From positions 345,293-409,292 of the forward strand of contig CAMTUG010000001.1 in NCBI GenBank assembly GCA_947084965.1: a DNA stretch of 64,000 nucleotides. Reading direction: 5' to 3'. Source of the stretch: an uncultured Parcubacteria group bacterium (GTDB lineage Bacteria; Patescibacteriota; Patescibacteriia; UBA9934; CAMTUG01). A program made the position numbers and the translations under genes. Position 1 is the first letter of the stretch; the number at the start of each line of letters is the position of its first letter. Shown piece after piece: positions 1 to 64,000 of the stretch. The notes below the pieces were generated by a model, which saw nothing but the letters and a program-made list of their open reading frames with translations, was not told the origin of the DNA and ran no database searches.

Positions 1-162
1 GTCATCGCCATTTTTTCTGACAACGATCACTTTGTCCCGCTCGAGAACGTAGAATTTTTCAAAGACCGCCTCGGTGCAGAGACGATCGTTTTGCACGACC
101 GTGGCCATATGGGTGGGGGTGATGGGATTGCGGAGTTGCCCGAGGTTCTGAATGCGGTATAA
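1..162 (+). CDS. 3' fragment of an upstream gene; alpha/beta-hydrolase-like C-terminus (…FVPLENVEFFKDRLGAETIVLHDRGHMGGGDG…*)
   Basis: Open frame 1 runs from the window edge to a TAA at 160-162. The DRGHM motif is typical of the catalytic-His region of serine hydrolases. Confidence 0.35.
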   Translation, partial: VIAIFSDNDHFVPLENVEFFKDRLGAETIVLHDRGHMGGGDGIAELPEVLNAV

Positions 163-163
163 T
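136..163 (+). promoter_or_regulatory. sigma70-like promoter (TTGCCC-16-TATAAT) upstream of 193..546
   Basis: TTGCCC at 136-141 and TATAAT at 158-163, about 30 nt upstream of the ATG at 193. Confidence 0.35.
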
Positions 164-192
164 CGTGGCCTCACGCACTTTCGTTTTACGTT

Positions 193-546
193 ATGATGAG
201 CCATGAAGAGATTTACAAGCGGATCCAGATCAACAAAAAAGAGCGGGCCGAAGCGGCCAAGATGATTCGCGACGAGTTGGCCAATAATGCCAAGTATCAG
301 GCGCTGGCCGAAGAAGCGAAGAAGATTCGTGAGGAGATGGCCTCGATCAAAAACGAAGTGCGCGCTTTTTCTGCCAGCGAAGCGCAGAAGTTAGATGATC
401 TGACCGAAGAGATCAAGACCGACATGCAGTTGCTCACGGACGCAACGATCACCAAGTTTATGGCCGGCGAAACGGTTGAGATCGTGGACGAATGGAATCA
501 AAAGTGGGTGCCGGCGTTTTCGGTGAAGTTCCAAAAGGATCGATAG
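193..546 (+). CDS. hypothetical protein, charged/coiled-coil-like (117 aa)
   Basis: Clean ORF. Its stop sits inside the TAGTATG junction leading into the next gene. Confidence 0.5.
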   Translation: MMSHEEIYKRIQINKKERAEAAKMIRDELANNAKYQALAEEAKKIREEMASIKNEVRAFSASEAQKLDDLTEEIKTDMQLLTDATITKFMAGETVEIVDEWNQKWVPAFSVKFQKDR

Positions 547-547
547 T

Positions 548-1090
548 ATGCCGTGGAAAGTGCATTCAACAAAAGACGTTTATACGAGCAAATGGATGCG
601 CGTGACCGAAGACGAAGTCGAAACCGACTTTGGCAAGCGGCTGATGTATAACGTTTTGCATCGTACAGACTTTTCTCTCGTCATCCCGTGGGATGGGGAG
701 AAGTTTGTTCTTGTCGGACAGTATCGCTATCCGATCGACGCTTACTCCTGGGAGTTTCCGATGGGGAGCGCGGATGAGCATTCGCCGGATGAGGTCGCTG
801 CACGAGAGCTTGCTGAGGAAACCGGGATGACCGCTGGAGTCATGCAAAAGATCGGTATGTTTTATGTGGCCAATGGCCATTGTACGCAGGCCTGCCATGC
901 GTATCTGGCAACGGATCTCGTCGAGGGCGAACAGCATCTAGAAGCTGGCGAAGAAGGGATGGGAGTGAGGCGTGTCAGTTTTGATGCGTTGTCGCAGATG
1001 ATCAACGACGGGACGATCAAAGATGGTCCAACGATCTCCGCCTTTGCGTATCTGCACACGAGCGGTTGGGTCAAGAAGAACATTGGTTGA
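548..1090 (+). CDS. NUDIX hydrolase (ADP-ribose pyrophosphatase-like)
   Basis: NUDIX box G(x5)E(x7)REL.EETG is present (GSADEHSPDEVAARELAEETGM). Confidence 0.75.
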   Translation: MPWKVHSTKDVYTSKWMRVTEDEVETDFGKRLMYNVLHRTDFSLVIPWDGEKFVLVGQYRYPIDAYSWEFPMGSADEHSPDEVAARELAEETGMTAGVMQKIGMFYVANGHCTQACHAYLATDLVEGEQHLEAGEEGMGVRRVSFDALSQMINDGTIKDGPTISAFAYLHTSGWVKKNIG

Positions 1091-1091
1091 T

Positions 1092-2078
1092 ATGTCAGGT
1101 CTTTATCAGCAGATTCTGGATGCCACCGCCGAACTTGATCAGAGTTTTTCTCAGATCCCTGATGAAGACCTGGTGCATTTTCACGCGTCGTTCGAAGTTC
1201 CGACATCACATCCACGAGCAAAGGTCCTTCAAGAATATACGTACGATGTTGCTCCGATGGAAACAGCGTTCGTGGATAAAAAAACGTTGGTGATTATTGA
1301 TGCGGCATTGCAGGACCTGCCGTGGGTTACGAAATCGATCCCTACAGATGCGACAGTTTATTGGATCACGCCCGTTGAATCAGAGACCAAAAACTGTGCT
1401 TGGATTGATGCGTTCATCGAAGAACACAAGCTCGAGAGCGCGGGGATTGAAGTTGTTGTGGCTGTCGGTGGGGGAATTATCACCAACGTTTCGGCGTACA
1501 TCGCTGAAAAGATTGGATCTGATTTGATCTATGTCCCGACTACGGTACTCTCCATGTCCGACGGAGCGATCGGGGGCAAAGTGCGGGCGAATCGTGTGGA
1601 AGGGGCTTCATACCAAAAGCACACGCACAAAAGTTTTTACGAACCGAACCGAATTGTCGTTGATTCGCGATTTCTCGAGGCATTGCCCGATGCACAGATT
1701 CGTGTCGGCATGGGGGAGATTATTAAGCACGGTGTGTATCAATCGCGCCCGCTGCTCCAGTTTCTTGCCTCGGATCAGTTTGATCCATTTAACGATCGTG
1801 CGGTCCTTCTTCGATCAATTCTTTGGGCCGCGGCGTTAAAAGCCGTGTGTTTGGATATTGATCCGGAGGAAACAAAAGAAGGTTCGCATATCATCATGCG
1901 TGGTGCGCACGAGGCGTCCGATAAGATCGAGGAAGGATCAAAGTTTACTATTCCTCACGGGACGGCGGTTGCTCTAGCGATTCGGAATGAACTCATGGCC
2001 TCAAAGAGCGAGCTTCTTCCGTATGTCGAAACGTGTTTCAAAAAGTTTCGAATTGCAGACGAGTATGTCCGAACTTAG
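1092..2078 (+). CDS. 3-dehydroquinate synthase-like / sugar-phosphate cyclase superfamily protein (DHQS / iron-ADH fold)
   Basis: Contains VVAVGGGIITNVSAYIAEKIGSDLIYVPTTVLSMSDGAIGGKVRAN, matching the DHQS-family GGG...PTT..DSS.GGK pattern. Start placed at the ATG at 1092 (MSGLYQQ) rather than the tracked 1023 start, which overlaps the NUDIX gene. Confidence 0.6.
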   Translation: MSGLYQQILDATAELDQSFSQIPDEDLVHFHASFEVPTSHPRAKVLQEYTYDVAPMETAFVDKKTLVIIDAALQDLPWVTKSIPTDATVYWITPVESETKNCAWIDAFIEEHKLESAGIEVVVAVGGGIITNVSAYIAEKIGSDLIYVPTTVLSMSDGAIGGKVRANRVEGASYQKHTHKSFYEPNRIVVDSRFLEALPDAQIRVGMGEIIKHGVYQSRPLLQFLASDQFDPFNDRAVLLRSILWAAALKAVCLDIDPEETKEGSHIIMRGAHEASDKIEEGSKFTIPHGTAVALAIRNELMASKSELLPYVETCFKKFRIADEYVRT

Positions 2079-2496
2079 GCCAAACAAACCAACAGTCGTC
2101 ATTTCCGTCATGGTGATGAAAGAGGGGAAGGTGCTGTTGAATTTTCGCAAAGGGAGTTTTGCGGCGGACAAGTTTGGGGTGGCGGGCGGGAAGCTCGACA
2201 ACATGGAGTCGTTTCAGGCTTGTGCAGAACGTGAATGTTATGAAGAGGCCGGAATCAAGATTGGGCCGGTGCGATTTGTCGGGGTGATGAATAATCATCT
2301 CCATAATCCGACGCATTTTGTGATGATCGGGGTGGTGGCCGACTGGGTAGAAGGAGAGCCGCAGGTGATGGAGCCGGAGAAGTGCGAGAGCTGGGGGTGG
2401 TATGACGTAGCTAACCCGCCGCTCCCGCTGACCGAGGTGAGCGCCTGGCTGATCAAGGCGTATCAATCTGGGGAAACGTATTTGGATGCCGCATAG
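2065..2496 (+). CDS. NUDIX hydrolase
   Basis: NUDIX box GGKLDNMESFQACAERECYEEAGI. Start chosen at MSELRP (2065) to avoid overlapping the upstream gene. Confidence 0.7.
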   Translation: MSELRPNKPTVVISVMVMKEGKVLLNFRKGSFAADKFGVAGGKLDNMESFQACAERECYEEAGIKIGPVRFVGVMNNHLHNPTHFVMIGVVADWVEGEPQVMEPEKCESWGWYDVANPPLPLTEVSAWLIKAYQSGETYLDAA

Positions 2497-2515
2497 TGTG
2501 GTAGGATAGTAACGT

Positions 2516-3499
2516 ATGAAATTTCACGGCTATTCCTTGGCGATCCCGTTTTTGTTGATCCACCTGATGCCGTTCTTCGCCATTTTTACTGGAGTGACGT
2601 GGTTTAGTGTCTTCCTCTGCGCTGTGCTCTATGCCGCGCGGATGTTTTTTATCACCGCTGGTTACCATCGCTACTTTTCGCACCGAACGTACAAACTCGG
2701 CCGGGTGGCCCAGTTTGTGATGGCCCTTGGGGGTACGCTCGCCTGGCAGAAGGGGCCGCTGTGGTGGGCGGCGCATCATCGCAATCATCATCAGTTCTCG
2801 GACACGGATCGTGACATGCATTCACCGACCAAGGGGTTTTGGTGGAGTCATATCGGTTGGATCTTGTCTGAGAAGTCCAAAACCGTTTCGTTTGACAACA
2901 TTCAGGATCTGACCAAGTTCCCGGAACTGCGTTGGCTGGATCGCCATTTTATTTTTCCGTCCGTGATCCTCGGTGCGGTGGTTTTCTTGCTCTGGGGCGC
3001 GAGTGCGTTATTCATCGGTTTCTTCCTCTCGGCTGTACTCGTGAGCCACAACACCTTTTTCATCAACTCTCTGGCCCACGTGTTCGGTCGTCGTCGTTTT
3101 GCTACGCCGGACGCCAGCCGCAACAACTTCTTCCTTGCACTCGCCACATTTGGTGAAGGCTGGCACAACAATCACCATCACTTTATGGCCTCCGCTCGCC
3201 AAGGATTTTTCTGGTGGGAGCTTGATCTGACGTATTATGTGCTGAAGGCACTTTCTTGGATCAACGTCGTCCGTGACTTACACGTGCCACCGAAGATCGT
3301 CCTGATGAAAGACCGCATCATCAGCCGCGCCCACGACATCGGACTTCTTGAATTTAAGCTGACCAAAGCTCGTGCCGCCCTTGCTCGCGTCAAACTCCGT
3401 GCCGGCAAGGTGTACGAACGTCGGCGTGCGCAAGTTGAGTATCTTGAGTCTGAATTGCGTCGTATGATTCATTCAAATACCCAGGTTCGTGCGGTATGA
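2516..3499 (+). CDS. acyl-CoA/acyl-lipid delta-9-type fatty acid desaturase
   Basis: Histidine boxes HRYFSH, HHRNHHQFSD and GEGWHNNHHHF, plus TM segments. Confidence 0.8.
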   Translation: MKFHGYSLAIPFLLIHLMPFFAIFTGVTWFSVFLCAVLYAARMFFITAGYHRYFSHRTYKLGRVAQFVMALGGTLAWQKGPLWWAAHHRNHHQFSDTDRDMHSPTKGFWWSHIGWILSEKSKTVSFDNIQDLTKFPELRWLDRHFIFPSVILGAVVFLLWGASALFIGFFLSAVLVSHNTFFINSLAHVFGRRRFATPDASRNNFFLALATFGEGWHNNHHHFMASARQGFFWWELDLTYYVLKALSWINVVRDLHVPPKIVLMKDRIISRAHDIGLLEFKLTKARAALARVKLRAGKVYERRRAQVEYLESELRRMIHSNTQVRAV

Positions 3500-3747
3500 A
3501 ACTTCGCCCAACGACAATGACCGAAGCGCTTGGTTGGATCGGCGTGGTCGCTATTTTGGCCGCTTACGCCCTCCTTACTCTACGCATTTGGAGTAATACC
3601 AGCATGCTGTATTTTGTTTTCAATGGTATCGGTGCGGTCGGAATTCTCATCGATGCCTTGGCTCAAAAAAATTGGCAGCCCGCCGTCCTTAATCTTTTTT
3701 GGTTGATTCTCGCCGTTATCGGCGCGATCTCATCTATCGTCCTATGA
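3496..3747 (+). CDS. small integral membrane protein
   Basis: 83 aa with two hydrophobic helices. Overlapping ATGA junctions on both sides. Confidence 0.45.
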   Translation: MKLRPTTMTEALGWIGVVAILAAYALLTLRIWSNTSMLYFVFNGIGAVGILIDALAQKNWQPAVLNLFWLILAVIGAISSIVL

Positions 3748-4496
3748 CCAGTCTTCAGCGATCCGTTCGTCAGTGGACCGTTTCGTTCCTCGTGATTGAT
3801 GCCGCCTTTTGGCTGTGGGTGATCGGGACCTGCCTCTTTAATAACCTGGAGTGTGCGGATACCTGGGCGTTTGGAAGTTATTTCTATTACCTCCCATTTT
3901 CAACGATCAACTTTCCTTGGTACGCCAGCGTGACGACGCAAACCGGAGTCGTGGTCGCCAGCTTCCTGACGCTCGTTGCCTGTCACGCCGCGGTTGGTGC
4001 CGTCATTGGTTGGTTGATGAAAGACAAGGCGTTATCCTGGGTGAAATCGATCTTGATCTCATTTGCGATCGTGTTGATCGCCGGTTTTGTACAAGGTTCT
4101 ATCGCTACAACCCAAGAGATCGAACGCGAAACATACACCCAGCTTTGGTCCGTTTATGAAATCGATGAGTCATCCGTGACGTTTAAGGTAGCAGAGTGGC
4201 AGGTTGACGCGGATGTGAACACACCGTTTTATGTGGAAGAAGAGGGTGAGAATTGGCAGGCGCTTGAGAACACAGAGCAGACCGTGGTCAAAGTTCTCTG
4301 TATGTCGGACCGTTGTAAGCAGGAAGAGGACAGCTACGAAGTGATGACCTTTGACGAATACCTCGCCGCGCGCCGCGCCTGTCTCGACGCACCGATCGAC
4401 TGCGCTTACTACAGCATTCACGTCACCCCAGATCTGTTCGACGTGACCTACAACCCGACCGGAATCGTCTTGATGCAAGAACGGTATTTGCCATAA
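3744..4496 (+). CDS. hypothetical membrane protein
   Basis: ORF with several TM helices followed by an acidic C-terminal domain. Start at MTSLQRS (ATGA overlap with the upstream stop). Confidence 0.45.
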   Translation: MTSLQRSVRQWTVSFLVIDAAFWLWVIGTCLFNNLECADTWAFGSYFYYLPFSTINFPWYASVTTQTGVVVASFLTLVACHAAVGAVIGWLMKDKALSWVKSILISFAIVLIAGFVQGSIATTQEIERETYTQLWSVYEIDESSVTFKVAEWQVDADVNTPFYVEEEGENWQALENTEQTVVKVLCMSDRCKQEEDSYEVMTFDEYLAARRACLDAPIDCAYYSIHVTPDLFDVTYNPTGIVLMQERYLP

Positions 4497-4498
4497 CT

Positions 4499-4966
4499 AT
4501 GGCACTAAAAGTTGGAGACAAGGCCCCAGGGTTCGAGCTTCCTGATCAAGACGGAAAGTTGCACACGCTCAAAGAGTACGCGGGGAAGTTTGTATTGCTC
4601 TATTTTTATCCGAAAGATGATACTCCGGGGTGTACCAAAGAGGCCTGTACGATTCGCGATAACTACGGAGCGTTTAAGAAAGCAGGGATCGTTGTGTTAG
4701 GTGCTTCCGTTGATCCGGTGAAAAAGCACAAAAAGTTTGTGGAGAAGTATGATCTTCCGTTCACGCTTTTAGCTGATGAGGAGAAAACGTTAGTCAACGA
4801 TTACGGCGTTTGGGGGAAGAAAAAGTTCATGGGTCGTGAGTACATGGGGATCAAACGCTGGTCGTTTTTGATTGATCCGAAGGGCAAAATTGCGAAAGTC
4901 TATGAAGATGTAAAGCCGGCTGATCACGCGGAGGAGGTGTTGGCGGATGTAAACGCGTTGGTATGA
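4499..4966 (+). CDS. bcp: peroxiredoxin, Bcp-type thiol peroxidase
   Basis: FVLLYFYPKDDTPGCTKEAC peroxidatic-Cys motif. 155 aa. Confidence 0.8.
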   Translation: MALKVGDKAPGFELPDQDGKLHTLKEYAGKFVLLYFYPKDDTPGCTKEACTIRDNYGAFKKAGIVVLGASVDPVKKHKKFVEKYDLPFTLLADEEKTLVNDYGVWGKKKFMGREYMGIKRWSFLIDPKGKIAKVYEDVKPADHAEEVLADVNALV

Positions 4967-5577
4967 AGCTACTAATGATCGATTTTGACGGTGTGTTTGT
5001 CGATTCATTTGAATTGTCGTACGCCGCGAGCATCAAGTCCTCAGGGAAAGAAGTCCCGCGCGAAGAGTATCGCACCTGGTTTCATGGAAATATCTTCGAG
5101 CACTTCGAGGTCGTGAAACAAACCCAGAAAGCCAAACCATCGGCAGAGAATCTGTTTTTCAAACTGTACACGCCGGCGTTGATGGAAGTTCTGCCCGTTG
5201 AGGGGATGAAGGAGTTGGCGCGCGAACTCTCGTCGAAGTATGCGCTGTCAATCGTCTCTTCCACGATCAACGCCCCTTTGCGACAGTATTTACATTTGCA
5301 TGACTTGGGGCAGTTCTTCGACACAATTTTGGGTGGCGATGTGCACACCAGCAAAGTGTTCAAGATCAACATGCTGAAGGAGTTGTATCAGGTCGCTCCG
5401 GAAGATTGTTTGTTCATCACCGACACTCTCGGTGACATTCGTGAAGCGACCAAGTGTGGGGTGCGTTCGATCGCAGTCAGTTGGGGATTTCATGATAAAG
5501 AAACGCTGAAGCAAGGAGAGCCGTCGGCTATTGTAGATTCTCCGGATGAACTCCGTCGAGCCATCGAGGGGATCTAA
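4963..5577 (+). CDS. HAD-superfamily hydrolase
   Basis: N-terminal MIDFDGVFVDS (DxDG motif I). Motifs III/IV appear as ITDTLGDI. Confidence 0.65.
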   Translation: MKLLMIDFDGVFVDSFELSYAASIKSSGKEVPREEYRTWFHGNIFEHFEVVKQTQKAKPSAENLFFKLYTPALMEVLPVEGMKELARELSSKYALSIVSSTINAPLRQYLHLHDLGQFFDTILGGDVHTSKVFKINMLKELYQVAPEDCLFITDTLGDIREATKCGVRSIAVSWGFHDKETLKQGEPSAIVDSPDELRRAIEGI

Positions 5578-5610
5578 ACGATGAACGGACCCGCGAGTGG
5601 CGCGAGTCCG

Positions 5611-5988
5611 TCATTTGTTGTGCTTGGCCCGAGGGACGTCTTGCCCGCGGCGGAGAAGGACGAGCTCGAGAACGATGAGCTGCTTGCCTTCAGGGATGTC
5701 GCCGAAGGTGTCGACGAAGTAGAGCTCTGTGGTCCTTCGATCGCCGTGGTCGAGGGCCGTCAGATCCTCGTGCGCCAGGAGTTCCTCGAGCGTCGGATAT
5801 CTCCGGATGGCCGTCACCAGGCAGGTGCAGGCGTAGTCGCCGCTGCAGATGGTGATCTTCTCGTTGGCCTGGTGTCGGACAAAGACCGTTTCATCCAGGC
5901 GGACCAGGAGGCGCTTGCGGCCTTCTTTGATCGCTTGGAGGGCCCCCTTTTTGACGTGGAGGCGCCACGGGTGTTTTTTGTGACCCAT
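5611..5988 (-). CDS. hypothetical small protein in a high-GC islet (possible paralog of 38789..39163)
   Basis: Minus-strand ORF starting MGHKKHPW, with AGGAGG 6 nt upstream of the ATG. Composition is protein-like, whereas the overlapping plus ORF looks like an antisense artefact. Shares a …EELLAHEDLTAL… stretch with the 38789 gene (EEGQLLAHLESLGY). Confidence 0.45.
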   Translation of the reverse strand: MGHKKHPWRLHVKKGALQAIKEGRKRLLVRLDETVFVRHQANEKITICSGDYACTCLVTAIRRYPTLEELLAHEDLTALDHGDRRTTELYFVDTFGDIPEGKQLIVLELVLLRRGQDVPRAKHNK

Positions 5989-6076
5989 AAGACCTCCTGG
6001 TGGGACAGGGGAGAGTAGCATGTTTGGCGCTAAAGTCAATGCTAGGCTAAAGTTAGCCAAGAAGTAGGCTTTTCCC

Positions 6077-6105
6077 TTGACAAATAGCCCTGAATCGTGT
6101 ATTCT
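6077..6105 (+). promoter_or_regulatory. sigma70-like promoter TTGACA-17-TATTCT
   Basis: Consensus -35 TTGACA at 6077-6082, a 17-nt spacer, and -10 TATTCT at 6100-6105. No ORF follows it. Confidence 0.45.
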
Positions 6106-6262
6106 GGTGTTATTGCAATCGATGCATCGATACGTTTGAACGGTTCCAACGCGATAGGGAGCAATCCAAGGATCTTCGACAGGATTTAGTAACACAGTTT
6201 ACGCCTGACCGACATTCGCCTTTCAAACCCGCCCCGGCCCTTGTGGCCGGGGATTTGGTTTT
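6106..6262 (+). ncRNA. candidate small non-coding RNA (~150 nt) bounded by a promoter and an intrinsic terminator; identity unknown
   Basis: No ORF longer than a few codons. Ends are predicted to pair (GTGTTA at 5' with TAACAC near 6199). Contains a 14-bp palindrome ATCGATGCATCGAT and ends in a GC hairpin plus U-tract. Confidence 0.3.
6232..6262 (+). terminator. rho-independent terminator (CCCCGGCC-cttgt-GGCCGGGG + TTTGGTTTT)
   Basis: Perfect 8-bp GC stem followed by a T-rich tract. Confidence 0.5.
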
Positions 6263-6413
6263 ATCGGACTTTGCAAAATTTGCGATCTGTCGGTTTGCGG
6301 GTCCCTGCTCGCTCGTCATCGTACCTTTTAGTACGTCTCCGAGCTCGCTGTCCCGCGCACCGACATCTCATCAAATTTTGCAAAGTCCGTAATCCGCGCT
6401 AAGATCACCGGGT

Positions 6414-6965
6414 ATGAAGGAATTTGAAACGCGTGTTTTAGGGATTAATAAGGCGGAGCTCGCTAAAAAGCTCGAAGCGCTCGGGGCGAAGAAGGTGAAG
6501 GACGTTCTTCAGAAACGGATCACCTTTGATTATCCGGATCGCCGATTGGACGCCAAGAATGCCTTTATTCGTGTGCGCGATAACGGCTCAGGAAAAGTTG
6601 AGCTTGCGTACAAACGTAATCCACTCAGCTCCGAAGCTGGGGTGAGTGCAAGTGAAGAGATTGAGCTTGAAATTTCGGACATGGGCAAAGCAAAAGCCTT
6701 TTTTGAAGCGATCGGATTGGACGCAAAACAACTGATTGAGACGAAACGCATTACCTACACACTTGATGATTTAACGTTCGATATTGATGAGTGGCCGCTC
6801 CTTCCTCCGTTCGTCGAGGTCGAGGGTCCAAATGAGGCCCGTGTAATGGAAGGCGTCGCTCTCCTTGGATTCACAGAAGCGGATACGTTTCAAGGGGATG
6901 CGGGAAGTATGTATGACCAGAAAGGGATTGATTGGAAGGCGATGAAGGTGATTGCGTTCGATTAG
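6414..6965 (+). CDS. CYTH-domain protein (class IV adenylate cyclase / triphosphatase-like)
   Basis: N-terminal EFETRVL (ExExR/K), and EIELEIS later. 183 aa. Confidence 0.65.
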   Translation: MKEFETRVLGINKAELAKKLEALGAKKVKDVLQKRITFDYPDRRLDAKNAFIRVRDNGSGKVELAYKRNPLSSEAGVSASEEIELEISDMGKAKAFFEAIGLDAKQLIETKRITYTLDDLTFDIDEWPLLPPFVEVEGPNEARVMEGVALLGFTEADTFQGDAGSMYDQKGIDWKAMKVIAFD

Positions 6966-6966
6966 T

Positions 6967-7539
6967 ATGGGTACATTGATTTTGGTGCGGCATGGGGAAT
7001 CAGAATGGAATAAGTTGGGGCTGTGGACGGGGCATACGGATGTGGGTCTTACCGATCTCGGCATCGAGCAAGCGCGGACGGCGGCGGAGCAATTGCGTGA
7101 TCTGGAAGTGCACATCTGTCACACCTCGTCGCTCGGCCGTGTGAAGCGCACTTGGGAGCTGATTCGCGATCACCTCGGTTGGCACCATGTCGATCATCGG
7201 GTGCATGACGCGACGATCGAGCGCGATTACGGAGAACTGACAGGCAAGAACAAATGGCAGATTCAGGCCGAAGTCGGAGAGGAGCTGTTTCAAAAGATTC
7301 GTCGTAGTTGGGATTATCCGGTGCCGGGCGGAGAGACGTTGAAAGATGTGCATACGCGCATGTTGCCGTATTTTGAAACGTGTATTCGGCCGGATGTGGC
7401 GGCGGGGAAGAACGTCATGCTCTGCTCACACGGCAACACCCTCAGAGCACTGGTCAAGCACCTGGAAGAGATCTCTGATGCAGATGTAGCGGCGCTTGAA
7501 ATCGGTTTTGGCGAGGTGCGAACGTATGTGATAGAGTAA
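6967..7539 (+). CDS. histidine phosphatase family protein (phosphoglycerate mutase-like)
   Basis: LILVRHGESEWNKLGLWTGHTDVGLT, the RHGE catalytic motif. Start placed at the ATG at 6967. Confidence 0.7.
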   Translation: MGTLILVRHGESEWNKLGLWTGHTDVGLTDLGIEQARTAAEQLRDLEVHICHTSSLGRVKRTWELIRDHLGWHHVDHRVHDATIERDYGELTGKNKWQIQAEVGEELFQKIRRSWDYPVPGGETLKDVHTRMLPYFETCIRPDVAAGKNVMLCSHGNTLRALVKHLEEISDADVAALEIGFGEVRTYVIE

Positions 7540-7545
7540 TCGCAT

Positions 7546-7917
7546 ATGGCAAAACGCATTTTAATTATTGATGACGAAGTGCAGATTCGTGACCTACTCA
7601 AGTTGATGCTCGTCAAGGAGGGATTCGAAGTGATCGAAGCTGATAACGCCGGGGTTGGCTACGAAACGGCTTGTGCCCAAAAACCGGATCTGATTATCTC
7701 GGACATTATCATGCCGGGCGGTGACGGGCTGACCATGATCGGTCAGATTCGCGAGCATGCCGCCTGCAAAAAAACGCCGATCATCGTCCTTTCCAACCTG
7801 GACGACGAAGGCAGTGTCCAGATCGCAAACGACAGCGGTGTTTCTTGCTTCATCGTCAAAACGAATCTTGTTCCAGAGGTGATCATCCCTAAAGTCAAAG
7901 AGCTGCTCGGTCTTTAA
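7546..7917 (+). CDS. response regulator receiver-domain protein (CheY-like, stand-alone)
   Basis: ILIIDDE…LIISDIIMPG…K. 123 aa with no output domain. Confidence 0.75.
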   Translation: MAKRILIIDDEVQIRDLLKLMLVKEGFEVIEADNAGVGYETACAQKPDLIISDIIMPGGDGLTMIGQIREHAACKKTPIIVLSNLDDEGSVQIANDSGVSCFIVKTNLVPEVIIPKVKELLGL

Positions 7918-7935
7918 TTCTTCGCGTTCAACGCT

Positions 7936-8355
7936 ATGCAAATCGTGGAGGTCAATATCGTGGCGGCCCTTGTGGCCACCGTCGTTGCGTTCGTGGTCGG
8001 AGGGCTGTGGTATTCACCGCTGTTGTTCGGCAAGATGTGGATGAAGGAGATGAAGGCGACGGATGCGGATATCAAAAAGGCAAAAGAGAAAGGGATGGCA
8101 AAAGAGTACGCGCTGCAGTTTGTGGGAACCTTTTTAACGGCGTATGTGTTTGCTCATGTCCTTGCCTATGCAGAGGCCGTTCATGTAAACGAAGCGTTGC
8201 AAGGGGCGTTTTGGATGTGGCTCGGGTTTATCGTTCCCCTACAAATTGCTGCGATCGCTTGGACCAAGAAGAGCTGGACCTGGTTTGCTATTGATGGCGG
8301 ACACTACCTTGTGAGCTTGCTTGCCATGGCTGTTGTTTTGACCTGGATGTCGTAG
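7936..8355 (+). CDS. hypothetical membrane protein (DUF1761-like)
   Basis: 139 aa, several TM helices, WYSPLLFGKMW motif. Confidence 0.45.
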   Translation: MQIVEVNIVAALVATVVAFVVGGLWYSPLLFGKMWMKEMKATDADIKKAKEKGMAKEYALQFVGTFLTAYVFAHVLAYAEAVHVNEALQGAFWMWLGFIVPLQIAAIAWTKKSWTWFAIDGGHYLVSLLAMAVVLTWMS

Positions 8356-8395
8356 TTGCGAGATTTTCATAGGCCGAGTAGAATAGCGACGTTCT

Positions 8396-10393
8396 ATGAA
8401 ACGACGCACACATTCTATCCGGCCCCGTTGGATAACATGGGCCACAGCGACCGCCTGTTTCGTTCTGTTCCTGTTTTCGACCGTGGTCGCGTTCCCAAAT
8501 CAGACCTGGAATCGCGTCCCAGGGCTCCCGCCGCTTAGCCTGGCGGATTTTCGTCTCGGCCTTGATCTGCAAGGCGGAGCGCATTTAGTGTACGAGGCAG
8601 ACATGAGTCAGATCGCGGAGGCGGATCGCGACGAAGCGTTGAACGGGGTGAAAGATGTGATTGAGCGCCGTGTCAACGCTTTTGGGGTGGCTGAGCCGCT
8701 CGTGCAGACGACCGTGGTGGACGGTCACTACCGGGTGATCATTGAATTGGCCGGTGTGCTCGATATCTCCGAAGCGATTAAGCAGATCGGAGAGACACCG
8801 ATTTTGGAATTTAAAGAACAGAATCTTGAATATACCGGCGACCTGACGGAAGAACAGCAGGCACAAATTGATGCTGCTAATGCTCTGGAAAAAACCAAGG
8901 CGGACGGGCTCCTTGCTGATGCTCGTTCGGTCACAGATTTCTTGCAATTTGCGACAGACACAGCTGCGGCGGATCCAGAAACACTCGGGGGTGACCTCCC
9001 GTCCGTTTCTGGCGGGGTGTATCAAGCGGTCATTGATGACATTACCAAGAATCGCTACGCGGCAGGCACCGTTCTGCCGAACGTTTATGCACTAACGAAC
9101 AGCTACTCGATCTTCAAGTACGTTGAACCTTCGACAGACACCAACGAAATGCAGCTCTCGCATATTTTGGTCTGTTTTCAAGGGGCGACCGGCTGTGCCT
9201 CTGACCGCGATCAGATCGGAGCGAGTCTGATTATTTCGGAAATCCTTTCCAAGGTGAACGGGGAGAATTTTGCTGATCTTGCCATGCAATACTCGGAAGA
9301 CGGGGCGGCCGAAGCGGGTGGAGATTTGGGCTGGATTCAGCCGGGCGGGACGGTACCTGCCTTTGACGCCGCGGCACAAGCGCTCGCTGTTGGAGCGATC
9401 TCCACATCGGCCGTGGAAACGGAATACGGCTATCACCTGATCTACAAGCGAGGAGAGCGCCCGATCACGACCTATCATCTCCAGCACCTGAGCGTTCGCA
9501 AAACACTGGCTGGTGATCTGTTCCCGTTTGAGCAGTGGCAGAACACCGGGCTTTCGGGAAAGCAGCTAGAAACGGCGCGAGTAGAATTTGATCCAAATAC
9601 TGGCGCTCCACTCGTTTCGCTGAACTTTGATAGTGAAGGCGGAGAACTTTTTGCTGAGCTTACCGGTGCGCACATTGGCGAGCAGATCGCCATTTTCCTC
9701 GACGGAGAAGTGATCAGCGCACCGATGGTCCAGCAGCGCATTAGTGGCGGACAGGCGGTTATCACCGGGGACTTTACCCTGGCCGAAGCCAAATTACTCG
9801 CTCAGCGTTTAAATGCCGGTGCCTTGCCCGTTCCGGTCACTCTCGTTTCTCAGCAAACGGTCGGACCAACGCTCGGACAGGAATCCTTAGCCAAATCGAT
9901 CGACGCCGCGTTGATCGGTTTCGGCCTCGTTGCGCTCTTCATGATTCTGTACTACCGCTTGCCAGGGGCGGTCGCTGTGCTGACCTTGGCTGGCTACGCC
10001 GTCTTGAACTTACTCGCCTATAAAGGCTTGGACGTGACGATCACCCTCGCGGGTGTGGCCGGGTTTATCCTATCGATGGGGATGGCCGTTGATGCAAACG
10101 TCTTGATCTTCGAACGATTGAAGGAAGAGGTGCGAAGCGGCCGCGATGTTCCGTCGGCGCTTGAAGAGGCATTTGTGCGCGCCTGGCCGTCGATTCGCGA
10201 CGGGAACCTAACGACGCTGATCGCTTCGTTTATTCTCTTCTGGTTCTCCACGAGCTTTATTAAGGGGTTTGCCTTGACGCTGTCGATCGGGGTGTTGTTG
10301 AGCATGTTCTCGGCAGTGGTGATCACCCGCGTCGTCTTACGTCTCGCTTCATTCACCGGCGCTCGACGCTTCCCTTGGCTTTTCGGAAAATAG
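8396..10393 (+). CDS. secD: protein translocase subunit SecD with an inserted parvulin-type (PpiC) peptidyl-prolyl isomerase domain
   Basis: SecD head region (LGLDLQGGAHLVYEAD…) and the C-terminal TM bundle are present. Residues ~250-355 (nt ~9150-9460) read as a parvulin domain: LSHILV…FADLAMQYSEDGAAEAGGDLGWIQPGG…EYGYHLIYK. secF follows with a 1-nt gap. Confidence 0.85.
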   Translation: MKRRTHSIRPRWITWATATACFVLFLFSTVVAFPNQTWNRVPGLPPLSLADFRLGLDLQGGAHLVYEADMSQIAEADRDEALNGVKDVIERRVNAFGVAEPLVQTTVVDGHYRVIIELAGVLDISEAIKQIGETPILEFKEQNLEYTGDLTEEQQAQIDAANALEKTKADGLLADARSVTDFLQFATDTAAADPETLGGDLPSVSGGVYQAVIDDITKNRYAAGTVLPNVYALTNSYSIFKYVEPSTDTNEMQLSHILVCFQGATGCASDRDQIGASLIISEILSKVNGENFADLAMQYSEDGAAEAGGDLGWIQPGGTVPAFDAAAQALAVGAISTSAVETEYGYHLIYKRGERPITTYHLQHLSVRKTLAGDLFPFEQWQNTGLSGKQLETARVEFDPNTGAPLVSLNFDSEGGELFAELTGAHIGEQIAIFLDGEVISAPMVQQRISGGQAVITGDFTLAEAKLLAQRLNAGALPVPVTLVSQQTVGPTLGQESLAKSIDAALIGFGLVALFMILYYRLPGAVAVLTLAGYAVLNLLAYKGLDVTITLAGVAGFILSMGMAVDANVLIFERLKEEVRSGRDVPSALEEAFVRAWPSIRDGNLTTLIASFILFWFSTSFIKGFALTLSIGVLLSMFSAVVITRVVLRLASFTGARRFPWLFGK

Positions 10394-10394
10394 T

Positions 10395-11285
10395 ATGCAA
10401 TTTCCCATCATCAAACAGCGAAAGATTTGGTTCGGCTTCTCGGCAATCCTCCTTGTGGCGAGTATCTACGGATTGGTCGCTTACGGATTAAATCTTGGCG
10501 TTGATTTTACTGGCGGGTCGTTGATTGAACTGCGTATTTCGGGAGAAGCATCGAATACGCAGATGCGTGAACTCATCGAATCACAAGGGTTTGGCGAGGT
10601 GCGTGTTCAGGCATCAGAGGGCGGCGATTATCTGATCCGCTTGCAGGCCCTAAACGAAGAACAGCACCAGGCGCTTCTGACGGCCATCGAAACGTCGTTC
10701 GGAGAGACGGAAGAACTGCGTTTCGATTTTGTCGGTCCGGTGATCGGTGCAGAGCTCGCTCGTAAGGCGATCTGGTCCGTGGTTGTCCTGCTCATCCTGA
10801 TTGTGTTGTACGTGGCCTGGGCATTTCGCAAGGTTGCTCATCCTGTTACATCCTGGAAATACGGTGTCCTTACGATGGTCACAGCGTTACATGACGTGAT
10901 CGTGCCACTCGGGGTGTTCGCCTTCCTCGGCCATTTCTACGGGTACCAGGTTGATTCTGCCTTTGTGGCAGCGATTCTCACGATTCTTGGGTATTCGATC
11001 AATGATACGATCGTGGTCTTTGATCGCACCCGTGAAAATCTCGCTCAGCGATCGAGTGAAGATCCGTTCGAAGAGGTCGTCAATCGCGGCGTCAATCAAT
11101 CACTGGCCCGCTCCCTGAATACTACGCTGACAACCTTACTCGCCCTTGTTGCTGTCTACTTTTTTGGAGGGGACACAACGCGTCAATTCGCTCTGGCTCT
11201 CATGATCGGTATCGCCACTGGGGCGTATTCATCGGTTTTCATCGCTTCGCCACTTCTTGTTGTTTGGGAGAAGTGGAAGCGCTAA
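10395..11285 (+). CDS. secF: protein translocase subunit SecF
   Basis: 296 aa with a six-TM SecF pattern, immediately after secD. Confidence 0.85.
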   Translation: MQFPIIKQRKIWFGFSAILLVASIYGLVAYGLNLGVDFTGGSLIELRISGEASNTQMRELIESQGFGEVRVQASEGGDYLIRLQALNEEQHQALLTAIETSFGETEELRFDFVGPVIGAELARKAIWSVVVLLILIVLYVAWAFRKVAHPVTSWKYGVLTMVTALHDVIVPLGVFAFLGHFYGYQVDSAFVAAILTILGYSINDTIVVFDRTRENLAQRSSEDPFEEVVNRGVNQSLARSLNTTLTTLLALVAVYFFGGDTTRQFALALMIGIATGAYSSVFIASPLLVVWEKWKR

Positions 11286-11304
11286 TCAAGATATCCTCAA
11301 ACGG

Positions 11305-11340
11305 CACGGGGCCCTGCGCTCCCGTGTCGTTTGTTTTTGT
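11305..11340 (+). terminator. intrinsic terminator after secF (CACGGG…CCCGTG + TCGTTTGTTTTTGT)
   Basis: GC stem followed by a T-rich run. An extended -10-like TGCTAAAAT follows at ~11339-11347, before the next block. Confidence 0.45.
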
Positions 11341-11359
11341 GCTAAAATAATGACGGTCT

Positions 11360-13084
11360 ATGCCTGAGATTGAAATCGACCTTTCCTTTCTTTTCGCCTT
11401 TCTCCAAAGGCCGGACGTTTTTTTAGTCAAGGCGTTTCCGTATGTCGCCTGGATTCCGATCGCGGGAGTGTTGATCTGGGGGTTTTTTGAAGTCTGGAAG
11501 TTCAATCGCCAACACCATTTCCGACACGCGATGAAATACATCCTTTTGGCAATCGATGTGCCAAAGATGACCGAACAGTCGCCACAAGCGGTTGAGCAGA
11601 TTTTTGCTTCTTGTGCGGCGGCCTGGGGTGGAGCAACGTTCAAGGAGCAATGGATCGACGGGGAAGTCGCGCCTGTTTTTAGTTTTGAGCTGGTCTCTGA
11701 TGGTGGATACATTCAGTACTATGTTCGTACCCCGACAAAGTTTCGCGATATGATCGAAGCGGCGATTTACGCACAGTATCCGGATGCTGAAATCAGCGAA
11801 GCGCATGATTATGCCCATGATTGGCCCGAGCAGTACCCGAATGATACGCATGACTGTTGGGGGACGGAACAGAAGTTGAGCCAGCCGTACTACTTTCCGA
11901 TTCGCACCTGGCCGGAGTTCGAGCACAAGCTCTCACAAGAAATTAAAGACCCCGTAGGAATCTGGTTGGAGCAGATTTCCCGCCTTCAACCAGGAGAGGT
12001 GTTTGCCACCCAGATTTTGTGCATGCCGTTAGGTGAAGCGAAGACGAGTTGGACCAAAAAAGGGGTGGAGTATATTTATAAAGAGATCGGAAAAGAATCT
12101 AAGGACGCGCATAAAAAGGCTGGGATTCTGGGCGAAACGCTCGGTCAACTTTCTTCCTTGCCAATCGAAGCCGCTCAGCAATTTGGGGTGGCGATGTTTG
12201 GGGGCGGAGCCGATGCGCACGAAGAAAAGAAGGAAGACCCTTGGAAATTCTTGCGTTCTACACCGATCGACAAGGAACGTTTGGATAAAGTGACGGAGAA
12301 GATTCAAAAGCCGGCGATGTTGGTGAAGATTCGTCATGCGTATGTCGCGAAAAAAGAGGTGTATAAAAAGGGTCCGCGTGATAAGATGATCGCGTCCATC
12401 ATGTTCCAATACATGAACCCAAACACGAACTGGTTTGGACGCGTCGGGAAAATTACGCCGAAGACAGATTATTTTTGGCAGAACTGGTCGTTGGAAAAGC
12501 GCAAGCGAAGACTGATTAAGTCCTACATCCACCGTGATGAAGAATATGGACTCCATGGCAATATTCTGAACGTGGAAGAATTGGCTTCACTCTGGCACTT
12601 CCCAACGATCACCATCCTTGCTCCGTTCGTGAAAAAGACCGTTGCCAAGCGTGCGGAACCACCGGTGCAGTTGCCGTATGAGGAACCGGGCGCGGCTGAT
12701 TTTACTGGTGCAATAGCGGGCAAAAAGCCTTCGCGTTTGGCGATGCCGGTGGAATTTATTGAGCCAACGATACCTGGTCGTCCGCGTACTGCTTCGCCAG
12801 AAGCTCATCATGATGAACACGGCGCTGCGGTGGCTCACCAGCATCCAGAATCAAAGGAACATCATGCAGAAGCCCCACGGACGCACGAACGTAAAGCCGC
12901 TCCGCCGATCGGGCTTCCGGTTGAGCCGGATGTCGCGCCACATGTGCCGCAGACCCCAGGGCATCCTGCTTCCGTCCCTGAACATGCTGTTCCTGCGCCA
13001 AAGGCCCAGGCCCCGAGTCATCCATCCGCAACCGACGGCATTCCTGACGAAATCCGTCGGATGATTGACCCCAACTTCGAATAG
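11360..13084 (+). CDS. membrane-anchored N-domain protein of a split VirD4/TraD-like coupling-protein system, with a His/Pro/Ala-rich low-complexity tail
   Basis: N-terminal TM helix. The central region aligns with the N-terminal ~380 aa of the fused protein 47328..49847 (FELVSDGGYIQYYVRTPTKFRDMIEAAIYAQYPDAE vs FEIVAHEKVIKFYVTVPRRYQEFVEQQITAQHPDAF; EELASLWHFPT vs EEMASLFHLPL). The C-terminal ~100 aa are His-rich and low-complexity. Confidence 0.6.
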   Translation: MPEIEIDLSFLFAFLQRPDVFLVKAFPYVAWIPIAGVLIWGFFEVWKFNRQHHFRHAMKYILLAIDVPKMTEQSPQAVEQIFASCAAAWGGATFKEQWIDGEVAPVFSFELVSDGGYIQYYVRTPTKFRDMIEAAIYAQYPDAEISEAHDYAHDWPEQYPNDTHDCWGTEQKLSQPYYFPIRTWPEFEHKLSQEIKDPVGIWLEQISRLQPGEVFATQILCMPLGEAKTSWTKKGVEYIYKEIGKESKDAHKKAGILGETLGQLSSLPIEAAQQFGVAMFGGGADAHEEKKEDPWKFLRSTPIDKERLDKVTEKIQKPAMLVKIRHAYVAKKEVYKKGPRDKMIASIMFQYMNPNTNWFGRVGKITPKTDYFWQNWSLEKRKRRLIKSYIHRDEEYGLHGNILNVEELASLWHFPTITILAPFVKKTVAKRAEPPVQLPYEEPGAADFTGAIAGKKPSRLAMPVEFIEPTIPGRPRTASPEAHHDEHGAAVAHQHPESKEHHAEAPRTHERKAAPPIGLPVEPDVAPHVPQTPGHPASVPEHAVPAPKAQAPSHPSATDGIPDEIRRMIDPNFE

Positions 13085-13085
13085 T

Positions 13086-15065
13086 ATGGAGGACCACGTT
13101 CACACACATCACGGCGCTTCGCCGGACACGACGGGGCACGAAAAAGCGGGCCCGCCGCCGTACGATCACGATCATGAAAATGACATCATCTTTTTTGGTC
13201 GGACAAATTTTCGTAATCAGCTGAAAAAGTTCGGGATCAAAACCGATGATCGCCGCCGTCACATGTATCTGATCGGAAAGACCGGTGTGGGGAAGTCGAC
13301 GTTGCTGGAAAACATGGTGTTGGCCGATATCTACATGGGCCATGGTATCGGGCTGATCGATCCACACGGAGACTTTGCCGAAAAGATCGTTGATTTTATT
13401 CCGCCGCATCGGGTTAATGACGTCGTTTATTTTAACCCGGCGGACGCGGACTATCCGGTTGCCTTTAATATTCTCGAGTCGATTAATCCGGATCATAAAC
13501 ATCTTATTGCATCTGGGCTGATGGGGGTGTTTAAAAAGATCTGGCCGGACGTGTGGAGTGCACGTATGGAGCACATCATGAACATGGCGATCTTGTCGCT
13601 CCTCGAAATGCCGGGCAATACGTTGCTTGGAATTAATCGCCTGTTGGTAGATCAGGATTTCCGTCGTCACTTGATCGTGCAAATTAAAGATCCAGTCGTG
13701 AAGTCGTTCTGGATTACGGAGTTTGAGCAGTGGGAAGTAAAGTTTCGATCAGAAGCGATCGCCCCGATTCAAAACAAAGTTGGACAGTTTTTGTCGACCT
13801 CGCTTATTCGCAACATCGTCGGTCAGCAAAAGTCAACGATCGTTCCGCGAAAGATCATGGACGAACGCAAAATTTTCATCATCAACTTGGCCAAAGGACG
13901 CGTGGGGGAGGACGCCTCGCGCCTAATCGGTGGGATGCTTATTACCAAGATGCAGTTGGCGGCGATGGAGCGCGTGGACATTCCAGAGCCTGATCGTCAG
14001 GACTTCTACCTCTACATCGACGAGTTTCAAAACTTCGCCACAGAATCCTTCGCCAACATCTTGTCCGAGGCGCGTAAATATCGCTTGGCCCTGATCATGG
14101 CGCATCAGTACATCGAGCAGTTGGAAGAGGAAGTTGCCTCCGCCGTATTCGGGAACGTTGGGACGATGGTTGCCTATCGCGTCGGGGCGGGGGATGCGGA
14201 AAAGATGGCCACGGAATTTGCTCCGCGGTTCACGGAAGAGGACTTGGTCAACTTGCCGAAGTTCAACGTTTATTTGAAGTTGATGATCGATGGGATCGCA
14301 TCGGATCCATTTTCAGCAACGACCTTGCCGCCGATCAGTGCGCGTACCAATTCAACGGATGTGGTCGTTGCCGCTTCGCGTCGGCAGTACGCGCGTCCGC
14401 GCGAAGATGTAGAGGCGTCAATCGTTTCGTGGAGCGAAACAAAACGCGCCTTGACGCCGGAAGCGGCTGCGGCCTTACCGCCGCCAAAGATGGGCGGAGC
14501 AAAAAAGTTGAACGAATACGACTGTACGCGCTGCGGCAAGAAGATGCTGCTGCCAGTTGAGTTGGATCGCTCGCGGCCGATTTACTGCGAAACGTGCATT
14601 GAGATCGTTCGTGCAGAACGCAAGGCAGGGAAGCCGGCCGATGGGGCACCTGCGGCCAAACCGACGGATGCGAAGCCGGTAACTCCGGCGCTGCCAAAAC
14701 CGGCCGATTCTTCAGCTCCGGCTCGTCCGGAGCCGCCAAAAGTGGTGGAAACGGATCTAGCGCAAAAAGATGCCGCTGCCCCTGTTTCTCTTACCGAGCT
14801 CAATAAACCGGCCGCGCCGATTATTAAGGCGACTACTACGGAGCCGAAAGTTCCATCGACCCCGAGCGTTGTTCGCCCCGCGCCGACAAGCCCGGCTGGC
14901 GGTTCGAGTTCTGGCGGAGAGACTGAAGAGCAGAAAAAGCGCCGGCGCCGTCGACGCCGGTCTGGTTCTGGTGGCGGAGGTGGATCATCATCTCCTTCAG
15001 GTGGTGGATCCTCGACTCCAGCACCAACCAAGCCGTCGGGTGGTAATGATTTATTTCCTTGGTAA
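13086..15065 (+). CDS. VirD4/TraD/TrwB-like (type IV coupling protein family) P-loop ATPase, copy 1; carries a C-terminal Cys4 zinc-ribbon and an Ala/Pro/Lys-rich, poly-Arg, Gly/Ser-rich disordered tail
   Basis: Walker A YLIGKTGVGKST, DPHGDF (DPxGD-like), Walker B YLYIDEFQNF, and ALIMAHQY. The zinc-ribbon CTRCGKK…RPIYCETC is followed by low-complexity sequence ending in RRRRRRRSGSGGGGGSSS. Start at MEDHV, right after the TAGTATG junction. Confidence 0.75.
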   Translation: MEDHVHTHHGASPDTTGHEKAGPPPYDHDHENDIIFFGRTNFRNQLKKFGIKTDDRRRHMYLIGKTGVGKSTLLENMVLADIYMGHGIGLIDPHGDFAEKIVDFIPPHRVNDVVYFNPADADYPVAFNILESINPDHKHLIASGLMGVFKKIWPDVWSARMEHIMNMAILSLLEMPGNTLLGINRLLVDQDFRRHLIVQIKDPVVKSFWITEFEQWEVKFRSEAIAPIQNKVGQFLSTSLIRNIVGQQKSTIVPRKIMDERKIFIINLAKGRVGEDASRLIGGMLITKMQLAAMERVDIPEPDRQDFYLYIDEFQNFATESFANILSEARKYRLALIMAHQYIEQLEEEVASAVFGNVGTMVAYRVGAGDAEKMATEFAPRFTEEDLVNLPKFNVYLKLMIDGIASDPFSATTLPPISARTNSTDVVVAASRRQYARPREDVEASIVSWSETKRALTPEAAAALPPPKMGGAKKLNEYDCTRCGKKMLLPVELDRSRPIYCETCIEIVRAERKAGKPADGAPAAKPTDAKPVTPALPKPADSSAPARPEPPKVVETDLAQKDAAAPVSLTELNKPAAPIIKATTTEPKVPSTPSVVRPAPTSPAGGSSSGGETEEQKKRRRRRRRSGSGGGGGSSSPSGGGSSTPAPTKPSGGNDLFPW

Positions 15066-15068
15066 TGT

Positions 15069-16523
15069 ATGGAAGACGATCTCCAAGGTGGGTTCGGATC
15101 ATTTGCAGCGCCAACAACGCCGCCCGAGTTTGAGGCGTTCGTTGCTCGTCGCCATGAGCCGCCAGAAACTGTTCCGGTCAAAGGGTCGATCCCTGACGCG
15201 GACATCTCCCTATTTGGTCAAACAAATTACAGCCGCGGGTATGCCGGCGAACGGTATATTTTCGGTATCAAGCGCAAGGATCGCCGCCGTCATCTCTACG
15301 TTATTGGAAAGTCTGGCGTGGGAAAGACCAAGCTGCTCGAACAGTTGATTCGGGCGGACATCTTTTTTGGCCACGGCGTCGGAGTGATCGATCCGCACGG
15401 AGATTTGATCAACTCGATGCTCGAGTTCATTCCAGAGAATCGCATCAACGACGTGGTGGTGATCGATCCGGCCGATCGTGATTTTCCGATTAGCTTCAAC
15501 CCGATCGCCAACGTGGCTGAAGAGGACAAGCACATGGTCACCGACTCGATGATCGAAATTTTCAAAAAGCAGTTTGCGTCGGATTGGTCGCCACGTATTG
15601 AACACTTGCTGCGTTTTTCCACGCTCGCCATGATCGATTACCCCAAAGGAACGATGAACGGGATGGTTTCTTTGCTCTCGAGCGGGCCGTATCGTTCCAA
15701 GGTGATTGAGCATATTAAAGATCCGGTCGTGCGTCGTTTCTGGGCGATCGAATTTCCAGAGTGGTCACAGCGCTATGACGCTGAAGCGGTGTCGCCGCTT
15801 TTGAACAAACTCGGTCAGTTGCTGGCGGACCCATTGATGCGCAACATTTTTGGACAGACAGAATCGAAGATCGATCTGTACGACATCATGCAGAAGAAAA
15901 AGATTCTCCTCGTCAACTTGTCCAAAGGACGCGTTGGTGACGAAAAATCGGCGTTCTTCGGTGCGGTGCTTGTGACGAAGTTGTACCAAGCATCAATGCA
16001 GCGCATTCGCTTGGCAGAAAAAGATCGTCTGCCGTTTTATCTGTACGTTGATGAATTTCAAAACATCGCTACCAAGACGTTTGAAAATATTTTGGCCGAG
16101 GCGCGCAAATTCGGATTTTGTTTGACCGTGGCGAACCAAAACTTGTCACAGTTATCGCCGTCCTTGCGCTCGTCCTTGTTTGGAAACGTCGCTTCGATCA
16201 TCGTTTTCCAAATCAGTGCTGAAGACGCTGATCTGATGAGCAATGAAATGAAGCCGATCTTTGAAACACAAGACATGATCAACCTTTCTGAACGTGAAGT
16301 GTATGTCAAAATGACGATCGATGGTCGCCGCTGGGATCCGTTCTCGGCCGAAGTGCTCCCCGTGACCGCTCCGCGTCATGCCCCGTTTACGGAAGCGATC
16401 ATGAAGCAATCCCGCGAGCTGTATGCCAAACCGCGCGACGTGGTGGAGCGTGAACTAGAAGGTGGCGCGGTCGAAGAGCAAAAAGCCGCCCCGGTCATCA
16501 GCGCCGACGATATTATTGTATAA
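15069..16523 (+). CDS. VirD4/TraD/TrwB-like P-loop ATPase, copy 2 (tandem paralog without the zinc-ribbon/IDR tail)
   Basis: YVIGKSGVGKTKL, DPHGDL, YLYVDEFQNI, LTVANQNL. Also starts MED…. Confidence 0.75.
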   Translation: MEDDLQGGFGSFAAPTTPPEFEAFVARRHEPPETVPVKGSIPDADISLFGQTNYSRGYAGERYIFGIKRKDRRRHLYVIGKSGVGKTKLLEQLIRADIFFGHGVGVIDPHGDLINSMLEFIPENRINDVVVIDPADRDFPISFNPIANVAEEDKHMVTDSMIEIFKKQFASDWSPRIEHLLRFSTLAMIDYPKGTMNGMVSLLSSGPYRSKVIEHIKDPVVRRFWAIEFPEWSQRYDAEAVSPLLNKLGQLLADPLMRNIFGQTESKIDLYDIMQKKKILLVNLSKGRVGDEKSAFFGAVLVTKLYQASMQRIRLAEKDRLPFYLYVDEFQNIATKTFENILAEARKFGFCLTVANQNLSQLSPSLRSSLFGNVASIIVFQISAEDADLMSNEMKPIFETQDMINLSEREVYVKMTIDGRRWDPFSAEVLPVTAPRHAPFTEAIMKQSRELYAKPRDVVERELEGGAVEEQKAAPVISADDIIV

Positions 16524-16543
16524 TCAAGAGGTATCCGATACGA

Positions 16544-16567
16544 TAGGCGGGGTCACGTACCCCGCCT
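16544..16567 (+). promoter_or_regulatory. GC hairpin (GGCGGGGT-cacgt-ACCCCGCC) + TTT in the only >2-bp gap of the block; possible attenuator or processing site
   Basis: Perfect 8-bp stem between ATPase copy 2 and the first array gene. Confidence 0.3.
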
Positions 16568-16581
16568 TTCACGCAAAAAAT

Positions 16582-18312
16582 ATGTCCAACACCCCCAACT
16601 ACGACGCCAAGGTTCAAGCGATTCTCGACGCGACTCAGCCGGGGGAGAGGACGTGCGCGATTACGGGGGAGAAATGGGTTCAGGACGACGAAGAGCTTCG
16701 CTGGTACAAAGAGTTTAACGTCCCACCGTCGGCCCATGCGCCGTACACACGGATGCAGTGTTTTACATCGTTTTTTCGAAGCGGACAGTGGTGGTGGAAT
16801 AAACATCCGGTGACGGGAAAGCCCCTTATCTCGTCGGTGCACCCGGCGTGCGGTGTCCCTGTTCTACCGGACAAAGAATGGCATCAGAAAGATTTTCAGG
16901 AGGTGCAGTCTGAAGTCGATCTTTCGCGATCGTTCATTGATCAGATGTTTGAGCTGCGGAAACGCGTTCCGGCCGCAGCGCATGGAAATTATCAGGAGCC
17001 GGAGAATTCGATCGCCGTTGCTTCGTTTGGCGACGTCAATTCGTATTTTATGGTGGCGAGCAAAGGGAAGAATTGTTTCTTCAGCATCGTGGTGTTGAAC
17101 GGCGAGAATTCATCCGAGGTGTACAACAGCGAATCGATCACCGACAGCTATCACGTCATTCACTGCGAGCGGATGTTTAATTGTCAGTACGTGCGCGAGT
17201 CAAAGGATTGTCTCAACGCGCTTTTCTTGTTTGATTGTCGCAATTGCGAGTTTGTTTTCGGTGGATCGAATCTACGCAATAAAAAGTACGTGTGGTTCAA
17301 CGAACAATTAACGCAGGAAGAATGGGAACGTCGTCGAGCCGAAGTGAACACCGCTTCACGGTCGGCGATGCAACCACATCTCGAACGCTTCGAACAGATG
17401 ATTCAGGACGCGGTCTGGCCAGAAAATTTTAACATCAAATCAGAGAACTGCGTCGGTGAATATCTGACTAACTGTGAAGACAGTCGCTTTGTTTACTATG
17501 CCGACGGCGGCGCCCGTAATAACTACTGGATCGCTTGGTTAATTGGCAAGGCCGAACACAACGCCTTTGTCGCCGATCCGGCTAGTTCGCAAGATACGTA
17601 TTGCTCGACCGCGCTTTCGAGCTGTTTCAATACCAAGTTCTCTGTCTATTCCGTGCGCTGTAAAGATGTCGAATATTGTCTTGAGTGTTATGACTCGGAA
17701 TACTGCTTTGGATGCGTCGGCTTGCGTAAGAAGAGGTTCTGTATTTTGAACAAGCAGTACACCGAATCTGAGTATTGGCCAATGATCGACGCGATCAAGT
17801 GTGCGATGATCGATCGAGGGGAATATGCCGAAGGAGTTCCTCCGAAGTTTTCGCTCGGCTGGTTTCCAGAATCTGGCGCGGCCAAATATTATCAGTCGAC
17901 AGAAGAGTTTGGGCGCAGGATCGGTGCCAACGTATTTGATCCTGCATCTGAAGGAGCGTACGGCGACGAATTGATGACCGCCCGCGAGGTACGCGACGTT
18001 TCGCAAATCCCAGACGATGCCAAGGAATTGGATGGCTGGGCAGGTGTTGCTTTATTCGATCCGGAATTTAAGCGCCGGTATTCTTTGCTCGCGCCCGAAA
18101 TCGCTTTGTACCAAAAGCTGAAGATCGCTCCGCCGAACACACACTTCATTGATCGCGTTCATAAGTACATTCGCCTCGGCAACGCTCCAATCTTCCTCGA
18201 GGCCTCCTGTGCAAACTGCAGCAAGCAAGTGACGATCGCCAAAAATCCAACGTACACCAATCGCAAAATCTACTGCACCGAGTGCTACGTGAAGTACTTG
18301 GAAAGCAAATAA
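16582..18312 (+). CDS. Cys-rich paralog family protein, member 1 of 10 (uncharacterized family)
   Basis: MSNTPNYDAKVQAILDA…FDCRNCEFVFGGSNLRNKKYVWFNEQLTQEEWERRR…EYCLECYDSEYCFGCVGL…CANCSKQVTIAKNPTYTNRKIYCTECY. Start placed at the conserved MSNTP motif (tracked ORF begins upstream at 16462). Confidence 0.7.
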   Translation: MSNTPNYDAKVQAILDATQPGERTCAITGEKWVQDDEELRWYKEFNVPPSAHAPYTRMQCFTSFFRSGQWWWNKHPVTGKPLISSVHPACGVPVLPDKEWHQKDFQEVQSEVDLSRSFIDQMFELRKRVPAAAHGNYQEPENSIAVASFGDVNSYFMVASKGKNCFFSIVVLNGENSSEVYNSESITDSYHVIHCERMFNCQYVRESKDCLNALFLFDCRNCEFVFGGSNLRNKKYVWFNEQLTQEEWERRRAEVNTASRSAMQPHLERFEQMIQDAVWPENFNIKSENCVGEYLTNCEDSRFVYYADGGARNNYWIAWLIGKAEHNAFVADPASSQDTYCSTALSSCFNTKFSVYSVRCKDVEYCLECYDSEYCFGCVGLRKKRFCILNKQYTESEYWPMIDAIKCAMIDRGEYAEGVPPKFSLGWFPESGAAKYYQSTEEFGRRIGANVFDPASEGAYGDELMTAREVRDVSQIPDDAKELDGWAGVALFDPEFKRRYSLLAPEIALYQKLKIAPPNTHFIDRVHKYIRLGNAPIFLEASCANCSKQVTIAKNPTYTNRKIYCTECYVKYLESK

Positions 18313-18313
18313 T

Positions 18314-20044
18314 ATGTCCAACACCCCCAACTACGACGCCAAAGTCAGAGCGATTCTCGACGGGCTTACACCCGGCGAGCGTGTTTGTTCGCTCACAGGC
18401 GAGAAGTGGATGATGACCGAGGAAGAGATCGGTTGGTATAAAAAGTTTAATGTGCCACCGAGCACAGTTGCGCCGATGAATCGGGTTAAGCTGACCACTC
18501 TTTTTGGTACGGGATTTGGCTGGTGGTGGAATAAGCACGCCAAAACAGGGAAGCCGTTGTTGTCGTATGTGCATCCGGCCAACGGAATCAAAGTTCTGCC
18601 TGATCCAGAGTTTTTTGAACAGGACAATACGGACAAAGCGCGTGAGTACGACACAGAACAGAGTTTTTTTGATCAGATTCGTGCCCTTCAGCTTGAAGTT
18701 CCCTTTACGGCTTGGCGTTCGTTGACTGTGCCGGTCAATTCGATCGCTCTTTTGTCGCAAGGGGACGAGAACAGCTATTTCGTCACCGCCTGTAAATCCA
18801 AAAATTCATTCTACGCCTATTCGGTTGATGACATGGAAAACTCGGCCGAAGCGTTCGAATCCAAGTTTGTTGTTAATTCCTACAACGTTCTTAACTCGCA
18901 GCGCATTCATAACTGTAAGTTTGTGCGTCAGTCGTATGACTGCATGAACTGTAGTTTTGTTTTTGACTGTCGTAACTGCGAGTTTGTCTTTGGTGGCTCA
19001 AACCTGCGCAACAGAAAGTACGTATTTTTCAACGAGCAGTTGAGCAAAGAGGGCTGGGAAGCGCGCGTTGCCGCAATCGACCTCGGCAGCCGTCAGGTTC
19101 TCGAGGAATATATCGCCAAGTTCCAAGATCTGGTGGGACATAAAGCGGTCTGGCCAGAGAACTTCAATGAACAAGTCGAGGATTGCATCGGTGAATACTT
19201 GAATAAGTGCCGACAGTGTAAGTATCTGCTGGCAGGACATGGATCAGCCAATAACTACTACGGCGCGGTCTTTATCGACAACAGCGAAAATAATGCCTTC
19301 GTCGGCGGGGCGATTGGAAGCTTCGACAACATCTATTGTCATGCTCCGCTCAAGTCACGTGGTTGTAAGTACGTGCATTCAACGTACGAATCACAGAACA
19401 TGGAATACTGTATGCAGTGCTACAACTGTGAAAATTGTTTTGGGTGTGTTGGTCTGATCCGCAAGTCGTTCTGCATCTTCAATAAACAGTACACGCCAGA
19501 AGAGTATTGGAAGCGCGTCGATGAGTTAAAATGTGCCATGCTTGATCGCGGAGAGTACGGAGAATTCTTCCCAGCGAAGTTCTCCCCGAGCTACTGGGCC
19601 GTTTCTGTCGGGTTGCTCTATCAGATCGAAGATCCTGAAGCGATTAAGCTCGGAGCGCTCATGCTTGATCCGGAATCGGCCGGCGCGCTTGGGGAATTGC
19701 CGGTCGGGGCGGTGATGCGTTCATCTGATGATCTGCCAGATAACATCAAAGAGGTTGGTGAGGACTGGGGTGGTCAACCGATGATGGATCCGGTTGAAAA
19801 GCGTCGTTACGCCCTGTTAAAGCCCGAGATCGCCCTCTACAAGCAGTTAGGGGTCGCTGTGCGCGCTATGCACCCAATGAAGCGTCTTCGATCGATGGTT
19901 TTTGAAGCCAACTCGGGGAACTTCATCGACTCAACCTGCGCCAAGTGTGGCAAAGCAGTGACGGTAGCAACCAATAAAACATATCCCGACCGCGTCATCT
20001 ACTGCCGCGAGGATTACCTCAAATTCATCGAACAAAACGGCTAG
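18314..20044 (+). CDS. Cys-rich paralog family protein, member 2 of 10
   Basis: MSNTPNYDAKVRAILDG…. The terminal motif is CAKCGK…IYCREDY, with the fourth Cys replaced by Asp. Confidence 0.7.
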   Translation: MSNTPNYDAKVRAILDGLTPGERVCSLTGEKWMMTEEEIGWYKKFNVPPSTVAPMNRVKLTTLFGTGFGWWWNKHAKTGKPLLSYVHPANGIKVLPDPEFFEQDNTDKAREYDTEQSFFDQIRALQLEVPFTAWRSLTVPVNSIALLSQGDENSYFVTACKSKNSFYAYSVDDMENSAEAFESKFVVNSYNVLNSQRIHNCKFVRQSYDCMNCSFVFDCRNCEFVFGGSNLRNRKYVFFNEQLSKEGWEARVAAIDLGSRQVLEEYIAKFQDLVGHKAVWPENFNEQVEDCIGEYLNKCRQCKYLLAGHGSANNYYGAVFIDNSENNAFVGGAIGSFDNIYCHAPLKSRGCKYVHSTYESQNMEYCMQCYNCENCFGCVGLIRKSFCIFNKQYTPEEYWKRVDELKCAMLDRGEYGEFFPAKFSPSYWAVSVGLLYQIEDPEAIKLGALMLDPESAGALGELPVGAVMRSSDDLPDNIKEVGEDWGGQPMMDPVEKRRYALLKPEIALYKQLGVAVRAMHPMKRLRSMVFEANSGNFIDSTCAKCGKAVTVATNKTYPDRVIYCREDYLKFIEQNG

Positions 20045-20045
20045 T

Positions 20046-21785
20046 ATGAGTAACACCCCCAACTACGACGCCAAAGTCAAAGCGATTATCGACGGCATTC
20101 AGCCGGGCGCACGGGTGTGTTCGGTGCTCGGAGAGAAGTGGGAGATGACGGAGAAGGAGATCGATCTCTACCGTCGATTCAATATGCCGCCGCGGACGGT
20201 CGCAACGAACACACTGTGGAAACAGATGGCGTATTACGATGCCGGCTATCAGTTTTGGTGGAACAAGCATCCGGACACAGGAAAGCCTGTGCTTTCGTTT
20301 CATCATCCCGCTTCAGGTGTAAAAGTGCTTCCAGATGCAGAGTGGCACGCGCGAGACTTTAGCACGATCAACATCGATATCGATCCTTCGAAGCCATTCT
20401 TCGAGCAACTGCGTTCGTTGCAAGTTCAGGTTCCACTGCTTGCTACATTTAGCCGCGTCGAACCAGAAAACTCCATCACCTTGTTTTCGTTTGGTGATCG
20501 TAACAGTTACTTCACCTTTGCCTGTACGTCGGAGCGTACCTTTTTTGCTACCGGCGGATTTGAAGCGCAAGGGTCATCGCTGCTGTTCACCACGAATCAA
20601 ACGACGGACTGTCACCATGTTTTTAAATCTCAACGCATCTTCAAATGTCGTTATGTGCGTGAATCGCTTGACTGCATCGACAGCGCGTTCCTGTTCGATT
20701 GTCGTAACTGTCAGAACTGCTTCGGGGCGAGCAACAAGCGCAATCGGCAGTATGTCTTCATGAATGAGCAGTTGACGAAGGAAGAATACGAACAGCGCAT
20801 GAGTCAGATTGATTTAAGCAAGCGCAGTGAAGTGGAAACGTGGTCAAAGGCGTTTGATGAACTCTTAGCACGTGATGGTGTCTGGCCGGAAAACTTTAAT
20901 GTCAATTGTCAGGATTCGACCGGTGAATATCTCACGGGCGCGGTACGCTGTGATACTTGCTATGACTCGGCGGATGCGCCGAGCGATCAGTATCACACCT
21001 GTTGGAGTTATGGGGTCAATAACAATAATGCCTTCATGTGGGGCTCGGTCGATAGCACGGACGGGTACATGGTTTGTTCCTGTCCAAACTCAAACCAGAC
21101 GAAGTTTTCGTATCGCTCGTTCCGGTTAGATAACTGCGAGTACTGTTTCATGTGTGCGGACTTGCGCGATTGTTTCGGTTGCATCGGCTTAAAGAAAAAA
21201 CGGTTTTGTATTTTTAACAAGCAATACGAAGAGGAGGAGTATTGGCGTCTGGTCGACGAAATAAAATGTGCCATGCTCGAACGCGGGGAATATGGTCAGT
21301 ATTTTCCAACTTCGATGGCGACGACGTTCGTGCCGGAAGGCGGAGCAGTTGTGTACTGCGGGGCGACGCCAGAAGAGTTGCAAAAGCTCGGCGGGCAAAC
21401 GTTCGGGGCGGAAGACATGGATGCTACGGGTACGGGCCGGATCGACCCATCAAAAGCGCGTCGCCGTGAGGACATTCCAGATGCGATCGATGACCTTGGC
21501 GACGAATGGATCGGTGTACCGATCTACGATGAGGTGTCTGGACGGACGTTCGCCTTTTTAAAGCCAGAGGTCGAACATTATCGCCGCTTACGCATCGCTC
21601 CTCCGAATACGCACTTCATTCGTCGTATGCATGAGGTATCAAGTGCGGGACAGCGTGCCTGTTTGCAAAACGCTTCCTGTGCGCAGTGCAGCGCTACATT
21701 TATCGTAGCCAAGAATTTCCGCTATCCGGACCGCCGCATCTACTGCAAGGCGTGCTACACTGCCTTCATTGAAAAGAACGGCTAG
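20046..21785 (+). CDS. Cys-rich paralog family protein, member 3 of 10
   Basis: MSNTPNYDAKVKAIIDG…FDCRNCQNCFGASNKRN…CAQCSATFIVAKNFRYPDRRIYCKACY. Confidence 0.7.
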   Translation: MSNTPNYDAKVKAIIDGIQPGARVCSVLGEKWEMTEKEIDLYRRFNMPPRTVATNTLWKQMAYYDAGYQFWWNKHPDTGKPVLSFHHPASGVKVLPDAEWHARDFSTINIDIDPSKPFFEQLRSLQVQVPLLATFSRVEPENSITLFSFGDRNSYFTFACTSERTFFATGGFEAQGSSLLFTTNQTTDCHHVFKSQRIFKCRYVRESLDCIDSAFLFDCRNCQNCFGASNKRNRQYVFMNEQLTKEEYEQRMSQIDLSKRSEVETWSKAFDELLARDGVWPENFNVNCQDSTGEYLTGAVRCDTCYDSADAPSDQYHTCWSYGVNNNNAFMWGSVDSTDGYMVCSCPNSNQTKFSYRSFRLDNCEYCFMCADLRDCFGCIGLKKKRFCIFNKQYEEEEYWRLVDEIKCAMLERGEYGQYFPTSMATTFVPEGGAVVYCGATPEELQKLGGQTFGAEDMDATGTGRIDPSKARRREDIPDAIDDLGDEWIGVPIYDEVSGRTFAFLKPEVEHYRRLRIAPPNTHFIRRMHEVSSAGQRACLQNASCAQCSATFIVAKNFRYPDRRIYCKACYTAFIEKNG

Positions 21786-21786
21786 T

Positions 21787-23514
21787 ATGTCCAAAACTCC
21801 TCAGTACGAAGCAAGAGTAAAGGCAATTCTCGGCGGGCTCACGCCTGGCGAGCGGGTCTGTGCGATGACAGGGGAGAAGTGGATGATGGATGATGAGGAG
21901 ATCAGCTGGTATCGCAAATTTAACGTCCCACCGTCGCCGTTTTCGCCAAAGGCGCGTTTGTGGCACTTGGCTGCGAACGGCTGGAGCGCCTACCAGTGGT
22001 GGTGGAATAAGCATCCAGAAACTGGAGCGCCGGTGTTGTCCTATGTGCATCCAGCAAGTGGAATTAAGGTTTTGCCAGACAAGGAATGGTTTGCCAAAGA
22101 TTTCTCGAACGTGTTTTTAGAGCCAGCCGTGGAGCAGCCGTTTTTCGAACAATTCCGCACGCTTCAGGTACAGATTCCGGTCAACGCCACGCGCAATGTA
22201 AAGGAGCCTGAAAATTCAATCGCTACGGTCTCCGCGGGGGATGTAAATAGTTTTTTCGTCCAGGCTTCGCGCACCCGCGACTGCGTGTATACGATCGATT
22301 GCATGGATGCAGAAAATTGTGTGGAATGCAGTGGTTGTGAATCCATTCAGGAGTGTTATCGCGTCGGTCACTCTCAGCGGATGTTTCGTTGTGGATTTGC
22401 GAATGAGTGCATCGACTGTCAATCTTCGTCATTCATTTTTGATTGTCGCAATTGTGAGTTCTGCTTCGGCGCTTGCAATCAACGCAACAAAAAGTACTTG
22501 TGGTGGAATGAACAGTTGACCAAGGAAGAATGGGAAAAGCGCATCGCTGAGATTACACCGGGGAATCGTGGTTGGCTCGAGGCGCAGAAGGAACGCTATC
22601 TCAAGATGGTCGGATCAGAGGCGGTTTGGCCAGAGCATTTCAATTCGCAGAGCGAAGGTTCAATTGGCGAGTATTTGTTGCGTTGTGCTAATTGTCGTTA
22701 TAGCTTCTTTGGTCTTGATTCGCAGGATAATTACTACGCCTTCGGATTTTATAATGCGCGGAACAGCACGTTCTGTACTTCGATCGTCGGTGACAATAAT
22801 TATCAGTCGGGTACAAACGGCGAGTCTTCAAATACCAAGTTCTCGAATTCGCTCGTACGCTGTGATGACCTCGAGTACTCGTTCAATTGCTATGACTGCA
22901 CGCACTGTTTCGGCTGTGTCGGTTTGCGCCACAAAAAGTTTTGTATTTTGAACAAGCAATATACTGAAGCGGAGTACTGGAAAAAGGTGGATGAAATGAA
23001 GTGCGCCATGCTCGAACGAGGGGAGTATGGAAAACCAGTTCCTACAAAATATTCATTCTCTTACTTCCCGGAATCGGGCCCAGCGATGTATTTAGCGGCA
23101 AAACAGGAGGACTGGGATGCGGTCGGTATGCAGAAATTTGATGCCTCGGCTGAGGGGGCATTCGGTGCAGTGCGTGAAGGGGCACGTCCCGCCGCAGATG
23201 TGCCGGAGAATATTGATGATCTGGATCCTGCTGTTTGGTCAGGTGTGCCGATCGAGGACGCCGAAGAACATCGCCCGTTTACGCTTCTCGCCCCGGAAAT
23301 CGCTTTTTACAAAGAAAAGCGGATCGCCCCGCCCCGCACCCATTTTATCTCGCGAATGCGTGAGTTGATCTGGATGCAGAATACCGGCTTGTTTGAAAAG
23401 GCTACCTGTTCGGCCTGTAAGAAAGAGTTAACCGTCGCAGTGAATCGTACTTTCACAAAACGGAATCTTCACTGCTACGAATGCTACCTGAAGTATCTTT
23501 CACAAAGGGGATAG
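21787..23514 (+). CDS. Cys-rich paralog family protein, member 4 of 10
   Basis: MSKTPQYEARVKAILGG…FDCRNCEFCFGACNQRNKKYLWWNEQLTKEEWEKR…CSACKKELTVAVNRTFTKRNLHCYECY. Start at the conserved motif (tracked ORF begins at 21769). Confidence 0.7.
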   Translation: MSKTPQYEARVKAILGGLTPGERVCAMTGEKWMMDDEEISWYRKFNVPPSPFSPKARLWHLAANGWSAYQWWWNKHPETGAPVLSYVHPASGIKVLPDKEWFAKDFSNVFLEPAVEQPFFEQFRTLQVQIPVNATRNVKEPENSIATVSAGDVNSFFVQASRTRDCVYTIDCMDAENCVECSGCESIQECYRVGHSQRMFRCGFANECIDCQSSSFIFDCRNCEFCFGACNQRNKKYLWWNEQLTKEEWEKRIAEITPGNRGWLEAQKERYLKMVGSEAVWPEHFNSQSEGSIGEYLLRCANCRYSFFGLDSQDNYYAFGFYNARNSTFCTSIVGDNNYQSGTNGESSNTKFSNSLVRCDDLEYSFNCYDCTHCFGCVGLRHKKFCILNKQYTEAEYWKKVDEMKCAMLERGEYGKPVPTKYSFSYFPESGPAMYLAAKQEDWDAVGMQKFDASAEGAFGAVREGARPAADVPENIDDLDPAVWSGVPIEDAEEHRPFTLLAPEIAFYKEKRIAPPRTHFISRMRELIWMQNTGLFEKATCSACKKELTVAVNRTFTKRNLHCYECYLKYLSQRG

Positions 23515-23515
23515 T

Positions 23516-25249
23516 ATGTCACAGACACCAAACTTTGACGCGAAGATGAAGCAGATTCTCGAGGCCACACAACCGGGTGAGCGAGTTTGTGCACTGACAG
23601 GTCGTGCATGGAAAATGGATGAGGAAGAACTTGCTTGGTATCGGAGATTTAATGTGCCACCATCCAATCGGGAACCATTGGCCCGTACACAGCTGCGAGC
23701 AAGTTTTTGGACAGGGTATCAGTGGTGGAATCATAAGCATCCGATAACTGGCAAGACCCTTATTAGCAATATTCATCCGGCGACAGGAATTAAAGTTATT
23801 CCAGACAAGGAATGGCACGCGCAAGACTTTTCTGAAATCAACAGTGATTACAGCGTAGACCAGCCATTTTTCGATCAGCTTCGAGCGTTACAACTTCGAG
23901 TTCCGCATCCGGCCAGCAGAAATGTCGTTGAGCCAGAAAACTCTATCGCCACAATTTCAATGGGGGATCGTAACAGTTACTTCACCCTCGGTTGCACCTC
24001 CGAAAACTCTCTCTACAGTATTTGGGCAGCAAACTTGAGTAATTCTTCCGAGGTGAATTTTGCCGGGGTCATTAGTGATAGTTACAGCGTTAACAATGCC
24101 AAGAACGTCCATGGCTCACTTTTTGTACGTGAGAGTAAAGACGTTATCAAGTCCGCGTTTGTTTTTCTTTGTGATGACGTTGAATATTGTTTTGGTGCCA
24201 CGAATCAATCACACAAAAAGTTTATCTTCTTTAATAAGCAACTGACAGAAGATGAGTTTAAGGCAGAGATCACCAAGATTGATCTCTCCCGACGCGATCA
24301 ACTTCAAATGTACATAGGTCGTTTTCGCGATCTCGTGGGTAACCAAACGATCTGGCCAGAAACCTTGAGTAACCGTAACGTAAACGTGACAGGTGAGTAC
24401 AACTACGACTGCCGAGATCTGCAGAATTGTTACGGGTGTGTTGATAACTGTGCAAATTTGTTTTGGTGTAATTACGGAGTCGACGGTACGGACAGTGCTT
24501 TTTCTACACCTGTTCGCTCAACGGCGTGTTACGAAGGAGATAATACGTATAATTCGCACGACGTAAAGTTTTCGTATGCGACGTACCGTTGTCGGTCGAT
24601 GGAGTATTGCTTGATGAACTACGACTGCGAAGATTGTTTCGGGTGCGTCGGATTGCGCCACAAAAAGTTTCACATCTTTAACAAGCCTTATGAGGAAGCA
24701 GAGTATTGGAGGCGTGTCGACGAACTAAAGTGTGCGATGCTTGATCGTGGGGAGTATGGAAACTTCTTTCCGCTTTCTATGTCGACGGCCTACTTCGGGG
24801 AATCAGGTGGAGTGATGTATTACGACGCGGACCCTTCGTTAAACAAAACCTTTGGTGGATTGGAGTACGATCCAGAGTCTGCCGGGGCCATTGGGGACTT
24901 GGCCATGGCATCAGTCGTCAAAAAAACAACGGATATCCCAAACAGTATCGCTGATGTACAGGACGCGGATTGGGTTGGTGTACCTGTGATGGACGTTGTT
25001 CATAATCGACGTTTTGCTTTTTTGAAGCCGGAAATGGATTTTTATCGTCGAAAAAAGTTGGCACCACCTGCAGAACATTTCGTGTATCGCATCAAAAAGT
25101 TATCGTGGGAAGGCAACTTGGGTATTTTGGAAGAGCGGTCCTGTGCGAAGTGCGGAAAGAAGATACAGGTTGCTAAAAACCTCACATATCCAAATCGTCA
25201 GGTGTATTGCATGGACGATTACCTTCAATATCTTGAAGAAGCAACTTAG
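23516..25249 (+). CDS. Cys-rich paralog family protein, member 5 of 10
   Basis: MSQTPNFDAKMKQILEA…. The most diverged central region. Terminal CAKCGKKIQVAKNLTYPNRQVYCMDDY, with Cys replaced by Asp. Confidence 0.7.
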   Translation: MSQTPNFDAKMKQILEATQPGERVCALTGRAWKMDEEELAWYRRFNVPPSNREPLARTQLRASFWTGYQWWNHKHPITGKTLISNIHPATGIKVIPDKEWHAQDFSEINSDYSVDQPFFDQLRALQLRVPHPASRNVVEPENSIATISMGDRNSYFTLGCTSENSLYSIWAANLSNSSEVNFAGVISDSYSVNNAKNVHGSLFVRESKDVIKSAFVFLCDDVEYCFGATNQSHKKFIFFNKQLTEDEFKAEITKIDLSRRDQLQMYIGRFRDLVGNQTIWPETLSNRNVNVTGEYNYDCRDLQNCYGCVDNCANLFWCNYGVDGTDSAFSTPVRSTACYEGDNTYNSHDVKFSYATYRCRSMEYCLMNYDCEDCFGCVGLRHKKFHIFNKPYEEAEYWRRVDELKCAMLDRGEYGNFFPLSMSTAYFGESGGVMYYDADPSLNKTFGGLEYDPESAGAIGDLAMASVVKKTTDIPNSIADVQDADWVGVPVMDVVHNRRFAFLKPEMDFYRRKKLAPPAEHFVYRIKKLSWEGNLGILEERSCAKCGKKIQVAKNLTYPNRQVYCMDDYLQYLEEAT

Positions 25250-25250
25250 T

Positions 25251-26996
25251 ATGTCGCATACACCAAATTTTGACGCCAAGATCAACGCCATTCTCGATGC
25301 AATCCAAGCAGGCGAGCAAACCTGTGCATTGACTGGAGAGAAATGGATGCTGGATGAACTTGAATTAAACTTTTATCGCAAGTTTAGTTCTCCTCTATCT
25401 GTGTATTCTCCGCAAACGCGCATGAAGCTTCTCGGTGGGTTTCGGACGGGTTTTGAAATTTTTTGGAATAAGCATGCGAAGTCCGGGGAGCCGATCCTTA
25501 GTTATATTCACCCGGATAATCCAATTCCTGTTGTCACCGATGCGGATTGGCACGCCATGGATATCGGCGGCTTGCAGGAGTACCAACGCGAGATCGACCC
25601 TGCCCAACCATTTTTCGAGCAGTTTCGCAGCTTGGCACATGTGGTACCAATGGGCGCGCGCCGCGAATGGAAGAACGTCGTCAATACGGTCGGGGTTGGT
25701 ATGTGGGATATTGAAGATAGTTATCTTGTTTTTTCGACCGTTGGCGTGAAGCGCTGCATGTACACCTTTTACTGTCTTGAAGGATCAGAGGACATCACTC
25801 AGTCCGTGCATATCAATCACTCACAAAACTGCTTTGGATCAACGCAGATTACTCGTTGTCATTCATGTACTGTAGCGGTCATTAGCTTCGATTGCTTGAA
25901 GTGTGATTTCGTTTATGACTGTCGTAACTGTGAGTTTGTCTTTGGGGGAGCGAATTTGCGTAACAAAAAGTACGTCTGGTTCAACGAGCAATTGAGTAAG
26001 GACGAGTGGGAACGTCGTCGCGCGGCGGTCGATCTCTCCTGTCGTTCTGTGTTCAAGGAGTACCAACAGAAGTTCCTTCAACTTGTCGAACAGTCGGCCA
26101 CACCGGAACATTTTAATGTGAACGCGCCGGACTGTACGGGGGATTATCTTACGGACTGTGTGCGCTGCAAGGATTGCTATAGCTCGCAGCGGCTGACGGA
26201 TTGCGCCTATATGCATGGATCGACCGGGGCTGAAGGCAGTGCATTCTGTGTCGGGGCGTACCCAGCGACGCAGTCCTGGATGTGCAGCATGATCTCGAAT
26301 TCCAGCAATCTTAAATACTCCATGACCTGCGGGCGGAGCCAGAATCTCGAGTACTGCTTCAATTGTCATGATTGTGAAAACTGTTTCGGGTGTGACGGTC
26401 TGCGCAATCGTAAGTTTTGCATTGGGAACGTGCAGTACAGCGAGGACGAGTACTGGCGCCGTGTCGATGCGTTGAAGTGCGCCATGCTGGAACGGGGAGA
26501 ATACGGCCAGTTCTTTCCTCAGGATCTTTCGCCGACCGGCATGCAGTTTAGCCATTCGGCTATGTATTATCGGCTTTCAACCGCCGATGTGCAGGCTCTT
26601 GGGGCGCCGCTGTATGATCCGGATCAAGGCGTGGTGCTGGCTCCAAAGAAAACGGTTGAAGAACCTCCAAAAGATGCATCTGCGGCTCCAGACTGTTTGC
26701 GGGACGTTGATCCGGCCGTGTGGGTTAGTAAACCGTTCATGGACGAGCGGGTGCGTCGTCGCTGGAGTGTTGTGCCAAAAGAGTTCGCTTATTACACGGA
26801 TCGTCAGTTGCCATTTCCGGAAGAGCACTATTCTTCTCGGTTGCAAAAACAGATTCAGATGATGAACCAGCCGGCCTTTGAACAACTGCCGTGCGTGGTC
26901 TGTCAAAAGCCAGTGCAGGTCGGGCGCAACCCAGCATTTACAAAGCGTCGCGTGCATTGCATGAGTTGCTACCTGAAGTATTTGGAAGCACACTAG
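25251..26996 (+). CDS. Cys-rich paralog family protein, member 6 of 10
   Basis: MSHTPNFDAKINAILDA…YDCRNCEFVFGGANLRNKKYVWFNEQLSKDEWERRR…CVVCQKPVQVGRNPAFTKRRVHCMSCY. Start at the conserved motif (tracked ORF begins at 25143). Confidence 0.7.
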   Translation: MSHTPNFDAKINAILDAIQAGEQTCALTGEKWMLDELELNFYRKFSSPLSVYSPQTRMKLLGGFRTGFEIFWNKHAKSGEPILSYIHPDNPIPVVTDADWHAMDIGGLQEYQREIDPAQPFFEQFRSLAHVVPMGARREWKNVVNTVGVGMWDIEDSYLVFSTVGVKRCMYTFYCLEGSEDITQSVHINHSQNCFGSTQITRCHSCTVAVISFDCLKCDFVYDCRNCEFVFGGANLRNKKYVWFNEQLSKDEWERRRAAVDLSCRSVFKEYQQKFLQLVEQSATPEHFNVNAPDCTGDYLTDCVRCKDCYSSQRLTDCAYMHGSTGAEGSAFCVGAYPATQSWMCSMISNSSNLKYSMTCGRSQNLEYCFNCHDCENCFGCDGLRNRKFCIGNVQYSEDEYWRRVDALKCAMLERGEYGQFFPQDLSPTGMQFSHSAMYYRLSTADVQALGAPLYDPDQGVVLAPKKTVEEPPKDASAAPDCLRDVDPAVWVSKPFMDERVRRRWSVVPKEFAYYTDRQLPFPEEHYSSRLQKQIQMMNQPAFEQLPCVVCQKPVQVGRNPAFTKRRVHCMSCYLKYLEAH

Positions 26997-26997
26997 T

Positions 26998-28683
26998 ATG
27001 TCGCATACGCCAAACTTTGACGCCAAGATCAACGCTGTCATCGACGCTTTGCCTGCGGGTAAGGACGCGGAGATCTGTCGCAAGTTTCGTGTCCCGCCAA
27101 TTAAAATGGATCCAACCGAGCAGTTGGATCTTCTAACCGGATTTAACACCGGAATGGCTTTTTTTTGGAAGCCGCACATGAAGACCGGTGTGCCACTGCT
27201 TTCGGCAATTCACCCAGATACCCCGATTCCTGTCGTCACCGAAGAGGAGTGGGTGGAGATGGATGCAACGACATTTGGTCAAGAGATTGATCTGGCACAG
27301 CCGGTGTTTGATCAACTCTGGGGATTAGTGACACGTGTCCCGCATAATCCGACGCGTAACTTGAATTGCACACAATCGGTCGCGGTTGGAACGATTAATG
27401 CTAATGATTGTTATTGCGTTTCTGCCTCGTATATTGTGAACCGCTGTTTATATGGATACGCCATGCTCAACGGGGAAGACTGTATCGATTCCGGCAATGG
27501 GATGAACGTCGCCCGTTCGTATCAATCCGGCGGAAGTAACGACATCAGTGATTGCCAGTATGTTTATGAATCAAAAGGGTGTTTGAACTCTTCGTTCTTA
27601 TTTGATTGCTGGAACTGCGAATTTTGTTTCGGAGCCACGAACCAGCGTAACAAACGGTTTCTCTTTTTTAATGAACAGTTAGACGAGGCGGAGTACAAAA
27701 AACGCCTTGCCGAGATTGATCTCTCCGATGCCTCGGTCGCTAACGTGTACATTAAGCGCTTTATGGCCTTATGGAGGGCGGAAGGTGTCTGGCCAGAGGC
27801 GTTTGGCTACGGAAATACCGAGGCGGAAGGGGAACACGTCTTCGGTTGTGTGCGTTGTCAGGAATGTTTCTGGCAGAACATGTCTGTTGACTGTTATCGT
27901 TGTCGTCTGGGTGCGAGCAACAGTGGTTGTGCGTACACATCAGGGGCCGGTTCCCAGCAGGATAGTTACATGACGACCGGAGGTACGTTCGGATCAGGAA
28001 ACAAGTTTTGCGTTGGTGCAACCAAATGCATTGGCTGTGAGTATTGTTTTAATTGTCGTGAGTGCGAGAACTGCTTTGGATGCGTTGGATTACAGCACAA
28101 GAAGTTTTGTATTTTTAACAAACAGTATACGGAGGAAGAATACTGGCGTCGTTTGGATGAACTTAAGTGTCAGATGTTAGAAGCAGAAGAGTACGGGTCG
28201 TTTTTCCCAGCCAAGTTTTCACCGTGTGGATTGCAGTTTTCCGCCGGGGAGATTTATGTTGGATACAGCGCTGAGCGTCTGAAGCAGTACGGGGCGCCGT
28301 ATCTTGATCCAAAACGCGGGCAGGTCTTTGCCCCACATCCGCAGGAGCTACAGCCGATTGAAGCTGACAGCTTACCGCTTCGTTTAGATGATGTTGATTC
28401 ATCGCTGTTCGTGGGAAAAGCTATTCATGATCCAGAATGCGATCGTCTTTTTACGATTCTCCCCTCTGAATTTGAAACGTATAAGGCGAAGCGTTGGCCC
28501 CTACCACGAAGGCACTTTACGACGCGGCTGATTGAGCTCGTCCGTCGCTCTAACTCGCCTATGCCAAAAGATGCTGAATGCGCTGCGTGTCATGTGGCGA
28601 TCACTACCTATCGTAACTTCACCTTTCCAGAACGGACGGTCTATTGTCGTTCATGTTACTTGAAGTTTTTGGAGACGCGCTAA
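26998..28683 (+). CDS. Cys-rich paralog family protein, member 7 of 10 (N-terminally truncated variant)
   Basis: MSHTPNFDAKINAVIDALPAGKDAEICRKFRVPP…. Lacks the GERVCxxTGEKW…WYKKFNVPP segment found in the other members. The rest of the family signature is intact. Confidence 0.65.
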   Translation: MSHTPNFDAKINAVIDALPAGKDAEICRKFRVPPIKMDPTEQLDLLTGFNTGMAFFWKPHMKTGVPLLSAIHPDTPIPVVTEEEWVEMDATTFGQEIDLAQPVFDQLWGLVTRVPHNPTRNLNCTQSVAVGTINANDCYCVSASYIVNRCLYGYAMLNGEDCIDSGNGMNVARSYQSGGSNDISDCQYVYESKGCLNSSFLFDCWNCEFCFGATNQRNKRFLFFNEQLDEAEYKKRLAEIDLSDASVANVYIKRFMALWRAEGVWPEAFGYGNTEAEGEHVFGCVRCQECFWQNMSVDCYRCRLGASNSGCAYTSGAGSQQDSYMTTGGTFGSGNKFCVGATKCIGCEYCFNCRECENCFGCVGLQHKKFCIFNKQYTEEEYWRRLDELKCQMLEAEEYGSFFPAKFSPCGLQFSAGEIYVGYSAERLKQYGAPYLDPKRGQVFAPHPQELQPIEADSLPLRLDDVDSSLFVGKAIHDPECDRLFTILPSEFETYKAKRWPLPRRHFTTRLIELVRRSNSPMPKDAECAACHVAITTYRNFTFPERTVYCRSCYLKFLETR

Positions 28684-28684
28684 T

Positions 28685-30415
28685 ATGTCGCATACACCAA
28701 ATTTTGATAGCAAATTACAAGCTCTTCTCGACGCCACCACGCCGGGTGAGCGCGTTTGTCGCATCTCTGACGAACGCTGGCTGCTCACGCCAGAGGAGAT
28801 CGATCGCTGTCGCGCTTGGGGTGTGCCTCCAAGCCCATACGCCCCAACAATGCGCCTCAAGCTGCTCGCTGCCTCAGCTGCGGGAGTTGATCTGTGGTGG
28901 CGTCCGCACGCTTTGACCCAAAAACCGATCCTTTCTTCTAGTGATCCGGACGCCCTTGCGCCCGTGGTGACAGACGATGAATGGTATACGCTCGATGATG
29001 GTTCTGCTCACGGCTTTTCTGCCGACGCGGAGCGTCCATTTTTTGAACAGTATGTTAAACTGATCCCGCTCATTCCGATGCAGGCGAACTACTCAACCGG
29101 ATCAGAAAACTGCATTGGGGGTGGTTTTGAAAAGTGCGTTAACGGATTCATGATATTCGGGTCGTTCACTTTGCAGGATTGCTGGTACACCTTTCGCAGT
29201 AAATCGGATGAGCGCTGTATGGATGTGGCATTCGTCGCTTACTCGCAGGACTGTTTTTCTTGCTGCATGGCCGACCGTTTGCACGGATGCACGCAGGTCT
29301 TTGATTCTCTTGATTGTATCAACTCACAATTCCTCTTTGACGCCCGCGACTGCGAATCCTGCTTCTGCTCGACCAACCTGCGTCGCCGCAAGTATGTTTT
29401 CATGAACGAACAGCTGACCAAAGACGAATATGAACGCCGGATGAGCGAGATCGATCTCGGCTGCTCGTCTGTCTTTGCAAAGTGGAAAGAGATCTTTCAT
29501 CAACTGCTTGCGACACAAGCGGTCTGGCCAGAGGCCTTTAGTATCAACTCGCCTGGGTGCGTTGGGGATTATCTATTGAATTGCCTGGATAGCTCGGGGT
29601 GGTACATGGATGATGCCCGCGACGTGCGAGGAGGATGGATGGTCTTCGGACAGTCCAGCCATTCGGAGGCGATCGTTGTGGCTCGCTCGGCGCAAGATGC
29701 GTACATGTCCGCTGGCGTCCTCGGAAGTCAGAATGTGAAGTTCTCGCTGGTGTCCAAGGACTCGACGGCGCTTGAGTATTGCAATAACTGTCGCGATTGC
29801 GAGAACTGCTTTGGCTGTCATTCGCTCCGCAGTAAAAAGTTTCATATCTTTAACAAGCCGTACAGCGAAGAGGAGTATTGGAAGACCATTGATGCCCTGA
29901 AGTGCGCCATGCTCGATCGTGGCGAGTACGGCCAGTGGTTTCCGCCGGTTGTTAGCAACTGGCGACCAGAAACGGGGTTCGCCTCTATTGTTTCGCCGCT
30001 GACGGATGTGGAGATCGCGCGTCTTGGTCTTACACCGTTCGATCCGAAGTCGGCGATGCGCTTTGCTCCGGCGAACAATCAAGCGGTCGGTAACTTGGCG
30101 GAAGTGCCAGACTGCATCGATCAGGTTGGTGCTGAATGGGCGAACGTGCCGTTTGACGATGTTTCTCAAGCTCGCCGGTTCAATGTGAGCTCACGCGAAG
30201 TTGAATTTCGCAAAGAGCGTCGTTATCCGTTTCCAAAATCGCATTACCGCGCTCGGCTGACCGAGCTTGTACGCCAGATCAACGGACCGGAAACGGAAAG
30301 CCGCCCCTGCGCCAAATGCCAGAAGGCGATGACAGTGAATAAAAATCAGATGTTCCCAGACCGTACGATCTATTGCATGGACTGTTTTTACACGTTCATC
30401 GAAAGTCGTGGTTAA
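28685..30415 (+). CDS. Cys-rich paralog family protein, member 8 of 10
   Basis: MSHTPNFDSKLQALLDATTPGERVCRISDERW…CAKCQKAMTVNKNQMFPDRTIYCMDCF. Confidence 0.7.
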   Translation: MSHTPNFDSKLQALLDATTPGERVCRISDERWLLTPEEIDRCRAWGVPPSPYAPTMRLKLLAASAAGVDLWWRPHALTQKPILSSSDPDALAPVVTDDEWYTLDDGSAHGFSADAERPFFEQYVKLIPLIPMQANYSTGSENCIGGGFEKCVNGFMIFGSFTLQDCWYTFRSKSDERCMDVAFVAYSQDCFSCCMADRLHGCTQVFDSLDCINSQFLFDARDCESCFCSTNLRRRKYVFMNEQLTKDEYERRMSEIDLGCSSVFAKWKEIFHQLLATQAVWPEAFSINSPGCVGDYLLNCLDSSGWYMDDARDVRGGWMVFGQSSHSEAIVVARSAQDAYMSAGVLGSQNVKFSLVSKDSTALEYCNNCRDCENCFGCHSLRSKKFHIFNKPYSEEEYWKTIDALKCAMLDRGEYGQWFPPVVSNWRPETGFASIVSPLTDVEIARLGLTPFDPKSAMRFAPANNQAVGNLAEVPDCIDQVGAEWANVPFDDVSQARRFNVSSREVEFRKERRYPFPKSHYRARLTELVRQINGPETESRPCAKCQKAMTVNKNQMFPDRTIYCMDCFYTFIESRG

Positions 30416-30416
30416 T

Positions 30417-32144
30417 ATGTCCAACACGCCCAACTACAACGCCAAAGTGAAGGCGATTCTCGAGGCGACAACGCCTGGGGAGCGGGTTTGTGCGTTAACG
30501 GGTGAGAAATGGATGCTGACAGATGAAGAGATCGGCTGGCTCAAAAAATTCCAGGTTCCGCCACATCCGTGGGCGCCGATCATGCGTTTGAAACAGATGA
30601 TGGGATTTCCGACTGGAATCGCCATCTGGCGCAAGCCCCACGCAGACACAGGGGAGCCGATCTTATCGTTCGTTCACCCAGACAATCCGTTCAAGGTGAT
30701 TACGGACAAAGAATGGTTTGCTCGAGACTTTGCGCAATCAACCAAAGAACTTGATCCTGACCGGCCGGTGTTCCCGCAACTGCAGGCACTAGCACAAGCA
30801 ACGCCTGTGGGCGCCCTGCGCGACGATGGAAGTAATATCAATTGCGTCGGCGTAGATATTATTGACGGCCAAGATTGCTACATGTTTTTTGGTGGCTACG
30901 GTAACAAACGCAGCATGTACGGTGCGGTTAGTTACGAATCTGAAGACGCTTGCCTGCTCACCAACACCAAGGGTATTCAGCGCTCCTACATGATCAATGC
31001 CTGTTCGGACCTGCATGGTTGTCGTTACTGTTTTCAAAATGGCAAGTTGATAAACTGCACTTTTTGTTTCGATTGTGACAATCTCGAATTTTGTTTTGGC
31101 GCATCAAATCAAAGTCACAAAAAGTATCTCTTCTGGAATGAACAGTTAACGAAAGAAGAGTGGGAACGTCGTGTTAGTGAAGTCGATCTTTCCGATCGTG
31201 GGGTTTGGGAAGCGCAGGTCAGGCGGTTTCATCAAATGGTTTGCGAAGAGGCGTACTGGCGTGCGGATTTTAACCTTGAGCCGCTCGAGGATAGCACTGG
31301 GGAATACTTGTTAAATTCGACCCGCCTGCACGATTGTTACTGGCAGGATGGCGGCACGGATCTCTATCGTTCTTGGATCGGGGTGGAGTCGCGCGAAAGT
31401 GCCTTTGTCGTTTGGTCCGGTTGGGGAGATGCGGCTTACATGTGCACAGATATTTTGAAGCATCATAATATCAAAATGTGCATGCGCGTCTGGCGTTCAC
31501 AAAACTTGGAATACTGTATCGATTGTTTTGACTGCGAGGACTGTTTTGGTTGTGTGGGCCTGCAACGCAAATCGTTCTGTATCTATAACAAACAGTACAG
31601 CGAAGCCGACTATTGGCAGAGGGTTGATGCCCTGAAGTGTGCCATGCTGGACCGTGGGGAGTACGGACAGTTTTTCCCCGCGCAGTTTTCTCAGGTCGGT
31701 TATGCCTATTCCATGGGGGAGTTGTACTTGGGCTACACACCGGAAGAATTGTCCCTTTTTGGAGCGCTGGAGTTTGATTCAACAAAGGGGAACGTGCATA
31801 CGGTCGATGGCACGCTCAAGGTAACGGATTTGCCGGACCGCCTGATAGACACCATTCCGGAGCAGCACGTGGGCAAGCCGATCCTCGACACCGCTCTCGG
31901 GCGACCGTTTACGATCACACCGACAGAGTTCGCCTTTTATCAGTCGCACGGGCTTCCTCTCCCACGCGAACACTTTTTGTCGCGAATGACGACCCTCTTC
32001 CGTCACGCCAACGGCCCAATCCCTGAACAGGCTCCGTGCGCCAAGTGCGGCACAAACGTGACAACGTGGAAAAACGCGCTCTTCTCCGGTCGCCGTCGTG
32101 TACTATGCAGGCCGTGTTATTTGCAGTATTTTGAGACACGATAA
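30417..32144 (+). CDS. Cys-rich paralog family protein, member 9 of 10
   Basis: MSNTPNYNAKVKAILEATTPGERVCALTGEKWMLTDEEIGW…CAKCGTNVTTWKNALFSGRRRVLCRPCY. Start at the conserved motif (tracked ORF begins at 30408). Confidence 0.7.
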   Translation: MSNTPNYNAKVKAILEATTPGERVCALTGEKWMLTDEEIGWLKKFQVPPHPWAPIMRLKQMMGFPTGIAIWRKPHADTGEPILSFVHPDNPFKVITDKEWFARDFAQSTKELDPDRPVFPQLQALAQATPVGALRDDGSNINCVGVDIIDGQDCYMFFGGYGNKRSMYGAVSYESEDACLLTNTKGIQRSYMINACSDLHGCRYCFQNGKLINCTFCFDCDNLEFCFGASNQSHKKYLFWNEQLTKEEWERRVSEVDLSDRGVWEAQVRRFHQMVCEEAYWRADFNLEPLEDSTGEYLLNSTRLHDCYWQDGGTDLYRSWIGVESRESAFVVWSGWGDAAYMCTDILKHHNIKMCMRVWRSQNLEYCIDCFDCEDCFGCVGLQRKSFCIYNKQYSEADYWQRVDALKCAMLDRGEYGQFFPAQFSQVGYAYSMGELYLGYTPEELSLFGALEFDSTKGNVHTVDGTLKVTDLPDRLIDTIPEQHVGKPILDTALGRPFTITPTEFAFYQSHGLPLPREHFLSRMTTLFRHANGPIPEQAPCAKCGTNVTTWKNALFSGRRRVLCRPCYLQYFETR

Positions 32145-32146
32145 GT

Positions 32147-33883
32147 ATGTCCAATACCCCGAATTTTGATCTGAAAGTGAAAGCAATTCTCGACGCCACT
32201 ACGGCTGGCGAGCGTGTTGATCGTTTGACGGGAGAGGCGTGGATGTTAACGGACACGGAGATCGATTGGTGTAAGAAGTTCAATGTACCACCAGCGACGG
32301 TCAGTCCAGAAACGCGCTGGAAGCACCATGGCGTTTGGTATGTTGGGTATCAGTATTGGTACCAATCGCATCCAGAAACGAGGAAGCCGATTATCTGCAC
32401 CGTCCATCCGGCGACAGGAATCAAAGTACTTCCAGACAAAGAATGGTTTGAAAAAGATTTTCTCTCCCACGGCCGCGAGTACCAACTCGACCGTCCATTT
32501 TTTGAGCAGTGGCGCGAACTGCAGCTTGCTGTACCGATGCCAGCCAGTCGCAATCATGTTGAGCCGGTCAATTCAATCGCCTTTGTATCGCAAGGTGATG
32601 AGGATAGCTATTTTGTCGGTGCTTCGAAAACAAAACGCACCTATTATGCTCATGCCGCCATGGATGTTGAAGATTGCGCAGAGGTATATGAATCCTCGAA
32701 GTTGCAGGAGTGTTTTAATGTCGCCGACTCTTCGCGTTTGCATCGGTGTTCATTTGTACGTGCGAGCTACGATTGTCTGAACTCCAGCTTCTTGTTTGAC
32801 TGCCGCAACTGTGAATTCTGTTTTGGTGCGACCAACAAGCGCAACAAGAAGTATCTGTGGTGGAACGAACAGTTAACGAAGGAGGAGTGGGAAAAACGAC
32901 GAGCGGAAGTTGATCTTGGGTCGCGTGCTGTTGTCAGTGAGCAGATGCAAAGATTCCGTACGTTCGTGCGCGAACGGGCCGTTTGGCCAGAAAATTTTAA
33001 CGATCATGCGATCGACTCGACAGGAGAGTATTTGTTCAAAACAACGCGGGTGATGGACTCCTATCTTTGCGGCGAAGGAGCGATAGACCAGTACTTCTGC
33101 AATTTTAGTTTCGGTCAGTCTGAGAACAATGCCTTTACAGGCTATCCCGTGAACGGAAGCGATATGTATTCTTGCGCCTCGATTTCCGGTCGGCGTCAGA
33201 AGTTTTGTTTTTTGACGATTCGTTCGGAGAATATGGAGTACTGCATGCTCTGTTATAATTGCACGGACTGCTTCGGGTGCATCGGGCTTCAACGCAAGCA
33301 GTTCTGCATTTTCAATAAACAATACACAGAGGAAGAGTATTGGAAGCGTGTAGATGCGCTCAGGTGCACTATGCTTGATCGCGGCGAGTATGGAGAGTTT
33401 TATCCAGCCGGGTTTTCACCGAGCTATCCGGGGGATTCGGGGGCGATGTATTGGTTTGGAGCGACCAAGGAAGAGTTGAAAAAGATGGGAGTGATGGAAT
33501 TTGAACCGGAATCCCTGGGAGCGATCGGGGAGGAATTGGCGGATCCTTCTAAAATGAGAAACGTGAGTGAGCTCCCGGATTATGTACGTGATCTCACCGA
33601 CGATTGGATCGGTGTGCCGTTGTTTGATCCGGTGGCAAACCGTCGCTTCGCTATGATTCGTCCAGAAGTTGAGTTTTACCGTCGGATGAACGTCGCTCCG
33701 CCGACCAAGCATTTCACTGCTCGGTTAAAGGATCTGTGGGTGGAGGTTAATCAAGGGAGCTTTATGGAAACTACCTGCACTGCTTGCGGAAAAGCGTTAC
33801 GCGTTGCCAAGAACGCAGGACACCCCGAACGGAAGATCCTTTGTATTGAGGACTATCTCAAATTCATCGAGCAACACGGATAA
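32147..33883 (+). CDS. Cys-rich paralog family protein, member 10 of 10
   Basis: MSNTPNFDLKVKAILDATTAGERVDRLTGEAW…FDCRNCEFCFGATNKRNKKYLWWNEQLTKEEWEKRR…CTACGKALRVAKNAGHPERKILCIEDY, with Cys replaced by Asp. Confidence 0.7.
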   Translation: MSNTPNFDLKVKAILDATTAGERVDRLTGEAWMLTDTEIDWCKKFNVPPATVSPETRWKHHGVWYVGYQYWYQSHPETRKPIICTVHPATGIKVLPDKEWFEKDFLSHGREYQLDRPFFEQWRELQLAVPMPASRNHVEPVNSIAFVSQGDEDSYFVGASKTKRTYYAHAAMDVEDCAEVYESSKLQECFNVADSSRLHRCSFVRASYDCLNSSFLFDCRNCEFCFGATNKRNKKYLWWNEQLTKEEWEKRRAEVDLGSRAVVSEQMQRFRTFVRERAVWPENFNDHAIDSTGEYLFKTTRVMDSYLCGEGAIDQYFCNFSFGQSENNAFTGYPVNGSDMYSCASISGRRQKFCFLTIRSENMEYCMLCYNCTDCFGCIGLQRKQFCIFNKQYTEEEYWKRVDALRCTMLDRGEYGEFYPAGFSPSYPGDSGAMYWFGATKEELKKMGVMEFEPESLGAIGEELADPSKMRNVSELPDYVRDLTDDWIGVPLFDPVANRRFAMIRPEVEFYRRMNVAPPTKHFTARLKDLWVEVNQGSFMETTCTACGKALRVAKNAGHPERKILCIEDYLKFIEQHG

Positions 33884-33884
33884 T

Positions 33885-34529
33885 ATGCATCAACGCGTTA
33901 CATTCAACACGACAGACGGGGTTGAGATCGTTGGTAATTTGTATCGTGGTGGGGCGGGGAGATTTGTGATTCTGCTCCATATGCGCCCTTCAACAAAAGA
34001 AGGATGGGAACTGCTTGCCACAAAACTGCAAGAACTGGGGACGACTGTGCTGGCGATTGATCAGCGCGGGCATGGAGAATCGACGATGCATGGGACGTTG
34101 AATTACGAGAACTTTTCGGACGAAGAAAGTCGAGCCAAGATTTTGGACGTCGAAGCGGCATTCGTGTTCCTCACGTCCCTCGGCGCGACGGAGGAGAACA
34201 CCAGCGTGATCGGCGGATCGATCGGGGCAAACTTGGCGATTCAGTTTTTGACTGAGCATCCCGGGATGAAAAAAGTCGTCGCCCTTTCACCCGGTTTGCT
34301 CTATCGCGGAGTATCGACGGACGACAAGGTTGTGAGGCTCGGGGCTGATCAACACATCTTGTTGGTTGCAAGCGATGACGACCAACATCGAGCGTACGAA
34401 GGCGCTCAAAAGCTCCACGAATTAAATCCAAGTCAGACGGAGCTGGTGCTCGTGAGCGGCCTCGGTCATGCGGAGGCGATGTTTGATAAAGACCCATCAC
34501 TCGCAGATAACGTGATCGCCTGGTTATGA
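33885..34529 (+). CDS. alpha/beta-hydrolase fold protein (dienelactone-hydrolase-like)
   Basis: GxSxG nucleophile elbow VIGGSIGANLAI. Terminal His in GLGHAEAMFD. Begins 1 nt after array member 10. Confidence 0.6.
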   Translation: MHQRVTFNTTDGVEIVGNLYRGGAGRFVILLHMRPSTKEGWELLATKLQELGTTVLAIDQRGHGESTMHGTLNYENFSDEESRAKILDVEAAFVFLTSLGATEENTSVIGGSIGANLAIQFLTEHPGMKKVVALSPGLLYRGVSTDDKVVRLGADQHILLVASDDDQHRAYEGAQKLHELNPSQTELVLVSGLGHAEAMFDKDPSLADNVIAWL

Positions 34530-35317
34530 GTATTCTCCAAGCAATCATTCTCGGCATCGTTCAAGGTATTTCTGAATTTCTTCCAATTTCAAGCTCGGGG
34601 CATTTGATTTTGATCCCGCGTCTGTTTGGCTGGGAAGATCAAGGCGTTGTGTTCGATGTTGCTCTGCACATGGCTACCCTTGCCGCCATCTTGTACGTCT
34701 TCTGGCCAGAAGTTTCGCGCACAGGCAAGGCGTTTATCGGCGACGTAAAATCTGCAGACGCCCGACTTGGTTGGATGATTATTGTCGCCACCGTGCCGGC
34801 CGTGCTCGTCGGACTCTTTTTTGGTGATGCGATTGAAACAGCGTTCCGCGATCCAAAGATCATCGCCCTGAACCTTGCCTTTTGGGGTGTTGTGCTCGCC
34901 CTAGCAGATCGTTTCGCTGTGAACCGAGGCCCACAGCAAGGTGTGCGTGTCACTTGGCGCTCGGCGATCGCGGCTGGATGCGCACAAGCCCTCGCCTTGA
35001 TCCCAGGTACTTCGCGTTCGGGAATCACCATCACTGCCGGCCTGTTCACTGGCCTTGATCGTGTGCAAGCCGCGCGGTTTTCTTTTCTTCTTGGGATCCC
35101 GGCGATTGCCGGTGCTGGGGCGCTGACGTTCGCCAGGGCTTACGCTGCCCAAACAGCGGTCGAATGGCTCCCCACGATCGTCGGTTTCACGGCCGCTCTT
35201 ATTGCTGGCATTGTCAGCATCAAGTGGCTTTTGCGTATTTTAACCAAAATCAGCTATTCCTGGTTTGCTTTTTATCGCATTTTGATCGCCATTTTGATCC
35301 TTGTCTTGATCGTCTAA
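34526..35317 (+). CDS. uppP: undecaprenyl-diphosphate phosphatase
   Basis: MSILQAIILGIVQGISEFLPISSSGHL… (BacA/UppP signature). 8 TM helices. Confidence 0.85.
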   Translation: MSILQAIILGIVQGISEFLPISSSGHLILIPRLFGWEDQGVVFDVALHMATLAAILYVFWPEVSRTGKAFIGDVKSADARLGWMIIVATVPAVLVGLFFGDAIETAFRDPKIIALNLAFWGVVLALADRFAVNRGPQQGVRVTWRSAIAAGCAQALALIPGTSRSGITITAGLFTGLDRVQAARFSFLLGIPAIAGAGALTFARAYAAQTAVEWLPTIVGFTAALIAGIVSIKWLLRILTKISYSWFAFYRILIAILILVLIV

Positions 35318-35319
35318 CC

Positions 35320-35348
35320 TTGACAAAAGGGGATTTGCCGAGTACGAT
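35320..35348 (+). promoter_or_regulatory. sigma70-like promoter TTGACA-17-TACGAT
   Basis: Consensus -35 with a 17-nt spacer, 24 nt upstream of the ATG at 35372. Confidence 0.4.
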
Positions 35349-35371
35349 CCTCCTCCACCCAAGGACCAACC

Positions 35372-35791
35372 ATGTTTCGTGATCTTCTCTTCGGTCTTCT
35401 CGACGTCATCGATCGCCGCCTCCGGACCAAGCGACCCGAGATGCGGATCGTCGATCCGCAGATCTTCATCGAGAAGATCATCGAAGCGTGCCCGGGCGAG
35501 CTCGACGTCCACATCTTCGGAACGGACAGCGGCGGGTGTGAGTTCGACCTCCTCGCGACCGAGCCGGACGGCCCCGGAACGCTCTACCGGGTGATCTTCT
35601 TCCCGGAGATGCACCCCTTCCCGCCGATCTACCGCGTCCTGGTCGCCCAACACGACGGGTGTGGCACCATCCGGAACCCCCTGCAGGTCCTTGAAGCGAA
35701 CCGTCACACGCTCCTGGACTACATCGGGATCGAGCGCCTCGAGAAGGCGGTCGGCATCCAACCGGTCCCTGAACAACTCGCCGAGGCCTGA
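35372..35791 (+). CDS. hypothetical protein in a high-GC islet
   Basis: 139 aa ORF at about 62% GC with strong GC3, unlike its neighbours. It has its own promoter. Confidence 0.45.
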   Translation: MFRDLLFGLLDVIDRRLRTKRPEMRIVDPQIFIEKIIEACPGELDVHIFGTDSGGCEFDLLATEPDGPGTLYRVIFFPEMHPFPPIYRVLVAQHDGCGTIRNPLQVLEANRHTLLDYIGIERLEKAVGIQPVPEQLAEA

Positions 35792-35856
35792 ACCTCGCGC
35801 TTCGACCCTCCCTGGACACTCCAGGGAGGGCCGCTGCTTGATAAAGGAGGATTTCT

Positions 35857-36939
35857 TTGATAGTCTCAAACGTTATGGAAGCAAAGAAGCCCAAAGTTCT
35901 GGTCGGTATGTCTGGCGGAGTCGATTCATCGCTCTCCGCGGCGTTGTTATTGGAACAAGGGTTTGAAGTCATCGGTGGGTTCATGAAGAACTGGAGTGGG
36001 TCAACGAAGGTTTGCGAAGGGACGGAGGAGTTTAAAGAATGCGATTGGCGCGATGAGCGCCGTGATGCCATGCGCGTCGCCGCCCAACTTGGCATCCCGC
36101 TTCTGACGTTCGATTTTGAAAACGCATATCGCGCTAATGTTGTGGATTACATGGTTGCCGAATACGAAGCAGGTCGCACACCAAATCCCGACGTGATGTG
36201 CAACAAGTTCATGAAGTTCGATCTGTTTGTGAAAGAGGCGGATAAGCTTGGTTGTGAGTATGTCGCGACAGGTCACTATGCGCGACAAGAGAATGGAAAG
36301 CTTCTTGCAGGATCGGATCCAAATAAGGATCAAAGTTATTTTCTCTGTCAGATGCCACGTGAGGTGTTGCCTCGGGTCCTTTTTCCTGTCGGCGGAATGC
36401 TCAAACCTGACGTTCGTCGTGAAGCAGAGGAACGTGGTCTTGTCGTTGCTGATAAGCCAGACAGTCAAGGCGTCTGCTTCATCGGGGAAATCAACATGAC
36501 GGCATTCCTCCAGGAGCGCATTCCAAAAAAACCGGGAAAGATCGTGACGACGGATGGAGTAATCGTCGGGGATCACGACGGCATCGCCTTTTACACGATC
36601 GGCCAGCGCGAAGGGCTGAAGATCGGCGGACTGGCCACTCCGTATTATGTTGTTGCCAAGAATGCGGAGCGCAACGAGCTCGTTGTTTCTAGTAACTTTC
36701 ATGAGGAGTTGTATAAAGATGAACTCGAAGTGGCGGACATGAATTGGCTCGTGGATCCAAAAGAAGGGGAGTTTACTGCGCGCATCCGCTATCGCCAGCC
36801 GCTCGAGACGTGTCAGCTCACAATGAACGGCGACACACTTCACATCAAATTCAAAACGCCCCAGCGCGCAGTGACGCCAGGGCAGTTTATTGTGTTCTAC
36901 GATGGGGAGATCGTCCTCGGCGGTGGAGTGATTGTCTAA
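35857..36939 (+). CDS. mnmA: tRNA-specific 2-thiouridylase MnmA
   Basis: PP-loop VLVGMSGGVDSS and catalytic Cys residues. 360 aa. Confidence 0.85.
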   Translation: MIVSNVMEAKKPKVLVGMSGGVDSSLSAALLLEQGFEVIGGFMKNWSGSTKVCEGTEEFKECDWRDERRDAMRVAAQLGIPLLTFDFENAYRANVVDYMVAEYEAGRTPNPDVMCNKFMKFDLFVKEADKLGCEYVATGHYARQENGKLLAGSDPNKDQSYFLCQMPREVLPRVLFPVGGMLKPDVRREAEERGLVVADKPDSQGVCFIGEINMTAFLQERIPKKPGKIVTTDGVIVGDHDGIAFYTIGQREGLKIGGLATPYYVVAKNAERNELVVSSNFHEELYKDELEVADMNWLVDPKEGEFTARIRYRQPLETCQLTMNGDTLHIKFKTPQRAVTPGQFIVFYDGEIVLGGGVIV

Positions 36940-36940
36940 T

Positions 36941-36979
36941 TTGACATCGCCGTTTTTTCGTGATAATTTTTTCGTGATA
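36941..36979 (+). promoter_or_regulatory. TTGACA-containing promoter-like element overlapping a 13-bp exact direct repeat (TTTTTTCGTGATA x2)
   Basis: TTGACA at 36941-46. Repeats at 36953-36965 and 36967-36979. No long ORF before the terminator at 37070. Confidence 0.3.
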
Positions 36980-37069
36980 TGAATATTTTCCGCCGCCATT
37001 ACGACTATAAGAACTTCTCACCTTCTTCCGAGAGCGGGCTGCGTTGATGTACTCAAAGCATAAATTCGG

Positions 37070-37101
37070 CCCCTTCTCGAAAGAGAAGGGGTCTTTCGTT
37101 T
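37070..37101 (+). terminator. rho-independent terminator (CCCCTTCTC-gaaa-GAGAAGGGG + TCTTTCGTTT)
   Basis: Perfect 9-bp stem, GAAA tetraloop and a T-rich tail. Confidence 0.5.
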
Positions 37102-37162
37102 AATCAAGGACGAGAGCTTGATTCGAGCCGTCCTTTCACAACTCACACGGGATAGGTGAAAC

Positions 37163-38152
37163 ATGTCGAAGAACAAACCCCCTCCGCCGGGTAGTGTGGA
37201 GGTCGATCCGCTTCTGTTCGTCATCATCTTCGGTGCCCTGGCTTTTTGGGCCATTGTCCTGGCTTTGATTGCCGGTGTGTATGCTGTGTGCGTTGCGGTG
37301 TGGATGTTCATGACCACCTACCCGTTGGTGAGCGTGCTCATCGTTGTTGCGGTGACTATCCTCCTCCTCGTGATGTGGACCGTCCACACGAGCAAGCCCG
37401 AGCTGCTCCCGGGTCACTTCAAGGTGATCCCGCTCTGCGATCGTGACCGCCGCGAGTACCGGGTTGCCAAGGTCAACGATGCTTGGTGGCTGATCCTCCC
37501 TGGCGCCTGGATCATCGCCACGGCCATGGGGTTCGTGTTGAGCGCCATCTCTGGGCTCATCGGCCTGGCTGACGTCCTCTTCAGTGATGCTTTGGCCGGC
37601 GCCCTCCAGTTCGATCCGGCGCTGTCCGCGATCGTCAGTAGTCATCCGTGGCTGGGGTACATGTTCCTTGTTCTGGTGTTTTTCTCCGCCGCCATCGGGG
37701 CGATGCGCCAGACGATCTGGCTCGCCTGGGTTCGCTCCTCGGCCGTGCGCAAGGATCCGCGGCGGATCCAGCTCCTCAAGCTCATTCGTACGATCAACTG
37801 GTGGAACGAACATCTGCCGGTCTTCAACGATCTGGCCGCCTCGGGCGAGGGTAAGGAGCAGGTGGAGAAGCTCGCGCAGACCCGTGCCAAGCTCGTGGAA
37901 TGGCTTAACCGGATGTGCAGTCGGCTCGCTGTCGCCCCGCTCGGTTCCTTCCCGCAGAGCGCCACCCCGCTCGAGATTCCCGAACTTCGGGAACTTGGCG
38001 CGCTGGTCGAAGACCTGAAGCACCAGCCGATCCTTCAGGCCATCAAGGCCGATCTCGAGGATCTCGAGCACCCCGACCGCACCCCTGACCCGAAGACGGT
38101 CGAGCGCTGGCACGCGTTTGCCAGGTTCCTTCGTCTTAAGGTCAATCGCTAG
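37163..38152 (+). CDS. hypothetical membrane protein in a high-GC islet (N-terminal TM helices, C-terminal helical cytoplasmic domain)
   Basis: 329 aa, about 62% GC. No recognisable motif. Confidence 0.5.
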   Translation: MSKNKPPPPGSVEVDPLLFVIIFGALAFWAIVLALIAGVYAVCVAVWMFMTTYPLVSVLIVVAVTILLLVMWTVHTSKPELLPGHFKVIPLCDRDRREYRVAKVNDAWWLILPGAWIIATAMGFVLSAISGLIGLADVLFSDALAGALQFDPALSAIVSSHPWLGYMFLVLVFFSAAIGAMRQTIWLAWVRSSAVRKDPRRIQLLKLIRTINWWNEHLPVFNDLAASGEGKEQVEKLAQTRAKLVEWLNRMCSRLAVAPLGSFPQSATPLEIPELRELGALVEDLKHQPILQAIKADLEDLEHPDRTPDPKTVERWHAFARFLRLKVNR

Positions 38153-38178
38153 TGGCAACTTCATGCCGCAAAGAAATG

Positions 38179-38220
38179 CCCCGGACCGTACTGGTCCGGG
38201 GTACTTTCATTATTTTTTCT
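38179..38220. terminator. bidirectional intrinsic terminator hairpin (CCCCGGACC-gtact-GGTCCGGGG) between convergent genes
   Basis: 9-bp stem with a T-run on the plus strand. Lies between 37163..38152(+) and 38210..38737(-). Confidence 0.45.
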
Positions 38221-38737
38221 TCTTCCCGTTCATCGACGTTTCAATGCTGCGTTCAATTTTGCCAAGATCGAGCCATTCTTTCATCTGTTCGAGTTCAGGG
38301 TCGTCTGCGTGCTTGACGTTCAGTTTGTGTTGAATGTCATCGAGCATGCGTAAAACTTTCGTCACTTCTTTTTCAGCGTTGACGTTGATTTGAAAATTTA
38401 CTTCGTCGCGGATGACGTCGATCTTTGCCGCGCGGTTTTGACTGACCAAGACGAAGATAGATAGGAAGATCGCTTCCAAAGAGACGACCATGGTCAACAT
38501 TCCGTACGGATACGGATCAAAAATAGAGATCTGCGGAATCCACCCTTGATTCGTCACTACCCAAAAAGTGAAAAAAATGATGTTTAACAACAAAAACCAA
38601 ATACTACCGAACGCCTCCGTCATCCAGTCCGCCAAACGTTCGCTCCGCGTTTTGGTGTACTGCAACTTTTCTTCGAACAGGTCGACAATTTTCTCGTGCG
38701 GTAATTTCCTCCGTGCCATATAAATAAAGTATACCAT
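38210..38737 (-). CDS. DUF1003-family membrane protein
   Basis: 175 aa with two TM helices. Contains …ADWMTEAFGS…DPYPYGMLTMVVSLEAIF…VLVSQNR…, which is DUF1003-like. Confidence 0.55.
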   Translation of the reverse strand: MVYFIYMARRKLPHEKIVDLFEEKLQYTKTRSERLADWMTEAFGSIWFLLLNIIFFTFWVVTNQGWIPQISIFDPYPYGMLTMVVSLEAIFLSIFVLVSQNRAAKIDVIRDEVNFQINVNAEKEVTKVLRMLDDIQHKLNVKHADDPELEQMKEWLDLGKIERSIETSMNGKKKK

Positions 38738-38748
38738 AAAATCGAAGC

Positions 38749-38772
38749 GCCCGGGACCAGTACGGCCCGGGG
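38749..38772 (-). terminator. hairpin (CCCGGGACC-agtac-GGCCCGGG), an inverted copy of the 38179 hairpin; terminator for 38789..39163(-)
   Basis: Its sequence is approximately the reverse complement of the hairpin at 38179-38201. Confidence 0.4.
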
Positions 38773-38788
38773 CTTGAAGAAGATGTGC

Positions 38789-39163
38789 TCAGACGGAGCG
38801 ACGGATGACCTGCACCGGTTCGAGGTCGTACAGGTACACCAGCTGCTTCTGGCGGCGGCTGCCTCCGAGGTGTCGGCCCATGGGGCGGGCCGGGACGATC
38901 ACCCGCGAACCCTCCTCGATGTAGATCTTCGACCTCCGCGGATGGACGAAGGTCAGGCGTTCTTCGCAGCGCTTGATCGTCGCGACCTTGGCGTTGAACC
39001 TGCGATCGACCTCCGCGGTGGTGACGAAGTAGCCGAGCGATTCGAGGTGAGCCAGGAGCTGACCTTCCTCGGTCGAGTAGGGCTTGATCTGTCCGCGGAG
39101 TTCGCGGAAGACGCGGATGGCGTTGTCGGCGGTCATTGTGGCCAGGACAGCAGCGAGCAGCAT
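38789..39163 (-). CDS. hypothetical small protein in a high-GC islet (possible paralog of 5611..5988)
   Basis: GGAGG 7 nt upstream of the ATG at 39163. The overlapping plus-strand N-extension of the lepA ORF looks like an antisense artefact. Confidence 0.45.
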   Translation of the reverse strand: MLLAAVLATMTADNAIRVFRELRGQIKPYSTEEGQLLAHLESLGYFVTTAEVDRRFNAKVATIKRCEERLTFVHPRRSKIYIEEGSRVIVPARPMGRHLGGSRRQKQLVYLYDLEPVQVIRRSV

Positions 39164-39229
39164 GGGTACCTCCACCCGCAACCTACCGACAATGGACGGA
39201 ATGGTCAAGATTCGCTAAAGTGCGCACGT

Positions 39230-41017
39230 ATGGCCGACCAAAAACAGATTCGCAACTTCTGCATTATCGCCCACATCGACCACGGCAAATCGACCCTTGC
39301 TGACCGGTTGCTTGAAGTCACTGGGACGGTGGAAAAGCGCAAAATGCAGGAGCAGATTCTGGACTCCATGGACCTGGAGCGCGAAAAGGGGATTACGATC
39401 AAGCTCGCTCCGGCACGCATGCATTTCAAAGATCACGTCTTGAACTTGATCGACACTCCCGGCCACGTTGATTTTCATTACGAAGTTTCGCGCTCGCTCG
39501 CTTCGGTCGAGGGGGCTGTTCTGCTCGTTGACGCCGCCCAGGGGGTACAGGCCCAGACGATCGGAAACTTGTACACCGCCCTTGAGCACAACCTCACCAT
39601 CATCCCGGTGTTGAATAAGATCGACTTGCCCGCGGCGGACATCCCTCGTTGTACGGCCGAACTGGTCAACTTGCTCGGTTGCGCTCCAGAAGAAATTTTG
39701 CACGTCAGTGGAAAAACGGGCGCCGGCGTGCCAGAACTTCTTGATGCCATTGTCGAGCGGATCCCTGCGCCAAAAGGGGAATCCGCAAACCCTCCACGCG
39801 CGGTTGTGTTTGATGCCAAATATGATGAGTATAAAGGGGTCGTAGCGTACGTTCGTGTTGTGGATGGTACGTTCAAAAAGGGTGACAAGATGATCATGCA
39901 TGCCACCCATGCGGATTCGGAAATTTTGGAACTCGGTGCACTGACCCCGAAGTACTCGCCCCTTTCGCAACTCGAAACGGGCCAGATCGGCTACGTCGTC
40001 ACCGGTTTTAAAGACCTCTCCGCTTGTCGCGTTGGGGATACCGTTTCCTTGCAAGGGGAAGACGTTGCCGCGCTCCCTGGATATCGTGAAGTGAAACCGA
40101 TGGTTTACGCCGGTATTTTCCCAAAAGAAGGGCATACCTACGAACATCTGCGCAACGCCATGGGTAAGTTGAAGTTAAACGATGCTGGATTGGTCTTTGA
40201 ACCAGAGCATTCGCCCGCGCTTGGCTATGGATTTCGTGTAGGCCTCCTGGGGATGTTGCACTTGGAGATCGTTACTCAGCGCTTAGAGCGTGAATCGAAC
40301 ATGGAGATCGTCGTTACGGTGCCGTCTGTTGTCTATCATATCTATGCTAAGGGCAAGCCGGAAGCGATCCCGATCAAATCTCCGCTCGAAATGCCCGATC
40401 CGTCGCATATTGATCGGATTGAAGAGCCGTGGGCAACGGTCGACATGATTACCCCCAAGGAGTACATCGGGGCTGTGATGCGCGTGGCAACGGAAGGCAA
40501 AGGGGAGTACGTCAATACCAACTATCTCTCCGGCGAACGGGCTATTTTGCGTTACAACATGCCGCTTTCGCAAGTGATCGTTGATTTTTACGACATCTTA
40601 AAGTCTGTTTCGAGCGGCTATGCATCACTCAACTATGATTTGATCGGCTACCGCGAGGCCGATGTGGTGCGTTTGAGTATCCTCGTGGCCGAAGAGGAAG
40701 TGGAATCCTTATCAATGCTCGTCTATCGCTCCGAAGCCGAACGCGTCGGCCGCCGTATCTGTGAAAAACTGAAGGAGTCAATCCCACAACAGATGTTTGA
40801 TATCAAATTGCAGGCAGCGATCGGTGGGAAGATCATTGCGGCGGAGCGCATTCAAGCGATGAAGAAAGATGTCATCGCCAAATTGTACGGCGGTGACGTA
40901 ACGCGCAAGAACAAGTTGCTCGACAAGCAGAAAAAGGGCAAAAAGAAGATGATGGCGATGGGGGTTGGGAAGGTTGATATTCCAACGGACGCTTATTTGA
41001 ATGTGCTAAAACGCTGA
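39230..41017 (+). CDS. lepA: translation elongation factor 4 (LepA)
   Basis: IRNFCIIAHIDHGKSTLADRLL, DTPGHVDF, NKIDLP, and the LepA C-terminal domain. Start at MADQKQ. Confidence 0.9.
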   Translation: MADQKQIRNFCIIAHIDHGKSTLADRLLEVTGTVEKRKMQEQILDSMDLEREKGITIKLAPARMHFKDHVLNLIDTPGHVDFHYEVSRSLASVEGAVLLVDAAQGVQAQTIGNLYTALEHNLTIIPVLNKIDLPAADIPRCTAELVNLLGCAPEEILHVSGKTGAGVPELLDAIVERIPAPKGESANPPRAVVFDAKYDEYKGVVAYVRVVDGTFKKGDKMIMHATHADSEILELGALTPKYSPLSQLETGQIGYVVTGFKDLSACRVGDTVSLQGEDVAALPGYREVKPMVYAGIFPKEGHTYEHLRNAMGKLKLNDAGLVFEPEHSPALGYGFRVGLLGMLHLEIVTQRLERESNMEIVVTVPSVVYHIYAKGKPEAIPIKSPLEMPDPSHIDRIEEPWATVDMITPKEYIGAVMRVATEGKGEYVNTNYLSGERAILRYNMPLSQVIVDFYDILKSVSSGYASLNYDLIGYREADVVRLSILVAEEEVESLSMLVYRSEAERVGRRICEKLKESIPQQMFDIKLQAAIGGKIIAAERIQAMKKDVIAKLYGGDVTRKNKLLDKQKKGKKKMMAMGVGKVDIPTDAYLNVLKR

Positions 41018-41018
41018 T

Positions 41019-42767
41019 ATGCAAAAGCAATGGGTCGTGGCTCCAGCGATCCCTGCGCTCGAAGCGCTTGCTTTTCCTGAGATTCATCCGACGGTGCTGC
41101 AGATTTTGTGGAATCGCGGGATCAGAACACAGGAAGAGATGGATCTCTTTTTGAGCCCGGATTGGAGCCGTGATGTTTGCGATCCGTCGCTATTTTTGCA
41201 GATGCCGGCCGCGGTCGCTCGTGTTTTTAAAGCACTTGCATCAGGTGAAGTGATTACGGTTCACGGGGATTACGACGCTGACGGCGTGTGTGGATCGACC
41301 GTGCTCATGTCTACGCTGCGCGAGTTGATCGCACATGGATTTGGTGGACAGGCAACGCCGACGATCTTTCTTCCACATCGAGAAAAAGATGGATACGGTT
41401 TGTCCGTCAAAACGGTCGAGCACCTGCACGAACATGAAAAAACGAAGCTGATTATCACCGTCGACTGTGGGATCAGCAACACCGAAGCGATCGCCCGCGC
41501 GGGCGAATTGGGAATTGATGTTATCGTTTGTGATCATCATCAGATGCCGCCAGAATTGCCAAAAGCTATTTTGCTCCATCCACTCGTTCCTGGTGAAACG
41601 TTTCCGAACAAAAAACTGTGCGGAACGGGTGTGGCGTTTAAGCTCGCTTGTGGATTAATCGAAGAGGCGCGCAAGAAAAATCCAGAGGCGTTTCCTGAGG
41701 GCTATGAGAAATGGCTTCTCGATTTGGTAGCGATTGCAACGGTCACGGACGTTATGCCGATCCTCGGAGAAAATCGTTTGCTTGAGAAATATGGCCTGGT
41801 TGTTTTAAATAAAACAAAGCGCGTCGGCTTGAAAGCTCTTCTCAAAGCTGCGGGGGTTGAAGGCAAACCCCTCGATACATGGTCGATCGGATTTCAGATC
41901 GGGCCGCGCATTAATGCGGCTGGTCGCATGAACCACGCCAACGCGGCGTTTAACCTGTTGATGTGTGAAGACCCTCTTGAGGCAGAACAGCTAGCGCTCG
42001 CACTGAATATCTCTAATCAGGATCGTCAAAAGGCTTCGGAAGAGATGTATCAGGCGGCCAAGGCGCAGATCGGTGATCCGGGTGAGCGAAAGATTTTGTT
42101 TGCTGTTGGGGATGGCTGGCCGGCCGGATTGGTTGGGTTGGTTGCGGGAAAGTTGATGAATGATTTTCAAAAGCCTGTGTTCGTTGTTGGAAAGAATGAA
42201 GAAGGGAAGTACACCGGTTCTGGTCGATCGTTGCATGGATTTGATGTCACAGCGGCGATGAAAAACGCGGCCCATACGTTGCTCAGATTTGGTGGTCATC
42301 CACAGGCCTGTGGGATGTCGACCGACACGGCAGAAAAGCTCGAGGCCTTTATGCAGTCGATGTCTGCCCAGGCGGAAGAGTATTTTGCTCACAACGACGG
42401 TACACCAACGCTGAACATTGATGGTGATGTTCCACTCGGAAACGTTGACTGGCAGCTTGTTGAGTCGCTCGAAAAGCTCGAACCATTCGGTGAAGGAAAT
42501 CCAAAACCGCTCTTCATGCGCGCTGGTCTTACGGTCGTCTCGGCCGATTCGCTCGGGGCCGACGGAAAGCATATGCGGCTGACCGTTAAGGATCCTGCCT
42601 CGGGTCGCAATCACAAATTTGTCGCCTTTCGCTTTGGTGAATGGGTGCAGAAGTTACGAACGGGTGATACGATAGACGTGGCTTTTGAAGTCGGCATTAA
42701 TGAGTGGAACGGAAATCGGGAGATTCAATTGAGAGTGGTCGATTTGAAGTTGGAGGAAAGAGGTTAA
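41019..42767 (+). CDS. recJ: single-stranded-DNA-specific exonuclease RecJ
   Basis: DHH motifs (HGDYDADGVCG, VIVCDHHQ) and DHHA1 (FGGHPQACG). Confidence 0.85.
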   Translation: MQKQWVVAPAIPALEALAFPEIHPTVLQILWNRGIRTQEEMDLFLSPDWSRDVCDPSLFLQMPAAVARVFKALASGEVITVHGDYDADGVCGSTVLMSTLRELIAHGFGGQATPTIFLPHREKDGYGLSVKTVEHLHEHEKTKLIITVDCGISNTEAIARAGELGIDVIVCDHHQMPPELPKAILLHPLVPGETFPNKKLCGTGVAFKLACGLIEEARKKNPEAFPEGYEKWLLDLVAIATVTDVMPILGENRLLEKYGLVVLNKTKRVGLKALLKAAGVEGKPLDTWSIGFQIGPRINAAGRMNHANAAFNLLMCEDPLEAEQLALALNISNQDRQKASEEMYQAAKAQIGDPGERKILFAVGDGWPAGLVGLVAGKLMNDFQKPVFVVGKNEEGKYTGSGRSLHGFDVTAAMKNAAHTLLRFGGHPQACGMSTDTAEKLEAFMQSMSAQAEEYFAHNDGTPTLNIDGDVPLGNVDWQLVESLEKLEPFGEGNPKPLFMRAGLTVVSADSLGADGKHMRLTVKDPASGRNHKFVAFRFGEWVQKLRTGDTIDVAFEVGINEWNGNREIQLRVVDLKLEERG

Positions 42768-42784
42768 AGGACAGAAGAGATGCT

Positions 42785-43207
42785 ATGCACAAACGTCTAA
42801 GAATTTATACAGACGGCGGTTCTCGCGGAAATCCAGGTCCTGCCGGACTTGGCGTTGCTATTCATGCTGTGCATACCGATGGGAGTGAAGGTGAAACGAT
42901 CGCCACGGTACACGAATATCTCGGGAAAACAACCAATAATCAGGCGGAGTACATGGCGATCATTCGTGGGCTTGAAAAAGCCAAGGCTCTCGGCGCAGAC
43001 GAGGTCGAGATGTTGATGGATTCGGAACTCGCCGTTAAACAATTGAATGGCCAGTACCGCGTAAAAAATCCGGAACTGGGTAAGCGATTTATGGAGGTGC
43101 ATAACTTGCGCCAGCAGTTTTCCAAAGTCACCTTCCGACACATCCGGCGCGAGAAGAACACCGAAGCCGATGCATTGGCGAATGCGGCGATGGACGAGGG
43201 TCATTAG
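42785..43207 (+). CDS. rnhA: ribonuclease HI
   Basis: RIYTDGGSRGNPGPAG…NNQAEYMA…DSELAV…; the catalytic D/E/D/D pattern is present. Confidence 0.8.
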   Translation: MHKRLRIYTDGGSRGNPGPAGLGVAIHAVHTDGSEGETIATVHEYLGKTTNNQAEYMAIIRGLEKAKALGADEVEMLMDSELAVKQLNGQYRVKNPELGKRFMEVHNLRQQFSKVTFRHIRREKNTEADALANAAMDEGH

Positions 43208-43213
43208 AGCCCA

Positions 43214-43314
43214 GACGGCGGAGGTGCGAGCTGACGAGTTCTCTTTTCGCGCGCAGCCCTTATACCGTCCGCAAGGGGTCGAGCACGAAAAGAGTGTCAG
43301 CGAGACCGAGTACG
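43214..43314 (+). repeat. copy 1 of a ~100-nt conserved structured intergenic element (conserved arms, variable central loop)
   Basis: Near-identical to 59534..59632 apart from a 12-14-nt loop and two point differences. Contains an inverted repeat CTCTTTTCG…CGAAAAGAG. Confidence 0.6.
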
Positions 43315-43370
43315 ACTGGGCTTAAGTGAATCTCCGCCGGTTACACAAGCTGTGCTATACTATTCCCACT

Positions 43371-44471
43371 ATGTCCCTTTTTGGTAAATCGAAATCACAA
43401 TCCTTTCTCGGGATCGATGTTGGTGTTCATGGCATGAAGCTCGTCGAAATGCAGAACGAACACGGTCGTGCCAAGCTGATGACCTATGCCTACTCCGAGC
43501 GAGGACTCGAAGAGCAGTCAAAATCGCTCCTCGATAATCCGCAAGTCGCGGCCAATTTACTTTCAACAATCGTAAAAAAGAGCGGAGCCACGACAACGCG
43601 TGCAGTCAGCGGTCTGCCCCAGAACGCCGTCTTTTCTGCGATCGTCACCGTGCCGAAACTGAAAGATCCGCGCCAGATGAAACCGCTGATCGAGGGTCAG
43701 GTGGCAAAGCTCACTCCGATCCCGGTCACAGAGATGATTTTAGACTCCAAGGTTATTGATGAAGAGAAGTTAAAAACGCCAGAAGAAAAGAAGGAGGAGA
43801 AAAAGGCCCCGCCTGTTGATCCAAAGAAAGGGGAGCTAGTACGTGTATTAGTCACAGGCGCGGCTAAAACACTCGTTCAGAAGTATGTGGAAGTGTTTAA
43901 ACTCGCCAAGATCGAGCTTGTTGCGCTAGAAACGGAATCCTTCGCCTTAATTCGTGCGCTTGTTGGTCGTGACCGTTCAACGATTCTTATTATCGACATG
44001 GGGGCGATGCGCACCAACATGACGATCGTCGAACGTGGAATCCCTATTTTTACTCGTTCGGTCAACGTTGGTGGCGGCCAGCTGACGAAGACGATCGCGG
44101 AGCAGATGGGTATTTCGTTGGCGGATGCGGAGCAGATGAAAGTCGATCTTTCCAAGGGCCAGGTGGACGGAGTCCCCCCGCAAGTGGAATTGATCCTGCA
44201 GCCGATTCTGACCGAAATTAATTACTCGTTCGGTGAGTTTAAGCGTTTAGAAGCAGACAGTGCTAAGCGCGTGGAGAAGATTATCATTACAGGGGGGTCA
44301 GCAAATTTGCCAGGGATGGTGACGTATCTTTCGCAAAAGTTAAACATCAATACCTACGTCGGTGATCCCTGGGCACGCGTTCAATTGCCACAGGCACTGC
44401 GCCCTGTTCTCGATGAGATCGGTCCTCGCTTTGCCGTATCGATCGGTCTGGCGATGCGGGACATGGAATGA
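43371..44471 (+). CDS. pilM: type IV pilus assembly protein PilM
   Basis: MSLFGKSKSQSFLGIDVGVHGMKLVE… actin-like ATPase fold. Followed by a receiver-like gene and a pilin gene. Confidence 0.75.
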   Translation: MSLFGKSKSQSFLGIDVGVHGMKLVEMQNEHGRAKLMTYAYSERGLEEQSKSLLDNPQVAANLLSTIVKKSGATTTRAVSGLPQNAVFSAIVTVPKLKDPRQMKPLIEGQVAKLTPIPVTEMILDSKVIDEEKLKTPEEKKEEKKAPPVDPKKGELVRVLVTGAAKTLVQKYVEVFKLAKIELVALETESFALIRALVGRDRSTILIIDMGAMRTNMTIVERGIPIFTRSVNVGGGQLTKTIAEQMGISLADAEQMKVDLSKGQVDGVPPQVELILQPILTEINYSFGEFKRLEADSAKRVEKIIITGGSANLPGMVTYLSQKLNINTYVGDPWARVQLPQALRPVLDEIGPRFAVSIGLAMRDME

Positions 44472-44472
44472 T

Positions 44473-44847
44473 ATGGCCACAAAGTTGATTATTCAAATCA
44501 TTGAGCCGGACAACTATCTCGCCGGCATTTATGGCCGCAAGTTTGAAGCAGAAGGCTGGAAAGTACTCATCGCCGAGAATTTTGAGGAAGCAGAAAAACA
44601 GCGCTTAAAGGTTAAGGTTTCCGCTATTATTCTTGAACCAGATATCGACATCAAGGCCGCAGAGAACGTTTTAAAAAGCTTGCGCAAGGATCCGGCGACA
44701 GCAACGATTCCGCTCCTTATTTTTTCAACGATCGCCGAAAAGGCCGAGATCGCCAAGATGAAAAAGGCCGGCGCTAACGCCTATCTGCTCAAAGGGCATT
44801 TTGTCCCGAGCGAGGTTGTGCGCAAAGTTAAATCCATGTTACTCTAA
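44473..44847 (+). CDS. receiver-domain-like protein (atypical: EPD in place of the DD acidic pair)
   Basis: 124 aa with a CheY-like fold pattern (…AIILEPDIDI…IPLLIFST…AYLLKG) but non-canonical acidic-pocket residues. Confidence 0.45.
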   Translation: MATKLIIQIIEPDNYLAGIYGRKFEAEGWKVLIAENFEEAEKQRLKVKVSAIILEPDIDIKAAENVLKSLRKDPATATIPLLIFSTIAEKAEIAKMKKAGANAYLLKGHFVPSEVVRKVKSMLL

Positions 44848-44854
44848 TAGTCGT

Positions 44855-45346
44855 ATGCGTGGTTTTACCAAGATCGAACTTATCGTCGCCCTGGCCATCG
44901 TCGGTATTTTGGCTTCACTTTCGGCGGTCGCTTTGAATTCTGCCCGCGAACGCGCCCGAGACGCCAAACGCATCGCGGATGTCGCTCGCACCCAAGTCGC
45001 GCTCGAACTCTATTTCAACGATCACAACAGCTATCCTGTTTTGACTTCAGCAACGGCGCTCGGTTCTTCGGCGGCCCGTTGTTTGGCTGGAGAGGGGTTT
45101 GTCCCTTCCTGCGACACCCAGACCGAGTCGGTTTACCTGGAACGCGTACCGTCTACCCCGACCGACGGGCTCGGTGAATTAGTTGGGTGCTCCGGAGCAG
45201 AAAATGCCTATTGTTACGTTGGAGAGGCCGAGGCGTATCGTATTCAGTTTGAAGTGGAGAACGACAATCCCGAAGGGAAATTACAAGCCGGCGTAAATTG
45301 TGCGACAGAATCCGGTATCGTTGCTGGAGCCTGTGAAGCATTATAG
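44855..45346 (+). CDS. type IV pilin / pseudopilin (prepilin-type N-terminal cleavage/methylation domain)
   Basis: MRGFTKIELIVALAIVGILASL class-III signal (G|FTxxE). Confidence 0.7.
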   Translation: MRGFTKIELIVALAIVGILASLSAVALNSARERARDAKRIADVARTQVALELYFNDHNSYPVLTSATALGSSAARCLAGEGFVPSCDTQTESVYLERVPSTPTDGLGELVGCSGAENAYCYVGEAEAYRIQFEVENDNPEGKLQAGVNCATESGIVAGACEAL

Positions 45347-45429
45347 GAGGAAAGTCGTAAGCGGTAATGGGTAAGCGTAGACGCACGTATCTCTGCTTTC
45401 TGCTTACCACGTACTGCTTTCTCTTTTTT

Positions 45430-46776
45430 ATGATCAAATTCTACAACACGCTTAGTCGCAAAGAAGAGATTTTTCAGCCTATCTACGACGGCAAGGTTGG
45501 TGTGTATTCCTGCGGGCCGACGGTCTATAACTTCGTCCACATTGGAAACCTCCGGACGTTTGTATTTGAGGATATTCTTCGTCGGGCAATTAAAGCGAAT
45601 GGTTTGCAAGTAAAGCAAGTGAAAAACTTGACCGATGTTGATGACAAGACGATACGCGACAGTCAAAAGGCAAAGGTGTCGCTGAAGGAATTTACAGAAA
45701 AGTACTCCGACGAGTTTTTTAAGGATAGCGATGCTCTCAATATCGAACGCGTAGAAGTTTATCCAAAAGCCACGGAGCACATCGCTGAGATGATTTCGTT
45801 GATTGAACGTTTGCTTGAAAAAGGGCTCGCTTATGCGAGTGATGATGGAGTGTACTTTGCCATCAGCAAATTTCCTGCATACGGCAAACTCGCACATCTC
45901 GATCTCGACGGCCTGAAAGCTGGAGCTTCTGGCCGTGTGCTTTCTGACGAATATGAAAAAGAGAACGTCGGTGATTTTGCACTCTGGAAGTTTTGGGATG
46001 AAAATGATGGTGATGTGAAGTGGGAGGCTCCGTTCGGAGCTGGTCGTCCAGGTTGGCACATCGAATGTTCGGCGATGAGCACAAAGCATCTCGGGGAGAC
46101 GTTCGATGTCCACACCGGGGGGATCGACCTGCTCTTTCCGCATCATCAAGATGAAGTCGCACAAAGCGAAGGGTGCACAGGCAAACCGCTTGCCAACTAC
46201 TGGCTTCACGCGGAACACCTGCTTGTTGATGGCAAGAAAATGTCTAAGTCGCTCGGGAATTTTTATACCTTACGCGATGTGTTGGATAAAGGGTTCGATC
46301 CCCTGGCACTGCGTTACTTATTCCTCGGAGCTACGTATCGTTCGAAGCTCAACTTTACCTGGGAAGCGCTCGAAGGGGCCCAGAACGCTCTGCGGAAGCT
46401 CCAGGTCCTGGCGCGCGAGCTCGAGGCTTCTGCTGGCAAGGCAGGGAAGTATGAACAGGATTTTCTTGAAGCAGTCAACAACGACCTGAACACCCCGCAA
46501 GCGTTGGCGGTCATGTGGATGATGCTTGACGATGCCTCGGTTCCAAGCGCGTCAAAGGCGGCAAGTTTGCTTACATTCGACAAGGTGCTCGGCCTGAAGC
46601 TGGAGGACCATGTTGGGAAGCGCAGGGAAGTACCAGCCGAGATCCTCGACCTGGCCAAACAACGGGAAGAAGCCCGTGCCGCCAAAGATTGGCAAAAATC
46701 TGATGAACTGCGTGACCTGATTATTTCAAAGGGATTTACGGTTGAAGACACACCTGACGGACAAAAAATTCGGTAA
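45430..46776 (+). CDS. cysS: cysteine--tRNA ligase
   Basis: CGPTVYNFVHIGNLRT (HIGH) and KMSKSLGN (KMSKS). Start at MIKFYNTL. Confidence 0.9.
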   Translation: MIKFYNTLSRKEEIFQPIYDGKVGVYSCGPTVYNFVHIGNLRTFVFEDILRRAIKANGLQVKQVKNLTDVDDKTIRDSQKAKVSLKEFTEKYSDEFFKDSDALNIERVEVYPKATEHIAEMISLIERLLEKGLAYASDDGVYFAISKFPAYGKLAHLDLDGLKAGASGRVLSDEYEKENVGDFALWKFWDENDGDVKWEAPFGAGRPGWHIECSAMSTKHLGETFDVHTGGIDLLFPHHQDEVAQSEGCTGKPLANYWLHAEHLLVDGKKMSKSLGNFYTLRDVLDKGFDPLALRYLFLGATYRSKLNFTWEALEGAQNALRKLQVLARELEASAGKAGKYEQDFLEAVNNDLNTPQALAVMWMMLDDASVPSASKAASLLTFDKVLGLKLEDHVGKRREVPAEILDLAKQREEARAAKDWQKSDELRDLIISKGFTVEDTPDGQKIR

Positions 46777-46787
46777 GACGAGGCGGG

Positions 46788-47324
46788 GTGCATGGACCCT
46801 GCCTCTATGTTATAATTTCCGCATCTATGGCCGAAGTTGAAAAACTCATCCCAGAAGTTCCGCGCGCGGCGTCGCCTGAAGGGCAGGCTGGTGTGCCGAA
46901 TGCGGCTGAAACGGTGGAATCAAAGCCCGCGGTACCAGAACTTTCGCACCCATCGCCGGAGCGGGTCGCGGAGCCTGTGCCTGTACCTACGCCCGTTGCT
47001 ATTCCTGCGGCTCCGGTTCGGCATGCTCCAGCAAAGGATGTGCTCACCCAAGAAATCGAGGACGTTCTTGCCGAGGACCTTGGGGATATTTATAAAAATC
47101 TTCCGCCCGAAAAACAGAAGAAATTTAAAGAAGAGGGGGAAAAGACCGCGACACGCATTAAGCAGATGATCGAAACGGGAAAGCTTCACGGTCGCAAGCT
47201 TGTTCAGCTGATCATTCATTGGCTTAAATTGATCCCTGGTGTCAATACTTTTTTCTTAGAACAGGAATCAAAGATCAAAGCGGATAAGTTGATCGAAATC
47301 GCCGAAGAACAAAAACGAAAATAG
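46788..47324 (+). CDS. hypothetical protein, Pro/Ala-rich N-terminal half, Lys/Glu-rich C-terminal half
   Basis: ORF directly upstream of the fused coupling-protein gene, joined by a TAGCGTATG junction. Confidence 0.35.
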   Translation: MHGPCLYVIISASMAEVEKLIPEVPRAASPEGQAGVPNAAETVESKPAVPELSHPSPERVAEPVPVPTPVAIPAAPVRHAPAKDVLTQEIEDVLAEDLGDIYKNLPPEKQKKFKEEGEKTATRIKQMIETGKLHGRKLVQLIIHWLKLIPGVNTFFLEQESKIKADKLIEIAEEQKRK

Positions 47325-47327
47325 CGT

Positions 47328-49847
47328 ATGCCCCTTGAGGTGCAATCAGGAGGAGTGGATTCAGCAACGATCGTCATGATCGCCGTCTTAGTGTTGTGGC
47401 CAGCCGCCCTGGCGATCGTCGTTTTTGCTGTGCGCTGGGCCGCCCGTCAGTTTTTGCACCGTCACGGCAAGACGTTTAAGATGGTTACCCTGTTGGTAAC
47501 GTTGCCAAAGTTTCGTCGTGAGGAAGAGACCAAAGAGGATTCTACAGCACAGAAGGTGCAGGAAGATATTTCGGTAGACGAAACATTTTTCGCGGCGATT
47601 GCTGGATTGCACGCCCAACGCGGGGTGATGCCCTGGTTGCTCGGCCGTTCGGATAATTATGCGTTCGAAATCGTTGCTCACGAAAAGGTGATCAAGTTTT
47701 ACGTGACCGTGCCACGGCGTTATCAGGAGTTTGTTGAGCAGCAGATCACTGCCCAGCATCCAGATGCGTTCGTCGAAGAGGTTGAAGATTACAACATCTT
47801 CAGTCCAACCGGAACGATCCTCGGTGGATATTTGCAGCAGGCCCGCGAAACATTTTTTCCGATCAAGACATTTCGTAAACTTGAAACCGATCCACTGAAT
47901 GCGATCACCAACGCCTTGTCAAAAGTTCCAGAAACGGACGGCGTAGCCATTCAGTATATGGTCCGGCCGGCCACGCCGGGTTGGCGCAAGCAGGGCGCTA
48001 AGGTGGGAAAGAACATGTTGAAAGGGATGACGTTGCGCGAAGCGATGAAGGGCCATAAAAAAGGATCAAGCTGGGTTTCTCTTCTTTCTGGTAAGAAATC
48101 GGAGCAGGCCGAACAAAAGTCCGGCTCCTATTACATGACCCAGACCGAGCAGGACATGACCAAGAATATTGAAGAGAAGATCAGTAAAGGCGGACTTGAG
48201 GTCAATATTCGCGTCGTCGTTTCGGCGAAAGGCCCTGAAGAGGCGCATGATTTACTAAAGGATGTCATGAGCGCCTACGCCCAGTACAACATCTTCGAAT
48301 ACGGAAACGCCCTCGAGAAGTTTATTCCGCTGCGCAAAAAGCACTTGATTAAGAAGTTCATCTACCGCGGGTTTGATGAAACGCGTACCTGTGTGTTCAA
48401 TACCGAAGAGATGGCCTCGCTTTTCCATTTGCCGTTGAAAACAACAGAAACGCCAAACATTCAATGGCTGACCGCACGCACCGCTCCGGTTCCAGCCCAA
48501 GTACCTCAGCGGGTGCCAGAAGATGCCGACCTGCTCCTTGGCTATAACGTCTATCGCGGTCGTAAAATCAACGTGGCGATTAAACGGCCGGATCGTCAGC
48601 GCCACATGTACATCATCGGTAAATCTGGTTCCGGTAAAACGGTCTTCATCCAAACGTTGGCCTTGCAAGATATTATGCGCGGGGAAGGGGTTTGTGTTCT
48701 TGATCCGCACGGAGACATGATCGAATGGCTACTCGGTCACATTCCGAAGAGCCGGATTGACGACGTCGTTTTGTTCGATCCTTCAGACCTTGATCGCCCG
48801 GTCGGATTAAACATGCTGGAAGTCAACCAGGAATCGCAGCAGGACATGGCGACGTCGGAGATGATCTCGATCTTTTACAAGCTTTTCCCGCCAGAAATGA
48901 TCGGGCCGATGTTTGAACACCACATGCGCAACGTGATGTTGACCTTGATGGCCGATCCGGGCAATCAGGGGACGATCGCAGAAATTCCGCGCATGTTTAG
49001 CGATAATGATTTTCAAAAGGCCTGGGTGGCTAAAGTGAAGAATCCGGTCGTGCGGTCGTATTGGGAAAACGAAGTAGCCAAGACGAGCGATTTTCATAAA
49101 TCAGAAATGCTCGGCTATTTGATCTCCAAAGTTGGTCGCTTTGTGGAAGACACGATGATGCGCAACATCATCGGTCAACAGAAGTCCGGATTCAACTTCC
49201 GCGAGATCATGGATAAGAAAAAGATTTTGCTCGTTAACCTAGCCAAAGGAAAGACAGGCGAAGTCAACTCGTCCCTTCTGGGGATGATTATCGTTTCCAA
49301 GTTACAGATGGCCGCCTTGGCGCGTGCGGATATGCCAGAAGAAGAGCGGAGTGATTTTTACTTATACATTGACGAGTTCCAAAACTTTATTACTGATTCG
49401 ATCTCGACGATTCTGTCTGAGGCGCGTAAGTATCGCTTGAACTTGATCGTCGGCCACCAGTACATGGGCCAGCTGGTCAAGGATGGGAAGACGGACATCC
49501 GTGATGCGATTCTCGGGAACGTCGGTTCAACGTTCGTCTCGCGTATCGGGCCTGAAGACGCGGAAACGCTCGAAAAGTTGTATTCGCCGACTTTTGCTGG
49601 ATACGATCTGATCAACTCAGATAAGTATACGTGGTATGCGAAGCTAATCGTTGATAATACCCAAGTAAAGCCGTTTACGTTAAAGACCTTCCCCCCACCA
49701 AAGACCGATCCCAAGTTGGCTGCGGCTATTAAGCAGTTGGCCCGCTTGAAGTACGGTCGTGATCGCGCGATCGTCGAGGCAGAGATTCTTGAGCGCTCGT
49801 CGATCAAGGCGCAAGTGGTGACCGGGACGGGCGAACGAGGCGTATAA
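47328..49847 (+). CDS. VirD4/TraD/TrwB-like coupling-protein-family ATPase, fused form (membrane N-domain + P-loop ATPase in one 839-aa protein)
   Basis: N-terminal TM plus a region homologous to 11360..13084. C-terminal YIIGKSGSGKT, DPHGDM, YLYIDEFQNF, LIVGHQYM homologous to 13086..15065. No zinc-ribbon tail. Confidence 0.75.
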   Translation: MPLEVQSGGVDSATIVMIAVLVLWPAALAIVVFAVRWAARQFLHRHGKTFKMVTLLVTLPKFRREEETKEDSTAQKVQEDISVDETFFAAIAGLHAQRGVMPWLLGRSDNYAFEIVAHEKVIKFYVTVPRRYQEFVEQQITAQHPDAFVEEVEDYNIFSPTGTILGGYLQQARETFFPIKTFRKLETDPLNAITNALSKVPETDGVAIQYMVRPATPGWRKQGAKVGKNMLKGMTLREAMKGHKKGSSWVSLLSGKKSEQAEQKSGSYYMTQTEQDMTKNIEEKISKGGLEVNIRVVVSAKGPEEAHDLLKDVMSAYAQYNIFEYGNALEKFIPLRKKHLIKKFIYRGFDETRTCVFNTEEMASLFHLPLKTTETPNIQWLTARTAPVPAQVPQRVPEDADLLLGYNVYRGRKINVAIKRPDRQRHMYIIGKSGSGKTVFIQTLALQDIMRGEGVCVLDPHGDMIEWLLGHIPKSRIDDVVLFDPSDLDRPVGLNMLEVNQESQQDMATSEMISIFYKLFPPEMIGPMFEHHMRNVMLTLMADPGNQGTIAEIPRMFSDNDFQKAWVAKVKNPVVRSYWENEVAKTSDFHKSEMLGYLISKVGRFVEDTMMRNIIGQQKSGFNFREIMDKKKILLVNLAKGKTGEVNSSLLGMIIVSKLQMAALARADMPEEERSDFYLYIDEFQNFITDSISTILSEARKYRLNLIVGHQYMGQLVKDGKTDIRDAILGNVGSTFVSRIGPEDAETLEKLYSPTFAGYDLINSDKYTWYAKLIVDNTQVKPFTLKTFPPPKTDPKLAAAIKQLARLKYGRDRAIVEAEILERSSIKAQVVTGTGERGV

Positions 49848-49889
49848 TAGTGAAAACGGAAAAAGTCAAAACAAAAAAACCGAAACCTT

Positions 49890-50489
49890 ATGAAAAATCA
49901 AGATCAAACATTCTACGTCGAACGTGAGCCGCAAGAACTTGGACGTGATCCGCGTTTGAATCTTTCACTGAAGATTTTAAGGCAGATGCAGGATTCGCTT
50001 GCTAACGTTATTCAGCTGCTAGAAGCGGGGAGTCACGAAGAGGCGCAGAAGCTGGCAGGGGAGTTGATCATGCAAAAACACGGACTAGATGCCGAATTTG
50101 CGCAATCGACGGGGATGCGGGTGATCGAGGGGGTTTTTGATGGCTGTAATATGGTTGGGAGTGATGGGAATAGTTATAACGTCCCTCCAAACTATGCGTC
50201 CAAGTCACGGCTGGTTGAAGGGGACATGCTTAAGTTAACGATCAAGCCGGACGGGGGGTTTTTGTTTAAGCAGATCGCTCCGATCGAACGTCAGCGCATC
50301 ACCGCCACGCTGGCCGAAGATGTGGCCACGGGTGATTACATCGGGGTCCACGAAGATGGCCGACGCTGGCGCCTGATCCGCGCCTCAATCACGTACTATC
50401 ATGGGGTGCCCGGGGACGAAGTCGTCTTGCTCGTTCCCAAAGGTTCACCTTCAACCTGGGCGGCGGTTGAGAACGTGGTCAAGCATTAA
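49890..50489 (+). CDS. hypothetical protein
   Basis: 199 aa ORF with no recognisable motif. Confidence 0.4.
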   Translation: MKNQDQTFYVEREPQELGRDPRLNLSLKILRQMQDSLANVIQLLEAGSHEEAQKLAGELIMQKHGLDAEFAQSTGMRVIEGVFDGCNMVGSDGNSYNVPPNYASKSRLVEGDMLKLTIKPDGGFLFKQIAPIERQRITATLAEDVATGDYIGVHEDGRRWRLIRASITYYHGVPGDEVVLLVPKGSPSTWAAVENVVKH

Positions 50490-50567
50490 ATTGCTCTATT
50501 TTGCTCGAGGTGCGGCCGGATTTCGGTTGTGTATTTTTGGCATTGTGTGTGTTAAACTGATGCCGCT

Positions 50568-52088
50568 ATGAGTGAAACGATCTACCGCAAATACCGCCCA
50601 AAAACGTTCGCTGAGGTGACCGATCAGGAGCACGTAAAAGCGACGATTCAGAACCAGCTCAAGGCCGGTACGGTCAGTCATGCCTATCTGTTTACTGGTC
50701 CTCGGGGGGTGGGAAAGACAACGATCGCCCGTCTTTTAGCCAAGGCGGTAAATTGTTTGAAATTGAAGGACGGGGAGCCGTGCGGAGGCTGTGTGGCTTG
50801 CGAAGCGATCACCGAAGGCCGGACGATGGATATCATGGAGATTGATGCGGCGAGTAACACCGGCGTCGACAACGTTCGTGAAAATATTATCGATGCCGCG
50901 CGGTTCGCTCCGACGCAGCTTAAGAAAAAGGTGTTCATCATCGATGAAGTGCACGGGCTTTCGATCAACGCCTTTAACGCGTTGTTGAAGACACTCGAAG
51001 AACCGCCAGCGCATGTCGTTTTTATTCTCGCCACGACCGAGCTTCACAAGGTTCCTGAAACGATCGTTTCTCGCTGTCAAAAGTTTGAATTTCATCGGGT
51101 GAAGCCAGGGGATATCGTCGATCGTTTGGCCACGATCGCCAAAGCAGAAAAGGTGAAGATCGATGCAGATGTTCTGACCGCGATCGCTTATCGCTCGGAA
51201 GGCTGTCTGCGCGATGCGGAAAGTTTGTTCGGGCAGATTTTGGCAATTACAGATGGTGAGAAGATCACGCTCGATGTTGCCTCGCTTGTCTTGCCGTTGA
51301 CCAATGAGAAAACGCTGACCGCCTTGATCATCGCCCTCGCGCAGAAGGATGGAATTGAATCGCTGAAGATCGTGGCCGAGATCGCTGAGAGTGGCGGACG
51401 GATCGATCCGCTGCTTGACGAACTGATCGAGATGCTTCGTGCACAGATGATCACCTCATTAAAAGGCGAGCCCTCGCACCTCCCCTCGGACGATGCGCGG
51501 AATCTTCTTGAACTCCTCCTAGACAATCGCAAGCGCTTTTCCAATGATCGCATCCCGCAGCTTCCGCTCGAATTACTCGTTGTTCAGTGGTGTGGGCCAA
51601 AAACCGCGATCGTTTCGAACGGGATCTGTGCCGTACCTGCCGCGGCCCCGGCTCTGGCTCCCGCTCCCGCTCCCGCTCCCGTGCCGACAGCTCCCGGCGA
51701 TCGTTCCGACTCCACTCCTGTTCAGAAAGCTGCGCCATCCAAGGAATCTCCACCGTCGAGTACGTCCGCTTTGTCGATCACCCTCGATGACATTAAATCA
51801 AAATGGAGGGAGTGCTGTGCGAGCATCAAGGAGCGCTCAGGTACACTTCCTGTTTTACTGCAGGATGTCGAGCTATCCTCGCTTGACGGAGATACCCTGA
51901 AACTCAGGGCGCGGATGAGTTTTGTCTGCGATCAGCTCAACGAAAATCGTAATCGCGTCATTTTACTCGAGGTGTTACAAAACCTGATGCAAGCTCCGGT
52001 TAAGGTCCACGCCGAATACGTCGCGACAGACCAGGACGCCCTTGTTTCTGATCTGCTCGGAGAATTTGGAGGCCGCGTTGTTGATTAA
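50568..52088 (+). CDS. dnaX: DNA polymerase III subunit gamma/tau
   Basis: GPRGVGKTTIARLLAKAVNC, Zn module CGGCVACE, and a clamp-loader AAA+ domain. Confidence 0.85.
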   Translation: MSETIYRKYRPKTFAEVTDQEHVKATIQNQLKAGTVSHAYLFTGPRGVGKTTIARLLAKAVNCLKLKDGEPCGGCVACEAITEGRTMDIMEIDAASNTGVDNVRENIIDAARFAPTQLKKKVFIIDEVHGLSINAFNALLKTLEEPPAHVVFILATTELHKVPETIVSRCQKFEFHRVKPGDIVDRLATIAKAEKVKIDADVLTAIAYRSEGCLRDAESLFGQILAITDGEKITLDVASLVLPLTNEKTLTALIIALAQKDGIESLKIVAEIAESGGRIDPLLDELIEMLRAQMITSLKGEPSHLPSDDARNLLELLLDNRKRFSNDRIPQLPLELLVVQWCGPKTAIVSNGICAVPAAAPALAPAPAPAPVPTAPGDRSDSTPVQKAAPSKESPPSSTSALSITLDDIKSKWRECCASIKERSGTLPVLLQDVELSSLDGDTLKLRARMSFVCDQLNENRNRVILLEVLQNLMQAPVKVHAEYVATDQDALVSDLLGEFGGRVVD

Positions 52089-52884
52089 TGTGAACATCCG
52101 CCCTTATCTCGTTGCCTTTCGTCTCGCTCTTTCGAAAGCGCTGGTCTATCGCGCCAATCTTTTGCTCGGAGCGATCAACGTGTTGATCTGGTTTGGAACA
52201 CTGATCCTTATTTATCGCGCTGTTGGTGGTTCGCTCGGTTCCTATTCGGAAGCAGAATTGGTGACTTACATTCTGGCAACGTCGTTTATGGCTTCGACGC
52301 TGTTCAACACCGCCACACAGGAGCAAATTTCAGACGAAATTGTTGAGGGCGACCTTGTCAACTTTCTCTTGCGTCCAATTAATTACTTTTGCTATTGGAT
52401 TTCGCGCGCGCTCGCGGTGCGCTGTGTGTTTATGGTGGTCGCAACGATTGCGGTCTTTATTCTCGCCCAATGGGTGCGGGAGGACATCTTAGTACCGACC
52501 GATTCCGTGATTATTTTTCAGACACTCACGATCGCTTTTGGAGCGATCGTCCTGATGACCGTTTTGGATTTTATCTCCGCCTCGTCTTCTTTTTGGACCG
52601 GACGGAACTTTGGCCCGCGTTGGATGTTTATGATCTTCGCGCGATTTCTTTCTGGGGCCGCGTTTCCGATCGCCCTGATGCCCGGTTGGGCTCAGACGAT
52701 CTTTCACGCTACACCGTTTCCATACTTAGTCGGAGCTGCGGCAGAAACGGTCATCGGCAAACTGGCTGGCCCCGCCTTTCTCCAAGCGCTGATGATCCAG
52801 TGGATCTGGATATGCGCATCAATACTCGTCCTTAGTTTCCTTTGGCGAAAAGGGATCAGATCATACGCCGCCTATGGAAGTTAA
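52089..52884 (+). CDS. ABC-2 family transporter permease
   Basis: Six TM helices. GTG start overlaps the dnaX stop. Followed by a second permease and an ABC ATPase. Confidence 0.55.
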
Positions 52885-53668
52885 ACGCTACGCCCGCATC
52901 TTTCGGCAGGCCGCGATCAATCGCTTTGCCCTTTATTCGGCTTCGCGCGCGGACTTAGTGACATTTATCCTCGGTAAGTTTGTAAGAATGGGGTTCTTTA
53001 TCCTGTTGGCGGTTTCGCTTTTTAATCACACCGACACGCTCGTTGGATTCAAAGAGATGGAAGTTCTTCTGTTTTTTGCGATCATGAACATGGTCGATGT
53101 TCTTATTCAGGTCATCTGGTATCGTGGCATGTACAATTTGCGGGATTGGATTAAGCGCGGAAAGTTTGATGCCTTTTTGATTCAGCCGGTGTCGCCACTC
53201 TTTAAAGTGGCGGCGATGCAGTTGGATCTGTTCGATATCATCACGTTACCGGTCGCGGTTGGGTACATCGTTGTCGTCTGGATTCATTTACCGGTGCAGC
53301 CGGATCTGATCATGGCCCTCACCGCTGCGGCGTTCTTTGTCTTGTCGATGATCCTGGCGTTCTCGATCAACCTTTGTATCGCTTCAACGGCCTTTTGGAT
53401 TCAGGAAAACGAAGGGGCTTGGGCACTTTTCCGCGACTCAATTTACGTCGCTCGATTCCCGAGCGAAATCTTTCCGGACGCGATTCGTCTGGCTTTCACA
53501 TTTATGATCCCTATCCTCGCGATCGTCGCGTTCCCAGCCCGCGCTCTGCTCGGTCTCCTCCAGCCCACGACCCTCATCTGGGCCGCGCTCCTGACCGGCG
53601 CTTGGCTCCTCCTCGCGGTTACCTTGTGGCGCGCCGGGCTCAGGCATTATACTTCTGCAAGCGGTTAA
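52874..53668 (+). CDS. ABC-2 family transporter permease
   Basis: 264 aa, multi-TM, overlaps the upstream permease. Confidence 0.6.
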   Translation: MEVKRYARIFRQAAINRFALYSASRADLVTFILGKFVRMGFFILLAVSLFNHTDTLVGFKEMEVLLFFAIMNMVDVLIQVIWYRGMYNLRDWIKRGKFDAFLIQPVSPLFKVAAMQLDLFDIITLPVAVGYIVVVWIHLPVQPDLIMALTAAAFFVLSMILAFSINLCIASTAFWIQENEGAWALFRDSIYVARFPSEIFPDAIRLAFTFMIPILAIVAFPARALLGLLQPTTLIWAALLTGAWLLLAVTLWRAGLRHYTSASG

Positions 53669-53669
53669 T

Positions 53670-54641
53670 ATGCATGCGATCGAAGCACACAATCTGTCGA
53701 AGTCGTACTCCTCCTGGAAAAAGCAGGCGGGATTTTGGGGGACAGTGAGATCCATCACGCATCGCGAGACGATCACCGTACACGCGGTGAAGGATTTGAG
53801 TTTCACGATTGACGAAGGAGAATTTGTCGGGTTCATCGGTCCGAATGGGGCGGGGAAGACGACGACACTCAAAATGCTCTCTGGCATTCTTTGGCCGACA
53901 TCCGGCGAAGCGACGGTGCTCGGATACACCCCCTGGAAGCGCCAGAAGGAGTTCCAGCGCCAATTTGCGATCGTTCTTGGGCAGAAGAATCAGTTGTGGT
54001 GGGATCTGCCAGCTAAGGACTCGTTTTTGTTGAATAAAGAAATTTTTGAGATTCCAAAAAAGGATTTCGAACAACGTCTTAAACAGTTTGGTGAGATGTT
54101 GAATATCACCCACTTGTACGAGATTCCCGTGAACAAACTTTCGCTTGGCGAACGTATGAAGTGCGAGCTCGTCAATTCGCTCCTCCATCGTCCGCGTGTG
54201 CTGTTCCTCGATGAACCGACGATCGGTCTAGACGTCGTATCACAGCAGGCGATCCGCGAGTTTTTGAAGAAGTGGAACAAAGAGGAGGGGGCAACGATTA
54301 TTCTGACCTCGCACGCCATGGCCGATGTGGAAGCGCTCTGTCCGCGGGTGATCGTCATCGATCACGGCACGATGAACTTTGACGGCTCCCTTCATGCATT
54401 GGTTCAGACCGTCGCTGATCATAAAGAGATGACGGTTAAATTCAGCGAACCGGTTAAACGTGATAGGATCAAAGGGTTCGGAACGGTGAGTGCGTTTGAG
54501 GGAGTCCGCGTTACCCTGCACGTGCCACGAGATGATGTTCGCACGGTCGCGAAGCAACTGCTTGATGAACTTCCCGTGGCGGATCTGAACATTCAAGAGA
54601 TTTCGATCGACGAGGTTGTTCGTAAAGTTTTTAGGTCATGA
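53670..54641 (+). CDS. ABC transporter ATP-binding protein
   Basis: Walker A GPNGAGKTT, signature LSLGERMKCEL, Walker B VLFLDEP. Confidence 0.85.
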   Translation: MHAIEAHNLSKSYSSWKKQAGFWGTVRSITHRETITVHAVKDLSFTIDEGEFVGFIGPNGAGKTTTLKMLSGILWPTSGEATVLGYTPWKRQKEFQRQFAIVLGQKNQLWWDLPAKDSFLLNKEIFEIPKKDFEQRLKQFGEMLNITHLYEIPVNKLSLGERMKCELVNSLLHRPRVLFLDEPTIGLDVVSQQAIREFLKKWNKEEGATIILTSHAMADVEALCPRVIVIDHGTMNFDGSLHALVQTVADHKEMTVKFSEPVKRDRIKGFGTVSAFEGVRVTLHVPRDDVRTVAKQLLDELPVADLNIQEISIDEVVRKVFRS

Positions 54642-55036
54642 TGCTACACACTATGAACTTCAAGCGCCCTGTGTTGCTCGGTTACGCCTTAACGTGGATT
54701 TCTCTCATCCTTTCGTATCGAGAAAATCCTTTGTTTAATCCATCCGGAGAGGCCGGGGCTTTGCGTTTTGACATTACGGACCCGACAACGATCTTCGCTA
54801 CCGGCGGTTGGCCGTTCAAGGTGTATGACTATCCGGTGCCGCCGATGGGTCCTGGACCGGAGCAATCAGAGCTCCCGTTCCTCGCCAACTTGATCGTCTG
54901 GACCGCGCTGAGCTTCGTGATCCTCCGCTTGGCAAAAGAAGAAAAATTGCCCAAAAACCTTGACGCCAAACTCGTCACCCTAGCGGTCGTTCTGACCATC
55001 ATCGGATGCGTCTATCTGTTGTTGAAGTTTGACTAG
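54638..55036 (+). CDS. hypothetical membrane protein
   Basis: 132 aa with hydrophobic N- and C-terminal helices. ATGA overlap with the ABC ATPase gene. Confidence 0.4.
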   Translation: MMLHTMNFKRPVLLGYALTWISLILSYRENPLFNPSGEAGALRFDITDPTTIFATGGWPFKVYDYPVPPMGPGPEQSELPFLANLIVWTALSFVILRLAKEEKLPKNLDAKLVTLAVVLTIIGCVYLLLKFD

Positions 55037-55042
55037 TCGTGC

Positions 55043-55071
55043 GTTGACCACAGCGCGATGATCTGATAGCA
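55043..55071 (+). promoter_or_regulatory. sigma70-like promoter TTGACC-17-TAGCAT upstream of tRNA-Gln
   Basis: Near-consensus -35, 17-nt spacer, about 95 nt upstream of the tRNA. Confidence 0.35.
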
Positions 55072-55167
55072 TCTGCCTGGAAACAACATTCCGGGAGCCG
55101 ACTGCGTCGGTCCCGTCGTTCGCTCGGGAATGTCGAAACATTGAGTTTCTCCATCCCGCTCACTCAC

Positions 55168-55241
55168 TCCGGGATCGTCTAACGGCAGGACAGCGGACTC
55201 TGAATCCGCTAATCATGGTTCGAATCCATGTCCCGGAACCA
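55168..55241 (+). tRNA. tRNA-Gln (anticodon CTG), CCA encoded
   Basis: Acceptor stem TCCGGGA/TCCCGGA (7 bp), anticodon stem GCGGA/TCCGC with loop CTCTGAA, T-arm CATGG-TTCGAAT-CCATG, discriminator A plus CCA. Confidence 0.85.
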
Positions 55242-55246
55242 GAAAA

Positions 55247-55272
55247 AATCTCAGCAGTTGCTGAGGTTTTTT
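55247..55272 (+). terminator. intrinsic terminator after the tRNA (CTCAGCA-gt-TGCTGAG + GTTTTTTC)
   Basis: 7-bp stem followed by a T6 run. Confidence 0.5.
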
Positions 55273-55392
55273 CTTGTCATGAATGAAAACGAAGAGCCGC
55301 ACCTGCCAGGGGCGACCTTCGTGCGTCCGAGAGTGGCTCGGAAGCGGGTCGCAGGCAGGCGCGGCGGTGGGGCCCCGAGGAGTCGGAGGGGC

Positions 55393-55917
55393 TCAGGCCG
55401 GCGGGGTGTAGGCGGCGCGCATCAGGCGCTCGATCCCGGCGGGGTCGAGGAAGGCAAGCGCTTGGTTGCTGTAGATCTCGGGGTCGTCGGTGACTTCTCG
55501 GACCACGGTGACCCCAGCCGGGAAGTCGGGCAGCTCCTCGTCCTCGCTCGAGAGTTCGATTTCGAGGATGACAAGCCCCTCGAACGGCCCCAGGAAGACG
55601 TCGAGCTCCCAGCGACCGAAGCGGTAGCGCGTCTTCTCGATCTTGTGCTCGCACATCTTGAGGAGACCGTGCCCGTCGACCGGATCGAGGACATCGACCT
55701 CGATCTCGGTGCGGACCATGCCACCGCCGCTCTTGAAGGTGAGGTAGAACAGCTTGTCGAAGCGGCGAATGCGCACGGCCGGCGGCGATCGGGTGAAGTA
55801 GCCCTGGCAGATCGCGATCTGCTCGTTGGCCTCGCCGTCGACGTCGAAGTCCTCCTTGAGCATGACGATGAAGCGGCGCTCGATCTCGATGTTCTCGGCC
55901 GGTGCGGTTCCTGACAT
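55393..55917 (-). CDS. CYTH-domain protein (second copy in the window), in a high-GC islet
   Basis: EIERRFIV (ExExK/R), EIEVDV, ILEIELS. About 65% GC. Start at MSGTAPAEN. Confidence 0.6.
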   Translation of the reverse strand: MSGTAPAENIEIERRFIVMLKEDFDVDGEANEQIAICQGYFTRSPPAVRIRRFDKLFYLTFKSGGGMVRTEIEVDVLDPVDGHGLLKMCEHKIEKTRYRFGRWELDVFLGPFEGLVILEIELSSEDEELPDFPAGVTVVREVTDDPEIYSNQALAFLDPAGIERLMRAAYTPPA

Positions 55918-55994
55918 GGGTGCCTCCTTGCGGCCCCTTGAACCTAGGGTATTTTGCGTCACCTGTCAACCTGCTGTGTTATGATAGACCCCGT

Positions 55995-56420
55995 ATGATT
56001 AAGGAAAGGCAGATCGCCATTGGGCTGGTCATGAAAGATGGATCCCTCTTGATGCTCGAGCGCAAAGACGAAAACCCCATGTGGGATCGCAAGTGGGAAT
56101 TTCCTGGCGGCAAAATCGAGGCGGGGGAAGACCCGCACACCGCCGTCTGCCGTGAAGTACAGGAAGAAACAGGGCTTCTTATCGAATCCCCCGAGTTTCT
56201 CGGGCTTCATTCGCACGACTGGAACCTTCCAGACGGCAGCATTTTGCGCGTCCATTTGCATTGTTTTTTGTGTACAGCGACGACAGATACGGTCATCCGC
56301 GAAGTCGATCACTCTTATGGCCACATTTGGATCGATCCAAAGACGATCGATACCTGGAATCTTCTCGAAGCCAACGCCGACTTGACCAAGGATTTACTCT
56401 GGCCAAGGTTGCAGAAGTAA
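55995..56420 (+). CDS. NUDIX hydrolase (MutT-like)
   Basis: GGKIEAGEDPHTAVCREVQEETGL. Start at MIKERQIAIG. Confidence 0.7.
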   Translation: MIKERQIAIGLVMKDGSLLMLERKDENPMWDRKWEFPGGKIEAGEDPHTAVCREVQEETGLLIESPEFLGLHSHDWNLPDGSILRVHLHCFLCTATTDTVIREVDHSYGHIWIDPKTIDTWNLLEANADLTKDLLWPRLQK

Positions 56421-57308
56421 ATGCGTCAGTATATTCTAATAGTTATTATGACAAAAGAAGGACATAGACCGCCAGAGTTTTCTGCAGAATTACAAAAGCA
56501 GATTGAGAATCCTGAAGTCCGTGCCGCAGACATAAGTCGTTCATTGCCAGAGATGGACGGCACAAAGATCATCATCCAACGTCATGAACGCTATCAGCGA
56601 TCTGGTGAATCGCTCGGGAGTTTGACGCCTGAGTCAGCGCAGAAGGCATACGATCAGTCACGACAGCTAATCAACGATATGCTTCGGAGCGTTCCAGAGC
56701 AGGAGCGTACAGATGTGCAGTTTCTTGTCGTCGGAAGTAACACCAAGTTTAGAGGAGAGGGAATGCGTAGCATGGAGACTGCTGGTCAGGTTTTGCGGGC
56801 GCTGCACGACGAGTTGTCGGAAGAACATTTGAATGCCTCGCAGATCGAAAATCAGAAATCCGTAAGAAAAGATGTTGCACCAATCACGCGAATGCAAGCC
56901 CCGCGTTTTCTCGACGACTCAAAGGAGTATTTTGATCTGCTTCTTCAAAGATACGGAGATGAAACTCAGGAATTTTGGAAGGCGTTCGAAGAGGATTCTC
57001 ACAAAGAAGAGCGTCTAAGACTTGGTGCAGAAGGACCTGATGAAATGGACCAGCGGTTCACGAATTATCTGAGGGCACTGACCAAATATGCAGAATATTT
57101 TCATAAAACAAATCCCGGCAAGCGTCTGGTGGTTTGGGCCGTGTCTCACTATGATACTGTCAGCCCATTCATTAAGAGGCATATCACAAAATCAGACCCC
57201 CATCAGTACTTGGCGATAGATTATGGAGCCGGAGTCAGTATTGAAGTGGATCCACAGGGTAATCTTACAAGTAGGTTTCAGGGTACTGAGTATCAGGTCG
57301 ATCTATAA
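56421..57308 (+). CDS. hypothetical protein (weak histidine-phosphatase-like features)
   Basis: 295 aa ORF with QRHERYQRSGE and AVSHYD. Assignment is weak. Confidence 0.35.
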   Translation: MRQYILIVIMTKEGHRPPEFSAELQKQIENPEVRAADISRSLPEMDGTKIIIQRHERYQRSGESLGSLTPESAQKAYDQSRQLINDMLRSVPEQERTDVQFLVVGSNTKFRGEGMRSMETAGQVLRALHDELSEEHLNASQIENQKSVRKDVAPITRMQAPRFLDDSKEYFDLLLQRYGDETQEFWKAFEEDSHKEERLRLGAEGPDEMDQRFTNYLRALTKYAEYFHKTNPGKRLVVWAVSHYDTVSPFIKRHITKSDPHQYLAIDYGAGVSIEVDPQGNLTSRFQGTEYQVDL

Positions 57309-57313
57309 GTTTT

Positions 57314-57832
57314 ATGCCGCAAGTATTTTGTGATGGCCGCGCCATTTATAAAAAAGTCCTAAAAGATTTTATTGTTCATAAAAAAGGTCTTTTTATTGTT
57401 GCTCCATCAGGGACGGGGAAATCTTATTTCGTGAATCATCAGAAAGAGAAAAATTGGGTTGACGGCGACGTCATCTGGAAAGCGGCCGGGGCGATTCCTA
57501 AAGGGGATTGGTGGAAGGAGGGTCTGCAGCGAGTTTTTGAAGTTGATCAGAAGTGTGACGTTGTCACTGCTGAGTGTATGCGCATGGGGTACTGGATACT
57601 GGGAGCGTCTTACTTTTGGTTGGTGCCGGATGCGATTGTTATTCCTGACTTAAAAACACAGAAGCGCTATATACTAGATCGTCAAAAGAATGCTTACGAT
57701 GGTGGAGCTAGGCTTGATGACATGAAGAATGTGCTGAATCATAGGGCCTGGCTTTTAGACCAGGCAAAGCAGCATCGGATCCCCGTATTCAAATCGATCG
57801 ATGCGGCGTGCTACTCTGGCTGGATGACTTGA
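57314..57832 (+). CDS. P-loop NTPase-like hypothetical protein
   Basis: Walker A-like LFIVAPSGTGKSYF. Confidence 0.45.
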   Translation: MPQVFCDGRAIYKKVLKDFIVHKKGLFIVAPSGTGKSYFVNHQKEKNWVDGDVIWKAAGAIPKGDWWKEGLQRVFEVDQKCDVVTAECMRMGYWILGASYFWLVPDAIVIPDLKTQKRYILDRQKNAYDGGARLDDMKNVLNHRAWLLDQAKQHRIPVFKSIDAACYSGWMT

Positions 57833-57865
57833 CCAAGGCCCTTTTGTGGCCTAGGTTATGAGGGT

Positions 57866-58201
57866 ATGACGATCAAGGGGAAGGTCATTCCTGGAGAAGG
57901 AAAGGCCGGCAGATATTATAAAACGCCGACCGCCAATCTTTCTGTTGCGCCCGCGGGACTTGCTAAGGGGGTCTACGCTGGTTTTGCGACTCTTGATGGG
58001 GCGACCTGGCCGAGCGTTATCTGTTGGGGGGAGAAGTTTGAAGCTCATCTCTTCGGTTACGACGGCGATCTGTATGGCAAGGAGGTGACGGTCGAGATCA
58101 AAGAAAAGGTAAGTGACCTGGAGTCATTCAAAGGGGAAGCACAGATGCGCAGGAAGATTGAGAGCGACGTTGCTCGGGCTAAAGCCATTCTCAACGTATA
58201 A
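57866..58201 (+). CDS. riboflavin kinase (monofunctional, RibF C-terminal-domain type)
   Basis: GKVIPGEGKAGRYYKTPTANL…GVYAG…DLYGKEV matches the riboflavin kinase domain. No FAD-synthetase domain. Confidence 0.75.
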   Translation: MTIKGKVIPGEGKAGRYYKTPTANLSVAPAGLAKGVYAGFATLDGATWPSVICWGEKFEAHLFGYDGDLYGKEVTVEIKEKVSDLESFKGEAQMRRKIESDVARAKAILNV

Positions 58202-58203
58202 GT

Positions 58204-58785
58204 ATGTACACCGGTATTATTTTGCATCAAGGGACAGTCAAGAACGTGAAGCCCGCAGATGGTGGCGGGCTCCGTCTTCGTATTGATGCGCCAGAAGTGA
58301 TGGATCGGGTTCATGGCGGAAGTTCAGTCAACGTTGAAGGGATCTGTCTCACTGCGACCGAGACCGATGCCAACGGATTTTGGTCAGATGTAATGCCGGA
58401 AACGCTTGCTAAAACGAATATCGGTGGTTGGACTCCAGGTCGCACGGTGAACATTGAACCTTCGCTGCGCGTCGGGGACGAGATGGGGGGTCATATCGTC
58501 TACGGCCATGTTGATGGTACGGTTGAAGTGGTCGATCTAGCGATGGATGGAAATGCAAGAGTTGCCTGGTTTCGCATGTCACCTGAGTTAGCGAAATTCA
58601 TCGTGCCTAAAGGTTCGGTTGCCTTAAATGGAGCGAGCTTGACGGTCGTCGATGTCACTCCCGAATCCTTTACCGTTTCGATGATCCCTGAAACGGTTGC
58701 ACGTACAACCTTTCGTGATGTGCAGATCGGTGATCGCGTAAACGTTGAAGCTGACATGATTCTCCGTTATGGCGAACGCCGTTAA
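58204..58785 (+). CDS. ribE: riboflavin synthase alpha chain
   Basis: MYTGII…NGICLT…DVMPETL…GGHIVYGHVDG, two lumazine-binding repeats. Confidence 0.85.
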   Translation: MYTGIILHQGTVKNVKPADGGGLRLRIDAPEVMDRVHGGSSVNVEGICLTATETDANGFWSDVMPETLAKTNIGGWTPGRTVNIEPSLRVGDEMGGHIVYGHVDGTVEVVDLAMDGNARVAWFRMSPELAKFIVPKGSVALNGASLTVVDVTPESFTVSMIPETVARTTFRDVQIGDRVNVEADMILRYGERR

Positions 58786-59284
58786 TCCACTCGAACTTGC
58801 GATTGAAAATTGGCTCGACCGGATCGAGCACGGTTCGCATTGCGCCGCTTTTCGTGACGCTTGGTTGCGACTCAATACACTCTCAACCGCTGACTTGGAA
58901 CTCACCCCCCAAGACCTTGGTCCGCACAACACCTCCCTCCTGCTGGCGATCGAGCTGAAGTCGTTCGGTAAGCCGCTTGGGTCGTTTTGCTGCGCCGTAC
59001 GCGACGGGCATCCGACCGAAGATCGTACGATGATGATCTCCGCACCGACCTTTTCTGCTCGTGTTCCAGAAGATTTGCGCCGAGCAACGCTCAGTTGTCT
59101 CTATCGATTGTCTCCACCCAAATCTATTCTTGAAGTCGTTCTTGATGATGATGTTTCCTCGCCGACCTCGACGCTTGAGGTGGCGGGGCGGTATACTGAT
59201 GCGGGGTGGGGACTTGATCCGAAATCAACGGAACTTATTTCGGAAAATCCGCGCCGCTGGGTCTTTCGCTTTACAAAAAATTAG
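58769..59284 (+). CDS. hypothetical protein
   Basis: 171 aa ORF overlapping the ribE stop. No recognisable motif. Confidence 0.35.
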   Translation: MANAVNPLELAIENWLDRIEHGSHCAAFRDAWLRLNTLSTADLELTPQDLGPHNTSLLLAIELKSFGKPLGSFCCAVRDGHPTEDRTMMISAPTFSARVPEDLRRATLSCLYRLSPPKSILEVVLDDDVSSPTSTLEVAGRYTDAGWGLDPKSTELISENPRRWVFRFTKN

Positions 59285-59294
59285 CCTCACGGAT

Positions 59295-59519
59295 ATGGTG
59301 GAGAATCTTTCGTACGATCGCGAGTTGGTCTGGTCCGAAATTGTGGAACGCGCCCGGGAACAGGCGGTCACCAGCCAAGAAGCATTTCATGAACTGGTCG
59401 ACGACTATTTTATGGAGCGGCTCGAGGTTGGCGAACTTGATGAAGATCAGAACGTGCAGGAACTGGCGGCAGAAATCAAAGGACGCTGGGAGGATTTTAA
59501 GATCGATCTCGGTATCTAG
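59295..59519 (+). CDS. hypothetical small acidic protein
   Basis: 74 aa. The tracked 152-aa ORF overlaps the previous gene; start chosen at MVENLSY. Confidence 0.3.
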   Translation: MVENLSYDRELVWSEIVERAREQAVTSQEAFHELVDDYFMERLEVGELDEDQNVQELAAEIKGRWEDFKIDLGI

Positions 59520-59533
59520 CCGAAACTTGTCGT

Positions 59534-59632
59534 GACGGCGGAGGTTCGAGCTGACGAGTTCTCTTTTCGCGCGCAGCCCTTATCCTTTCTTCGGGGTCGA
59601 GCACGAAAAGAGTGTCCGCGAGACCGAGTACG
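59534..59632 (+). repeat. copy 2 of the ~100-nt conserved structured intergenic element
   Basis: See 43214..43314. Lies 15 nt upstream of the MBL-fold gene ATG. Confidence 0.6.
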
Positions 59633-59647
59633 GCACGACTAAACTTT

Positions 59648-60991
59648 ATGAAATTGTCCTTTCACGGCGCAGCGAAAGAAGTGACCGGATCTTGCATGCT
59701 TCTCGAAACAGCGACCACAAAGCTGCTGATCGACTGTGGCATGTTTCAAGGGGAGCGCGTCTGTGGACGCAAAAATTTCGATGATTTTGAATTTGATCCA
59801 AAACAGATTGACGCCGTTGTTGTCACGCACCCACACTTGGATCATACCGGCCGCTTGCCGCGGTTGATTGATCTTGGCTTCAGCGGGAAGATCTACATGA
59901 CTGAACCGGGTTGTGCGCTCTCCAAGATTGTGATGGAGGATGCCTTTCACGTCATGACCGAGAACGCGGAGCGCTGTCAGGACAAGGTTCTTTACGATCT
60001 TGAGGATTTAAAAAAAACGTTCACCCACTGCCATCCCGTTGGCTACCACGAGGCGTTCGAAGTCGGCGACATGTCGGTCATGTTGCATGAAGCGGGGCAT
60101 GTCCTTGGCTCGGCCTATATCTCTGTTGAGGCGGAAGGAAAGCGCGTCGTGTTTTCTGGAGATATTGGCAATGACAACGTTCCGATTTTAAACGCTACCG
60201 AACCAATTTCTCGGGCGGACGTTGTTGTCTGTGAATCGACGTACGGTGGCCGTGTTCATGAACCGATCGAAACGCGCCGAGTGAAGCTTCGTGAGGTGGT
60301 GGAAAAAACGATCACCCGTGGTGGAGCATTGCTTATACCAGCGTTTTCCATTGAGCGCACGCAGGAATTGTTGTATGAGCTGAACAATATGCTGCCGTCG
60401 TTTTCAAAAGAGATCCCCATTTTTCTCGACAGCCCGCTGGCGATCCGCGCCACGGAACTGTATCGTCACTACAAAACGTACTTACACTTTGATCATCCGA
60501 TCATGGGTGAAAAAGATCGGGATTTCTTTTCGTTTCCGGGATTGCATGAAACACTCGACGTCAAGGATTCAAAGCACATTCACAACGTCGCCAATCCAAA
60601 AATTATTATCGCCGGGAGTGGAATGATGACAGGTGGACGCATTTTGCATCACCTCATCGATGAATTACCGAATCCAAAATCGATGCTGCTGGTGATCGGG
60701 TATGTGGCTCACGGTACCCTTGGGCGCCTGTTGTATGAAGGAGCGAAAAAGGTTCGCATTTTTGGGAAGGAGGTGCAGGTGAAAGCAGATGTTGAAGCGA
60801 TTGGTGCTTTTTCGGCGCATGGCGACATGAACAAGTTAACGACCTGGATACAACCGGTTGATGGCAAGATGCCAAAAGTTTTTCTCGTCCACGGTGACCC
60901 AGAAGCCAAAGAACTTTTTGCTACCCATTTACGCCACCACTTGAAAACAGAGGTGGTGATTCCGGAATATCACGAAGCGTTTACACTTTGA
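59648..60991 (+). CDS. MBL-fold beta-CASP family hydrolase (RNase J / CPSF-like putative ribonuclease)
   Basis: HPHLDHTG (HxHxDH), the SGDIGND…H…H pattern, and a beta-CASP-like C-terminal half. Confidence 0.7.
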   Translation: MKLSFHGAAKEVTGSCMLLETATTKLLIDCGMFQGERVCGRKNFDDFEFDPKQIDAVVVTHPHLDHTGRLPRLIDLGFSGKIYMTEPGCALSKIVMEDAFHVMTENAERCQDKVLYDLEDLKKTFTHCHPVGYHEAFEVGDMSVMLHEAGHVLGSAYISVEAEGKRVVFSGDIGNDNVPILNATEPISRADVVVCESTYGGRVHEPIETRRVKLREVVEKTITRGGALLIPAFSIERTQELLYELNNMLPSFSKEIPIFLDSPLAIRATELYRHYKTYLHFDHPIMGEKDRDFFSFPGLHETLDVKDSKHIHNVANPKIIIAGSGMMTGGRILHHLIDELPNPKSMLLVIGYVAHGTLGRLLYEGAKKVRIFGKEVQVKADVEAIGAFSAHGDMNKLTTWIQPVDGKMPKVFLVHGDPEAKELFATHLRHHLKTEVVIPEYHEAFTL

Positions 60992-61581
60992 AACCATAGG
61001 TAAAACGCCTCTGCCGCGCTTCCTTCCACCACAAAGGTTGTATCGGTGACGGCATAAGGAGCAACTTCTGAAACATCAAATGGAGCGGAGCTGATCTGAC
61101 CTATCTGGTCGTTGATGATCGCGCTCACGAGTCCCGTCAAGGGAATGACACTGACGCGCTGCTGCCAATCGTAGTAAACGAACGACATCTGTCCGCCGAT
61201 CGTGGTGGCAGAAACGACCTGCGTCTGTGCTGTTACGGCGCGATCTGGTGCGCGAAGGGTGTCGATGGCGAGCCGTCCTTTTTTAACGGTCAGCTCGATC
61301 TGCTCCTTGGTGAGCGTGGTCAGTTCAATTTCTGTGTCTTCGTAGAGGCCGATGCGTGTACCGTCGATCTCTAACAGCGTGTGTTCACCGCGCCCAGTTG
61401 AGACGATCGCTCCGCGGCGCAGTTCCGTGACGACCCCAGAAGCATCCATCACCGTTGCCCGAAGGTTCGGTGCATAGCCAGCCCCACCAGCAATAGTTAA
61501 TTGTAAGCGCGTGCCAACGAGTAACATCAAGGTGATAACGCCAATGAAACCGATTATGCTATACTGAAATGGTCTACTCAT
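60970..61581 (-). CDS. hypothetical membrane-anchored protein
   Basis: N-terminal TM helix after MSRPFQYSIIGFIGVITLML, then a Thr/Val-rich beta-strand-like domain. Confidence 0.4.
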   Translation of the reverse strand: MSRPFQYSIIGFIGVITLMLLVGTRLQLTIAGGAGYAPNLRATVMDASGVVTELRRGAIVSTGRGEHTLLEIDGTRIGLYEDTEIELTTLTKEQIELTVKKGRLAIDTLRAPDRAVTAQTQVVSATTIGGQMSFVYYDWQQRVSVIPLTGLVSAIINDQIGQISSAPFDVSEVAPYAVTDTTFVVEGSAAEAFYLWFQSVNAS

Positions 61582-61624
61582 AATTTCGAATTTCGTTTTT
61601 CGAATTCGTACTTTCAACAGCATT

Positions 61625-61900
61625 ATGGCTCTGATTGAATTCTACGGCAAGGAGTGCCCGCACTGTGTGCGCATGGCGCCACTCGTTGAACAGCTTAAAA
61701 AAGAAGGGGTGAAGATTGAACAGTTTGAAGTTTGGCATGATGAAAAAAATGCGGCCAAGATGGAAGAATATGATCGCGGCTATTGTGGTGGGGTGCCGTT
61801 TTTTGTGAACACGACCAGCAAAAAGTTTATTTGCGGCGGGGCGGATGAAAAAGACCTCCGCGCTTGGGCAGAGGGCAAGGGTGGCGATGCGATGAAATAG
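61625..61900 (+). CDS. thioredoxin/glutaredoxin-fold small protein
   Basis: CPHC active-site motif. 91 aa. Confidence 0.55.
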   Translation: MALIEFYGKECPHCVRMAPLVEQLKKEGVKIEQFEVWHDEKNAAKMEEYDRGYCGGVPFFVNTTSKKFICGGADEKDLRAWAEGKGGDAMK

Positions 61901-61928
61901 TTAGTACTTAGGTCAGAGCGTGCTCGGT

Positions 61929-62780
61929 CTAGACGAGCCGTTCCACCCAGTGCGGATCGACTTCGACGTTCAGGTCGATGAAGACCTTTTTTTGGAGCAC
62001 GCCTTCCAATTCTTTGCGTGCTGATTGTCCGACTTCGGTCAGGCCGACGCCACCCTTGCCGATAACCATCCCTTTGTACCGCGCTTCGTTCAATAAAATG
62101 CGTGCAGCGATGTAGATCGTCCCCGGTTTTTTCTCAGAAATATCGACCACTTCAACATGAATCGAATACGGCACCTCCTTGCGCAAACGCATGAACAGTT
62201 TTTCGCGGATCAATTCCGCCACCCACACTTCGTGCGGCAAACTAGAAAGCTGACCTTCTGGATAAAACGGTTCACCTTCCGGTAGGACTTCAAAGAGACG
62301 ATCCTTCAGCTGATTGAGGTTGATGTGACGCAGGGCAGAGACTTCGATCACGGTGTCGAAGTTTTTTGCCATATCGCGGTAGGTGTCGATAAATGGCTTT
62401 TCCGTGTAATCGATCTTGTTGATGACCAGGATTTTTGGCGCTGTGGCGTGAGCGATCATCTCAAGCGCCTGGTGTTCTTCGTTGCCGATCGCTCGCGAAG
62501 GATCAACGACATAGACGATCGCATCAACGTCTTTCAAGGATTCTGCAGCAAACGAGATCAACTTTTTTGTCAGGGCATCACGGGAGACTTGCATCACCCC
62601 TGGTGTATCAACGAAAACGATCTGACCGCGTTCTTCACTGATAATTCCGTGAATCGGATAGCGGGTCGTCTGTGGTTTTGGAGTAGTGATCGCTACTTTT
62701 GAGCCAACCAAAGCGTTGAGAAGCGTGGACTTCCCGACGTTGCTGCGACCGATTAATGCGACGAAACCCGATGTAGGCAT
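61929..62780 (-). CDS. era: GTPase Era
   Basis: GRSNVGKSTLLNAL, DTPG, NKID, and a C-terminal KH domain (VIGKGG). Confidence 0.9.
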   Translation of the reverse strand: MPTSGFVALIGRSNVGKSTLLNALVGSKVAITTPKPQTTRYPIHGIISEERGQIVFVDTPGVMQVSRDALTKKLISFAAESLKDVDAIVYVVDPSRAIGNEEHQALEMIAHATAPKILVINKIDYTEKPFIDTYRDMAKNFDTVIEVSALRHINLNQLKDRLFEVLPEGEPFYPEGQLSSLPHEVWVAELIREKLFMRLRKEVPYSIHVEVVDISEKKPGTIYIAARILLNEARYKGMVIGKGGVGLTEVGQSARKELEGVLQKKVFIDLNVEVDPHWVERLV

Positions 62781-63922
62781 ACGACAACTTCGACGTGGGG
62801 GGTGTGAGGAAATAAGTCTAAGGCGATGATCTTTTCGATCGTGTACTCCTTTAAGAAGGCCGGAAGCTCCTCAATCAACTTTTCGTATTTACAGGAGACG
62901 TAGATGATACGCTCGGGAAGCGCTTTTGTCAACGCATCGATCACGTCCGGATGAAGTCCGGCGCGCGGTGGATCAACGATCACGGTGTCCGGCTGATGCA
63001 CCGTCCAGTCGTAATCCTCTGTTTTGGAAGCGACAAAGGGGATTCCGTCCAGGTTATTGAGCTTCGCATTTGCCTTTGCGGCCTCGATCGCCAACGGATC
63101 AATTTCGATGCCCATCGTTTTGATGCCACGTTTTGCAAGGGCCAAGGTAAAAAATCCTGCCCCACAGTACAGATCCATCACCTGTTTGCCGTTTGCTGCG
63201 GCTTCGACAACAACATCCTGGAGCTGGGCGGCCATGAGCGAGTTCGTCTGAAAGAAACTCCCGTGCTCGATCGCGTAGGTGATTCCGTTGATCGATTCCT
63301 TAAAGCTCATGCCCCCTTTGAGCACGGCGATCTGCGAGGATCGCGAGACTTCAGACTTCGTACCGTTGACGCCCCAGAGGATATGCGTTGCCAGCGAATC
63401 GAGCGCTTGGCGAAACTGCTCTTGCTGTTCGACAGATCCTTCGGAGGAGGTAATTAATTCCACGAGACGCTCGCTGGTATTCTTTCCCTCACGCACAACG
63501 AGATAGCGAAAAAACCCTTCCTGCGTTTTGCTATCCCAAAACGGGAGACCGGTTGATCGTGTCCACTCGCGCACGGCGCGCAGAATTTCTGGAGTTTCTG
63601 GCGACAACAAATAACAGGTGGTGATGTCGAGCGTCTCCCACCACCGGCCGACCGCCTTTAATCCGAGCTCGCCGCCACGACCAAAGGCGTAATCCATCCG
63701 ATTGCGGTAGTAAAAAGGATCAGGGCAGGGGATGATTTCAGAAACATGCGCAGAAAGTCCGGCGGCTGCAAATGCATCATCCACGGACTGCCGTTTAAGC
63801 TGAACTTGAAAATCATAGGCAACGTCCTGGCTCGAACAGCCGCCACAGTCTGCGGCAAACGGACAGCGCGCCAAAACGCGCGCTTCGGGCGGGATAAATG
63901 CTGGTTGAGTCGGTTTCGACAT
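62753..63922 (-). CDS. class I SAM-dependent RNA (uracil-5-)-methyltransferase, RumA/TrmA family, with an Fe-S Cys cluster
   Basis: N-terminal CPFAADCGGC. SAM motif VMDLYCGAGFFTLALA. C-terminal catalytic Cys (VSCKY). Confidence 0.8.
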   Translation of the reverse strand: MSKPTQPAFIPPEARVLARCPFAADCGGCSSQDVAYDFQVQLKRQSVDDAFAAAGLSAHVSEIIPCPDPFYYRNRMDYAFGRGGELGLKAVGRWWETLDITTCYLLSPETPEILRAVREWTRSTGLPFWDSKTQEGFFRYLVVREGKNTSERLVELITSSEGSVEQQEQFRQALDSLATHILWGVNGTKSEVSRSSQIAVLKGGMSFKESINGITYAIEHGSFFQTNSLMAAQLQDVVVEAAANGKQVMDLYCGAGFFTLALAKRGIKTMGIEIDPLAIEAAKANAKLNNLDGIPFVASKTEDYDWTVHQPDTVIVDPPRAGLHPDVIDALTKALPERIIYVSCKYEKLIEELPAFLKEYTIEKIIALDLFPHTPHVEVVVCLHRVSSH

Positions 63923-63954
63923 AGATTTTCCCTTATGCTACCATAGTTAAACAT

Positions 63955-64000
63955 ATGCTCACGATCGTCATCCCAACAAAGAATGAAGAGGAGTATCTGC
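63955..64000 (+). CDS. 5' fragment of a family-2 glycosyltransferase-like gene (MLTIVIPTKNEEEYL…)
   Basis: The IVIPTKNE motif is typical of GT2 N-termini. The gene runs off the window edge. Confidence 0.35.
   Translation, partial: MLTIVIPTKNEEEYL

Follow-up and report, generated by a model that had tools for sequence, protein, structure and literature searches.

The window analysed here, a stretch of 64,000 nucleotides, belongs to an ultra-small Candidate Phyla Radiation (CPR) bacterium of the Uhrbacteria type. Its forward strand carries at 16582-33883 ten intact co-directional ORFs of 561-581 aa, all starting with ATG and devoid of internal stops, which confirmed the tandem array given in a preliminary description of the locus. 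The genes are separated by 1 bp at eight junctions and by 2 bp at the last (TAATATG, TAGTATG or TAAGTATG), with little Shine-Dalgarno signal; together these features suggest joint expression of the ten genes rather than switching. No further family copies were found in the window outside the array. Member 7 has a 15-residue N-terminal deletion, and because its orthologue in another genome has the same deletion it is regarded as a stable variant; as described earlier, no member is a pseudogene.

Upstream of the array, the gene order is DUF8128 membrane anchor, VirD4a and VirD4b (Table 1). The DUF8128 protein consists of one N-terminal TM helix (aa 20-43, TM scan), a large domain and a Pro-rich tail. 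PF26449 (DUF8128) is present in all its homologues, among them a database entry of 100% identity. The gene at the corresponding place in Kerfeldbacteria encodes a protein with 31% identity to the DUF8128 protein, which is also a homologue of the N-terminal half of ATPase fusions and whose gene is syntenic in at least 8 Uhrbacteria loci. VirD4a, which lacks TM segments, carries a Walker A motif GKTGVGKS, a Walker B motif YLYIDEF and a C-terminal CxxC-x17-CxxC finger followed by a long disordered tail. It matches the Pfam models TrwB_AAD_bind, TraG-D_C and zf_Tbcl_2 and the NCBIfam models TraD, CD1115 and TIGR04272; its ATG lies 1 bp past the DUF8128 stop (the mechanical ORF begins at TTG 13065). 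VirD4b is 42-44% identical to VirD4a, and among solved structures TrwB comes nearest to it in sequence (E 9e-5). No VirB4 or VirB6 was found in the window, and a RecJ gene is present.

The array had been described as one transcription unit. The tight 1-2 bp spacing agrees with this, but the array is not isolated, with a hairpin on its 5' side and an α/β-hydrolase gene on its 3' side. As a strong terminator-like hairpin precedes the DUF8128 gene, the unit probably starts at this gene, with the terminator as its likely upstream boundary. VirD4b and member 1 are separated by 58 bp, the sole sizeable gap, in which the GC-rich hairpin lies, followed by UUUCAC; a terminator scan called no canonical terminator there, and the hairpin may terminate weakly, act in attenuation or affect RNA stability. 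The hydrolase gene keeps its position downstream of the array in several Uhrbacteria, and its place in the system is uncertain.

Table 1. Features of the array and its surroundings (aa, positions in member 2).
Feature	Coordinates	Strand	Remarks
Terminator-like hairpin	11298..11333	+	strong; 14-bp stem and T-run, 3' of secF
DUF8128 protein	11360..13084	+	574 aa; putative membrane anchor for ATPases
VirD4a	13086..15065	+	soluble VirD4/TraG-like (type IV coupling protein-like) ATPase
VirD4b	15069..16523	+	second soluble VirD4/TraG-like ATPase; both Walker motifs intact
GC-rich hairpin	16545..16567	+	9-bp stem; −21.5 kcal/mol, z −3.3
Member 1	16582..18312	+	576 aa
Member 2	18314..20044	+	576 aa; used for structure model
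aa 1-20	18314..18373	+	conserved N-terminal helix MSNTPNYDAKV..ILD
aa 21-100	18374..18613	+	degenerate zinc-finger pair ZnF1 and ZnF2
aa 131-242	18704..19039	+	β-solenoid I, Asn-Ser/Cys ladder
aa 279-392	19148..19489	+	β-solenoid II, homologous to solenoid I
aa 488-535	19775..19918	+	degenerate ZnF3; ancestral Cys replaced by D492
aa 536-576	19919..20041	+	zinc ribbon ZnF4 and terminal helix; net positive
Member 3	20046..21785	+	579 aa
Member 4	21787..23514	+	575 aa
Member 5	23516..25249	+	577 aa
Member 6	25251..26996	+	581 aa
Member 7	26998..28683	+	561 aa; N-terminal hairpin deleted, also in orthologue
Member 8	28685..30415	+	576 aa
Member 9	30417..32144	+	575 aa
Member 10	32147..33883	+	578 aa
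α/β-hydrolase gene	33885..34529	+	starts 1 bp after member 10

The ten proteins align from end to end with 33-52% pairwise identity (mean 40%) and 53 invariant columns, a likeness far beyond chance, and every motif quoted in the preliminary description is found in the alignment. A hydropathy scan revealed neither a hydrophobic N-terminus nor a TM segment in any of the ten, in agreement with the reported lack of a signal peptide. The proteins are acidic (pI 5.2-6.0, net charge −8 to −15) with a net positive C-terminus.

The AlphaFold (AF2) model of member 2 (pLDDT 93.3, pTM 0.91) predicts a degenerate zinc-finger pair, two homologous narrow β-solenoids and a second zinc-finger pair, a topology also predicted for the canonical relative. 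The solenoid proposed earlier is thus seen in the model, with a period of 12 residues (two 6-residue strand/turn units bearing an Asn-[Ser/Cys] ladder) instead of the ~20 first estimated. HHalign comparisons within the CPR-wide alignment related the N-terminal to the C-terminal finger pair (99.8%, E 3e-30) and solenoid I to solenoid II (99.9%, E 8e-35). Both solenoids have a variable body and a conserved cap (FDCRNCEFCFG…NEQL in I, EYCxxCYNCENCFGCVGL…FNKQY in II), and the N-terminal helix, specific to the Uhrbacteria sub-family, is 68% identical among paralogues.

Of the four ancestral fingers, this sub-family has lost the ligands of three. C25 is the sole surviving ancestral ligand of ZnF1 and ZnF2, and in the second pair ligands are kept solely in the last CxxC…CxxC ribbon. 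This retained zf_Tbcl_2-like ribbon, CxxC-x18-Cxx(C/D/H), bears out the terminal zinc ribbon noted previously: conservation is 98-100% at C542, C545 and C564, and Cys, Asp and His alternate at position 567. The zf_Tbcl_2 / CxxC-x17-CxxC finger is common to the C-termini of the family and of VirD4a. The dense CxxC pattern had also been read as a metal-stabilised scaffold. However, most solenoid Cys columns exchange freely with Ser, Val, Leu, Ile, Ala or Gly, which assigns them to core packing of a narrow solenoid rather than to metal sites and, as Cys interchanges with Ser, Val or Leu, makes obligatory disulfides unlikely. The CxxCxxCxxCxxC run is itself specific to the sub-family, the CPR-wide consensus having Ser or other residues there.

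Curated libraries and solved structures gave no match covering the ten proteins, and no literature on this system was found. The family is nevertheless not novel as first supposed, but an Uhrbacteria-specific derivative of a CPR-wide family of ~550-aa proteins with four zinc fingers, comprising at least 3,600 cluster representatives, forming arrays of up to 11 genes and bearing the database labels 'hypothetical' or 'zinc-ribbon domain containing'. The ancestral order is a zinc-finger pair, a β-solenoid of 12-residue coils, a homologous second β-solenoid, a linker domain and a second zinc-finger pair. The ten genes are a lineage-specific expansion in Uhrbacteria, the branch with the greatest expansion despite the loss of three of the four fingers.

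Orthologues of member 2 in three other genomes are 87%, 81% and 63% identical to it. Variable blocks between conserved ones, as described before, were found by comparing segments: positions 136-210, 301-360, 421-465 and 526-540 show 17-31% identity among paralogues and 60-80% among orthologues. Synonymous sites are saturated even for the 87% identical orthologues, which indicates that the array copies are old and individually conserved. The diversifying selection raised earlier as a possibility was not recovered; strong purifying selection acts instead on the orthologues of each paralogue, and the paralogues show no trace of cassette recombination. Gene order turns over between genomes: the array is shuffled relative to the nearest genome, assemblies hold 2 to at least 27 copies, and some copies in other genomes are split or frameshifted.

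The association with VirD4-like ATPases extends well beyond this genome. The order DUF8128-VirD4a-VirD4b followed by 1 to at least 7 family copies was found in 12 Uhrbacteria loci, and the same order occurs in Kerfeldbacteria. In Peribacteria, a DUF8128-VirD4 fusion lies between arrays, PrgI/TraC-like genes being 3 kb away, and arrays of 8 adjoin VirD4-like genes in Liptonbacteria and Staskawiczbacteria. Of 39 metagenomic loci at least 12 kb long and taken without selection, 20 (51%) carry a VirD4-like gene, often in the arrangement VirD4-array-VirD4. These genes number 31; for 25 a family gene is <400 bp away, and 30 share its strand. A few percent would be expected by chance, as Patescibacteria genomes hold about 2 T4CP homologues each (PMC12102498). 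virB4 is close to just 148 of 5,713 such homologues, which have been proposed to be exapted (PMC12102498). A closed 1.0-Mb genome keeps a single copy directly downstream of the ATPase pair.

Family arrays beside orphan secretion-type (VirD4-like) ATPases across the CPR point to an undescribed ATPase–client system. We tentatively propose that the array supplies a membrane-tethered coupling-protein-like ATPase with a diversified set of clients or cargo, which may be exported. The ten proteins would be made in the cytoplasm and serve as clients (cargo or adaptors) of a complex of the DUF8128 anchor, VirD4a and VirD4b. The N-terminal helix, the solenoid caps with the helices that follow and the basic C-terminal zinc ribbon, of a finger type that VirD4a also has, could form a common handle for the ATPase, and the solenoid surfaces, specific to each paralogue and conserved among orthologues, might give each copy a distinct binding specificity. 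The most likely outcome would be ATP-driven delivery to the cell surface or into a partner or host cell of this episymbiont; the surface or effector localisation hinted at in the preliminary description is likewise hypothetical.

Several observations count against this reading. Signal peptides are missing from the ten proteins, the neighbourhood encodes no channel component, and the DUF8128 anchor has just one TM helix. Cys-rich proteins with zinc fingers usually reside inside the cell. Many copies, arrays and singletons alike, stand apart from VirD4-like genes, some of them beside TrmB regulators and one in a glycan-synthesis cluster, and here a hairpin stands between the ATPase genes and the array. 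Taken by itself, adjacency also weighs less in the CPR than in other bacteria, because most genes of these compact genomes run in one direction.

It is rather unlikely, in our estimate, that the proteins are intracellular nucleic-acid factors, their treble-clef/zinc-ribbon modules binding DNA or RNA and VirD4/FtsK/HerA-type ATPases being their partners in a translocation, uptake or defence-like surveillance machine, with paralogues of different specificities. T4CPs are relatives of DNA translocases, the ATPases match HerA, DndH and MADS-type defence models as well as CedD/TraD, and canonical members have four zf_Tbcl / CxxC-x17-CxxC fingers, a type of which VirD4a also has one. DHH/DHHA1 phosphoesterase genes recur near arrays, RecJ is encoded in the window, and some arrays contain scattered TA and AbiEii genes. 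Yet the ten proteins are acidic, carry no nuclease or other effector domain and belong to the branch that expanded most while losing fingers; the family gave no PADLOC matches and is absent from viral contigs, and nucleic-acid binding by zf_Tbcl is itself unproven.

Synteny without mechanistic coupling is also unlikely. The family members would then act in binding or as scaffolds inside the cell as an independent multi-copy set, for example as TrmB-controlled stress or metabolic adaptors, their genes piling up in tandem wherever duplication is tolerated. Numerous arrays and singletons indeed have no VirD4-like gene within 10 kb, and TrmB regulators adjoin family copies (11 genes across 7 Uhrbacteria loci, and again 11 across 10 CPR loci), frequently next to singletons and in divergent orientation. 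Housekeeping neighbours recur (DnaK, DnaJ, CutA1, PGK, AspRS), and the hairpin separates VirD4b from member 1. Against this, adjacency persists across CPR classes with differing surroundings as an upstream pair, a flanking pair or a fusion protein, and the ATPase is found in 51% of long loci where a few percent would be expected, mostly with gaps of <400 bp and on the shared strand.

We consider it very improbable that the proteins are left-handed-β-helix-type acyltransferases or other glycan-modifying enzymes of diversified substrate specificity. The top Foldseek PDB matches are LpxD, GlmU, LpxA and PglD, one copy lies inside a glycan-synthesis cluster (flippase-GT4-GT2-GT2-…-Wzy), and a set of polar residues is invariant in the canonical family (Y411, N412, E413, W434, D82, D162, D310). 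The TM-scores are however <=0.13 with low probabilities, the coils have 12 residues against 18 in LβH, neither Hexapep nor another enzyme matched in Pfam/NCBIfam, and the candidate 'catalytic' residues are not conserved in the ten window proteins. Antigenic or phase variation, with one expressed copy swapped with silent ones through a conserved 5′ 'leader', would suit the tandem organisation, the conserved N-terminus and blocks and the varying array order, but is already disfavoured as scarcely credible by the low paralogue identity, the age and individual conservation of the copies, ten intact genes with a spacing that implies translational coupling, the lack of recombinase genes or repeats flanking the array and the absence of excess synonymous conservation at 5′ ends or elsewhere (same-codon fraction 0.49 vs 0.43 overall).

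The Bartonella VirB/VirD4 locus with its bep genes for type IV secretion effectors (shared BID domain, basic tail) likewise has a coupling-protein gene followed by tandem diverged paralogues, with conserved modules, a net-positive C-terminus and lineage-dependent copy number in both. In contrast, BID and FIC domains are missing from the array proteins, the neighbourhood lacks virB channel genes, and the ATPases lack a TM domain of their own and are paired, with a DUF8128 anchor; the organism is a monoderm CPR bacterium, and secretion of the array proteins is putative. Type VIIb systems (the FtsK/SpoIIIE-type ATPase EssC, then variable cassettes of WXG/LXG substrates) also set an FtsK-HerA-superfamily ATPase beside strain-variable arrays of substrates without signal peptides in monoderms, whereas the ATPase clade here is VirD4/TraG-like, EssA, EssB, EsaA and immunity genes are absent, and the putative clients are zinc-finger/β-solenoid proteins of 560-580 aa, not helical hairpins. 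The narrow β-solenoids of the Tenebrio molitor antifreeze protein (TmAFP, PDB 1ezg), ryegrass IBP (3ult) and curli CsgA (8c50) match one sub-domain only, and the array proteins have no TCT ice-binding face, secretion signal or amyloid Q/N repeats. The models zf_Tbcl (PF13451), zf_Tbcl_2 (PF23477) and CxxC-x17-CxxC (TIGR04272), which have no known function, include the terminal modules of the family and cover <15% of the protein. A Kerfeldbacteria member reaches the Pfam gathering score and canonical members are annotated PF13451 or PF23477, while in the window proteins the last finger alone keeps ligands (<=19.8 bits against a threshold of 27). Finally, Patescibacteria carry arrays of 2-11 genes for ~100-aa membrane VirB2 pilins next to virB4 (PMC12102498). 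The array proteins, soluble, of ~575 aa and beside orphan T4CP-like ATPases, are unrelated to these pilins in sequence and fold, but both are CPR-specific tandem arrays, conserved in structure, divergent in sequence and linked to genes related to type IV secretion.

The ten tandem paralogues (members 1-10) are all intact ORFs of 561-581 aa with ATG starts, and their nine junctions consist of a 1-bp gap in eight cases and a 2-bp gap in one (TAATATG, TAGTATG or TAAGTATG). They can be aligned over their full length at a pairwise identity of 33-52% (mean 40%) with 53 invariant columns, and all the motifs quoted in the preliminary description were found in them. In a hydropathy scan, all ten lacked both a TM segment and a hydrophobic leader. 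Intact ORFs, full-length alignability, the quoted motifs and the missing leader together confirm the tandem array as first described, made up of genes that are not pseudogenes and of proteins with no signal peptide apparent by hydropathy. No extra copies were found in the 64-kb window by tblastn and blastp. Member 7 carries a 15-residue N-terminal deletion that is common to its orthologue. The proteins are acidic overall, with a net charge that is positive in the C-terminal 40 residues. The array is part of a longer run of tightly spaced genes, and its near-gapless, co-directional packing, combined with Shine-Dalgarno sequences that are weak or absent, suggests co-translation of the array genes.

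To identify domains, several members were run against the Pfam, NCBIfam and PADLOC profile libraries, and no match above threshold was obtained for the members tried. The sole recurring signal was a sub-threshold zf_Tbcl_2 ('probable treble-clef zinc finger'; PF23477, TIGR04272) at the extreme C-terminus, for which window members reached no more than 19.8 bits, the cut-off being 27; a Kerfeldbacteria homologue scored 27.8 over two stretches. A profile search of all PDB sequences returned a marginal match to the S27e zinc ribbon and nothing else. The prediction that no characterised enzyme family would match over the full length was therefore upheld. The AlphaFold2 model of member 2, whose residue numbers are used here (87-sequence alignment; pLDDT 93.3, pTM 0.91), begins with an N-terminal helix and a small α/β region with two β-hairpins. 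β-solenoid I (~aa 131-242) follows with two helices, then β-solenoid II (~aa 279-392) with a long helix, and the model ends in a mixed region, a C-terminal double hairpin and a helix. The solenoids are framed in 12s, each coil combining a pair of 6-residue strand/turn units, and show an Asn-[Ser/Cys] ladder. The suspected solenoid architecture is thus supported by the model and by the coils, with an actual repeat period of 12 residues instead of the ~20 first proposed. A Hexapep left-handed β-helix acyltransferase, of which a profile match, triangular coils of 18 residues and overall similarity of fold would be expected, was rejected: there was no Hexapep match at E<=1, the coils have 12 residues and Foldseek TM was <=0.13. 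The TmAFP-type antifreeze β-helix, a secreted protein with TCTxSxxCxxAx 12-residue repeats and a conserved disulfide ladder, did not fit either.

The cysteines were analyzed in a 255-sequence alignment. C542, C545 and C564 are conserved at 100%, 98% and 99%, respectively, and position 567 is occupied by Cys in 78% of the sequences, by Asp in 17% and by His in 2%; with their four-ligand CxxC…CxxC spacing, these positions read as a typical zinc site, in agreement with the zinc-ribbon-like motif initially placed at the terminus. In the solenoids, Cys columns recur every third residue; Ser freely takes the place of Cys in them, as do Val, Leu, Ile, Ala and Gly. This free substitution points to core packing and not to metal sites, and the solenoid cysteines bear the signature of small or hydrophobic core positions of a narrow solenoid. 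The CxxCxxCxxCxxC run of solenoid II is limited to the Uhrbacteria sub-family, which includes the ten members, and the CPR-wide consensus is YCxxCxxSxxxFGC. Both the substitution spectra and this consensus speak against metal clusters in the CxxC runs, and the metal-stabilised scaffold formerly suggested by the dense CxxC pattern has to be abandoned for the solenoids. The best conserved of the cap cysteines (C210/219/222/225 and C369/372/375/378) undergo aliphatic replacement now and then; four to five of them (C210/219/222/225, C369-378) may be metal sites.

Close relatives numbered at least 1,275 in a word-indexed search; their records name Candidatus Uhrbacteria or Patescibacteria as the source, and every one of the proteins is labelled 'hypothetical'. 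When 1.84 billion cluster representatives were scanned exhaustively with a profile, 3,633 matched at E<=1e-3 and 1,401 at E<=1e-30. Distant members of ~550 aa were found in Kerfeld-, Lipton-, Peregrini-/Peri-, Falkow-, Magasanik-, Gracili-, Staskawicz- and Brennerbacteria, some of them annotated as 'zinc-ribbon domain containing protein' or 'CxxC-x17-CxxC domain-containing protein'. The window-family profile matched ~550-aa CPR proteins over positions 22-574 with 290-340 bits. These canonical members, on many of which PF13451 or PF23477 is precomputed, have four intact zinc fingers, one pair per terminus: the N-terminal pair consists of CxxC…FY…PxPxxCPxCR and, after it, CxxC-x17-CxxC, and the C-terminal pair is equivalent to it. 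As HHalign found the two finger pairs to be homologous (99.8%, E 3e-30), and likewise the two solenoids (99.9%, E 8e-35), the architecture can be written A-B-B′-x-A′. Fingers 1-3 have had their ligands substituted in the Uhrbacteria branch (C7->T, C32->S, C35->T, C54->H, C470->D), leaving only C25 and the last finger; YNE and W434, invariant in other branches, are not conserved, and a new, highly conserved 20-residue N-terminal helix was gained. A canonical member modelled with AF2 (pLDDT 83.8) shows its structural elements in the same succession as member 2, which indicates that the fold was kept despite the loss of ligands. The window proteins thus share full-length homology and domain order with the canonical family and lack its complete set of zinc sites and YNE/W434, the mark of a derived sub-family. 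The array is a derived, expanded, degenerate-finger sub-family of an unnamed CPR-wide four-finger/double-solenoid family, the sole family to which it belongs; membership fails for each characterised family. It is a branch of a large family and not a novelty on its own. A phage or mobile-element origin was rejected (one partial match in 2.9 M viral contigs; chromosomal housekeeping context in the window).

In the closest genome, the ATPases encoded 5′ of the array are 81-84% identical and five members have recognisable orthologues (64-87% identity) in the order 10′-4′-5′-2′-3′-x-x, two copies being without counterpart. Comparison with even the closest orthologues shows saturation at synonymous sites (pS 0.75-0.86) and a pN of 0.10-0.23, from which each paralogue appears to be old and under strong purifying selection; the dN/dS check advised for diversifying selection thus revealed strong overall constraint only. 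The same-codon fraction at identical residues is 0.49 in the first 15 codons versus 0.43 overall and is flat along the gene, which argues against gene conversion or a recombination 'leader', for which no 5′ synonymous-site excess was seen. Variable blocks do lie between conserved ones, as noted initially: four segments (136-210, 301-360, 421-465, 526-540) are 17-31% identical among paralogues and 60-80% among orthologues, the first two being the solenoid bodies, and the N-helix and both solenoid caps with their following helices are conserved among paralogues and orthologues alike. The number of copies per assembly ranges, as lower bounds, from 2 to 27. The minimum belongs to a closed 1.0-Mb chromosome (OZ246408.1), with one copy adjoining the ATPase pair and the other (L001 / L020, 10001-11734) in a glycan-synthesis cluster, flippase-GT4-GT2-GT2-(171 aa)-FAMILY-Wzy_C. 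One family gene is split by a 1.3-kb insertion (L008) and another is frameshifted (L021), both signs of turnover. The repertoire is one of individually maintained specificities undergoing birth-and-death evolution.

Positions of the array and of other features in the window
Feature	Position	Strand	Remarks
SecD, parvulin-type PPIase inserted	8396-10393	+	upstream of array
Strong terminator-like hairpin	11298-11333		after secF
DUF8128 (PF26449) protein, 574 aa	11360-13084		one N-terminal TM helix
VirD4a, soluble VirD4/TraG-like ATPase	13086-15065		Walker motifs intact
C-terminal third of VirD4a	14500-15065	+	finger, then long disordered Pro/Ala/Ser/Gly-rich tail with KKRRRRRRR and terminal DLFPW
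VirD4b, soluble VirD4/TraG-like ATPase	15069-16523		paralogue of VirD4a; Walker motifs intact
GC-rich hairpin	16545-16567	+	58-bp gap VirD4b/member 1; 9-bp stem, −21.5 kcal/mol, z −3.3
Members 1-10	16582-33883	+	
LepA ORF	38774-41017	+	~150 residues ahead of GTP_EFTU domain
Type IV pilus genes	43326-45346	+	
PilM	43326-44471	+	
Pilin-like protein	44801-45346	+	N-terminal methylation motif
ORF	46788-47324		no Pfam match; flanks third ATPase
Third VirD4/TraG-like ATPase, 839 aa	47328-49847	+	no adjacent family gene; between cysS and dnaX
ORF	49890-50489		no Pfam match; flanks third ATPase

The genes 5′ of the array are, in order, secD, secF, a hairpin, the DUF8128 gene, VirD4a and VirD4b. The DUF8128 protein is a putative membrane anchor; DUF8128 is the assignment of all its database homologues, one of which, on a 476.5-kb contig, is 100% identical. 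VirD4a and VirD4b match TrwB_AAD_bind, T4SS-DNA_transf and TraG-D_C above threshold, have visible Walker A and B motifs, and find their closest solved relative in TrwB (best PDB sequence match). They possess the nucleotide-binding/all-α domain of type IV coupling proteins (T4CPs) and depart from canonical T4CPs in their N-terminus and their locus: neither has a TM segment, a separate single-pass DUF8128 protein being present instead, and no VirB4, VirB6 or relaxase genes were found in the window. The CxxC-x17-CxxC finger of the family C-terminus is also present in VirD4a, after the ATPase domain. VirD4b and its Kerfeld- and Peribacteria counterparts end in acidic-hydrophobic tails (…ADDIIV, …DFEAPLV, …EEFEPPIV) that look like docking peptides. 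The sole sizeable gap in the gene run separates VirD4b from member 1; its hairpin has only three U behind the stem and is not a canonical terminator, and may work in attenuation or as a processing/stability element instead of fully terminating transcription. An α/β-hydrolase gene begins 1 bp past member 10 and is followed by uppP, mnmA, lepA and recJ; the remaining window genes are housekeeping, with the addition of pilM and a pilin-like gene.

Further features of the window were recorded. The insert of SecD is a Rotamase_3 domain (aa 237-349) between SecD_1st and the P1 head domain, an arrangement kept full length in related genomes (51-56% identity over aa 2-664). The N-terminal half of the third ATPase is homologous to the DUF8128 anchor protein, and it is 33% identical over ~750 aa to a Peribacteria DUF8128-T4CP fusion. 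The residues preceding the GTP_EFTU domain of LepA are either a real N-terminal extension or the result of a start set too far upstream (mechanical TTG call).

GTDB species representatives provided 71 loci, and 12 of these, all from Uhrbacteria, repeat the order SecDF-DUF8128-VirD4a-VirD4b-[family × n]-hydrolase-UppP, where n is 1 to at least 7. Because this order might be plain synteny, distant CPR lineages were examined. In Kerfeldbacteria, a DUF8128-like gene and two VirD4 genes precede five family genes; in Peribacteria, a family gene, a DUF8128-VirD4 fusion and three family genes follow one another, PrgI/TraC-like genes lying 3 kb upstream of them; arrays of eight, adjoining a VirD4-like gene, were seen in Liptonbacteria and in Staskawiczbacteria; and in a locus from Magasanikbacteria the three copies are unaccompanied by an ATPase. 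We also retrieved 80 unselected metagenomic loci with the canonical alignment. In the 39 of at least 12 kb, two or more family copies were present in 31 (maximum 11) and a VirD4-like gene in 20. In these long loci, VirD4-like genes lay <400 bp from a family gene in 25 of 31 cases and on the same strand in 30 of 31, and VirD4-array-VirD4 is a frequent arrangement. Patescibacteria genomes measure ~1 Mb. In 2,918 of them, 5,713 T4CP homologues have been counted (~2 each), only 148 of which lie near virB4, and for the orphan VirD4-like genes the authors could only suggest exaptation (PMC12102498). At this gene number and genome size, the chance of a VirD4-like gene in such a locus is a few percent. 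In the neighbour tally, VirD4-like genes are by far the most frequent after the family itself (41 genes, 27 loci), followed by TrmB regulators (10 loci), CutA1, DnaK, AspRS, PGK and DnaJ. The family is thus encoded with a T4CP in the window, where two VirD4/TraG-like genes adjoin it, and across CPR classes, and we consider a functional coupling to these ATPases likely. The expected placing of arrays next to VirD4-like ATPases holds as a recurrent pattern and not as a rule, given the existence of ATPase-free arrays; similarly, the family occurs both in arrays and as singletons.

Other genes recur beside the family. TrmB-family HTH regulators (~250 aa) were found in Uhrbacteria (L007, L008, L035, L044, L048, L060), in L078 and in 10 of the metagenome loci L079-L158; those of Uhrbacteria are often immediate, divergent neighbours of singleton copies, which suggests that such copies are individually regulated. 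CutA1 (~100 aa) lies inside or beside arrays in Paceibacteria-type genomes (8 loci: L076, L077 and 6 further metagenome loci), and DnaK and DnaJ lie near arrays in 8 and 6 loci, respectively, a pattern that may stem from synteny within the lineage or from a functional association. AbiEii-like, toxin-antitoxin and NYN/PIN-like small genes were seen within or beside arrays in Kerfeldbacteria (L072/L073), Magasanikbacteria (L078) and L022/L028/L041/L061.

In the mechanism that we propose, the single-pass DUF8128 protein would tether the otherwise soluble VirD4a and VirD4b to the membrane, and the family members would be clients that the tethered complex recognises via a conserved handle and delivers to the envelope or to a partner cell. 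The family displays variable surfaces on a conserved frame with a single retained zinc ribbon. Of the marks of type IV effectors (a translocation signal such as a BID domain, an E-block or a characterised C-terminal motif, and dependence on a VirB4-type channel), no known signal domain was detected in it, only the net-positive C-terminal zinc ribbon being present. Taken as a whole, recognition of clients by a handle and their delivery form a tentative scheme, to which we would give somewhat less than an even chance. A role of the family in nucleic-acid handling or surveillance would suit the zinc fingers as well as the descent of T4CPs from DNA translocases; such a role is unlikely, fitting poorly with acidic proteins and with the fact that the most expanded branch is the one that lost three fingers. 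Synteny of family and ATPases without coupling would account for the many ATPase-free arrays and for the singletons associated with TrmB, and seems improbable next to the recurrence across CPR classes. An enzymatic role is disfavoured and very unlikely with no Hexapep or other library match, 12-residue coils, the low Foldseek scores and the loss of invariant motifs. Cassette-type antigenic variation, at odds with old, strongly constrained paralogues and the flat synonymous profile, is likewise disfavoured and highly unlikely. PADLOC gave no match to known anti-phage defence for three family members and generic P-loop matches only (mad8, DndH, HerA) for the ATPases.

The delivery scheme could be extended to an unrecognised CPR-specific protein-deployment machine composed of the DUF8128 anchor, the paired soluble VirD4-like ATPases and the zinc-finger/β-solenoid arrays, with the paralogues as effectors or adhesins; we regard this as doubtful. 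If true, CPR bacteria would secrete or inject proteins via exapted coupling proteins, independently of or loosely tied to a VirB4 channel, the β-solenoid paralogues would be diversified effectors or adhesins for attachment to or manipulation of host cells, and host range would be mirrored in the tens of copies that some Uhrbacteria have.

CPR/Patescibacteria, ultra-small episymbionts, represent a large share of bacterial diversity, and to our knowledge their host-interaction machinery is mostly unknown. No description of the family, of DUF8128 or of the gene neighbourhood was found in a full-text search, an absence that is no proof as many subscription papers lie outside it. The sequences themselves are already public as hypothetical proteins; new are the recognition of the architecture, the CPR-wide arrays, the link with orphan T4CP-like ATPases and, specific to Uhrbacteria, a massive expansion that went along with the disappearance of zinc sites. 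The locus supplies orphan VirD4-like ATPases with a concrete, conserved genomic partner, a family of thousands of members with a confidently predicted fold and up to at least 27 copies (~4-5% of the genome) in some Uhrbacteria. If the coupling is functional, the role of orphan CPR T4CPs becomes open to direct testing and the family would be foremost among the candidates for what determines specificity in episymbiosis. Even without coupling, it offers a clean case of zinc-finger loss with the fold kept, and a Cys/Ser-ladder 12-residue β-solenoid outside antifreeze proteins.

The nearest known systems differ with the property considered. In fold, the family is nearest to TmAFP-like 12-residue solenoids, and in domain content to zf_Tbcl/zf_Tbcl_2 fingers. 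In gene organisation, the Bartonella virD4-bep locus and the type VIIb EssC-substrate cassettes are the nearest analogues of the locus, and in CPR biology the nearest analogue is provided by VirB2 pilin arrays (PMC12102498).

What the first reader, a model, noticed from the sequence alone, without database searches (positions are those of the whole stretch)
16582..20100. Array members share near-identical 5' nucleotide sequence despite divergent bodies - possible recombination or gene-conversion substrate
Members 1 and 2 begin with the identical DNA string atgtccaacacccccaactacgacgccaa, then continue with closely similar sequence (…ggttcaagcgattctcgacg / …agtcagagcgattctcgacg). Member 3 begins atgagtaacacccccaactacgacgccaaagtcaaagcgatt, and member 9 atgtccaacacgcccaactacaacgccaaagtgaaggcgatt. 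Elsewhere the nucleotide sequences diverge extensively, including at synonymous sites. Conservation above what the protein requires at the 5' ends, in a perfectly tandem array, is the configuration that supports cassette exchange or gene conversion, or a conserved translational or RNA element at each start.
Basis: seen in the sequence. Interest (0 to 1): 0.55.

Follow-up and report, generated by a model that had tools for sequence, protein, structure and literature searches.

The report
Shared gene starts in paralog array
Ten back-to-back copies of an uncharacterised Uhrbacteria gene share short runs of identical DNA at their starts, best explained by selection on the start of each message plus occasional copying between copies: a known process, seen here in a new gene family.

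Summary
Members 1-2 share 29 identical bases from the ATG, 2-3 share 28, 1-3 share 23, 6-8 share 23 and 6-7 share 20. Whole genes are only 45-56% identical in DNA. Five such runs at the start exceed two null models, which expect 0.15-0.18.

Averaged over all 45 pairs, most 5' similarity is simply the conserved peptide MSNTPNYDAKVKAIL.

Two further layers were found in 164 homologues from 32 Patescibacteria genomes:
- **Codon choice.** It is position-specific across the family. The start region is G-poor, mostly lacks a Shine-Dalgarno match and is less structured than synonymous shuffles. A candidate hairpin lies at +43..+66.
- **Within-genome homogenisation.** Exact 5' runs occur in 15.5% of adjacent paralog pairs, 5.1% of other same-genome pairs and 0.44% of between-genome pairs. 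Tracts start sharply at the ATG and reach 66-152 nt.

Orthologues are least conserved exactly where paralogs are most conserved. Members 2 and 3 match each other better than either matches its own orthologue.

Best reading: short-tract gene conversion among paralogs, on top of translation-related synonymous constraint. No silent-cassette, DGR or recombinase machinery was found. This is a new member of a known kind, of moderate interest.

The parts
16582..18312 (+). Array member 1 (576 aa); true start is the ATG at 16582, not the upstream GTG at 16462
   Evidence: homology to the other members begins at MSNTPNYD
18314..20044 (+). Array member 2 (576 aa); orthologues at 81-88% aa identity in L001, L003, L004 and L075
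20046..21785 (+). Array member 3 (579 aa); orthologue L001_5 at 81% aa identity
21787..23514 (+). Array member 4
23516..25249 (+). Array member 5
25251..26996 (+). Array member 6
26998..28683 (+). Array member 7 (561 aa); lacks 15 residues of the conserved N-terminal motif
28685..30415 (+). Array member 8
30417..32144 (+). Array member 9; body groups with members 6-8, but the first 40 residues lean towards the member 1-5/10 group
32147..33883 (+). Array member 10
16582..16610 (+). 29-nt tract identical to 18314-18342 (members 1 and 2)
18320..18347 (+). 28-nt tract identical to 20052-20079 (members 2 and 3); 35 of 36 positions identical over nt 7-42
25251..25273 (+). 23-nt tract identical to 28685-28707 (members 6 and 8)
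25269..25288 (+). 20-nt tract identical to 27016-27035 (members 6 and 7)
30417..30461 (+). Member 9 start; 5 differences in 45 nt from member 2 against 9 from its closest relative L004_5
18356..18379 (+). Candidate RNA hairpin at +43..+66 (CUCG-a-CGGG ... CCCG-g-CGAG) in member 2. Equivalent positions: 16624-16647, 21829-21852, 25293-25316, 28727-28750, 30459-30482, 32189-32212. Poorly formed in members 3 and 5 and disrupted by the deletion in member 7
18310..18316 (+). Example junction TAA-T-ATG. Eight of the nine internal junctions have a 1-nt spacer; the 9/10 junction has 2 nt. The junction to the downstream hydrolase gene (ATG at 33885) also has a 1-nt spacer

Best explanation
The region is an operon-like array of ten translationally coupled paralogs. 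They belong to an uncharacterised, Uhrbacteria-expanded protein family of about 577 aa, with a conserved N-terminal domain, a Cys-rich beta-solenoid and a C-terminal CxxC...CxxC finger.

Three layers together make the gene starts alike.

1. **Protein conservation (shown).** The N-terminal peptide MS(N/H/K)TPN(Y/F)DAKVKAILD is the most conserved block among paralogs. This accounts for most of the raw nucleotide similarity.

2. **Synonymous constraint (pattern shown, function inferred).** Codon choice in the first ~25 codons is constrained family-wide. Most starts lack a Shine-Dalgarno match. Nucleotides 7-42 are A/C-rich and G-poor and fold less than synonymous shuffles. A small hairpin at +43..+66 folds better than shuffles. 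The inferred purpose is efficient (re)initiation in a coupled array.

3. **Short-tract gene conversion (inferred from comparative patterns, not observed directly).** On top of the first two layers, the 5' ends are occasionally copied between paralogs of the same genome, preferentially between neighbours. Tracts begin where homology begins, at the ATG, and run 20-170 nt until divergence stops them. In this window that produced two 5' types, carried by members 1-2-3 (and perhaps 9) and by members 6-7-8.

The conserved start is the only stretch similar enough to support homologous pairing, so conversion there would be self-reinforcing (inferred). The same handles could mediate unequal crossing-over that adds or removes whole genes. 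That would fit the differing copy number and order in related genomes, but no breakpoint was mapped.
For: **Excess in this window.** Five exact runs of at least 20 nt lie at the start, against 0.15-0.18 expected under synonymous-shuffle and position-specific-codon nulls. There is no excess elsewhere in the genes: 1 run observed against about 1.7 expected.

**Orthologue test.**
- Members 2 and 3 have orthologues in L001 at 87% and 81% aa identity.
- At nt 1-45, members 2 and 3 differ at 5 positions, and at only 1 of 36 over nt 7-42.
- Member 2 differs at 11 from its orthologue and member 3 at 12 from its orthologue. The two L001 orthologues differ from each other at 14.
- Codon 13 of member 2 is GCG (Ala). 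Members 1, 3 and 9 share it, but its orthologues have V, P, I or T there.

**Family-wide, 164 genes from 32 genomes (pairs at 60% aa identity or less).**
- A run of at least 20 nt in the first 45 nt occurs in 9/58 adjacent pairs, 31/606 other same-genome pairs and 55/12604 between-genome pairs. Fisher tests give p=0.005 (adjacent versus other same-genome pairs) and p=2e-27 (same-genome versus between-genome pairs).
- The between-genome rate of 0.44% equals the simulated rate from selection plus chance.
- The within/between ratio is 10x in nt 1-90 against about 3x in most other conserved blocks. Eleven of the 14 runs of at least 30 nt lie in the first ~210 nt.
- Tracts of 66 nt (L021), 152 nt (L071) and 36-45 nt (JBDRLV, JACQWJ) start at or within 12 nt of the ATG, with no upstream identity.
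- Orthologues are least conserved in codons 2-31 (nt identity 0.69/0.64 against 0.72-0.76 elsewhere), whereas paralogs are most conserved there.
- The orthologue-minus-paralog gap is 0.04 at the 5' block against 0.10-0.20 in equally conserved control blocks.

**Synonymous constraint.**
- Position-specific codon use against body use: Y7 TAC 91% against 34%, L15 CTC 63% against 13%, E22 GAG 78% against 40%, R23 CGG 50% against 13%. This holds in low-GC3 genomes too.
- The region -30..+45 has mean z +0.78 (less structured than synonymous shuffles). The region +40..+72 has mean z -1.45. The control region has z -0.22.
- G content is 6-21% at nt 7-42 against 24% in the body. An SD-like 4-mer is present in only 19/162 genes.
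- The hairpin is 79% paired against 34-51% for slid controls.

**Array dynamics.** Syntenic arrays hold 10 (this window), 5 (L003) or at least 7 (L001) copies, in different order and with unrelated insertions.
Against: - No conversion event was observed directly, and no population or long-read data were available.
- The tracts in this window are short (20-29 nt) and form only two clusters, so the window-specific statistics rest on very few events.
- Same-genome paralogs share codon usage, which inflates exact matches about 3x even in control blocks. Genome-specific selection on the start sequence could add more.
- The exact first 32 nt of member 3 recur in a non-orthologous copy of another genome (L078). 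Convergence on preferred codons can therefore produce long matches.
- A four-taxon site count in nt 1-45 is uninformative: 2 sites for each topology.
- The hairpin has only weak covariation (12 of 500 shuffles reach the observed score). It is absent or poor in members 3, 5 and 7, and z-scores for the individual window copies range from -3.6 to +0.6.
- Pairs used in the family statistics are not phylogenetically independent.
Confidence: 0.6

Rival explanations
1. Selection only. The shared strings are convergent choices of the same best codons for a conserved peptide. A nucleotide-level requirement at each start drives them: an unstructured, G-poor initiation region, the +43..+66 hairpin, or recognition by a genome-specific RNA or protein. 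No DNA is copied between copies.
For: - Codon choice is strongly position-specific family-wide, even in low-GC genomes.
- The members 1-3 string is close to the all-C-ending/AAA optimum for a GC3-rich genome.
- The same 26-32-nt strings recur in non-orthologous copies of other genomes: L003_4, L075_5267 and L078.
- The between-genome match rate equals the simulated rate.
Against: - The position-specific null still expects only 0.18 runs against 5 observed.
- Members 6-8 share a non-optimal string, TCG CAT ACA CCA AAT TTT.
- Orthologues of members 2 and 3 change synonymous sites here as fast as elsewhere: 5' nt identity 0.71-0.76 against 0.75-0.77 for the rest of the gene. The exact string is therefore not held by purifying selection.
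- Only 3-4 of the 10 copies share each variant, which does not fit a single trans-acting recogniser.
- Exact tracts of 66 and 152 nt at 48-52% aa identity cannot come from codon preference.
- The adjacency effect, 15.5% against 5.1%, is not predicted.
Confidence: 0.2
2. Programmed cassette or diversity system. The conserved 5' segment is a dedicated recombination handle that swaps or shuffles variable gene bodies, or changes which copies are present. The purpose would be to diversify putative effector or surface proteins, as in antigenic-variation cassette systems or orphan toxin-tip arrays.
For: - Perfect head-to-tail array with identical junctions.
- Copy number and order differ among syntenic relatives, and unrelated genes are inserted between copies.
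- The family is hugely expanded and divergent within genomes.
- The array sits directly after two VirD4/TraG-like ATPase genes.
- The 3' end shows a high within/between ratio of exact runs (13x in nt 1621-1710), but on very few runs: about 0.01 per same-genome pair.
Against: - All ten copies are complete ORFs with start codons, in one coupled operon. There is no single expression site with silent, truncated cassettes.
- No recombinase, integrase or reverse transcriptase was found among the ORFs of at least 200 aa scanned in the window.
- No rearrangement breakpoint was mapped to the 5' handle.
- Tracts copy the conserved part, not the variable bodies.
- Most same-genome pairs (85-95%) show no tract.
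Confidence: 0.1
3. Recent tandem duplication followed by very fast divergence of the gene bodies. The slowly evolving 5' end is left as the only remnant of identity.
For: The identical tracts are between neighbours.
Against: - Members 2 and 3 each have orthologues at 81-88% aa identity in other genomes. Their duplication therefore predates those splits, yet their 5' ends are more alike than either is to its orthologue.
- Silent sites in the bodies are saturated, with same-codon fraction 0.36-0.50.
- Among orthologues, the 5' end is the fastest-evolving part, not the slowest.
Confidence: 0.03
4. Chance similarity, given a conserved peptide and biased codon usage.
For: Averaged over all 45 pairs, the same-codon fraction at the start (0.49) is close to that of other conserved blocks (0.50-0.52).
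Against: Two null models reject it: 0 of 500 shuffles and 0 of 3000 simulations reach 5 runs. The same pattern recurs in many other genomes.
Confidence: 0.02

Closest known systems
Interlocus (ectopic) gene conversion and concerted evolution in tandem or dispersed paralogs. Examples from my own knowledge: bacterial tuf duplicates and the mycobacterial PE/PPE families, which have conserved N-terminal domains and variable C-termini. The literature search listed PMC13061034 (gene conversion in M. tuberculosis antigens), 10.1101/2025.10.29.685298 (mosaic divergence in tandem paralogues) and PMC1855330 (tandem arrays in T. brucei); I saw only their titles and abstracts
   Same: Non-reciprocal homogenisation confined to the most similar segment of otherwise divergent paralogs. 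Within-genome identity exceeds orthologue identity in the tract. The effect depends on distance (neighbours are affected more). The result is a mosaic divergence profile.
   Different: The tracts here are very short (20-170 nt) and pinned to the first codons, starting exactly at the ATG. The genes are translationally coupled and belong to an uncharacterised Patescibacteria family. The evidence is comparative only.
Selection for weak mRNA structure and A/C-rich sequence just after the start codon. This covers the general 5' coding-region effect and CA-rich downstream translational enhancers (my own knowledge of the literature; no paper was read here)
   Same: G-poor, A/C-rich first ~14 codons that fold less than synonymous shuffles. 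Most starts lack a Shine-Dalgarno match.
   Different: The constraint here is position-specific across a whole paralog family. It is followed by a candidate hairpin and a switch to G-ending codons. No expression data exist.
Silent-cassette antigenic variation systems: Neisseria pilE/pilS, Borrelia vlsE, Anaplasma msp2 (my own knowledge)
   Same: Arrays of divergent copies with short conserved flanks that serve as homology for segmental gene conversion.
   Different: Those systems have one expression site plus promoterless or truncated cassettes, and the variable part is what gets copied. Here all copies are complete and co-oriented in one operon, and the conserved part is what gets copied.
Orphan toxin-tip arrays downstream of rhs/cdiA genes (my own knowledge)
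   Same: Tandem modules keep a short stretch of conserved 5' coding sequence that can recombine with a full-length gene.
   Different: There is no long conserved core gene, no immunity genes between copies and no toxin domains. Every copy is full length.
Left-handed or generic beta-solenoid proteins (curli CsgA, Tenebrio antifreeze protein, hexapeptide-repeat acyltransferases). This comparison concerns the protein only
   Different: Only about 90 of 576 residues match. No Foldseek hit reaches E<=0.001, and there is no sequence-family match. The N-terminal domain and C-terminal finger have no named relatives.

Membership tests
Interlocus gene conversion / concerted evolution | A tract of paralog identity that exceeds expectation at silent sites | tested here: met
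   5 runs of at least 20 nt against 0.15-0.18 expected; no excess elsewhere in the genes
Interlocus gene conversion / concerted evolution | Within the tract, paralogs of one genome are closer to each other than each is to its orthologue (phylogenetic incongruence with the body) | tested here: met
   Members 2-3 differ at 5/45 (1/36 over nt 7-42) against 11-12/45 to their orthologues. Family-wide orthologue-paralog gap is 0.04 at the 5' block against 0.10-0.20 in control blocks. The four-taxon site count alone is uninformative
Interlocus gene conversion / concerted evolution | The excess is specific to copies in the same genome and stronger for nearby copies | tested here: met
   15.5% adjacent, 5.1% other same-genome, 0.44% between genomes; pairs are not independent
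Interlocus gene conversion / concerted evolution | Direct observation of converted alleles in a population or in experiments | not testable with these tools
   A 23-mer scan of metagenome contigs found no strain-level relatives of this genome, only one distant copy
Silent-cassette antigenic/phase variation system | One expressed locus plus silent, truncated or promoterless donor cassettes | tested here: not met
   All ten copies are full-length ORFs with an ATG and coupled junctions; no excess of promoter or terminator matches inside the array
Silent-cassette antigenic/phase variation system | The variable segment is what moves, flanked by conserved handles on both sides | tested here: not met
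   The identical tracts cover the conserved start only; the bodies stay 45-56% identical
Diversity-generating retroelement (DGR) | A reverse transcriptase gene and a template/variable repeat pair nearby | tested here: not met
   No RT domain in the scanned window ORFs of at least 200 aa. The repeats lie at gene starts between complete genes. Adenine-specificity of the mismatches was not formally scored; substitutions of several base types are visible in the pair alignments
Site-specific recombination (shufflon/integron-like cassettes) | A recombinase or integrase gene and defined recombination sites | tested here: not met
   No integrase or recombinase domains in the window. The shared tracts vary in length and end point
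Described RNA family (Rfam) | A match at the family's gathering score | tested here: not met
   The only Rfam hit in the 64 kb is a tRNA at 55168-55238
Conserved structured RNA element at each start (undescribed) | More stable than synonymous shuffles, and base pairs supported by covariation | tested here: inconclusive
   +40..+72 has mean z -1.45, with 83% of genes more stable than shuffles. The helix is 79% paired against 34-51% for slid controls, but covariation is weak (12/500). It forms in about 6-7 of the 9 window copies folded. The alternative helix at 64-81 was rejected
Low-structure / A-C-rich translation start region | Initiation region less structured than synonymous alternatives, with skewed composition | tested here: met
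   -30..+45 has mean z +0.78, with 77% of genes less stable than shuffles. G is 6-21% at nt 7-42 against 24% in the body, and an SD-like 4-mer occurs in 19/162 genes. The effect on translation was not testable
Named protein family (Pfam/NCBIfam) | A score above the curated cut-off | tested here: not met
   Only sub-threshold matches of the C-terminus: zf_Tbcl_2 (19.8 bits, cut-off 27) and TIGR04272 (19.6 bits, cut-off 36). Homologues carry no Pfam domain

The most novel reading that the evidence does not exclude
The first ~30-170 nt of each gene act as a built-in recombination handle for a very large, fast-diverging family of putative secreted or effector proteins. These genes sit next to VirD4-like coupling ATPase genes in episymbiotic Uhrbacteria. 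Exchange and unequal crossing-over at the handle would continually reshuffle which bodies are present, their order and their number. This would be a recombinase-free, whole-gene cassette diversification system that keeps every copy translatable, because breakpoints fall at the start codon.
Probability: 0.12. Interest if true: 0.7.

Novelty: new member of a known kind. Interest (0 to 1): 0.4.

Why it matters
This case shows how to separate three causes of "too much" nucleotide identity at gene starts: protein constraint, synonymous constraint and copying between paralogs. It does so in a lineage, Patescibacteria, where almost nothing is known about recombination or translation signals.

The family is one of the larger uncharacterised expansions in Uhrbacteria. 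A one-genome-per-species collection holds 512 coding stretches, and one MAG holds at least 22 full-length copies. The family also sits beside VirD4-like ATPase genes. Knowing that its gene starts exchange, and that arrays differ in copy number between relatives, helps anyone studying its function or assembling these repeats.

The signature "paralogs most alike where orthologues are least alike" is a simple, reusable test for localised concerted evolution.

Tried and rejected
- **Conserved antisense ORF over the gene starts.** Antisense ORFs of 93-109 aa overlap the starts of members 1-5. However, the sense codons that give in-phase antisense stops (TTA/CTA/TCA) are only mildly depleted there (0.21 against 0.28-0.30 in low-GC genomes), and the frames differ. 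Rejected.
- **Long-range C-rich/G-rich pairing between codons 2-21 and 22-60.** A scan of all column pairs found only two 4-bp helices conserved in register. RNAalifold on 160 sequences gave no consensus structure. Not supported.
- **Second hairpin GAGCG/CGCUC at nt 64-81.** It is 60.6% paired, the same as a slid control, with no covariation. Rejected.
- **Member 9 as a clear chimera.** Its first 40 residues lean towards the other clade by only +0.14. Suggestive only.
- **Four-taxon informative-site test for members 2 and 3.** Too few sites in 45 nt, 2 for each topology.
- **Rfam.** No family matched apart from one tRNA.
- **Pfam, NCBIfam and fold searches for a protein function.** Only generic beta-solenoid matches were found. 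The afdb50 library was unavailable.
- **Metagenome scan for strain-level relatives with the 23-mer.** One hit, in a distant non-orthologous copy, so no population data.
- **Literature searches on this family in Uhrbacteria.** Nothing found.
- **First folding-energy run.** It timed out and was repeated with fewer shuffles.

Full report
**What is there**

The flagged interval is the beginning of an array of ten head-to-tail genes on the + strand, spanning 16582-33883. Each encodes a protein of 561-579 aa. Eight of the nine internal junctions read stop codon-T-ATG, and the 9/10 junction has a 2-nt spacer. The downstream alpha/beta-hydrolase gene (ATG at 33885) follows member 10 in the same way.

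Promoter-like and terminator-like matches inside the array are no more frequent than in shuffles. The copies therefore look like one translationally coupled operon.

The proteins are 33-51% identical to each other. They have no Pfam or NCBIfam assignment beyond a sub-threshold C-terminal CxxC...CxxC treble-clef finger.

Homologues are numerous: 1275 proteins with E<=1e-3 among the 8000 candidates scored. Where they carry names, they are hypothetical proteins of Candidatus Uhrbacteria or Patescibacteria.

The surrounding genes are chromosomal housekeeping genes. The order is SecDF, a 574-aa protein whose orthologues carry DUF8128, two VirD4/TraG-like ATPases, the array, a hydrolase, BacA, MnmA, LepA and RecJ. 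No reverse transcriptase, integrase or recombinase was found.

**Checking the observation**

The quoted strings are present. The 23-mer AACACCCCCAACTACGACGCCAA occurs exactly in members 1, 2 and 3, and with two mismatches in member 9. None is expected by chance.

On a codon alignment, the longest exact runs between any two members are as follows:

| Pair | Run length | Start (nt from ATG) |
|---|---|---|
| 1-2 | 29 nt | 1 |
| 2-3 | 28 nt | 7 |
| 1-3 | 23 nt | 7 |
| 6-8 | 23 nt | 1 |
| 6-7 | 20 nt | 19 |

These are five of the six runs of at least 20 nt in the whole array.

Whole genes are 45-56% identical in DNA. At identical residues they use the same codon only 36-50% of the time.

Two null models were applied:
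- Permuting synonymous codons within each gene gives 0.15 such runs in the first 30 nt, with a maximum of 3 in 500 permutations.
- Drawing codons from position-specific frequencies observed in other genomes gives 0.18. P(>=5) was 0 in 3000 simulations, and P(longest run >=29) was 0.003.

The excess is therefore real. It is also small and local. Averaged over all 45 pairs, codons 1-15 have nt identity 0.71, aa identity 0.68 and same-codon fraction 0.49. Two other conserved blocks reach 0.50-0.52. Most of the raw similarity is the conserved peptide MSNTPNYDAKVKAIL.

**A family-wide synonymous constraint**

I collected related loci and extracted 164 distinct full-length genes from 32 genomes. Codon choice in the first ~25 codons is position-specific and far from the usage in the gene bodies:

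| Position | Preferred codon | Share at this position | Share in gene bodies |
|---|---|---|---|
| Y7 | TAC | 91% | 34% |
| L15 | CTC | 63% | 13% |
| D16 | GAC | 71% | 32% |
| G21 | GGC | 58% | 25% |
| E22 | GAG | 78% | 40% |
| R23 | CGG | 50% | 13% |
| K3, K10, K12 | AAA | 76-87% | 60% |

The bias also holds in genomes with GC3 near 0.3.

After controlling for amino-acid identity, even between-genome paralog pairs share codons 1.2-1.26 times more often than expected at codons 12-26.

Features of the start region:
- Nucleotides 7-42 are A/C-rich and G-poor, with G at 6-21% against 24% in the bodies.
- Only 19 of 162 genes have a Shine-Dalgarno-like 4-mer at -18..-7.
- The region -30..+45 folds less stably than synonymous shuffles: mean z +0.78 +/- 0.08, with 77% of genes less stable.
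- The region +40..+72 folds more stably: mean z -1.45 +/- 0.13, with 83% more stable. A control region gives -0.22.

The stable element is a small hairpin. CUCG-a-CG (Leu15-Asp16-Ala17) pairs with CG-g-CGAG (Pro20-Gly21-Glu22). Third positions opposite a fixed G are mostly C or U. On 127 sequences, 79% of cells pair against 34-51% for slid controls, but covariation is weak, with 12 of 500 shuffles reaching the observed score.

In this window the hairpin forms in about six or seven of the nine copies folded, with different inner stems. Individual z-scores range from -3.6 to +0.6. I regard the hairpin as a candidate, not as established. An alternative helix was rejected, as was a conserved antisense ORF. 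Rfam has nothing there.

The inferred purpose is efficient (re)initiation at mostly SD-less, coupled starts. That function was not tested.

**Within-genome homogenisation**

Selection alone does not explain why particular neighbours share particular strings. Four lines of evidence point to copying between paralogs.

*1. The excess is specific to copies in the same genome.* Among pairs at 60% aa identity or less, an exact run of at least 20 nt in the first 45 nt occurs at the following rates:

| Pair class | Pairs with a run | Rate |
|---|---|---|
| Adjacent, same genome | 9/58 | 15.5% |
| Other, same genome | 31/606 | 5.1% |
| Between genomes | 55/12604 | 0.44% |

Fisher tests give p=0.005 for adjacent against other same-genome pairs, and p=2e-27 for same-genome against between-genome pairs. 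The pairs are not independent.

The between-genome rate matches the simulated rate from selection plus chance (0.18 per 45 pairs). In 90-nt bins, the within/between ratio is 10 in nt 1-90 against about 3 in most other conserved blocks. Eleven of the 14 within-genome runs of at least 30 nt lie in the first ~210 nt.

*2. The tracts look like conversion tracts.* They begin at or within 12 nt of the ATG, with no identity upstream, even when one copy follows an intergenic region and the other follows a gene. They then end or decay. Examples are 66 nt exact in L021, about 170 nt nearly identical (152 nt exact) in L071 at 52% aa identity, and 36-45 nt in several JBDRLV and JACQWJ copies.

*3. Orthologues provide a clock.* Members 2 and 3 have orthologues in L001 at 87% and 81% aa identity, so their duplication is older than that split. 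Yet over nt 1-45, members 2 and 3 differ at 5 positions, and at 1 of 36 over nt 7-42. Each differs at 11-12 from its orthologue, and the two L001 orthologues differ from each other at 14.

If the two starts had evolved independently since the split, roughly nine differences would be expected in nt 7-42. My rough Poisson estimate of seeing one or fewer is about 0.001; this is an inference, not a tool result.

Member 2 also carries GCG (Ala) at codon 13, like members 1, 3 and 9. Its four orthologues have V, P, I or T at that position.

*4. Orthologues and paralogs show opposite conservation patterns across the family.* Orthologues (at least 70% aa identity) are least conserved in codons 2-31, with nt identity 0.69/0.64 against 0.72-0.76 elsewhere. 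Paralogs are most conserved there. The orthologue-minus-paralog gap in nt identity is 0.04 at the 5' block against 0.10-0.20 in five equally conserved control blocks. The gene starts have largely lost their orthology signal, as expected if they are exchanged among paralogs.

**Array dynamics**

Syntenic arrays in relatives lie between the same flanking genes: the VirD4-like pair upstream and, where the contig reaches that far (L003), the hydrolase and MnmA downstream. They hold 5 copies (L003), at least 7 (L001) and at least 5 (L004). Orthologues appear in a different order, and unrelated genes are inserted: a glyoxalase-domain gene in L004, a gene with a weak DUF3800 match in L075, and others.

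This fits recombination between copies. I could not map any breakpoint to the 5' segment.

**What argues against the conversion reading**

- No event was observed directly.
- The window's tracts are short and form only two clusters.
- Shared codon usage inflates same-genome matches about 3-fold even in control blocks.
- The first 32 nt of member 3 recur in a non-orthologous copy (44-49% aa identity) from another genome. Preferred codons alone can therefore occasionally give long matches.
- A selection-only model with genome-specific optima cannot be excluded for the 20-29-nt tracts. It does not explain the 36-152-nt tracts, the adjacency effect, the non-optimal string shared by members 6-8, or the normal synonymous turnover in orthologues.

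**Comparison with known systems**

The behaviour is that of interlocus gene conversion and concerted evolution restricted to the most conserved segment of divergent paralogs. From my own knowledge this is known for bacterial tuf duplicates and the mycobacterial PE/PPE families. It is also described in papers listed by the search, which I did not read in full (PMC13061034; 10.1101/2025.10.29.685298; PMC1855330).

It is not a silent-cassette antigenic variation system, because all copies are complete and co-expressed and the conserved part is what gets copied. It is not a DGR or a site-specific cassette system, because no RT or recombinase was found.

The unstructured, A/C-rich start fits the general rule of weak structure at the 5' ends of coding regions.

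**Verdict**

The best explanation is protein conservation, plus translation-related synonymous constraint, plus short-tract gene conversion among neighbouring paralogs (confidence about 0.6).

This is a new member of a known kind of process, in an uncharacterised and strongly expanded Patescibacteria family. Interest is moderate.

Noticed in passing
window 16517-16566: Just upstream of member 1 there is an extended -10-like TGTATAAT (16517-16524, overlapping the end of the VirD4-like gene). It is followed by a GC-rich hairpin GGCGGGG-TCACGTA-CCCCGCC (16546-16566) and then TTT. This could be the array's promoter with a 5'-UTR hairpin, or a leaky terminator after the upstream gene. The consensus scan did not flag it.
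   Followed up: no
window 26998-28683 (member 7): Member 7 lacks 15 residues of the otherwise nearly invariant N-terminal motif (ER.C.LTGEKW ...). The deletion also removes part of the candidate hairpin. It may be a degenerating or functionally divergent copy.
   Followed up: no
window 13065-16523 and 47328-49847: Two VirD4/TraG-like coupling-ATPase genes lie directly upstream of the array, and a third lies 13 kb downstream; a PilM-like gene is at 43326-44471. The first ATPase has a sub-threshold treble-clef zinc-finger match (residues 484-512) of the same Pfam family as the C-termini of the array proteins. The ATPase pair plus array is conserved in L001, L003 and L004.
   Followed up: partly
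L001, L003, L004, L075 (syntenic arrays in relatives): Copy number is 5 to at least 7 against 10 in this window. Gene order differs, for example orthologues of members 10, 4, 5, 2, 3 in L001. Unrelated genes are inserted between copies: a glyoxalase-domain gene in L004, a gene with a weak DUF3800 match in L075, and genes of 147-410 aa with no Pfam match.
   Followed up: partly
L071 nt 10000-10180 and 11738-11918 (CAYIEH MAG): Two adjacent paralogs at 52% aa identity share about 170 nt of almost perfect identity from nt 9 (152 nt exact), followed by an abrupt loss of similarity. This is the clearest mosaic found. In L021, 66 nt from the ATG are identical between neighbours at 48% aa identity.
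   Followed up: partly
family-wide, codons 2-60 of all members (window examples: 18317-18493): Third codon positions switch from C-rich/G-poor (codons 2-21) to G-rich/C-poor (codons 22-60), in both low-GC and high-GC genomes. The unstructured start and the small hairpin explain only part of this, and no in-register long-range pairing was found.
   Followed up: partly
L078 nt 3643-3665 (Hainich H43 contig): The only exact match to the shared 23-mer in the metagenome collection is the start of a non-orthologous family member (44-49% aa identity to any window copy). Its first 32 nt equal those of member 3.
   Followed up: yes
loci (e.g. L006, L012-L014, L023): Several contigs that encode this Patescibacteria family, including one syntenic with the window, come from MAGs titled 'uncultured Gammaproteobacteria bacterium' or 'Pseudomonadota'. 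These are probably mislabelled bins or record titles.
   Followed up: no
window 30408-30419 and 10 junctions in other genomes: At some junctions an in-frame upstream start (GTG or ATG GTT AAT ATG) overlaps the preceding gene by 8 nt, giving an alternative M/V-V-N-M-S... N-terminus. Among adjacent family genes, the spacings seen were 1 nt (17 junctions), -8 nt (10) and 2 nt (6).
   Followed up: no
Genome-contig collection: The family is strongly expanded in Uhrbacteria. There are 512 coding stretches in a one-genome-per-species collection, and at least 22 full-length copies in the fragments recovered from MAG JBDRLV. Giovannonibacteria, Sungiibacteriota and other Patescibacteria carry one to three copies at about 28% identity.
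   Followed up: partly

Follow-up and report, generated by a model that had tools for sequence, protein, structure and literature searches.

The window analysed here, a 64,000-nt stretch, belongs to the chromosome of an Uhrbacteria-like Patescibacterium from groundwater and carries five compact ORFs, termed islets ISL0 to ISL4, set in slots between other genes (Table 1). Its other genes include those for PilM, for a type IV pilin-like protein, for RecJ and for three VirD4-like ATPases, and we count these among the evidence for the cassette exchange proposed below. The whole window has a GC content of 0.518, and the initial annotation had singled out the five ORFs as GC-richer than their flanks. 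Computation bears this out, with GC of 0.61–0.64 and GC3 of 0.79–0.89. Against a background of 55 non-islet genes of the window obtained by greedy selection (GC 0.511±0.023, maximum 0.556; GC3 0.580±0.052, maximum 0.703), the GC3 of every islet lies outside the gene distribution.

Table 1. Features of the window discussed in the text; z-scores are against the background genes.
Feature	Position	Strand	GC	GC3	z (GC / GC3)	Description
Peroxiredoxin gene	4499–4966			0.55		
ISL0 antisense ORF	5581–6018	+				P0126
ISL0	5611–5988	-	0.611	0.794	4.3 / 4.1	125-aa ORF in HAD / native CYTH slot; promoter-like TTGACT-16-TACTCT
VirD4-like gene tail	14382–14967					Pro/Ala/Gly/Ser low-complexity
ISL1 cassette	35320–35835	+				Promoter-like site, CDS, hairpin
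ISL1 promoter-like site	35320–35348					TTGACA-17-TACGAT
ISL1 CDS	35372–35791	+	0.633	0.836	5.3 / 4.9	139 aa; uppP / mnmA slot
Hairpin after ISL1	35803–35833					G+C-rich
ISL2	37163–38152	+	0.617	0.797	4.6 / 4.2	329-aa ORFan; mnmA / lepA slot
Hairpin after ISL2 and DUF1003	38177–38203	+				G+C-rich bidirectional terminator; terminator scan, inverted repeat I1
DUF1003 gene	38210–38737	-	0.438			Pfam DUF1003, E 2e-26
Hairpin, second copy, after ISL3	38748–38771	-				G+C-rich; read as ISL3 terminator
ISL3	38789–39163	-	0.643	0.848	5.7 / 5.1	124-aa ORFan; mnmA / lepA slot; promoter-like TTGACC-17-TAGGTT
lepA, first 150 codons	39230–39679	+		0.73		
Pilin-like gene	44801–45346			0.53		
tRNA-Gln(CTG)	55168–55241	+				ARAGORN; Rfam RF00005, 62 bits; 150 nt from ISL4 stop codon
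ISL4 with 3' flank	55290–55917	-				CDS and ~100 nt of GC-rich non-coding flank
ISL4 flank	55320–55440		0.77–0.78			
ISL4 CDS	55393–55917	-	0.644	0.891	5.8 / 6.0	174-aa CYTH-domain protein; tRNA-Gln / NUDIX slot; promoter-like TTGACA-17-TAGGTT

The GC excess lies mainly in C-ending codons. C occupies 42–58% of third positions in the islets versus 27% in the background, A and T are nearly absent there, NNC exceeds NNT in all two-fold pyrimidine families, and the favoured codons are GCC, GTC, ACC and CTC where the backbone favours GCG, ACG and TTG. This excess tracks the coding strand for islets on either DNA strand, and the islet codon pattern matches the third-position profile of donor-like contigs of 72–76% GC. 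Blind GC segmentation (201-nt) recovered all five islets and one further segment, which has another cause because it is the low-complexity tail of a VirD4-like gene; the GC steps match gene edges to within about 60 nt. Across 56 related loci, 26% of locus-unique ORFs lie at least 8 GC points above the backbone, compared with 0 of 300 backbone ORFs. Local misassembly is unlikely, as an independent Logan contig (L001) gives the identical assembly for 5.4 kb, from uppP through ISL3, and the islet proteins are present on an NCBI contig of 476,519 bp.

All five islets carry a full-length antisense ORF in the codon-aligned frame, in which a stop requires a sense TTA, CTA or TCA codon. These codons are missing from the islets with the exception of one in ISL4, so the antisense ORFs are by-products of high GC3, in agreement with their earlier reading as a mark of composition. 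In homologues of ISL1, ISL2 and ISL3 elsewhere the frame holds 0–9 stops, at least one in all but one homologue, and by this comparison the long antisense ORFs are not conserved. Conserved protein alignments in the tabulated frames, in turn, establish for ISL1, ISL2 and ISL4 both which strand is coding and that the gene is conserved. The strong expression signals ascribed to each gene were recovered only in part. TTGACN promoter-like sites precede four of the five islets, Shine-Dalgarno-like AGGAGG or GGAGG occurs at ISL0 (AGGAGG before the ATG), ISL3 (GGAGG upstream) and ISL4, and hairpins follow ISL1, ISL2 and ISL3; against this, the Shine-Dalgarno-like sites of ISL1 and ISL2 are weak (just AAGGA and GGTGA), no clear -35/-10 pair was found upstream of ISL2, and the promoter scan overall did not rise above shuffles.

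The islets appear to be unrelated to one another; the shared motif reported for two small ones (ISL0 and ISL3), and with it their paralogy, finds no support in BLASTP (E = 1.1). ISL0 is probably a small RNA-binding-type domain protein of the ASCH/PUA-like kind, as three weak matches agree in direction (Pfam ASCH, E 0.005, below cutoff; PHROG 'RNA-binding protein', E 0.0015; PDB 1xne, E 0.47). The public gene call at this position is the antisense ORF P0126, which is the databases' version and has no Pfam match. ISL2 has N-terminal and central hydrophobic segments predicted to span the membrane and a charged C-terminal part. Three homologous clusters were found among 5.8 billion proteins, and their alignment contains 86 invariant columns, including PWLGY, DPRR, FNDLAxSG and LAVAPLGSFP. 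These homologues occur only in Patescibacteria-like contigs of about 50% GC, with typical neighbours and in differing contexts. Searches of ISL2 against Pfam, PDB, PADLOC and viral sets gave no match, its sole PHROG match being insignificant (E 0.0068).

ISL1 belongs, by homology, to a tiny, clade-restricted family sited in the uppP–mnmA slot. That slot holds ISL1 homologues in contigs L089, L096/L097 and L004, and in L090 a homologue adjoins the same paralogue array and hydrolase; in L002 the uppP–mnmA gap is 17 nt without ISL1, and in L003 the slot holds a cupin gene. The ISL1 proteins share 24–49% identity across four lineages, while the flanking MnmA and UppP share 61–84%. GC3 is raised (0.73–0.86) in four of the five intact copies, the intact L004 copy having ordinary composition. 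L004 further contains a chimera (8777–8941): MnmA residues 1–21 run into the C-terminal 33 residues of an ISL1-family protein, and 'LSA', common to both, marks the joint. The ISL1-family part has GC3 0.79, an ISL1-type terminator and later the intact mnmA follow, and directly upstream L004 has another ISL1 copy, full-length and divergent. This MnmA::ISL1 chimera is a recombination scar in the slot. Among the structural neighbours nearest to the predicted ISL1 model are VOC-fold integron cassette proteins. With homologues in the same slot of several relatives, ISL1 does not bear out the proposal of a recent single-gene insertion; the alternative offered beside it, a distinct codon-usage class, fits ISL1 better, since retention of high GC3 across diverged lineages argues against import, amelioration being expected to erase the elevation.

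The mnmA–lepA interval is changeable too, its gene content being unrelated between the window, L002, L003, L004 and L089, and together the two intervals show, as far as these relatives were compared, that slot content differs between them. A word-indexed search of 5.8 billion proteins returned nothing but ISL3 itself, and a single-sequence AF2 model was unusable (pLDDT 39). A 34%-identical homologue with GC3 0.83 nevertheless lies in the same interval of L002, the closest relative (15983–16513, minus strand), which speaks against a recent single-gene insertion here as well. Between ISL2 and ISL3 sits the DUF1003 gene, a low GC outlier between two GC-rich genes of one slot, with no tblastn match in L002–L004 and none called in L089. 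The 23-nt core of the hairpin after ISL2 is repeated, inverted, after ISL3, the second copy, whose loop is inverted, differing at 2 positions of the 19-nt core used for the search; across the window the pattern is found exactly twice, where 0 were expected. In GC3 (0.73 vs 0.60, Fisher p 0.003) and in C3 (0.41 vs 0.29, p 0.008), the opening 150 codons of lepA exceed the rest of the gene. Of 1174 windows of 150 codons taken from background genes, only 8 reach a GC3 of 0.72, and the lepA genes of relatives show no such 5' rise; the raised lepA start may mark where a recombination tract containing ISL3 ends.

ISL4, a CYTH-domain protein (Pfam E 4.5e-7, above cutoff), is the islet that looks imported. 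Its closest homologues, at no more than 50% identity, all lie in contigs of 72–76% GC, the nearest-homologue contexts examined being 72–74% GC, and three carry Gemmatimonadota-type names (the named ones being Gemmatimonadota or Longimicrobiales); its own protein cluster has one member. These matches show a donor-like high-GC lineage for ISL4, although, because identity to any sampled homologue is at most 50%, donor and date are not pinned down. Codon selection cannot account for the GC of 0.77 in its non-coding flank. Thus the proposal of recent horizontal single-gene insertions holds in part: ISL4 with its flank and adjacent tRNA-Gln, the discrete accessory nature of the genes and the variable slots agree with it, and the same-slot homologues of ISL1 and ISL3 do not.

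Our preferred reading, to which we assign a probability of roughly 0.55, is that the five islets are unrelated but real protein-coding accessory genes, placed by cassette exchange in slots of a conserved Uhrbacteria backbone. Incoming DNA, arriving by uptake or conjugation-like transfer, would recombine through the conserved flanking genes, either homologously or by homology-facilitated illegitimate recombination rather than through an integrase, so that cassettes enter and swap. It counts against this reading that none of the five islets comes with an integrase or transposase, an att repeat or a target duplication. The sources would be GC-richer gene pools, for ISL4 a high-GC bacterium outside the Patescibacteria and for ISL1 to ISL3 unsampled GC-richer Patescibacteria or a mobile pool. 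The latter pool is hypothetical, since none of these three yielded a homologue among high-GC genomes, phages or plasmids. The events would differ in age, ISL4 being lineage-specific and little ameliorated, and ISL1 and ISL3 being long-standing slot residents subject to allele exchange rather than new insertions.

A native codon-usage class, in which at least ISL1 to ISL3 are vertical, lineage-specific genes whose C-ending, GC-rich codons are kept by selection without any transfer, strikes us as unlikely. Candidates for such selection are translation speed or accuracy, mRNA stability and avoidance of A/U-rich RNase target sites. The confinement of ISL1 to one clade and slot with GC3 kept in most copies and the L004 fragment, the GC-rich L002 homologue of ISL3, the NNC preference and the coding-strand C3 excess, expected for codon-level selection rather than replication-linked mutation bias, all fit this view. 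It is weakened by the homologues and non-coding flank of ISL4, by the ordinary intact L004 copy, by protein evolution faster than is typical of highly expressed genes, by the ordinary GC3 of the usually highly expressed peroxiredoxin and pilin-like genes, and by the other ORFans of the window, which are mostly not GC-rich.

Phage morons are extra genes with their own promoter, terminator and deviant base composition, known from lambdoid phages. The islets resemble them as single-gene cassettes of foreign composition, with a sigma-70-like promoter, Shine-Dalgarno site, one ORF and hairpin terminator, and could be moron-like remnants of decayed phages or integrative elements. The PHROG matches of ISL4 (a family without assigned function, E 6e-13) and, weakly, of ISL0, the weak HTH matches of the L002 gene adjoining the ISL3 homologue, and the tRNA gene beside ISL4 point this way. 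We nonetheless consider this origin improbable: the islets lie outside any prophage among housekeeping neighbours, genes for phage structural proteins, integrases or recombinases are lacking near all of them, six scans of IMG/VR found no relatives, GenBank phages and PLSDB plasmids contain nothing matching ISL0, and no att-type repeat was found beside the tRNA. More doubtful still is a local GC-raising process, whether GC-biased gene conversion or a recombination-associated bias at hotspot slots, that would need no foreign origin. The slots are recombination-active, the 5' part of lepA is also raised, and gBGC reportedly raises GC3 in recombining bacterial genes (PMC4450053); yet the gain is chiefly of C rather than G on the coding strand, boundaries are sharp, uppP and mnmA beside the islets are of ordinary composition, the low-GC DUF1003 gene shares a slot, and gene conversion would need homologous partners that such divergent ORFans presumably do not have. 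Artefact, in the form of chimeric assembly, binning contamination or chance or antisense-encoded non-genes, is very improbable: GC-rich DNA does yield long ORFs on both strands, the public call at ISL0 took the opposite strand and ISL3 has one known homologue, but the islets span 0.4–1 kb inside contiguous backbone reproduced by two assemblies, three have conserved alignments, the antisense ORFs lack family matches and are broken in homologues, and the same kind of islets occurs in relatives from other studies.

Cassette exchange, the reading we favour, also invites comparison with integron gene cassettes, likewise small units of one gene each, unrelated and varied in composition, packed between hairpin-forming sites; the islets, however, lack an IntI integrase or attI, occur in both orientations with their own promoters, and just one hairpin is repeated among them, in two copies that look like ordinary terminators. 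Like the ORFans and acquired genes of E. coli (PMC3514957; reviewed in PMC12315717), they are short, lineage-restricted, fast-evolving, patchy and without assigned function, but those are AT-richer than their host whereas the islets are 10–13 GC points richer, a polarity seen in a quarter of the locus-unique ORFs of the 56 related loci. Closest in phylum and habitat type are the transferred single genes and islands documented in groundwater Patescibacteria (PMC12455944), which pass mostly from Patescibacteria to Patescibacteria, other phyla being donors now and then, and likewise include scattered single genes with accessory functions or none assigned. Those transfers were detected by donor–recipient phylogeny between recovered MAGs, whereas the islets are a compositional signal, three of the five lack a known donor, and ISL1, being syntenic across relatives, is not countable as a recent transfer. 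Only some of the islets look recently imported, and what this locus records is mostly ordinary gene flow.

In our reading, the five GC-rich ORFs of the window, ISL0 to ISL4, are heterogeneous accessory cassettes lying in intergenic slots of variable gene content (HAD-CYTH, uppP-mnmA, mnmA-lepA and tRNA-Gln-NUDIX) among ordinary backbone genes. The background for composition was the set of 55 non-islet genes, all from the window (overall GC 0.518), with GC of 0.511±0.023 and GC3, the GC share at third codon positions, of 0.580±0.052 and at most 0.703. The islets have GC of 0.611-0.644 and GC3 of 0.794-0.891, corresponding without overlap to z-scores of 4.3-5.8 and 4.1-6.0, and the elevation over neighboring genes described in the initial annotation therefore holds at 4.1-6.0 SD for GC3. 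A blind segmentation of window GC at 201 nt recovered segments for all five islets and one other, with composition steps no more than about 60 nt from the islet gene ends. This sole further high-GC segment is the Pro/Ala/Gly/Ser low-complexity tail of a VirD4-like protein and was rejected as a sixth islet; the set as first listed is real and complete. The excess is carried by C-ending codons, with a C share at third positions (C3) of 0.42-0.58 versus 0.27 in the background regardless of the strand on which the gene lies, and codon choice differs in kind, the islets using GCC, GTC, ACC and CTC and the backbone GCG, ACG and TTG.

Positions of the islets and of other features discussed in the text (window coordinates unless a relative's locus is named)
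Feature	Position (strand)	Description
P0126	5581-6018 (+)	145-aa ORF called in public databases, antisense to ISL0
ISL0	5611-5988 (-)	GC-rich islet
Gene-free stretch	5989-6413	425 nt
Promoter-like site	6077-6105 (+)	TTGACA-17-TATTCT
Hairpin and T run	6232-6252	strong hairpin
Second CYTH gene	6414-6965	ordinary composition
SecD	8396-10393	PpiC-type domain at residues 237-350
Coupling-protein ATPase	13065-15065	VirD4/TraG/TrwB-like
Low-complexity tail	14382-14967	part of the preceding ATPase
Coupling-protein ATPase	15069-16523	VirD4/TraG/TrwB-like
Cys-rich array	16462-33883	ten head-to-tail paralogues
ISL1	35372-35791 (+)	GC-rich islet
mnmA	35857-36939	backbone
ISL2	37163-38152 (+)	GC-rich islet
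Hairpin copy	38178-38201	terminator of ISL2
DUF1003 gene	38210-38737	GC 0.438
Hairpin copy	38748-38771	terminator of ISL3
ISL3	38789-39163 (-)	GC-rich islet
lepA codons 1-150	39230-39679	beside ISL3
Coupling-protein ATPase	47328-49847	VirD4/TraG/TrwB-like
ISL4	55393-55917 (-)	GC-rich islet
L004 ISL1 copy	8315-8704	intact
L004 chimeric ORF	8777-8941	55 codons
L004 mnmA	9968-11059	complete

The closest relatives of the window's MnmA (76-79% identical) are found in Patescibacteria MAGs, and farther ones, at 50-63% identity, bear the label Candidatus Uhrbacteria. This Uhrbacteria-like assignment is consistent with the gene content of the window, which comprises uppP, mnmA, lepA, recJ, secDF, cysS, PilM, a pilin-like protein, three VirD4/TraG-like ATPases and a tandem array of ten Cys-rich paralogues. 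The islet proteins are present on a 476,519-bp NCBI contig, and from uppP through ISL3 an independent Logan assembly of the same genome, L001, matches the window base for base. The paralogues of the array measure 561-617 aa, with 19-33 cysteines apiece and 33-52% pairwise identity, and their sole family match is a weak C-terminal treble-clef zinc finger; the array also stands upstream of the hydrolase-uppP genes in L089 and L090, two loci from relatives. The coupling-protein ATPases number three within 64 kb, and SecD carries a peptidyl-prolyl isomerase (rotamase) domain between its SecD_1st and P1-head domains.

The uppP-mnmA slot provides a record of ISL1 across lineages. Among 1.84 billion representatives, four further clusters of the ISL1 family were found, all of 137-140 aa, ending in -EA and sharing 18 invariant columns; the ISL1 structural model (pLDDT 75) has just a generic beta-alpha-beta-beta-beta likeness to VOC-fold proteins, and Foldseek against the PDB returned nothing with E < 0.1. 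The gene order in L089 is paralogue array, hydrolase, uppP, ISL1 homologue, mnmA, one gene, lepA and recJ, homologues occupy the same slot in L096/L097 and L004, and in L090 a homologue lies beside the same array and hydrolase. In L002 ISL1 is missing and the uppP-mnmA gap is 17 nt, and L003 has a cupin gene in its place. MnmA and UppP are 61-84% identical among ISL1-bearing genomes, whereas the ISL1 proteins are only 24-49% identical, and the homologues of L089, L090 and L096 have GC3 of 0.74, 0.73 and 0.86 against 0.47-0.61 for neighbors, with C3 of 0.47-0.51 against 0.21-0.28. Judged from the flank identities, synonymous sites should be saturated at such divergence, and an old import that has not yet ameliorated therefore does not explain the GC-richness of ISL1. 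The initial annotation proposed recent horizontal insertion of single genes; acquisition in kind is supported, but "recent" and "single-gene" fail for ISL1, given its same-slot homologues, and probably for ISL3, given its homologue in L002.

Two ISL1 alleles appear to have met in L004. Downstream of an intact but divergent copy of ordinary composition, this relative's locus carries a chimeric ORF that reads MANRRKVLVGMSGGVDSSLSA|NYGSLTEYLGANALRASINTRHHTSSVDEYPEA, in which MnmA residues 1-21 are joined at the common tripeptide LSA to the last 33 residues of an ISL1-family protein. The ISL1-type portion has GC3 of 0.79 and the typical family C-terminus; after it come a terminator of ISL1 type, an ORF of 231 aa with low GC and finally the complete mnmA. 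The chimera and the intact copy together imply that the two alleles came together in one genome via a microhomology junction, and the apparent scar, as read from sequence, is direct evidence of DNA from another lineage recombining into the uppP-mnmA slot.

The mnmA-lepA interval is similarly variable. The window has ISL2, the low-GC DUF1003 gene and ISL3 there, and L002, L003, L004 and L089 have different genes, several likewise of high GC. The ORFan ISL2 (329 aa) has hydrophobic segments, read as membrane-spanning, and only three homologous clusters were found for it among 5.8 billion proteins (86 invariant columns in the alignment); none of its homologues lies at mnmA-lepA in L002-L004 or L089, those elsewhere being in other contexts. 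The one known homologue of ISL3 is likewise GC-rich and occupies this interval in L002; a metagenome scan with the alignment of the two returned the L002 contig only, and a single-sequence model of ISL3 (pLDDT 39) was unusable. Near-identical hairpins, with 2 mismatches in a 19-nt core, follow ISL2 and ISL3, each in its gene's own direction, and form an inverted pair flanking the DUF1003 gene; the pair hints at a common source of the two cassettes or at duplication upon arrival of the DUF1003 gene. A dispersed repeat was considered and rejected for this hairpin: the window has no third copy, and outside it the hairpin was found only in L001 and in L030, the latter a single match that is probably due to chance. 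The first 150 codons of lepA, adjoining ISL3, have GC3 of 0.73 versus 0.60 for the remainder (p 0.003) and C3 of 0.41 versus 0.29 (p 0.008). The GC3 rise is not seen in the lepA genes of relatives, and it fits a recombination tract ending within lepA.

ISL4 is a member of the CYTH family (Pfam PF01928, 30.3 bits, cutoff 23.2) with an N-terminal acidic motif of ExExK type, IEIERRF, whose ExExR form is also that of its closest homologues. All 74 homologues found are at most 50% identical; those with names belong to Gemmatimonadota or Longimicrobiales, several on Mb-scale contigs. All five homologue contexts retrieved are 72-74% GC, with CYTH genes of GC3 0.86-0.98, and homologue contigs overall are 72-76% GC. 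About 100 nt of non-coding DNA past the ISL4 stop codon is itself 77-78% GC, which excludes codon selection as its cause and can be explained by a transferred fragment. On the strength of this flank and the high-GC homologue contexts, the best reading of ISL4 is that of a xenologue acquired from a high-GC bacterium not yet sampled. It is the sole islet adjoining a tRNA gene, tRNA-Gln at 150 nt, and no att-type repeat of the tRNA-Gln 3' end was found around it. The window contains a second CYTH gene near ISL0.

Three weak sequence matches, independent of one another, make ISL0 a probable ASCH/PUA-like protein: Pfam PF04266 (ASCH) at 17.9 bits, below the cutoff of 21.2, a PHROG RNA-binding family at E 0.0015 and PDB entry 1xne at E 0.47. 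PDB sequence searches with ISL0, ISL2 and ISL3 gave nothing significant. GC-rich DNA leads gene callers to the wrong strand, and the public call at this locus, P0126, is probably such a case owing to high GC3, because it has no family match and an atypical GC1 > GC3; the ISL0 strand has, besides its ASCH-type matches, AGGAGG and a promoter-like site. The gene-free stretch between ISL0 and the second CYTH gene, with its promoter-like site, hairpin and T run, could encode a small RNA roughly 130 nt long or be the leader of that native CYTH gene, and has no Rfam match even at E <= 1. The suspected paralogy of ISL0 and ISL3 was not borne out (BLASTP E 1.1). All-against-all BLAST of the islets gave a single match, between ISL0 and ISL4 despite their different domain assignments (ASCH-like versus CYTH), over 46 residues at 37% identity with a pairwise E of 5e-7 (...ANEKITICSGDY... 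vs ...ANEQIAICQGYF...); this could be chance aided by common composition, or ISL0 could be kin to the CYTH N-terminus.

A comparable pattern extends across 56 Uhrbacteria-like loci centered on mnmA. Among ORFs unique to one locus (n=148), 26% exceed the backbone median by at least 8 GC points and 6% fall at least 8 short of it, a figure to be read with the caveat that chance ORFs are also commoner in GC-rich DNA; for backbone ORFs (n=300) the values are 0% and 1.7%. The GC-rich ORFs have the C3-rich signature in common, yet are mostly unrelated to one another, and their family matches are to ordinary accessory functions (histidine phosphatase, LysM, cupin, TPR). More extreme examples in relatives, among them L002:101-640, L027:6262-6858, L024:19191-19466 and L022:19656-19988, have GC3 of 0.86-0.94 on backbones with GC3 of 0.38-0.51, and islets reach about 60-64% GC even in loci with a 40% GC backbone. 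This polarity is unusual, since ORFans described in E. coli have a higher AT content than the genome that carries them (PMC3514957).

Under the cassette reading, the islets would come from gene pools with more GC than this genome, and both their entry and their exchange would depend on recombination that uses the conserved flanking genes as anchors. The route of transfer is one that we infer, in a window encoding pilus components, RecJ and VirD4-like ATPases; transfers among groundwater Patescibacteria, occasionally from other phyla, are documented (PMC12455944). Cassette exchange accounts for ISL4, the slot polymorphism, the L004 scar, the lepA tract and the presence of a low-GC gene beside high-GC ones. 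By itself it leaves the persistent GC-richness of ISL1 in several lineages unexplained, and this elevation in a syntenic slot remains the residue. The main rival, in which selection keeps a C-ending codon class in the islet genes, fits ISL1 and ISL3 but does not fit the GC-rich non-coding flank of ISL4 or the ordinary GC3 of genes that are likely highly expressed; a motif search of the window and retrieved loci found no ribosomal-protein or EF-Tu genes. A further proposal, which we consider improbable, is that variable-slot genes form a persistent GC-rich, C-ending class on the ~50% GC backbone, maintained across speciation by selection or re-import, as ISL1, whose protein drifts to 24-49% identity, stays GC-rich at one and the same position in at least four lineages. 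Such a class could result from selection acting gene by gene on the composition of codons or RNA. Alternatively, a GC-rich reservoir not yet sampled, for instance a host bacterium or a mobile element of Patescibacteria, could keep supplying alleles afresh through recombination anchored in conserved neighbors, one example being the part of mnmA at its 5' end that encodes the PP-loop. Homologues of ISL1, ISL2 and ISL3 occur on Patescibacteria-like contigs only, and searches of 5.8 and 1.84 billion proteins, IMG/VR and phage and plasmid collections gave no GC-rich native home for these three.

Other origins fare less well than cassette exchange. Phage or plasmid descent was rejected: IMG/VR scans with single islet proteins and alignments gave no relatives, tblastn with ISL0 as query gave no hit in GenBank phages or PLSDB plasmids, and PHROGs gave only an unknown-function family for ISL4 besides the weak ISL0 match. 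Phage morons sit in a prophage or phage, whereas the islets neighbor uppP, mnmA, lepA, recJ, HAD and NUDIX genes; no integrase or transposase gene and no flanking repeats were found at the five islets in the window, and PADLOC defence-system models matched none of them. Integron cassettes have IntI, attI and attC, whereas the scanned window ORFs show no integrase domain and the repeated islet hairpin is present just twice. An RNA function was rejected, with fold z-scores of only -2.5 and -1.8, terminators included, and Rfam finding nothing but the tRNA. Dual coding fails as well: the long antisense ORFs occupy the codon-aligned frame, where a stop requires a sense TTA, CTA or TCA, and stay open because islet genes barely use these codons; in other assemblies this frame contains 0-9 stops in the homologues of ISL1, ISL2 and ISL3 (at least one in all but one), and the islet antisense translations have no Pfam matches, so that the ORFs are by-products of codon content, spurious as first supposed. 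The expression signals initially claimed for each islet were recovered in part. Promoter-like TTGAC(A/T/C)-16/17-TAnnnT pairs lie 16-23 nt upstream of the ISL0, ISL1, ISL3 and ISL4 start codons, (A)GGAGG precedes ISL0, ISL3 and ISL4, and G+C-rich hairpins lie 3' of ISL1, ISL2 and ISL3, but the Shine-Dalgarno-type sites of ISL1 and ISL2 are weaker.

In summary, compositional islets are a standard sign of gene transfer, and Patescibacteria are already documented as recipients, which makes the main result an ordinary one: the islets add one more case of a phenomenon that is known and has been reported from this phylum before. "Foreign" composition alone does not date a transfer, because ISL1 is GC-rich in a fixed syntenic slot across long-diverged lineages. 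A persistent class, if real, would under either cause reverse the polarity of the usual AT-rich ORFans. If ISL1 owes its persistent composition to exchange with a partner or element of high GC, such islets could mark unknown hosts or mobile elements of these episymbionts.
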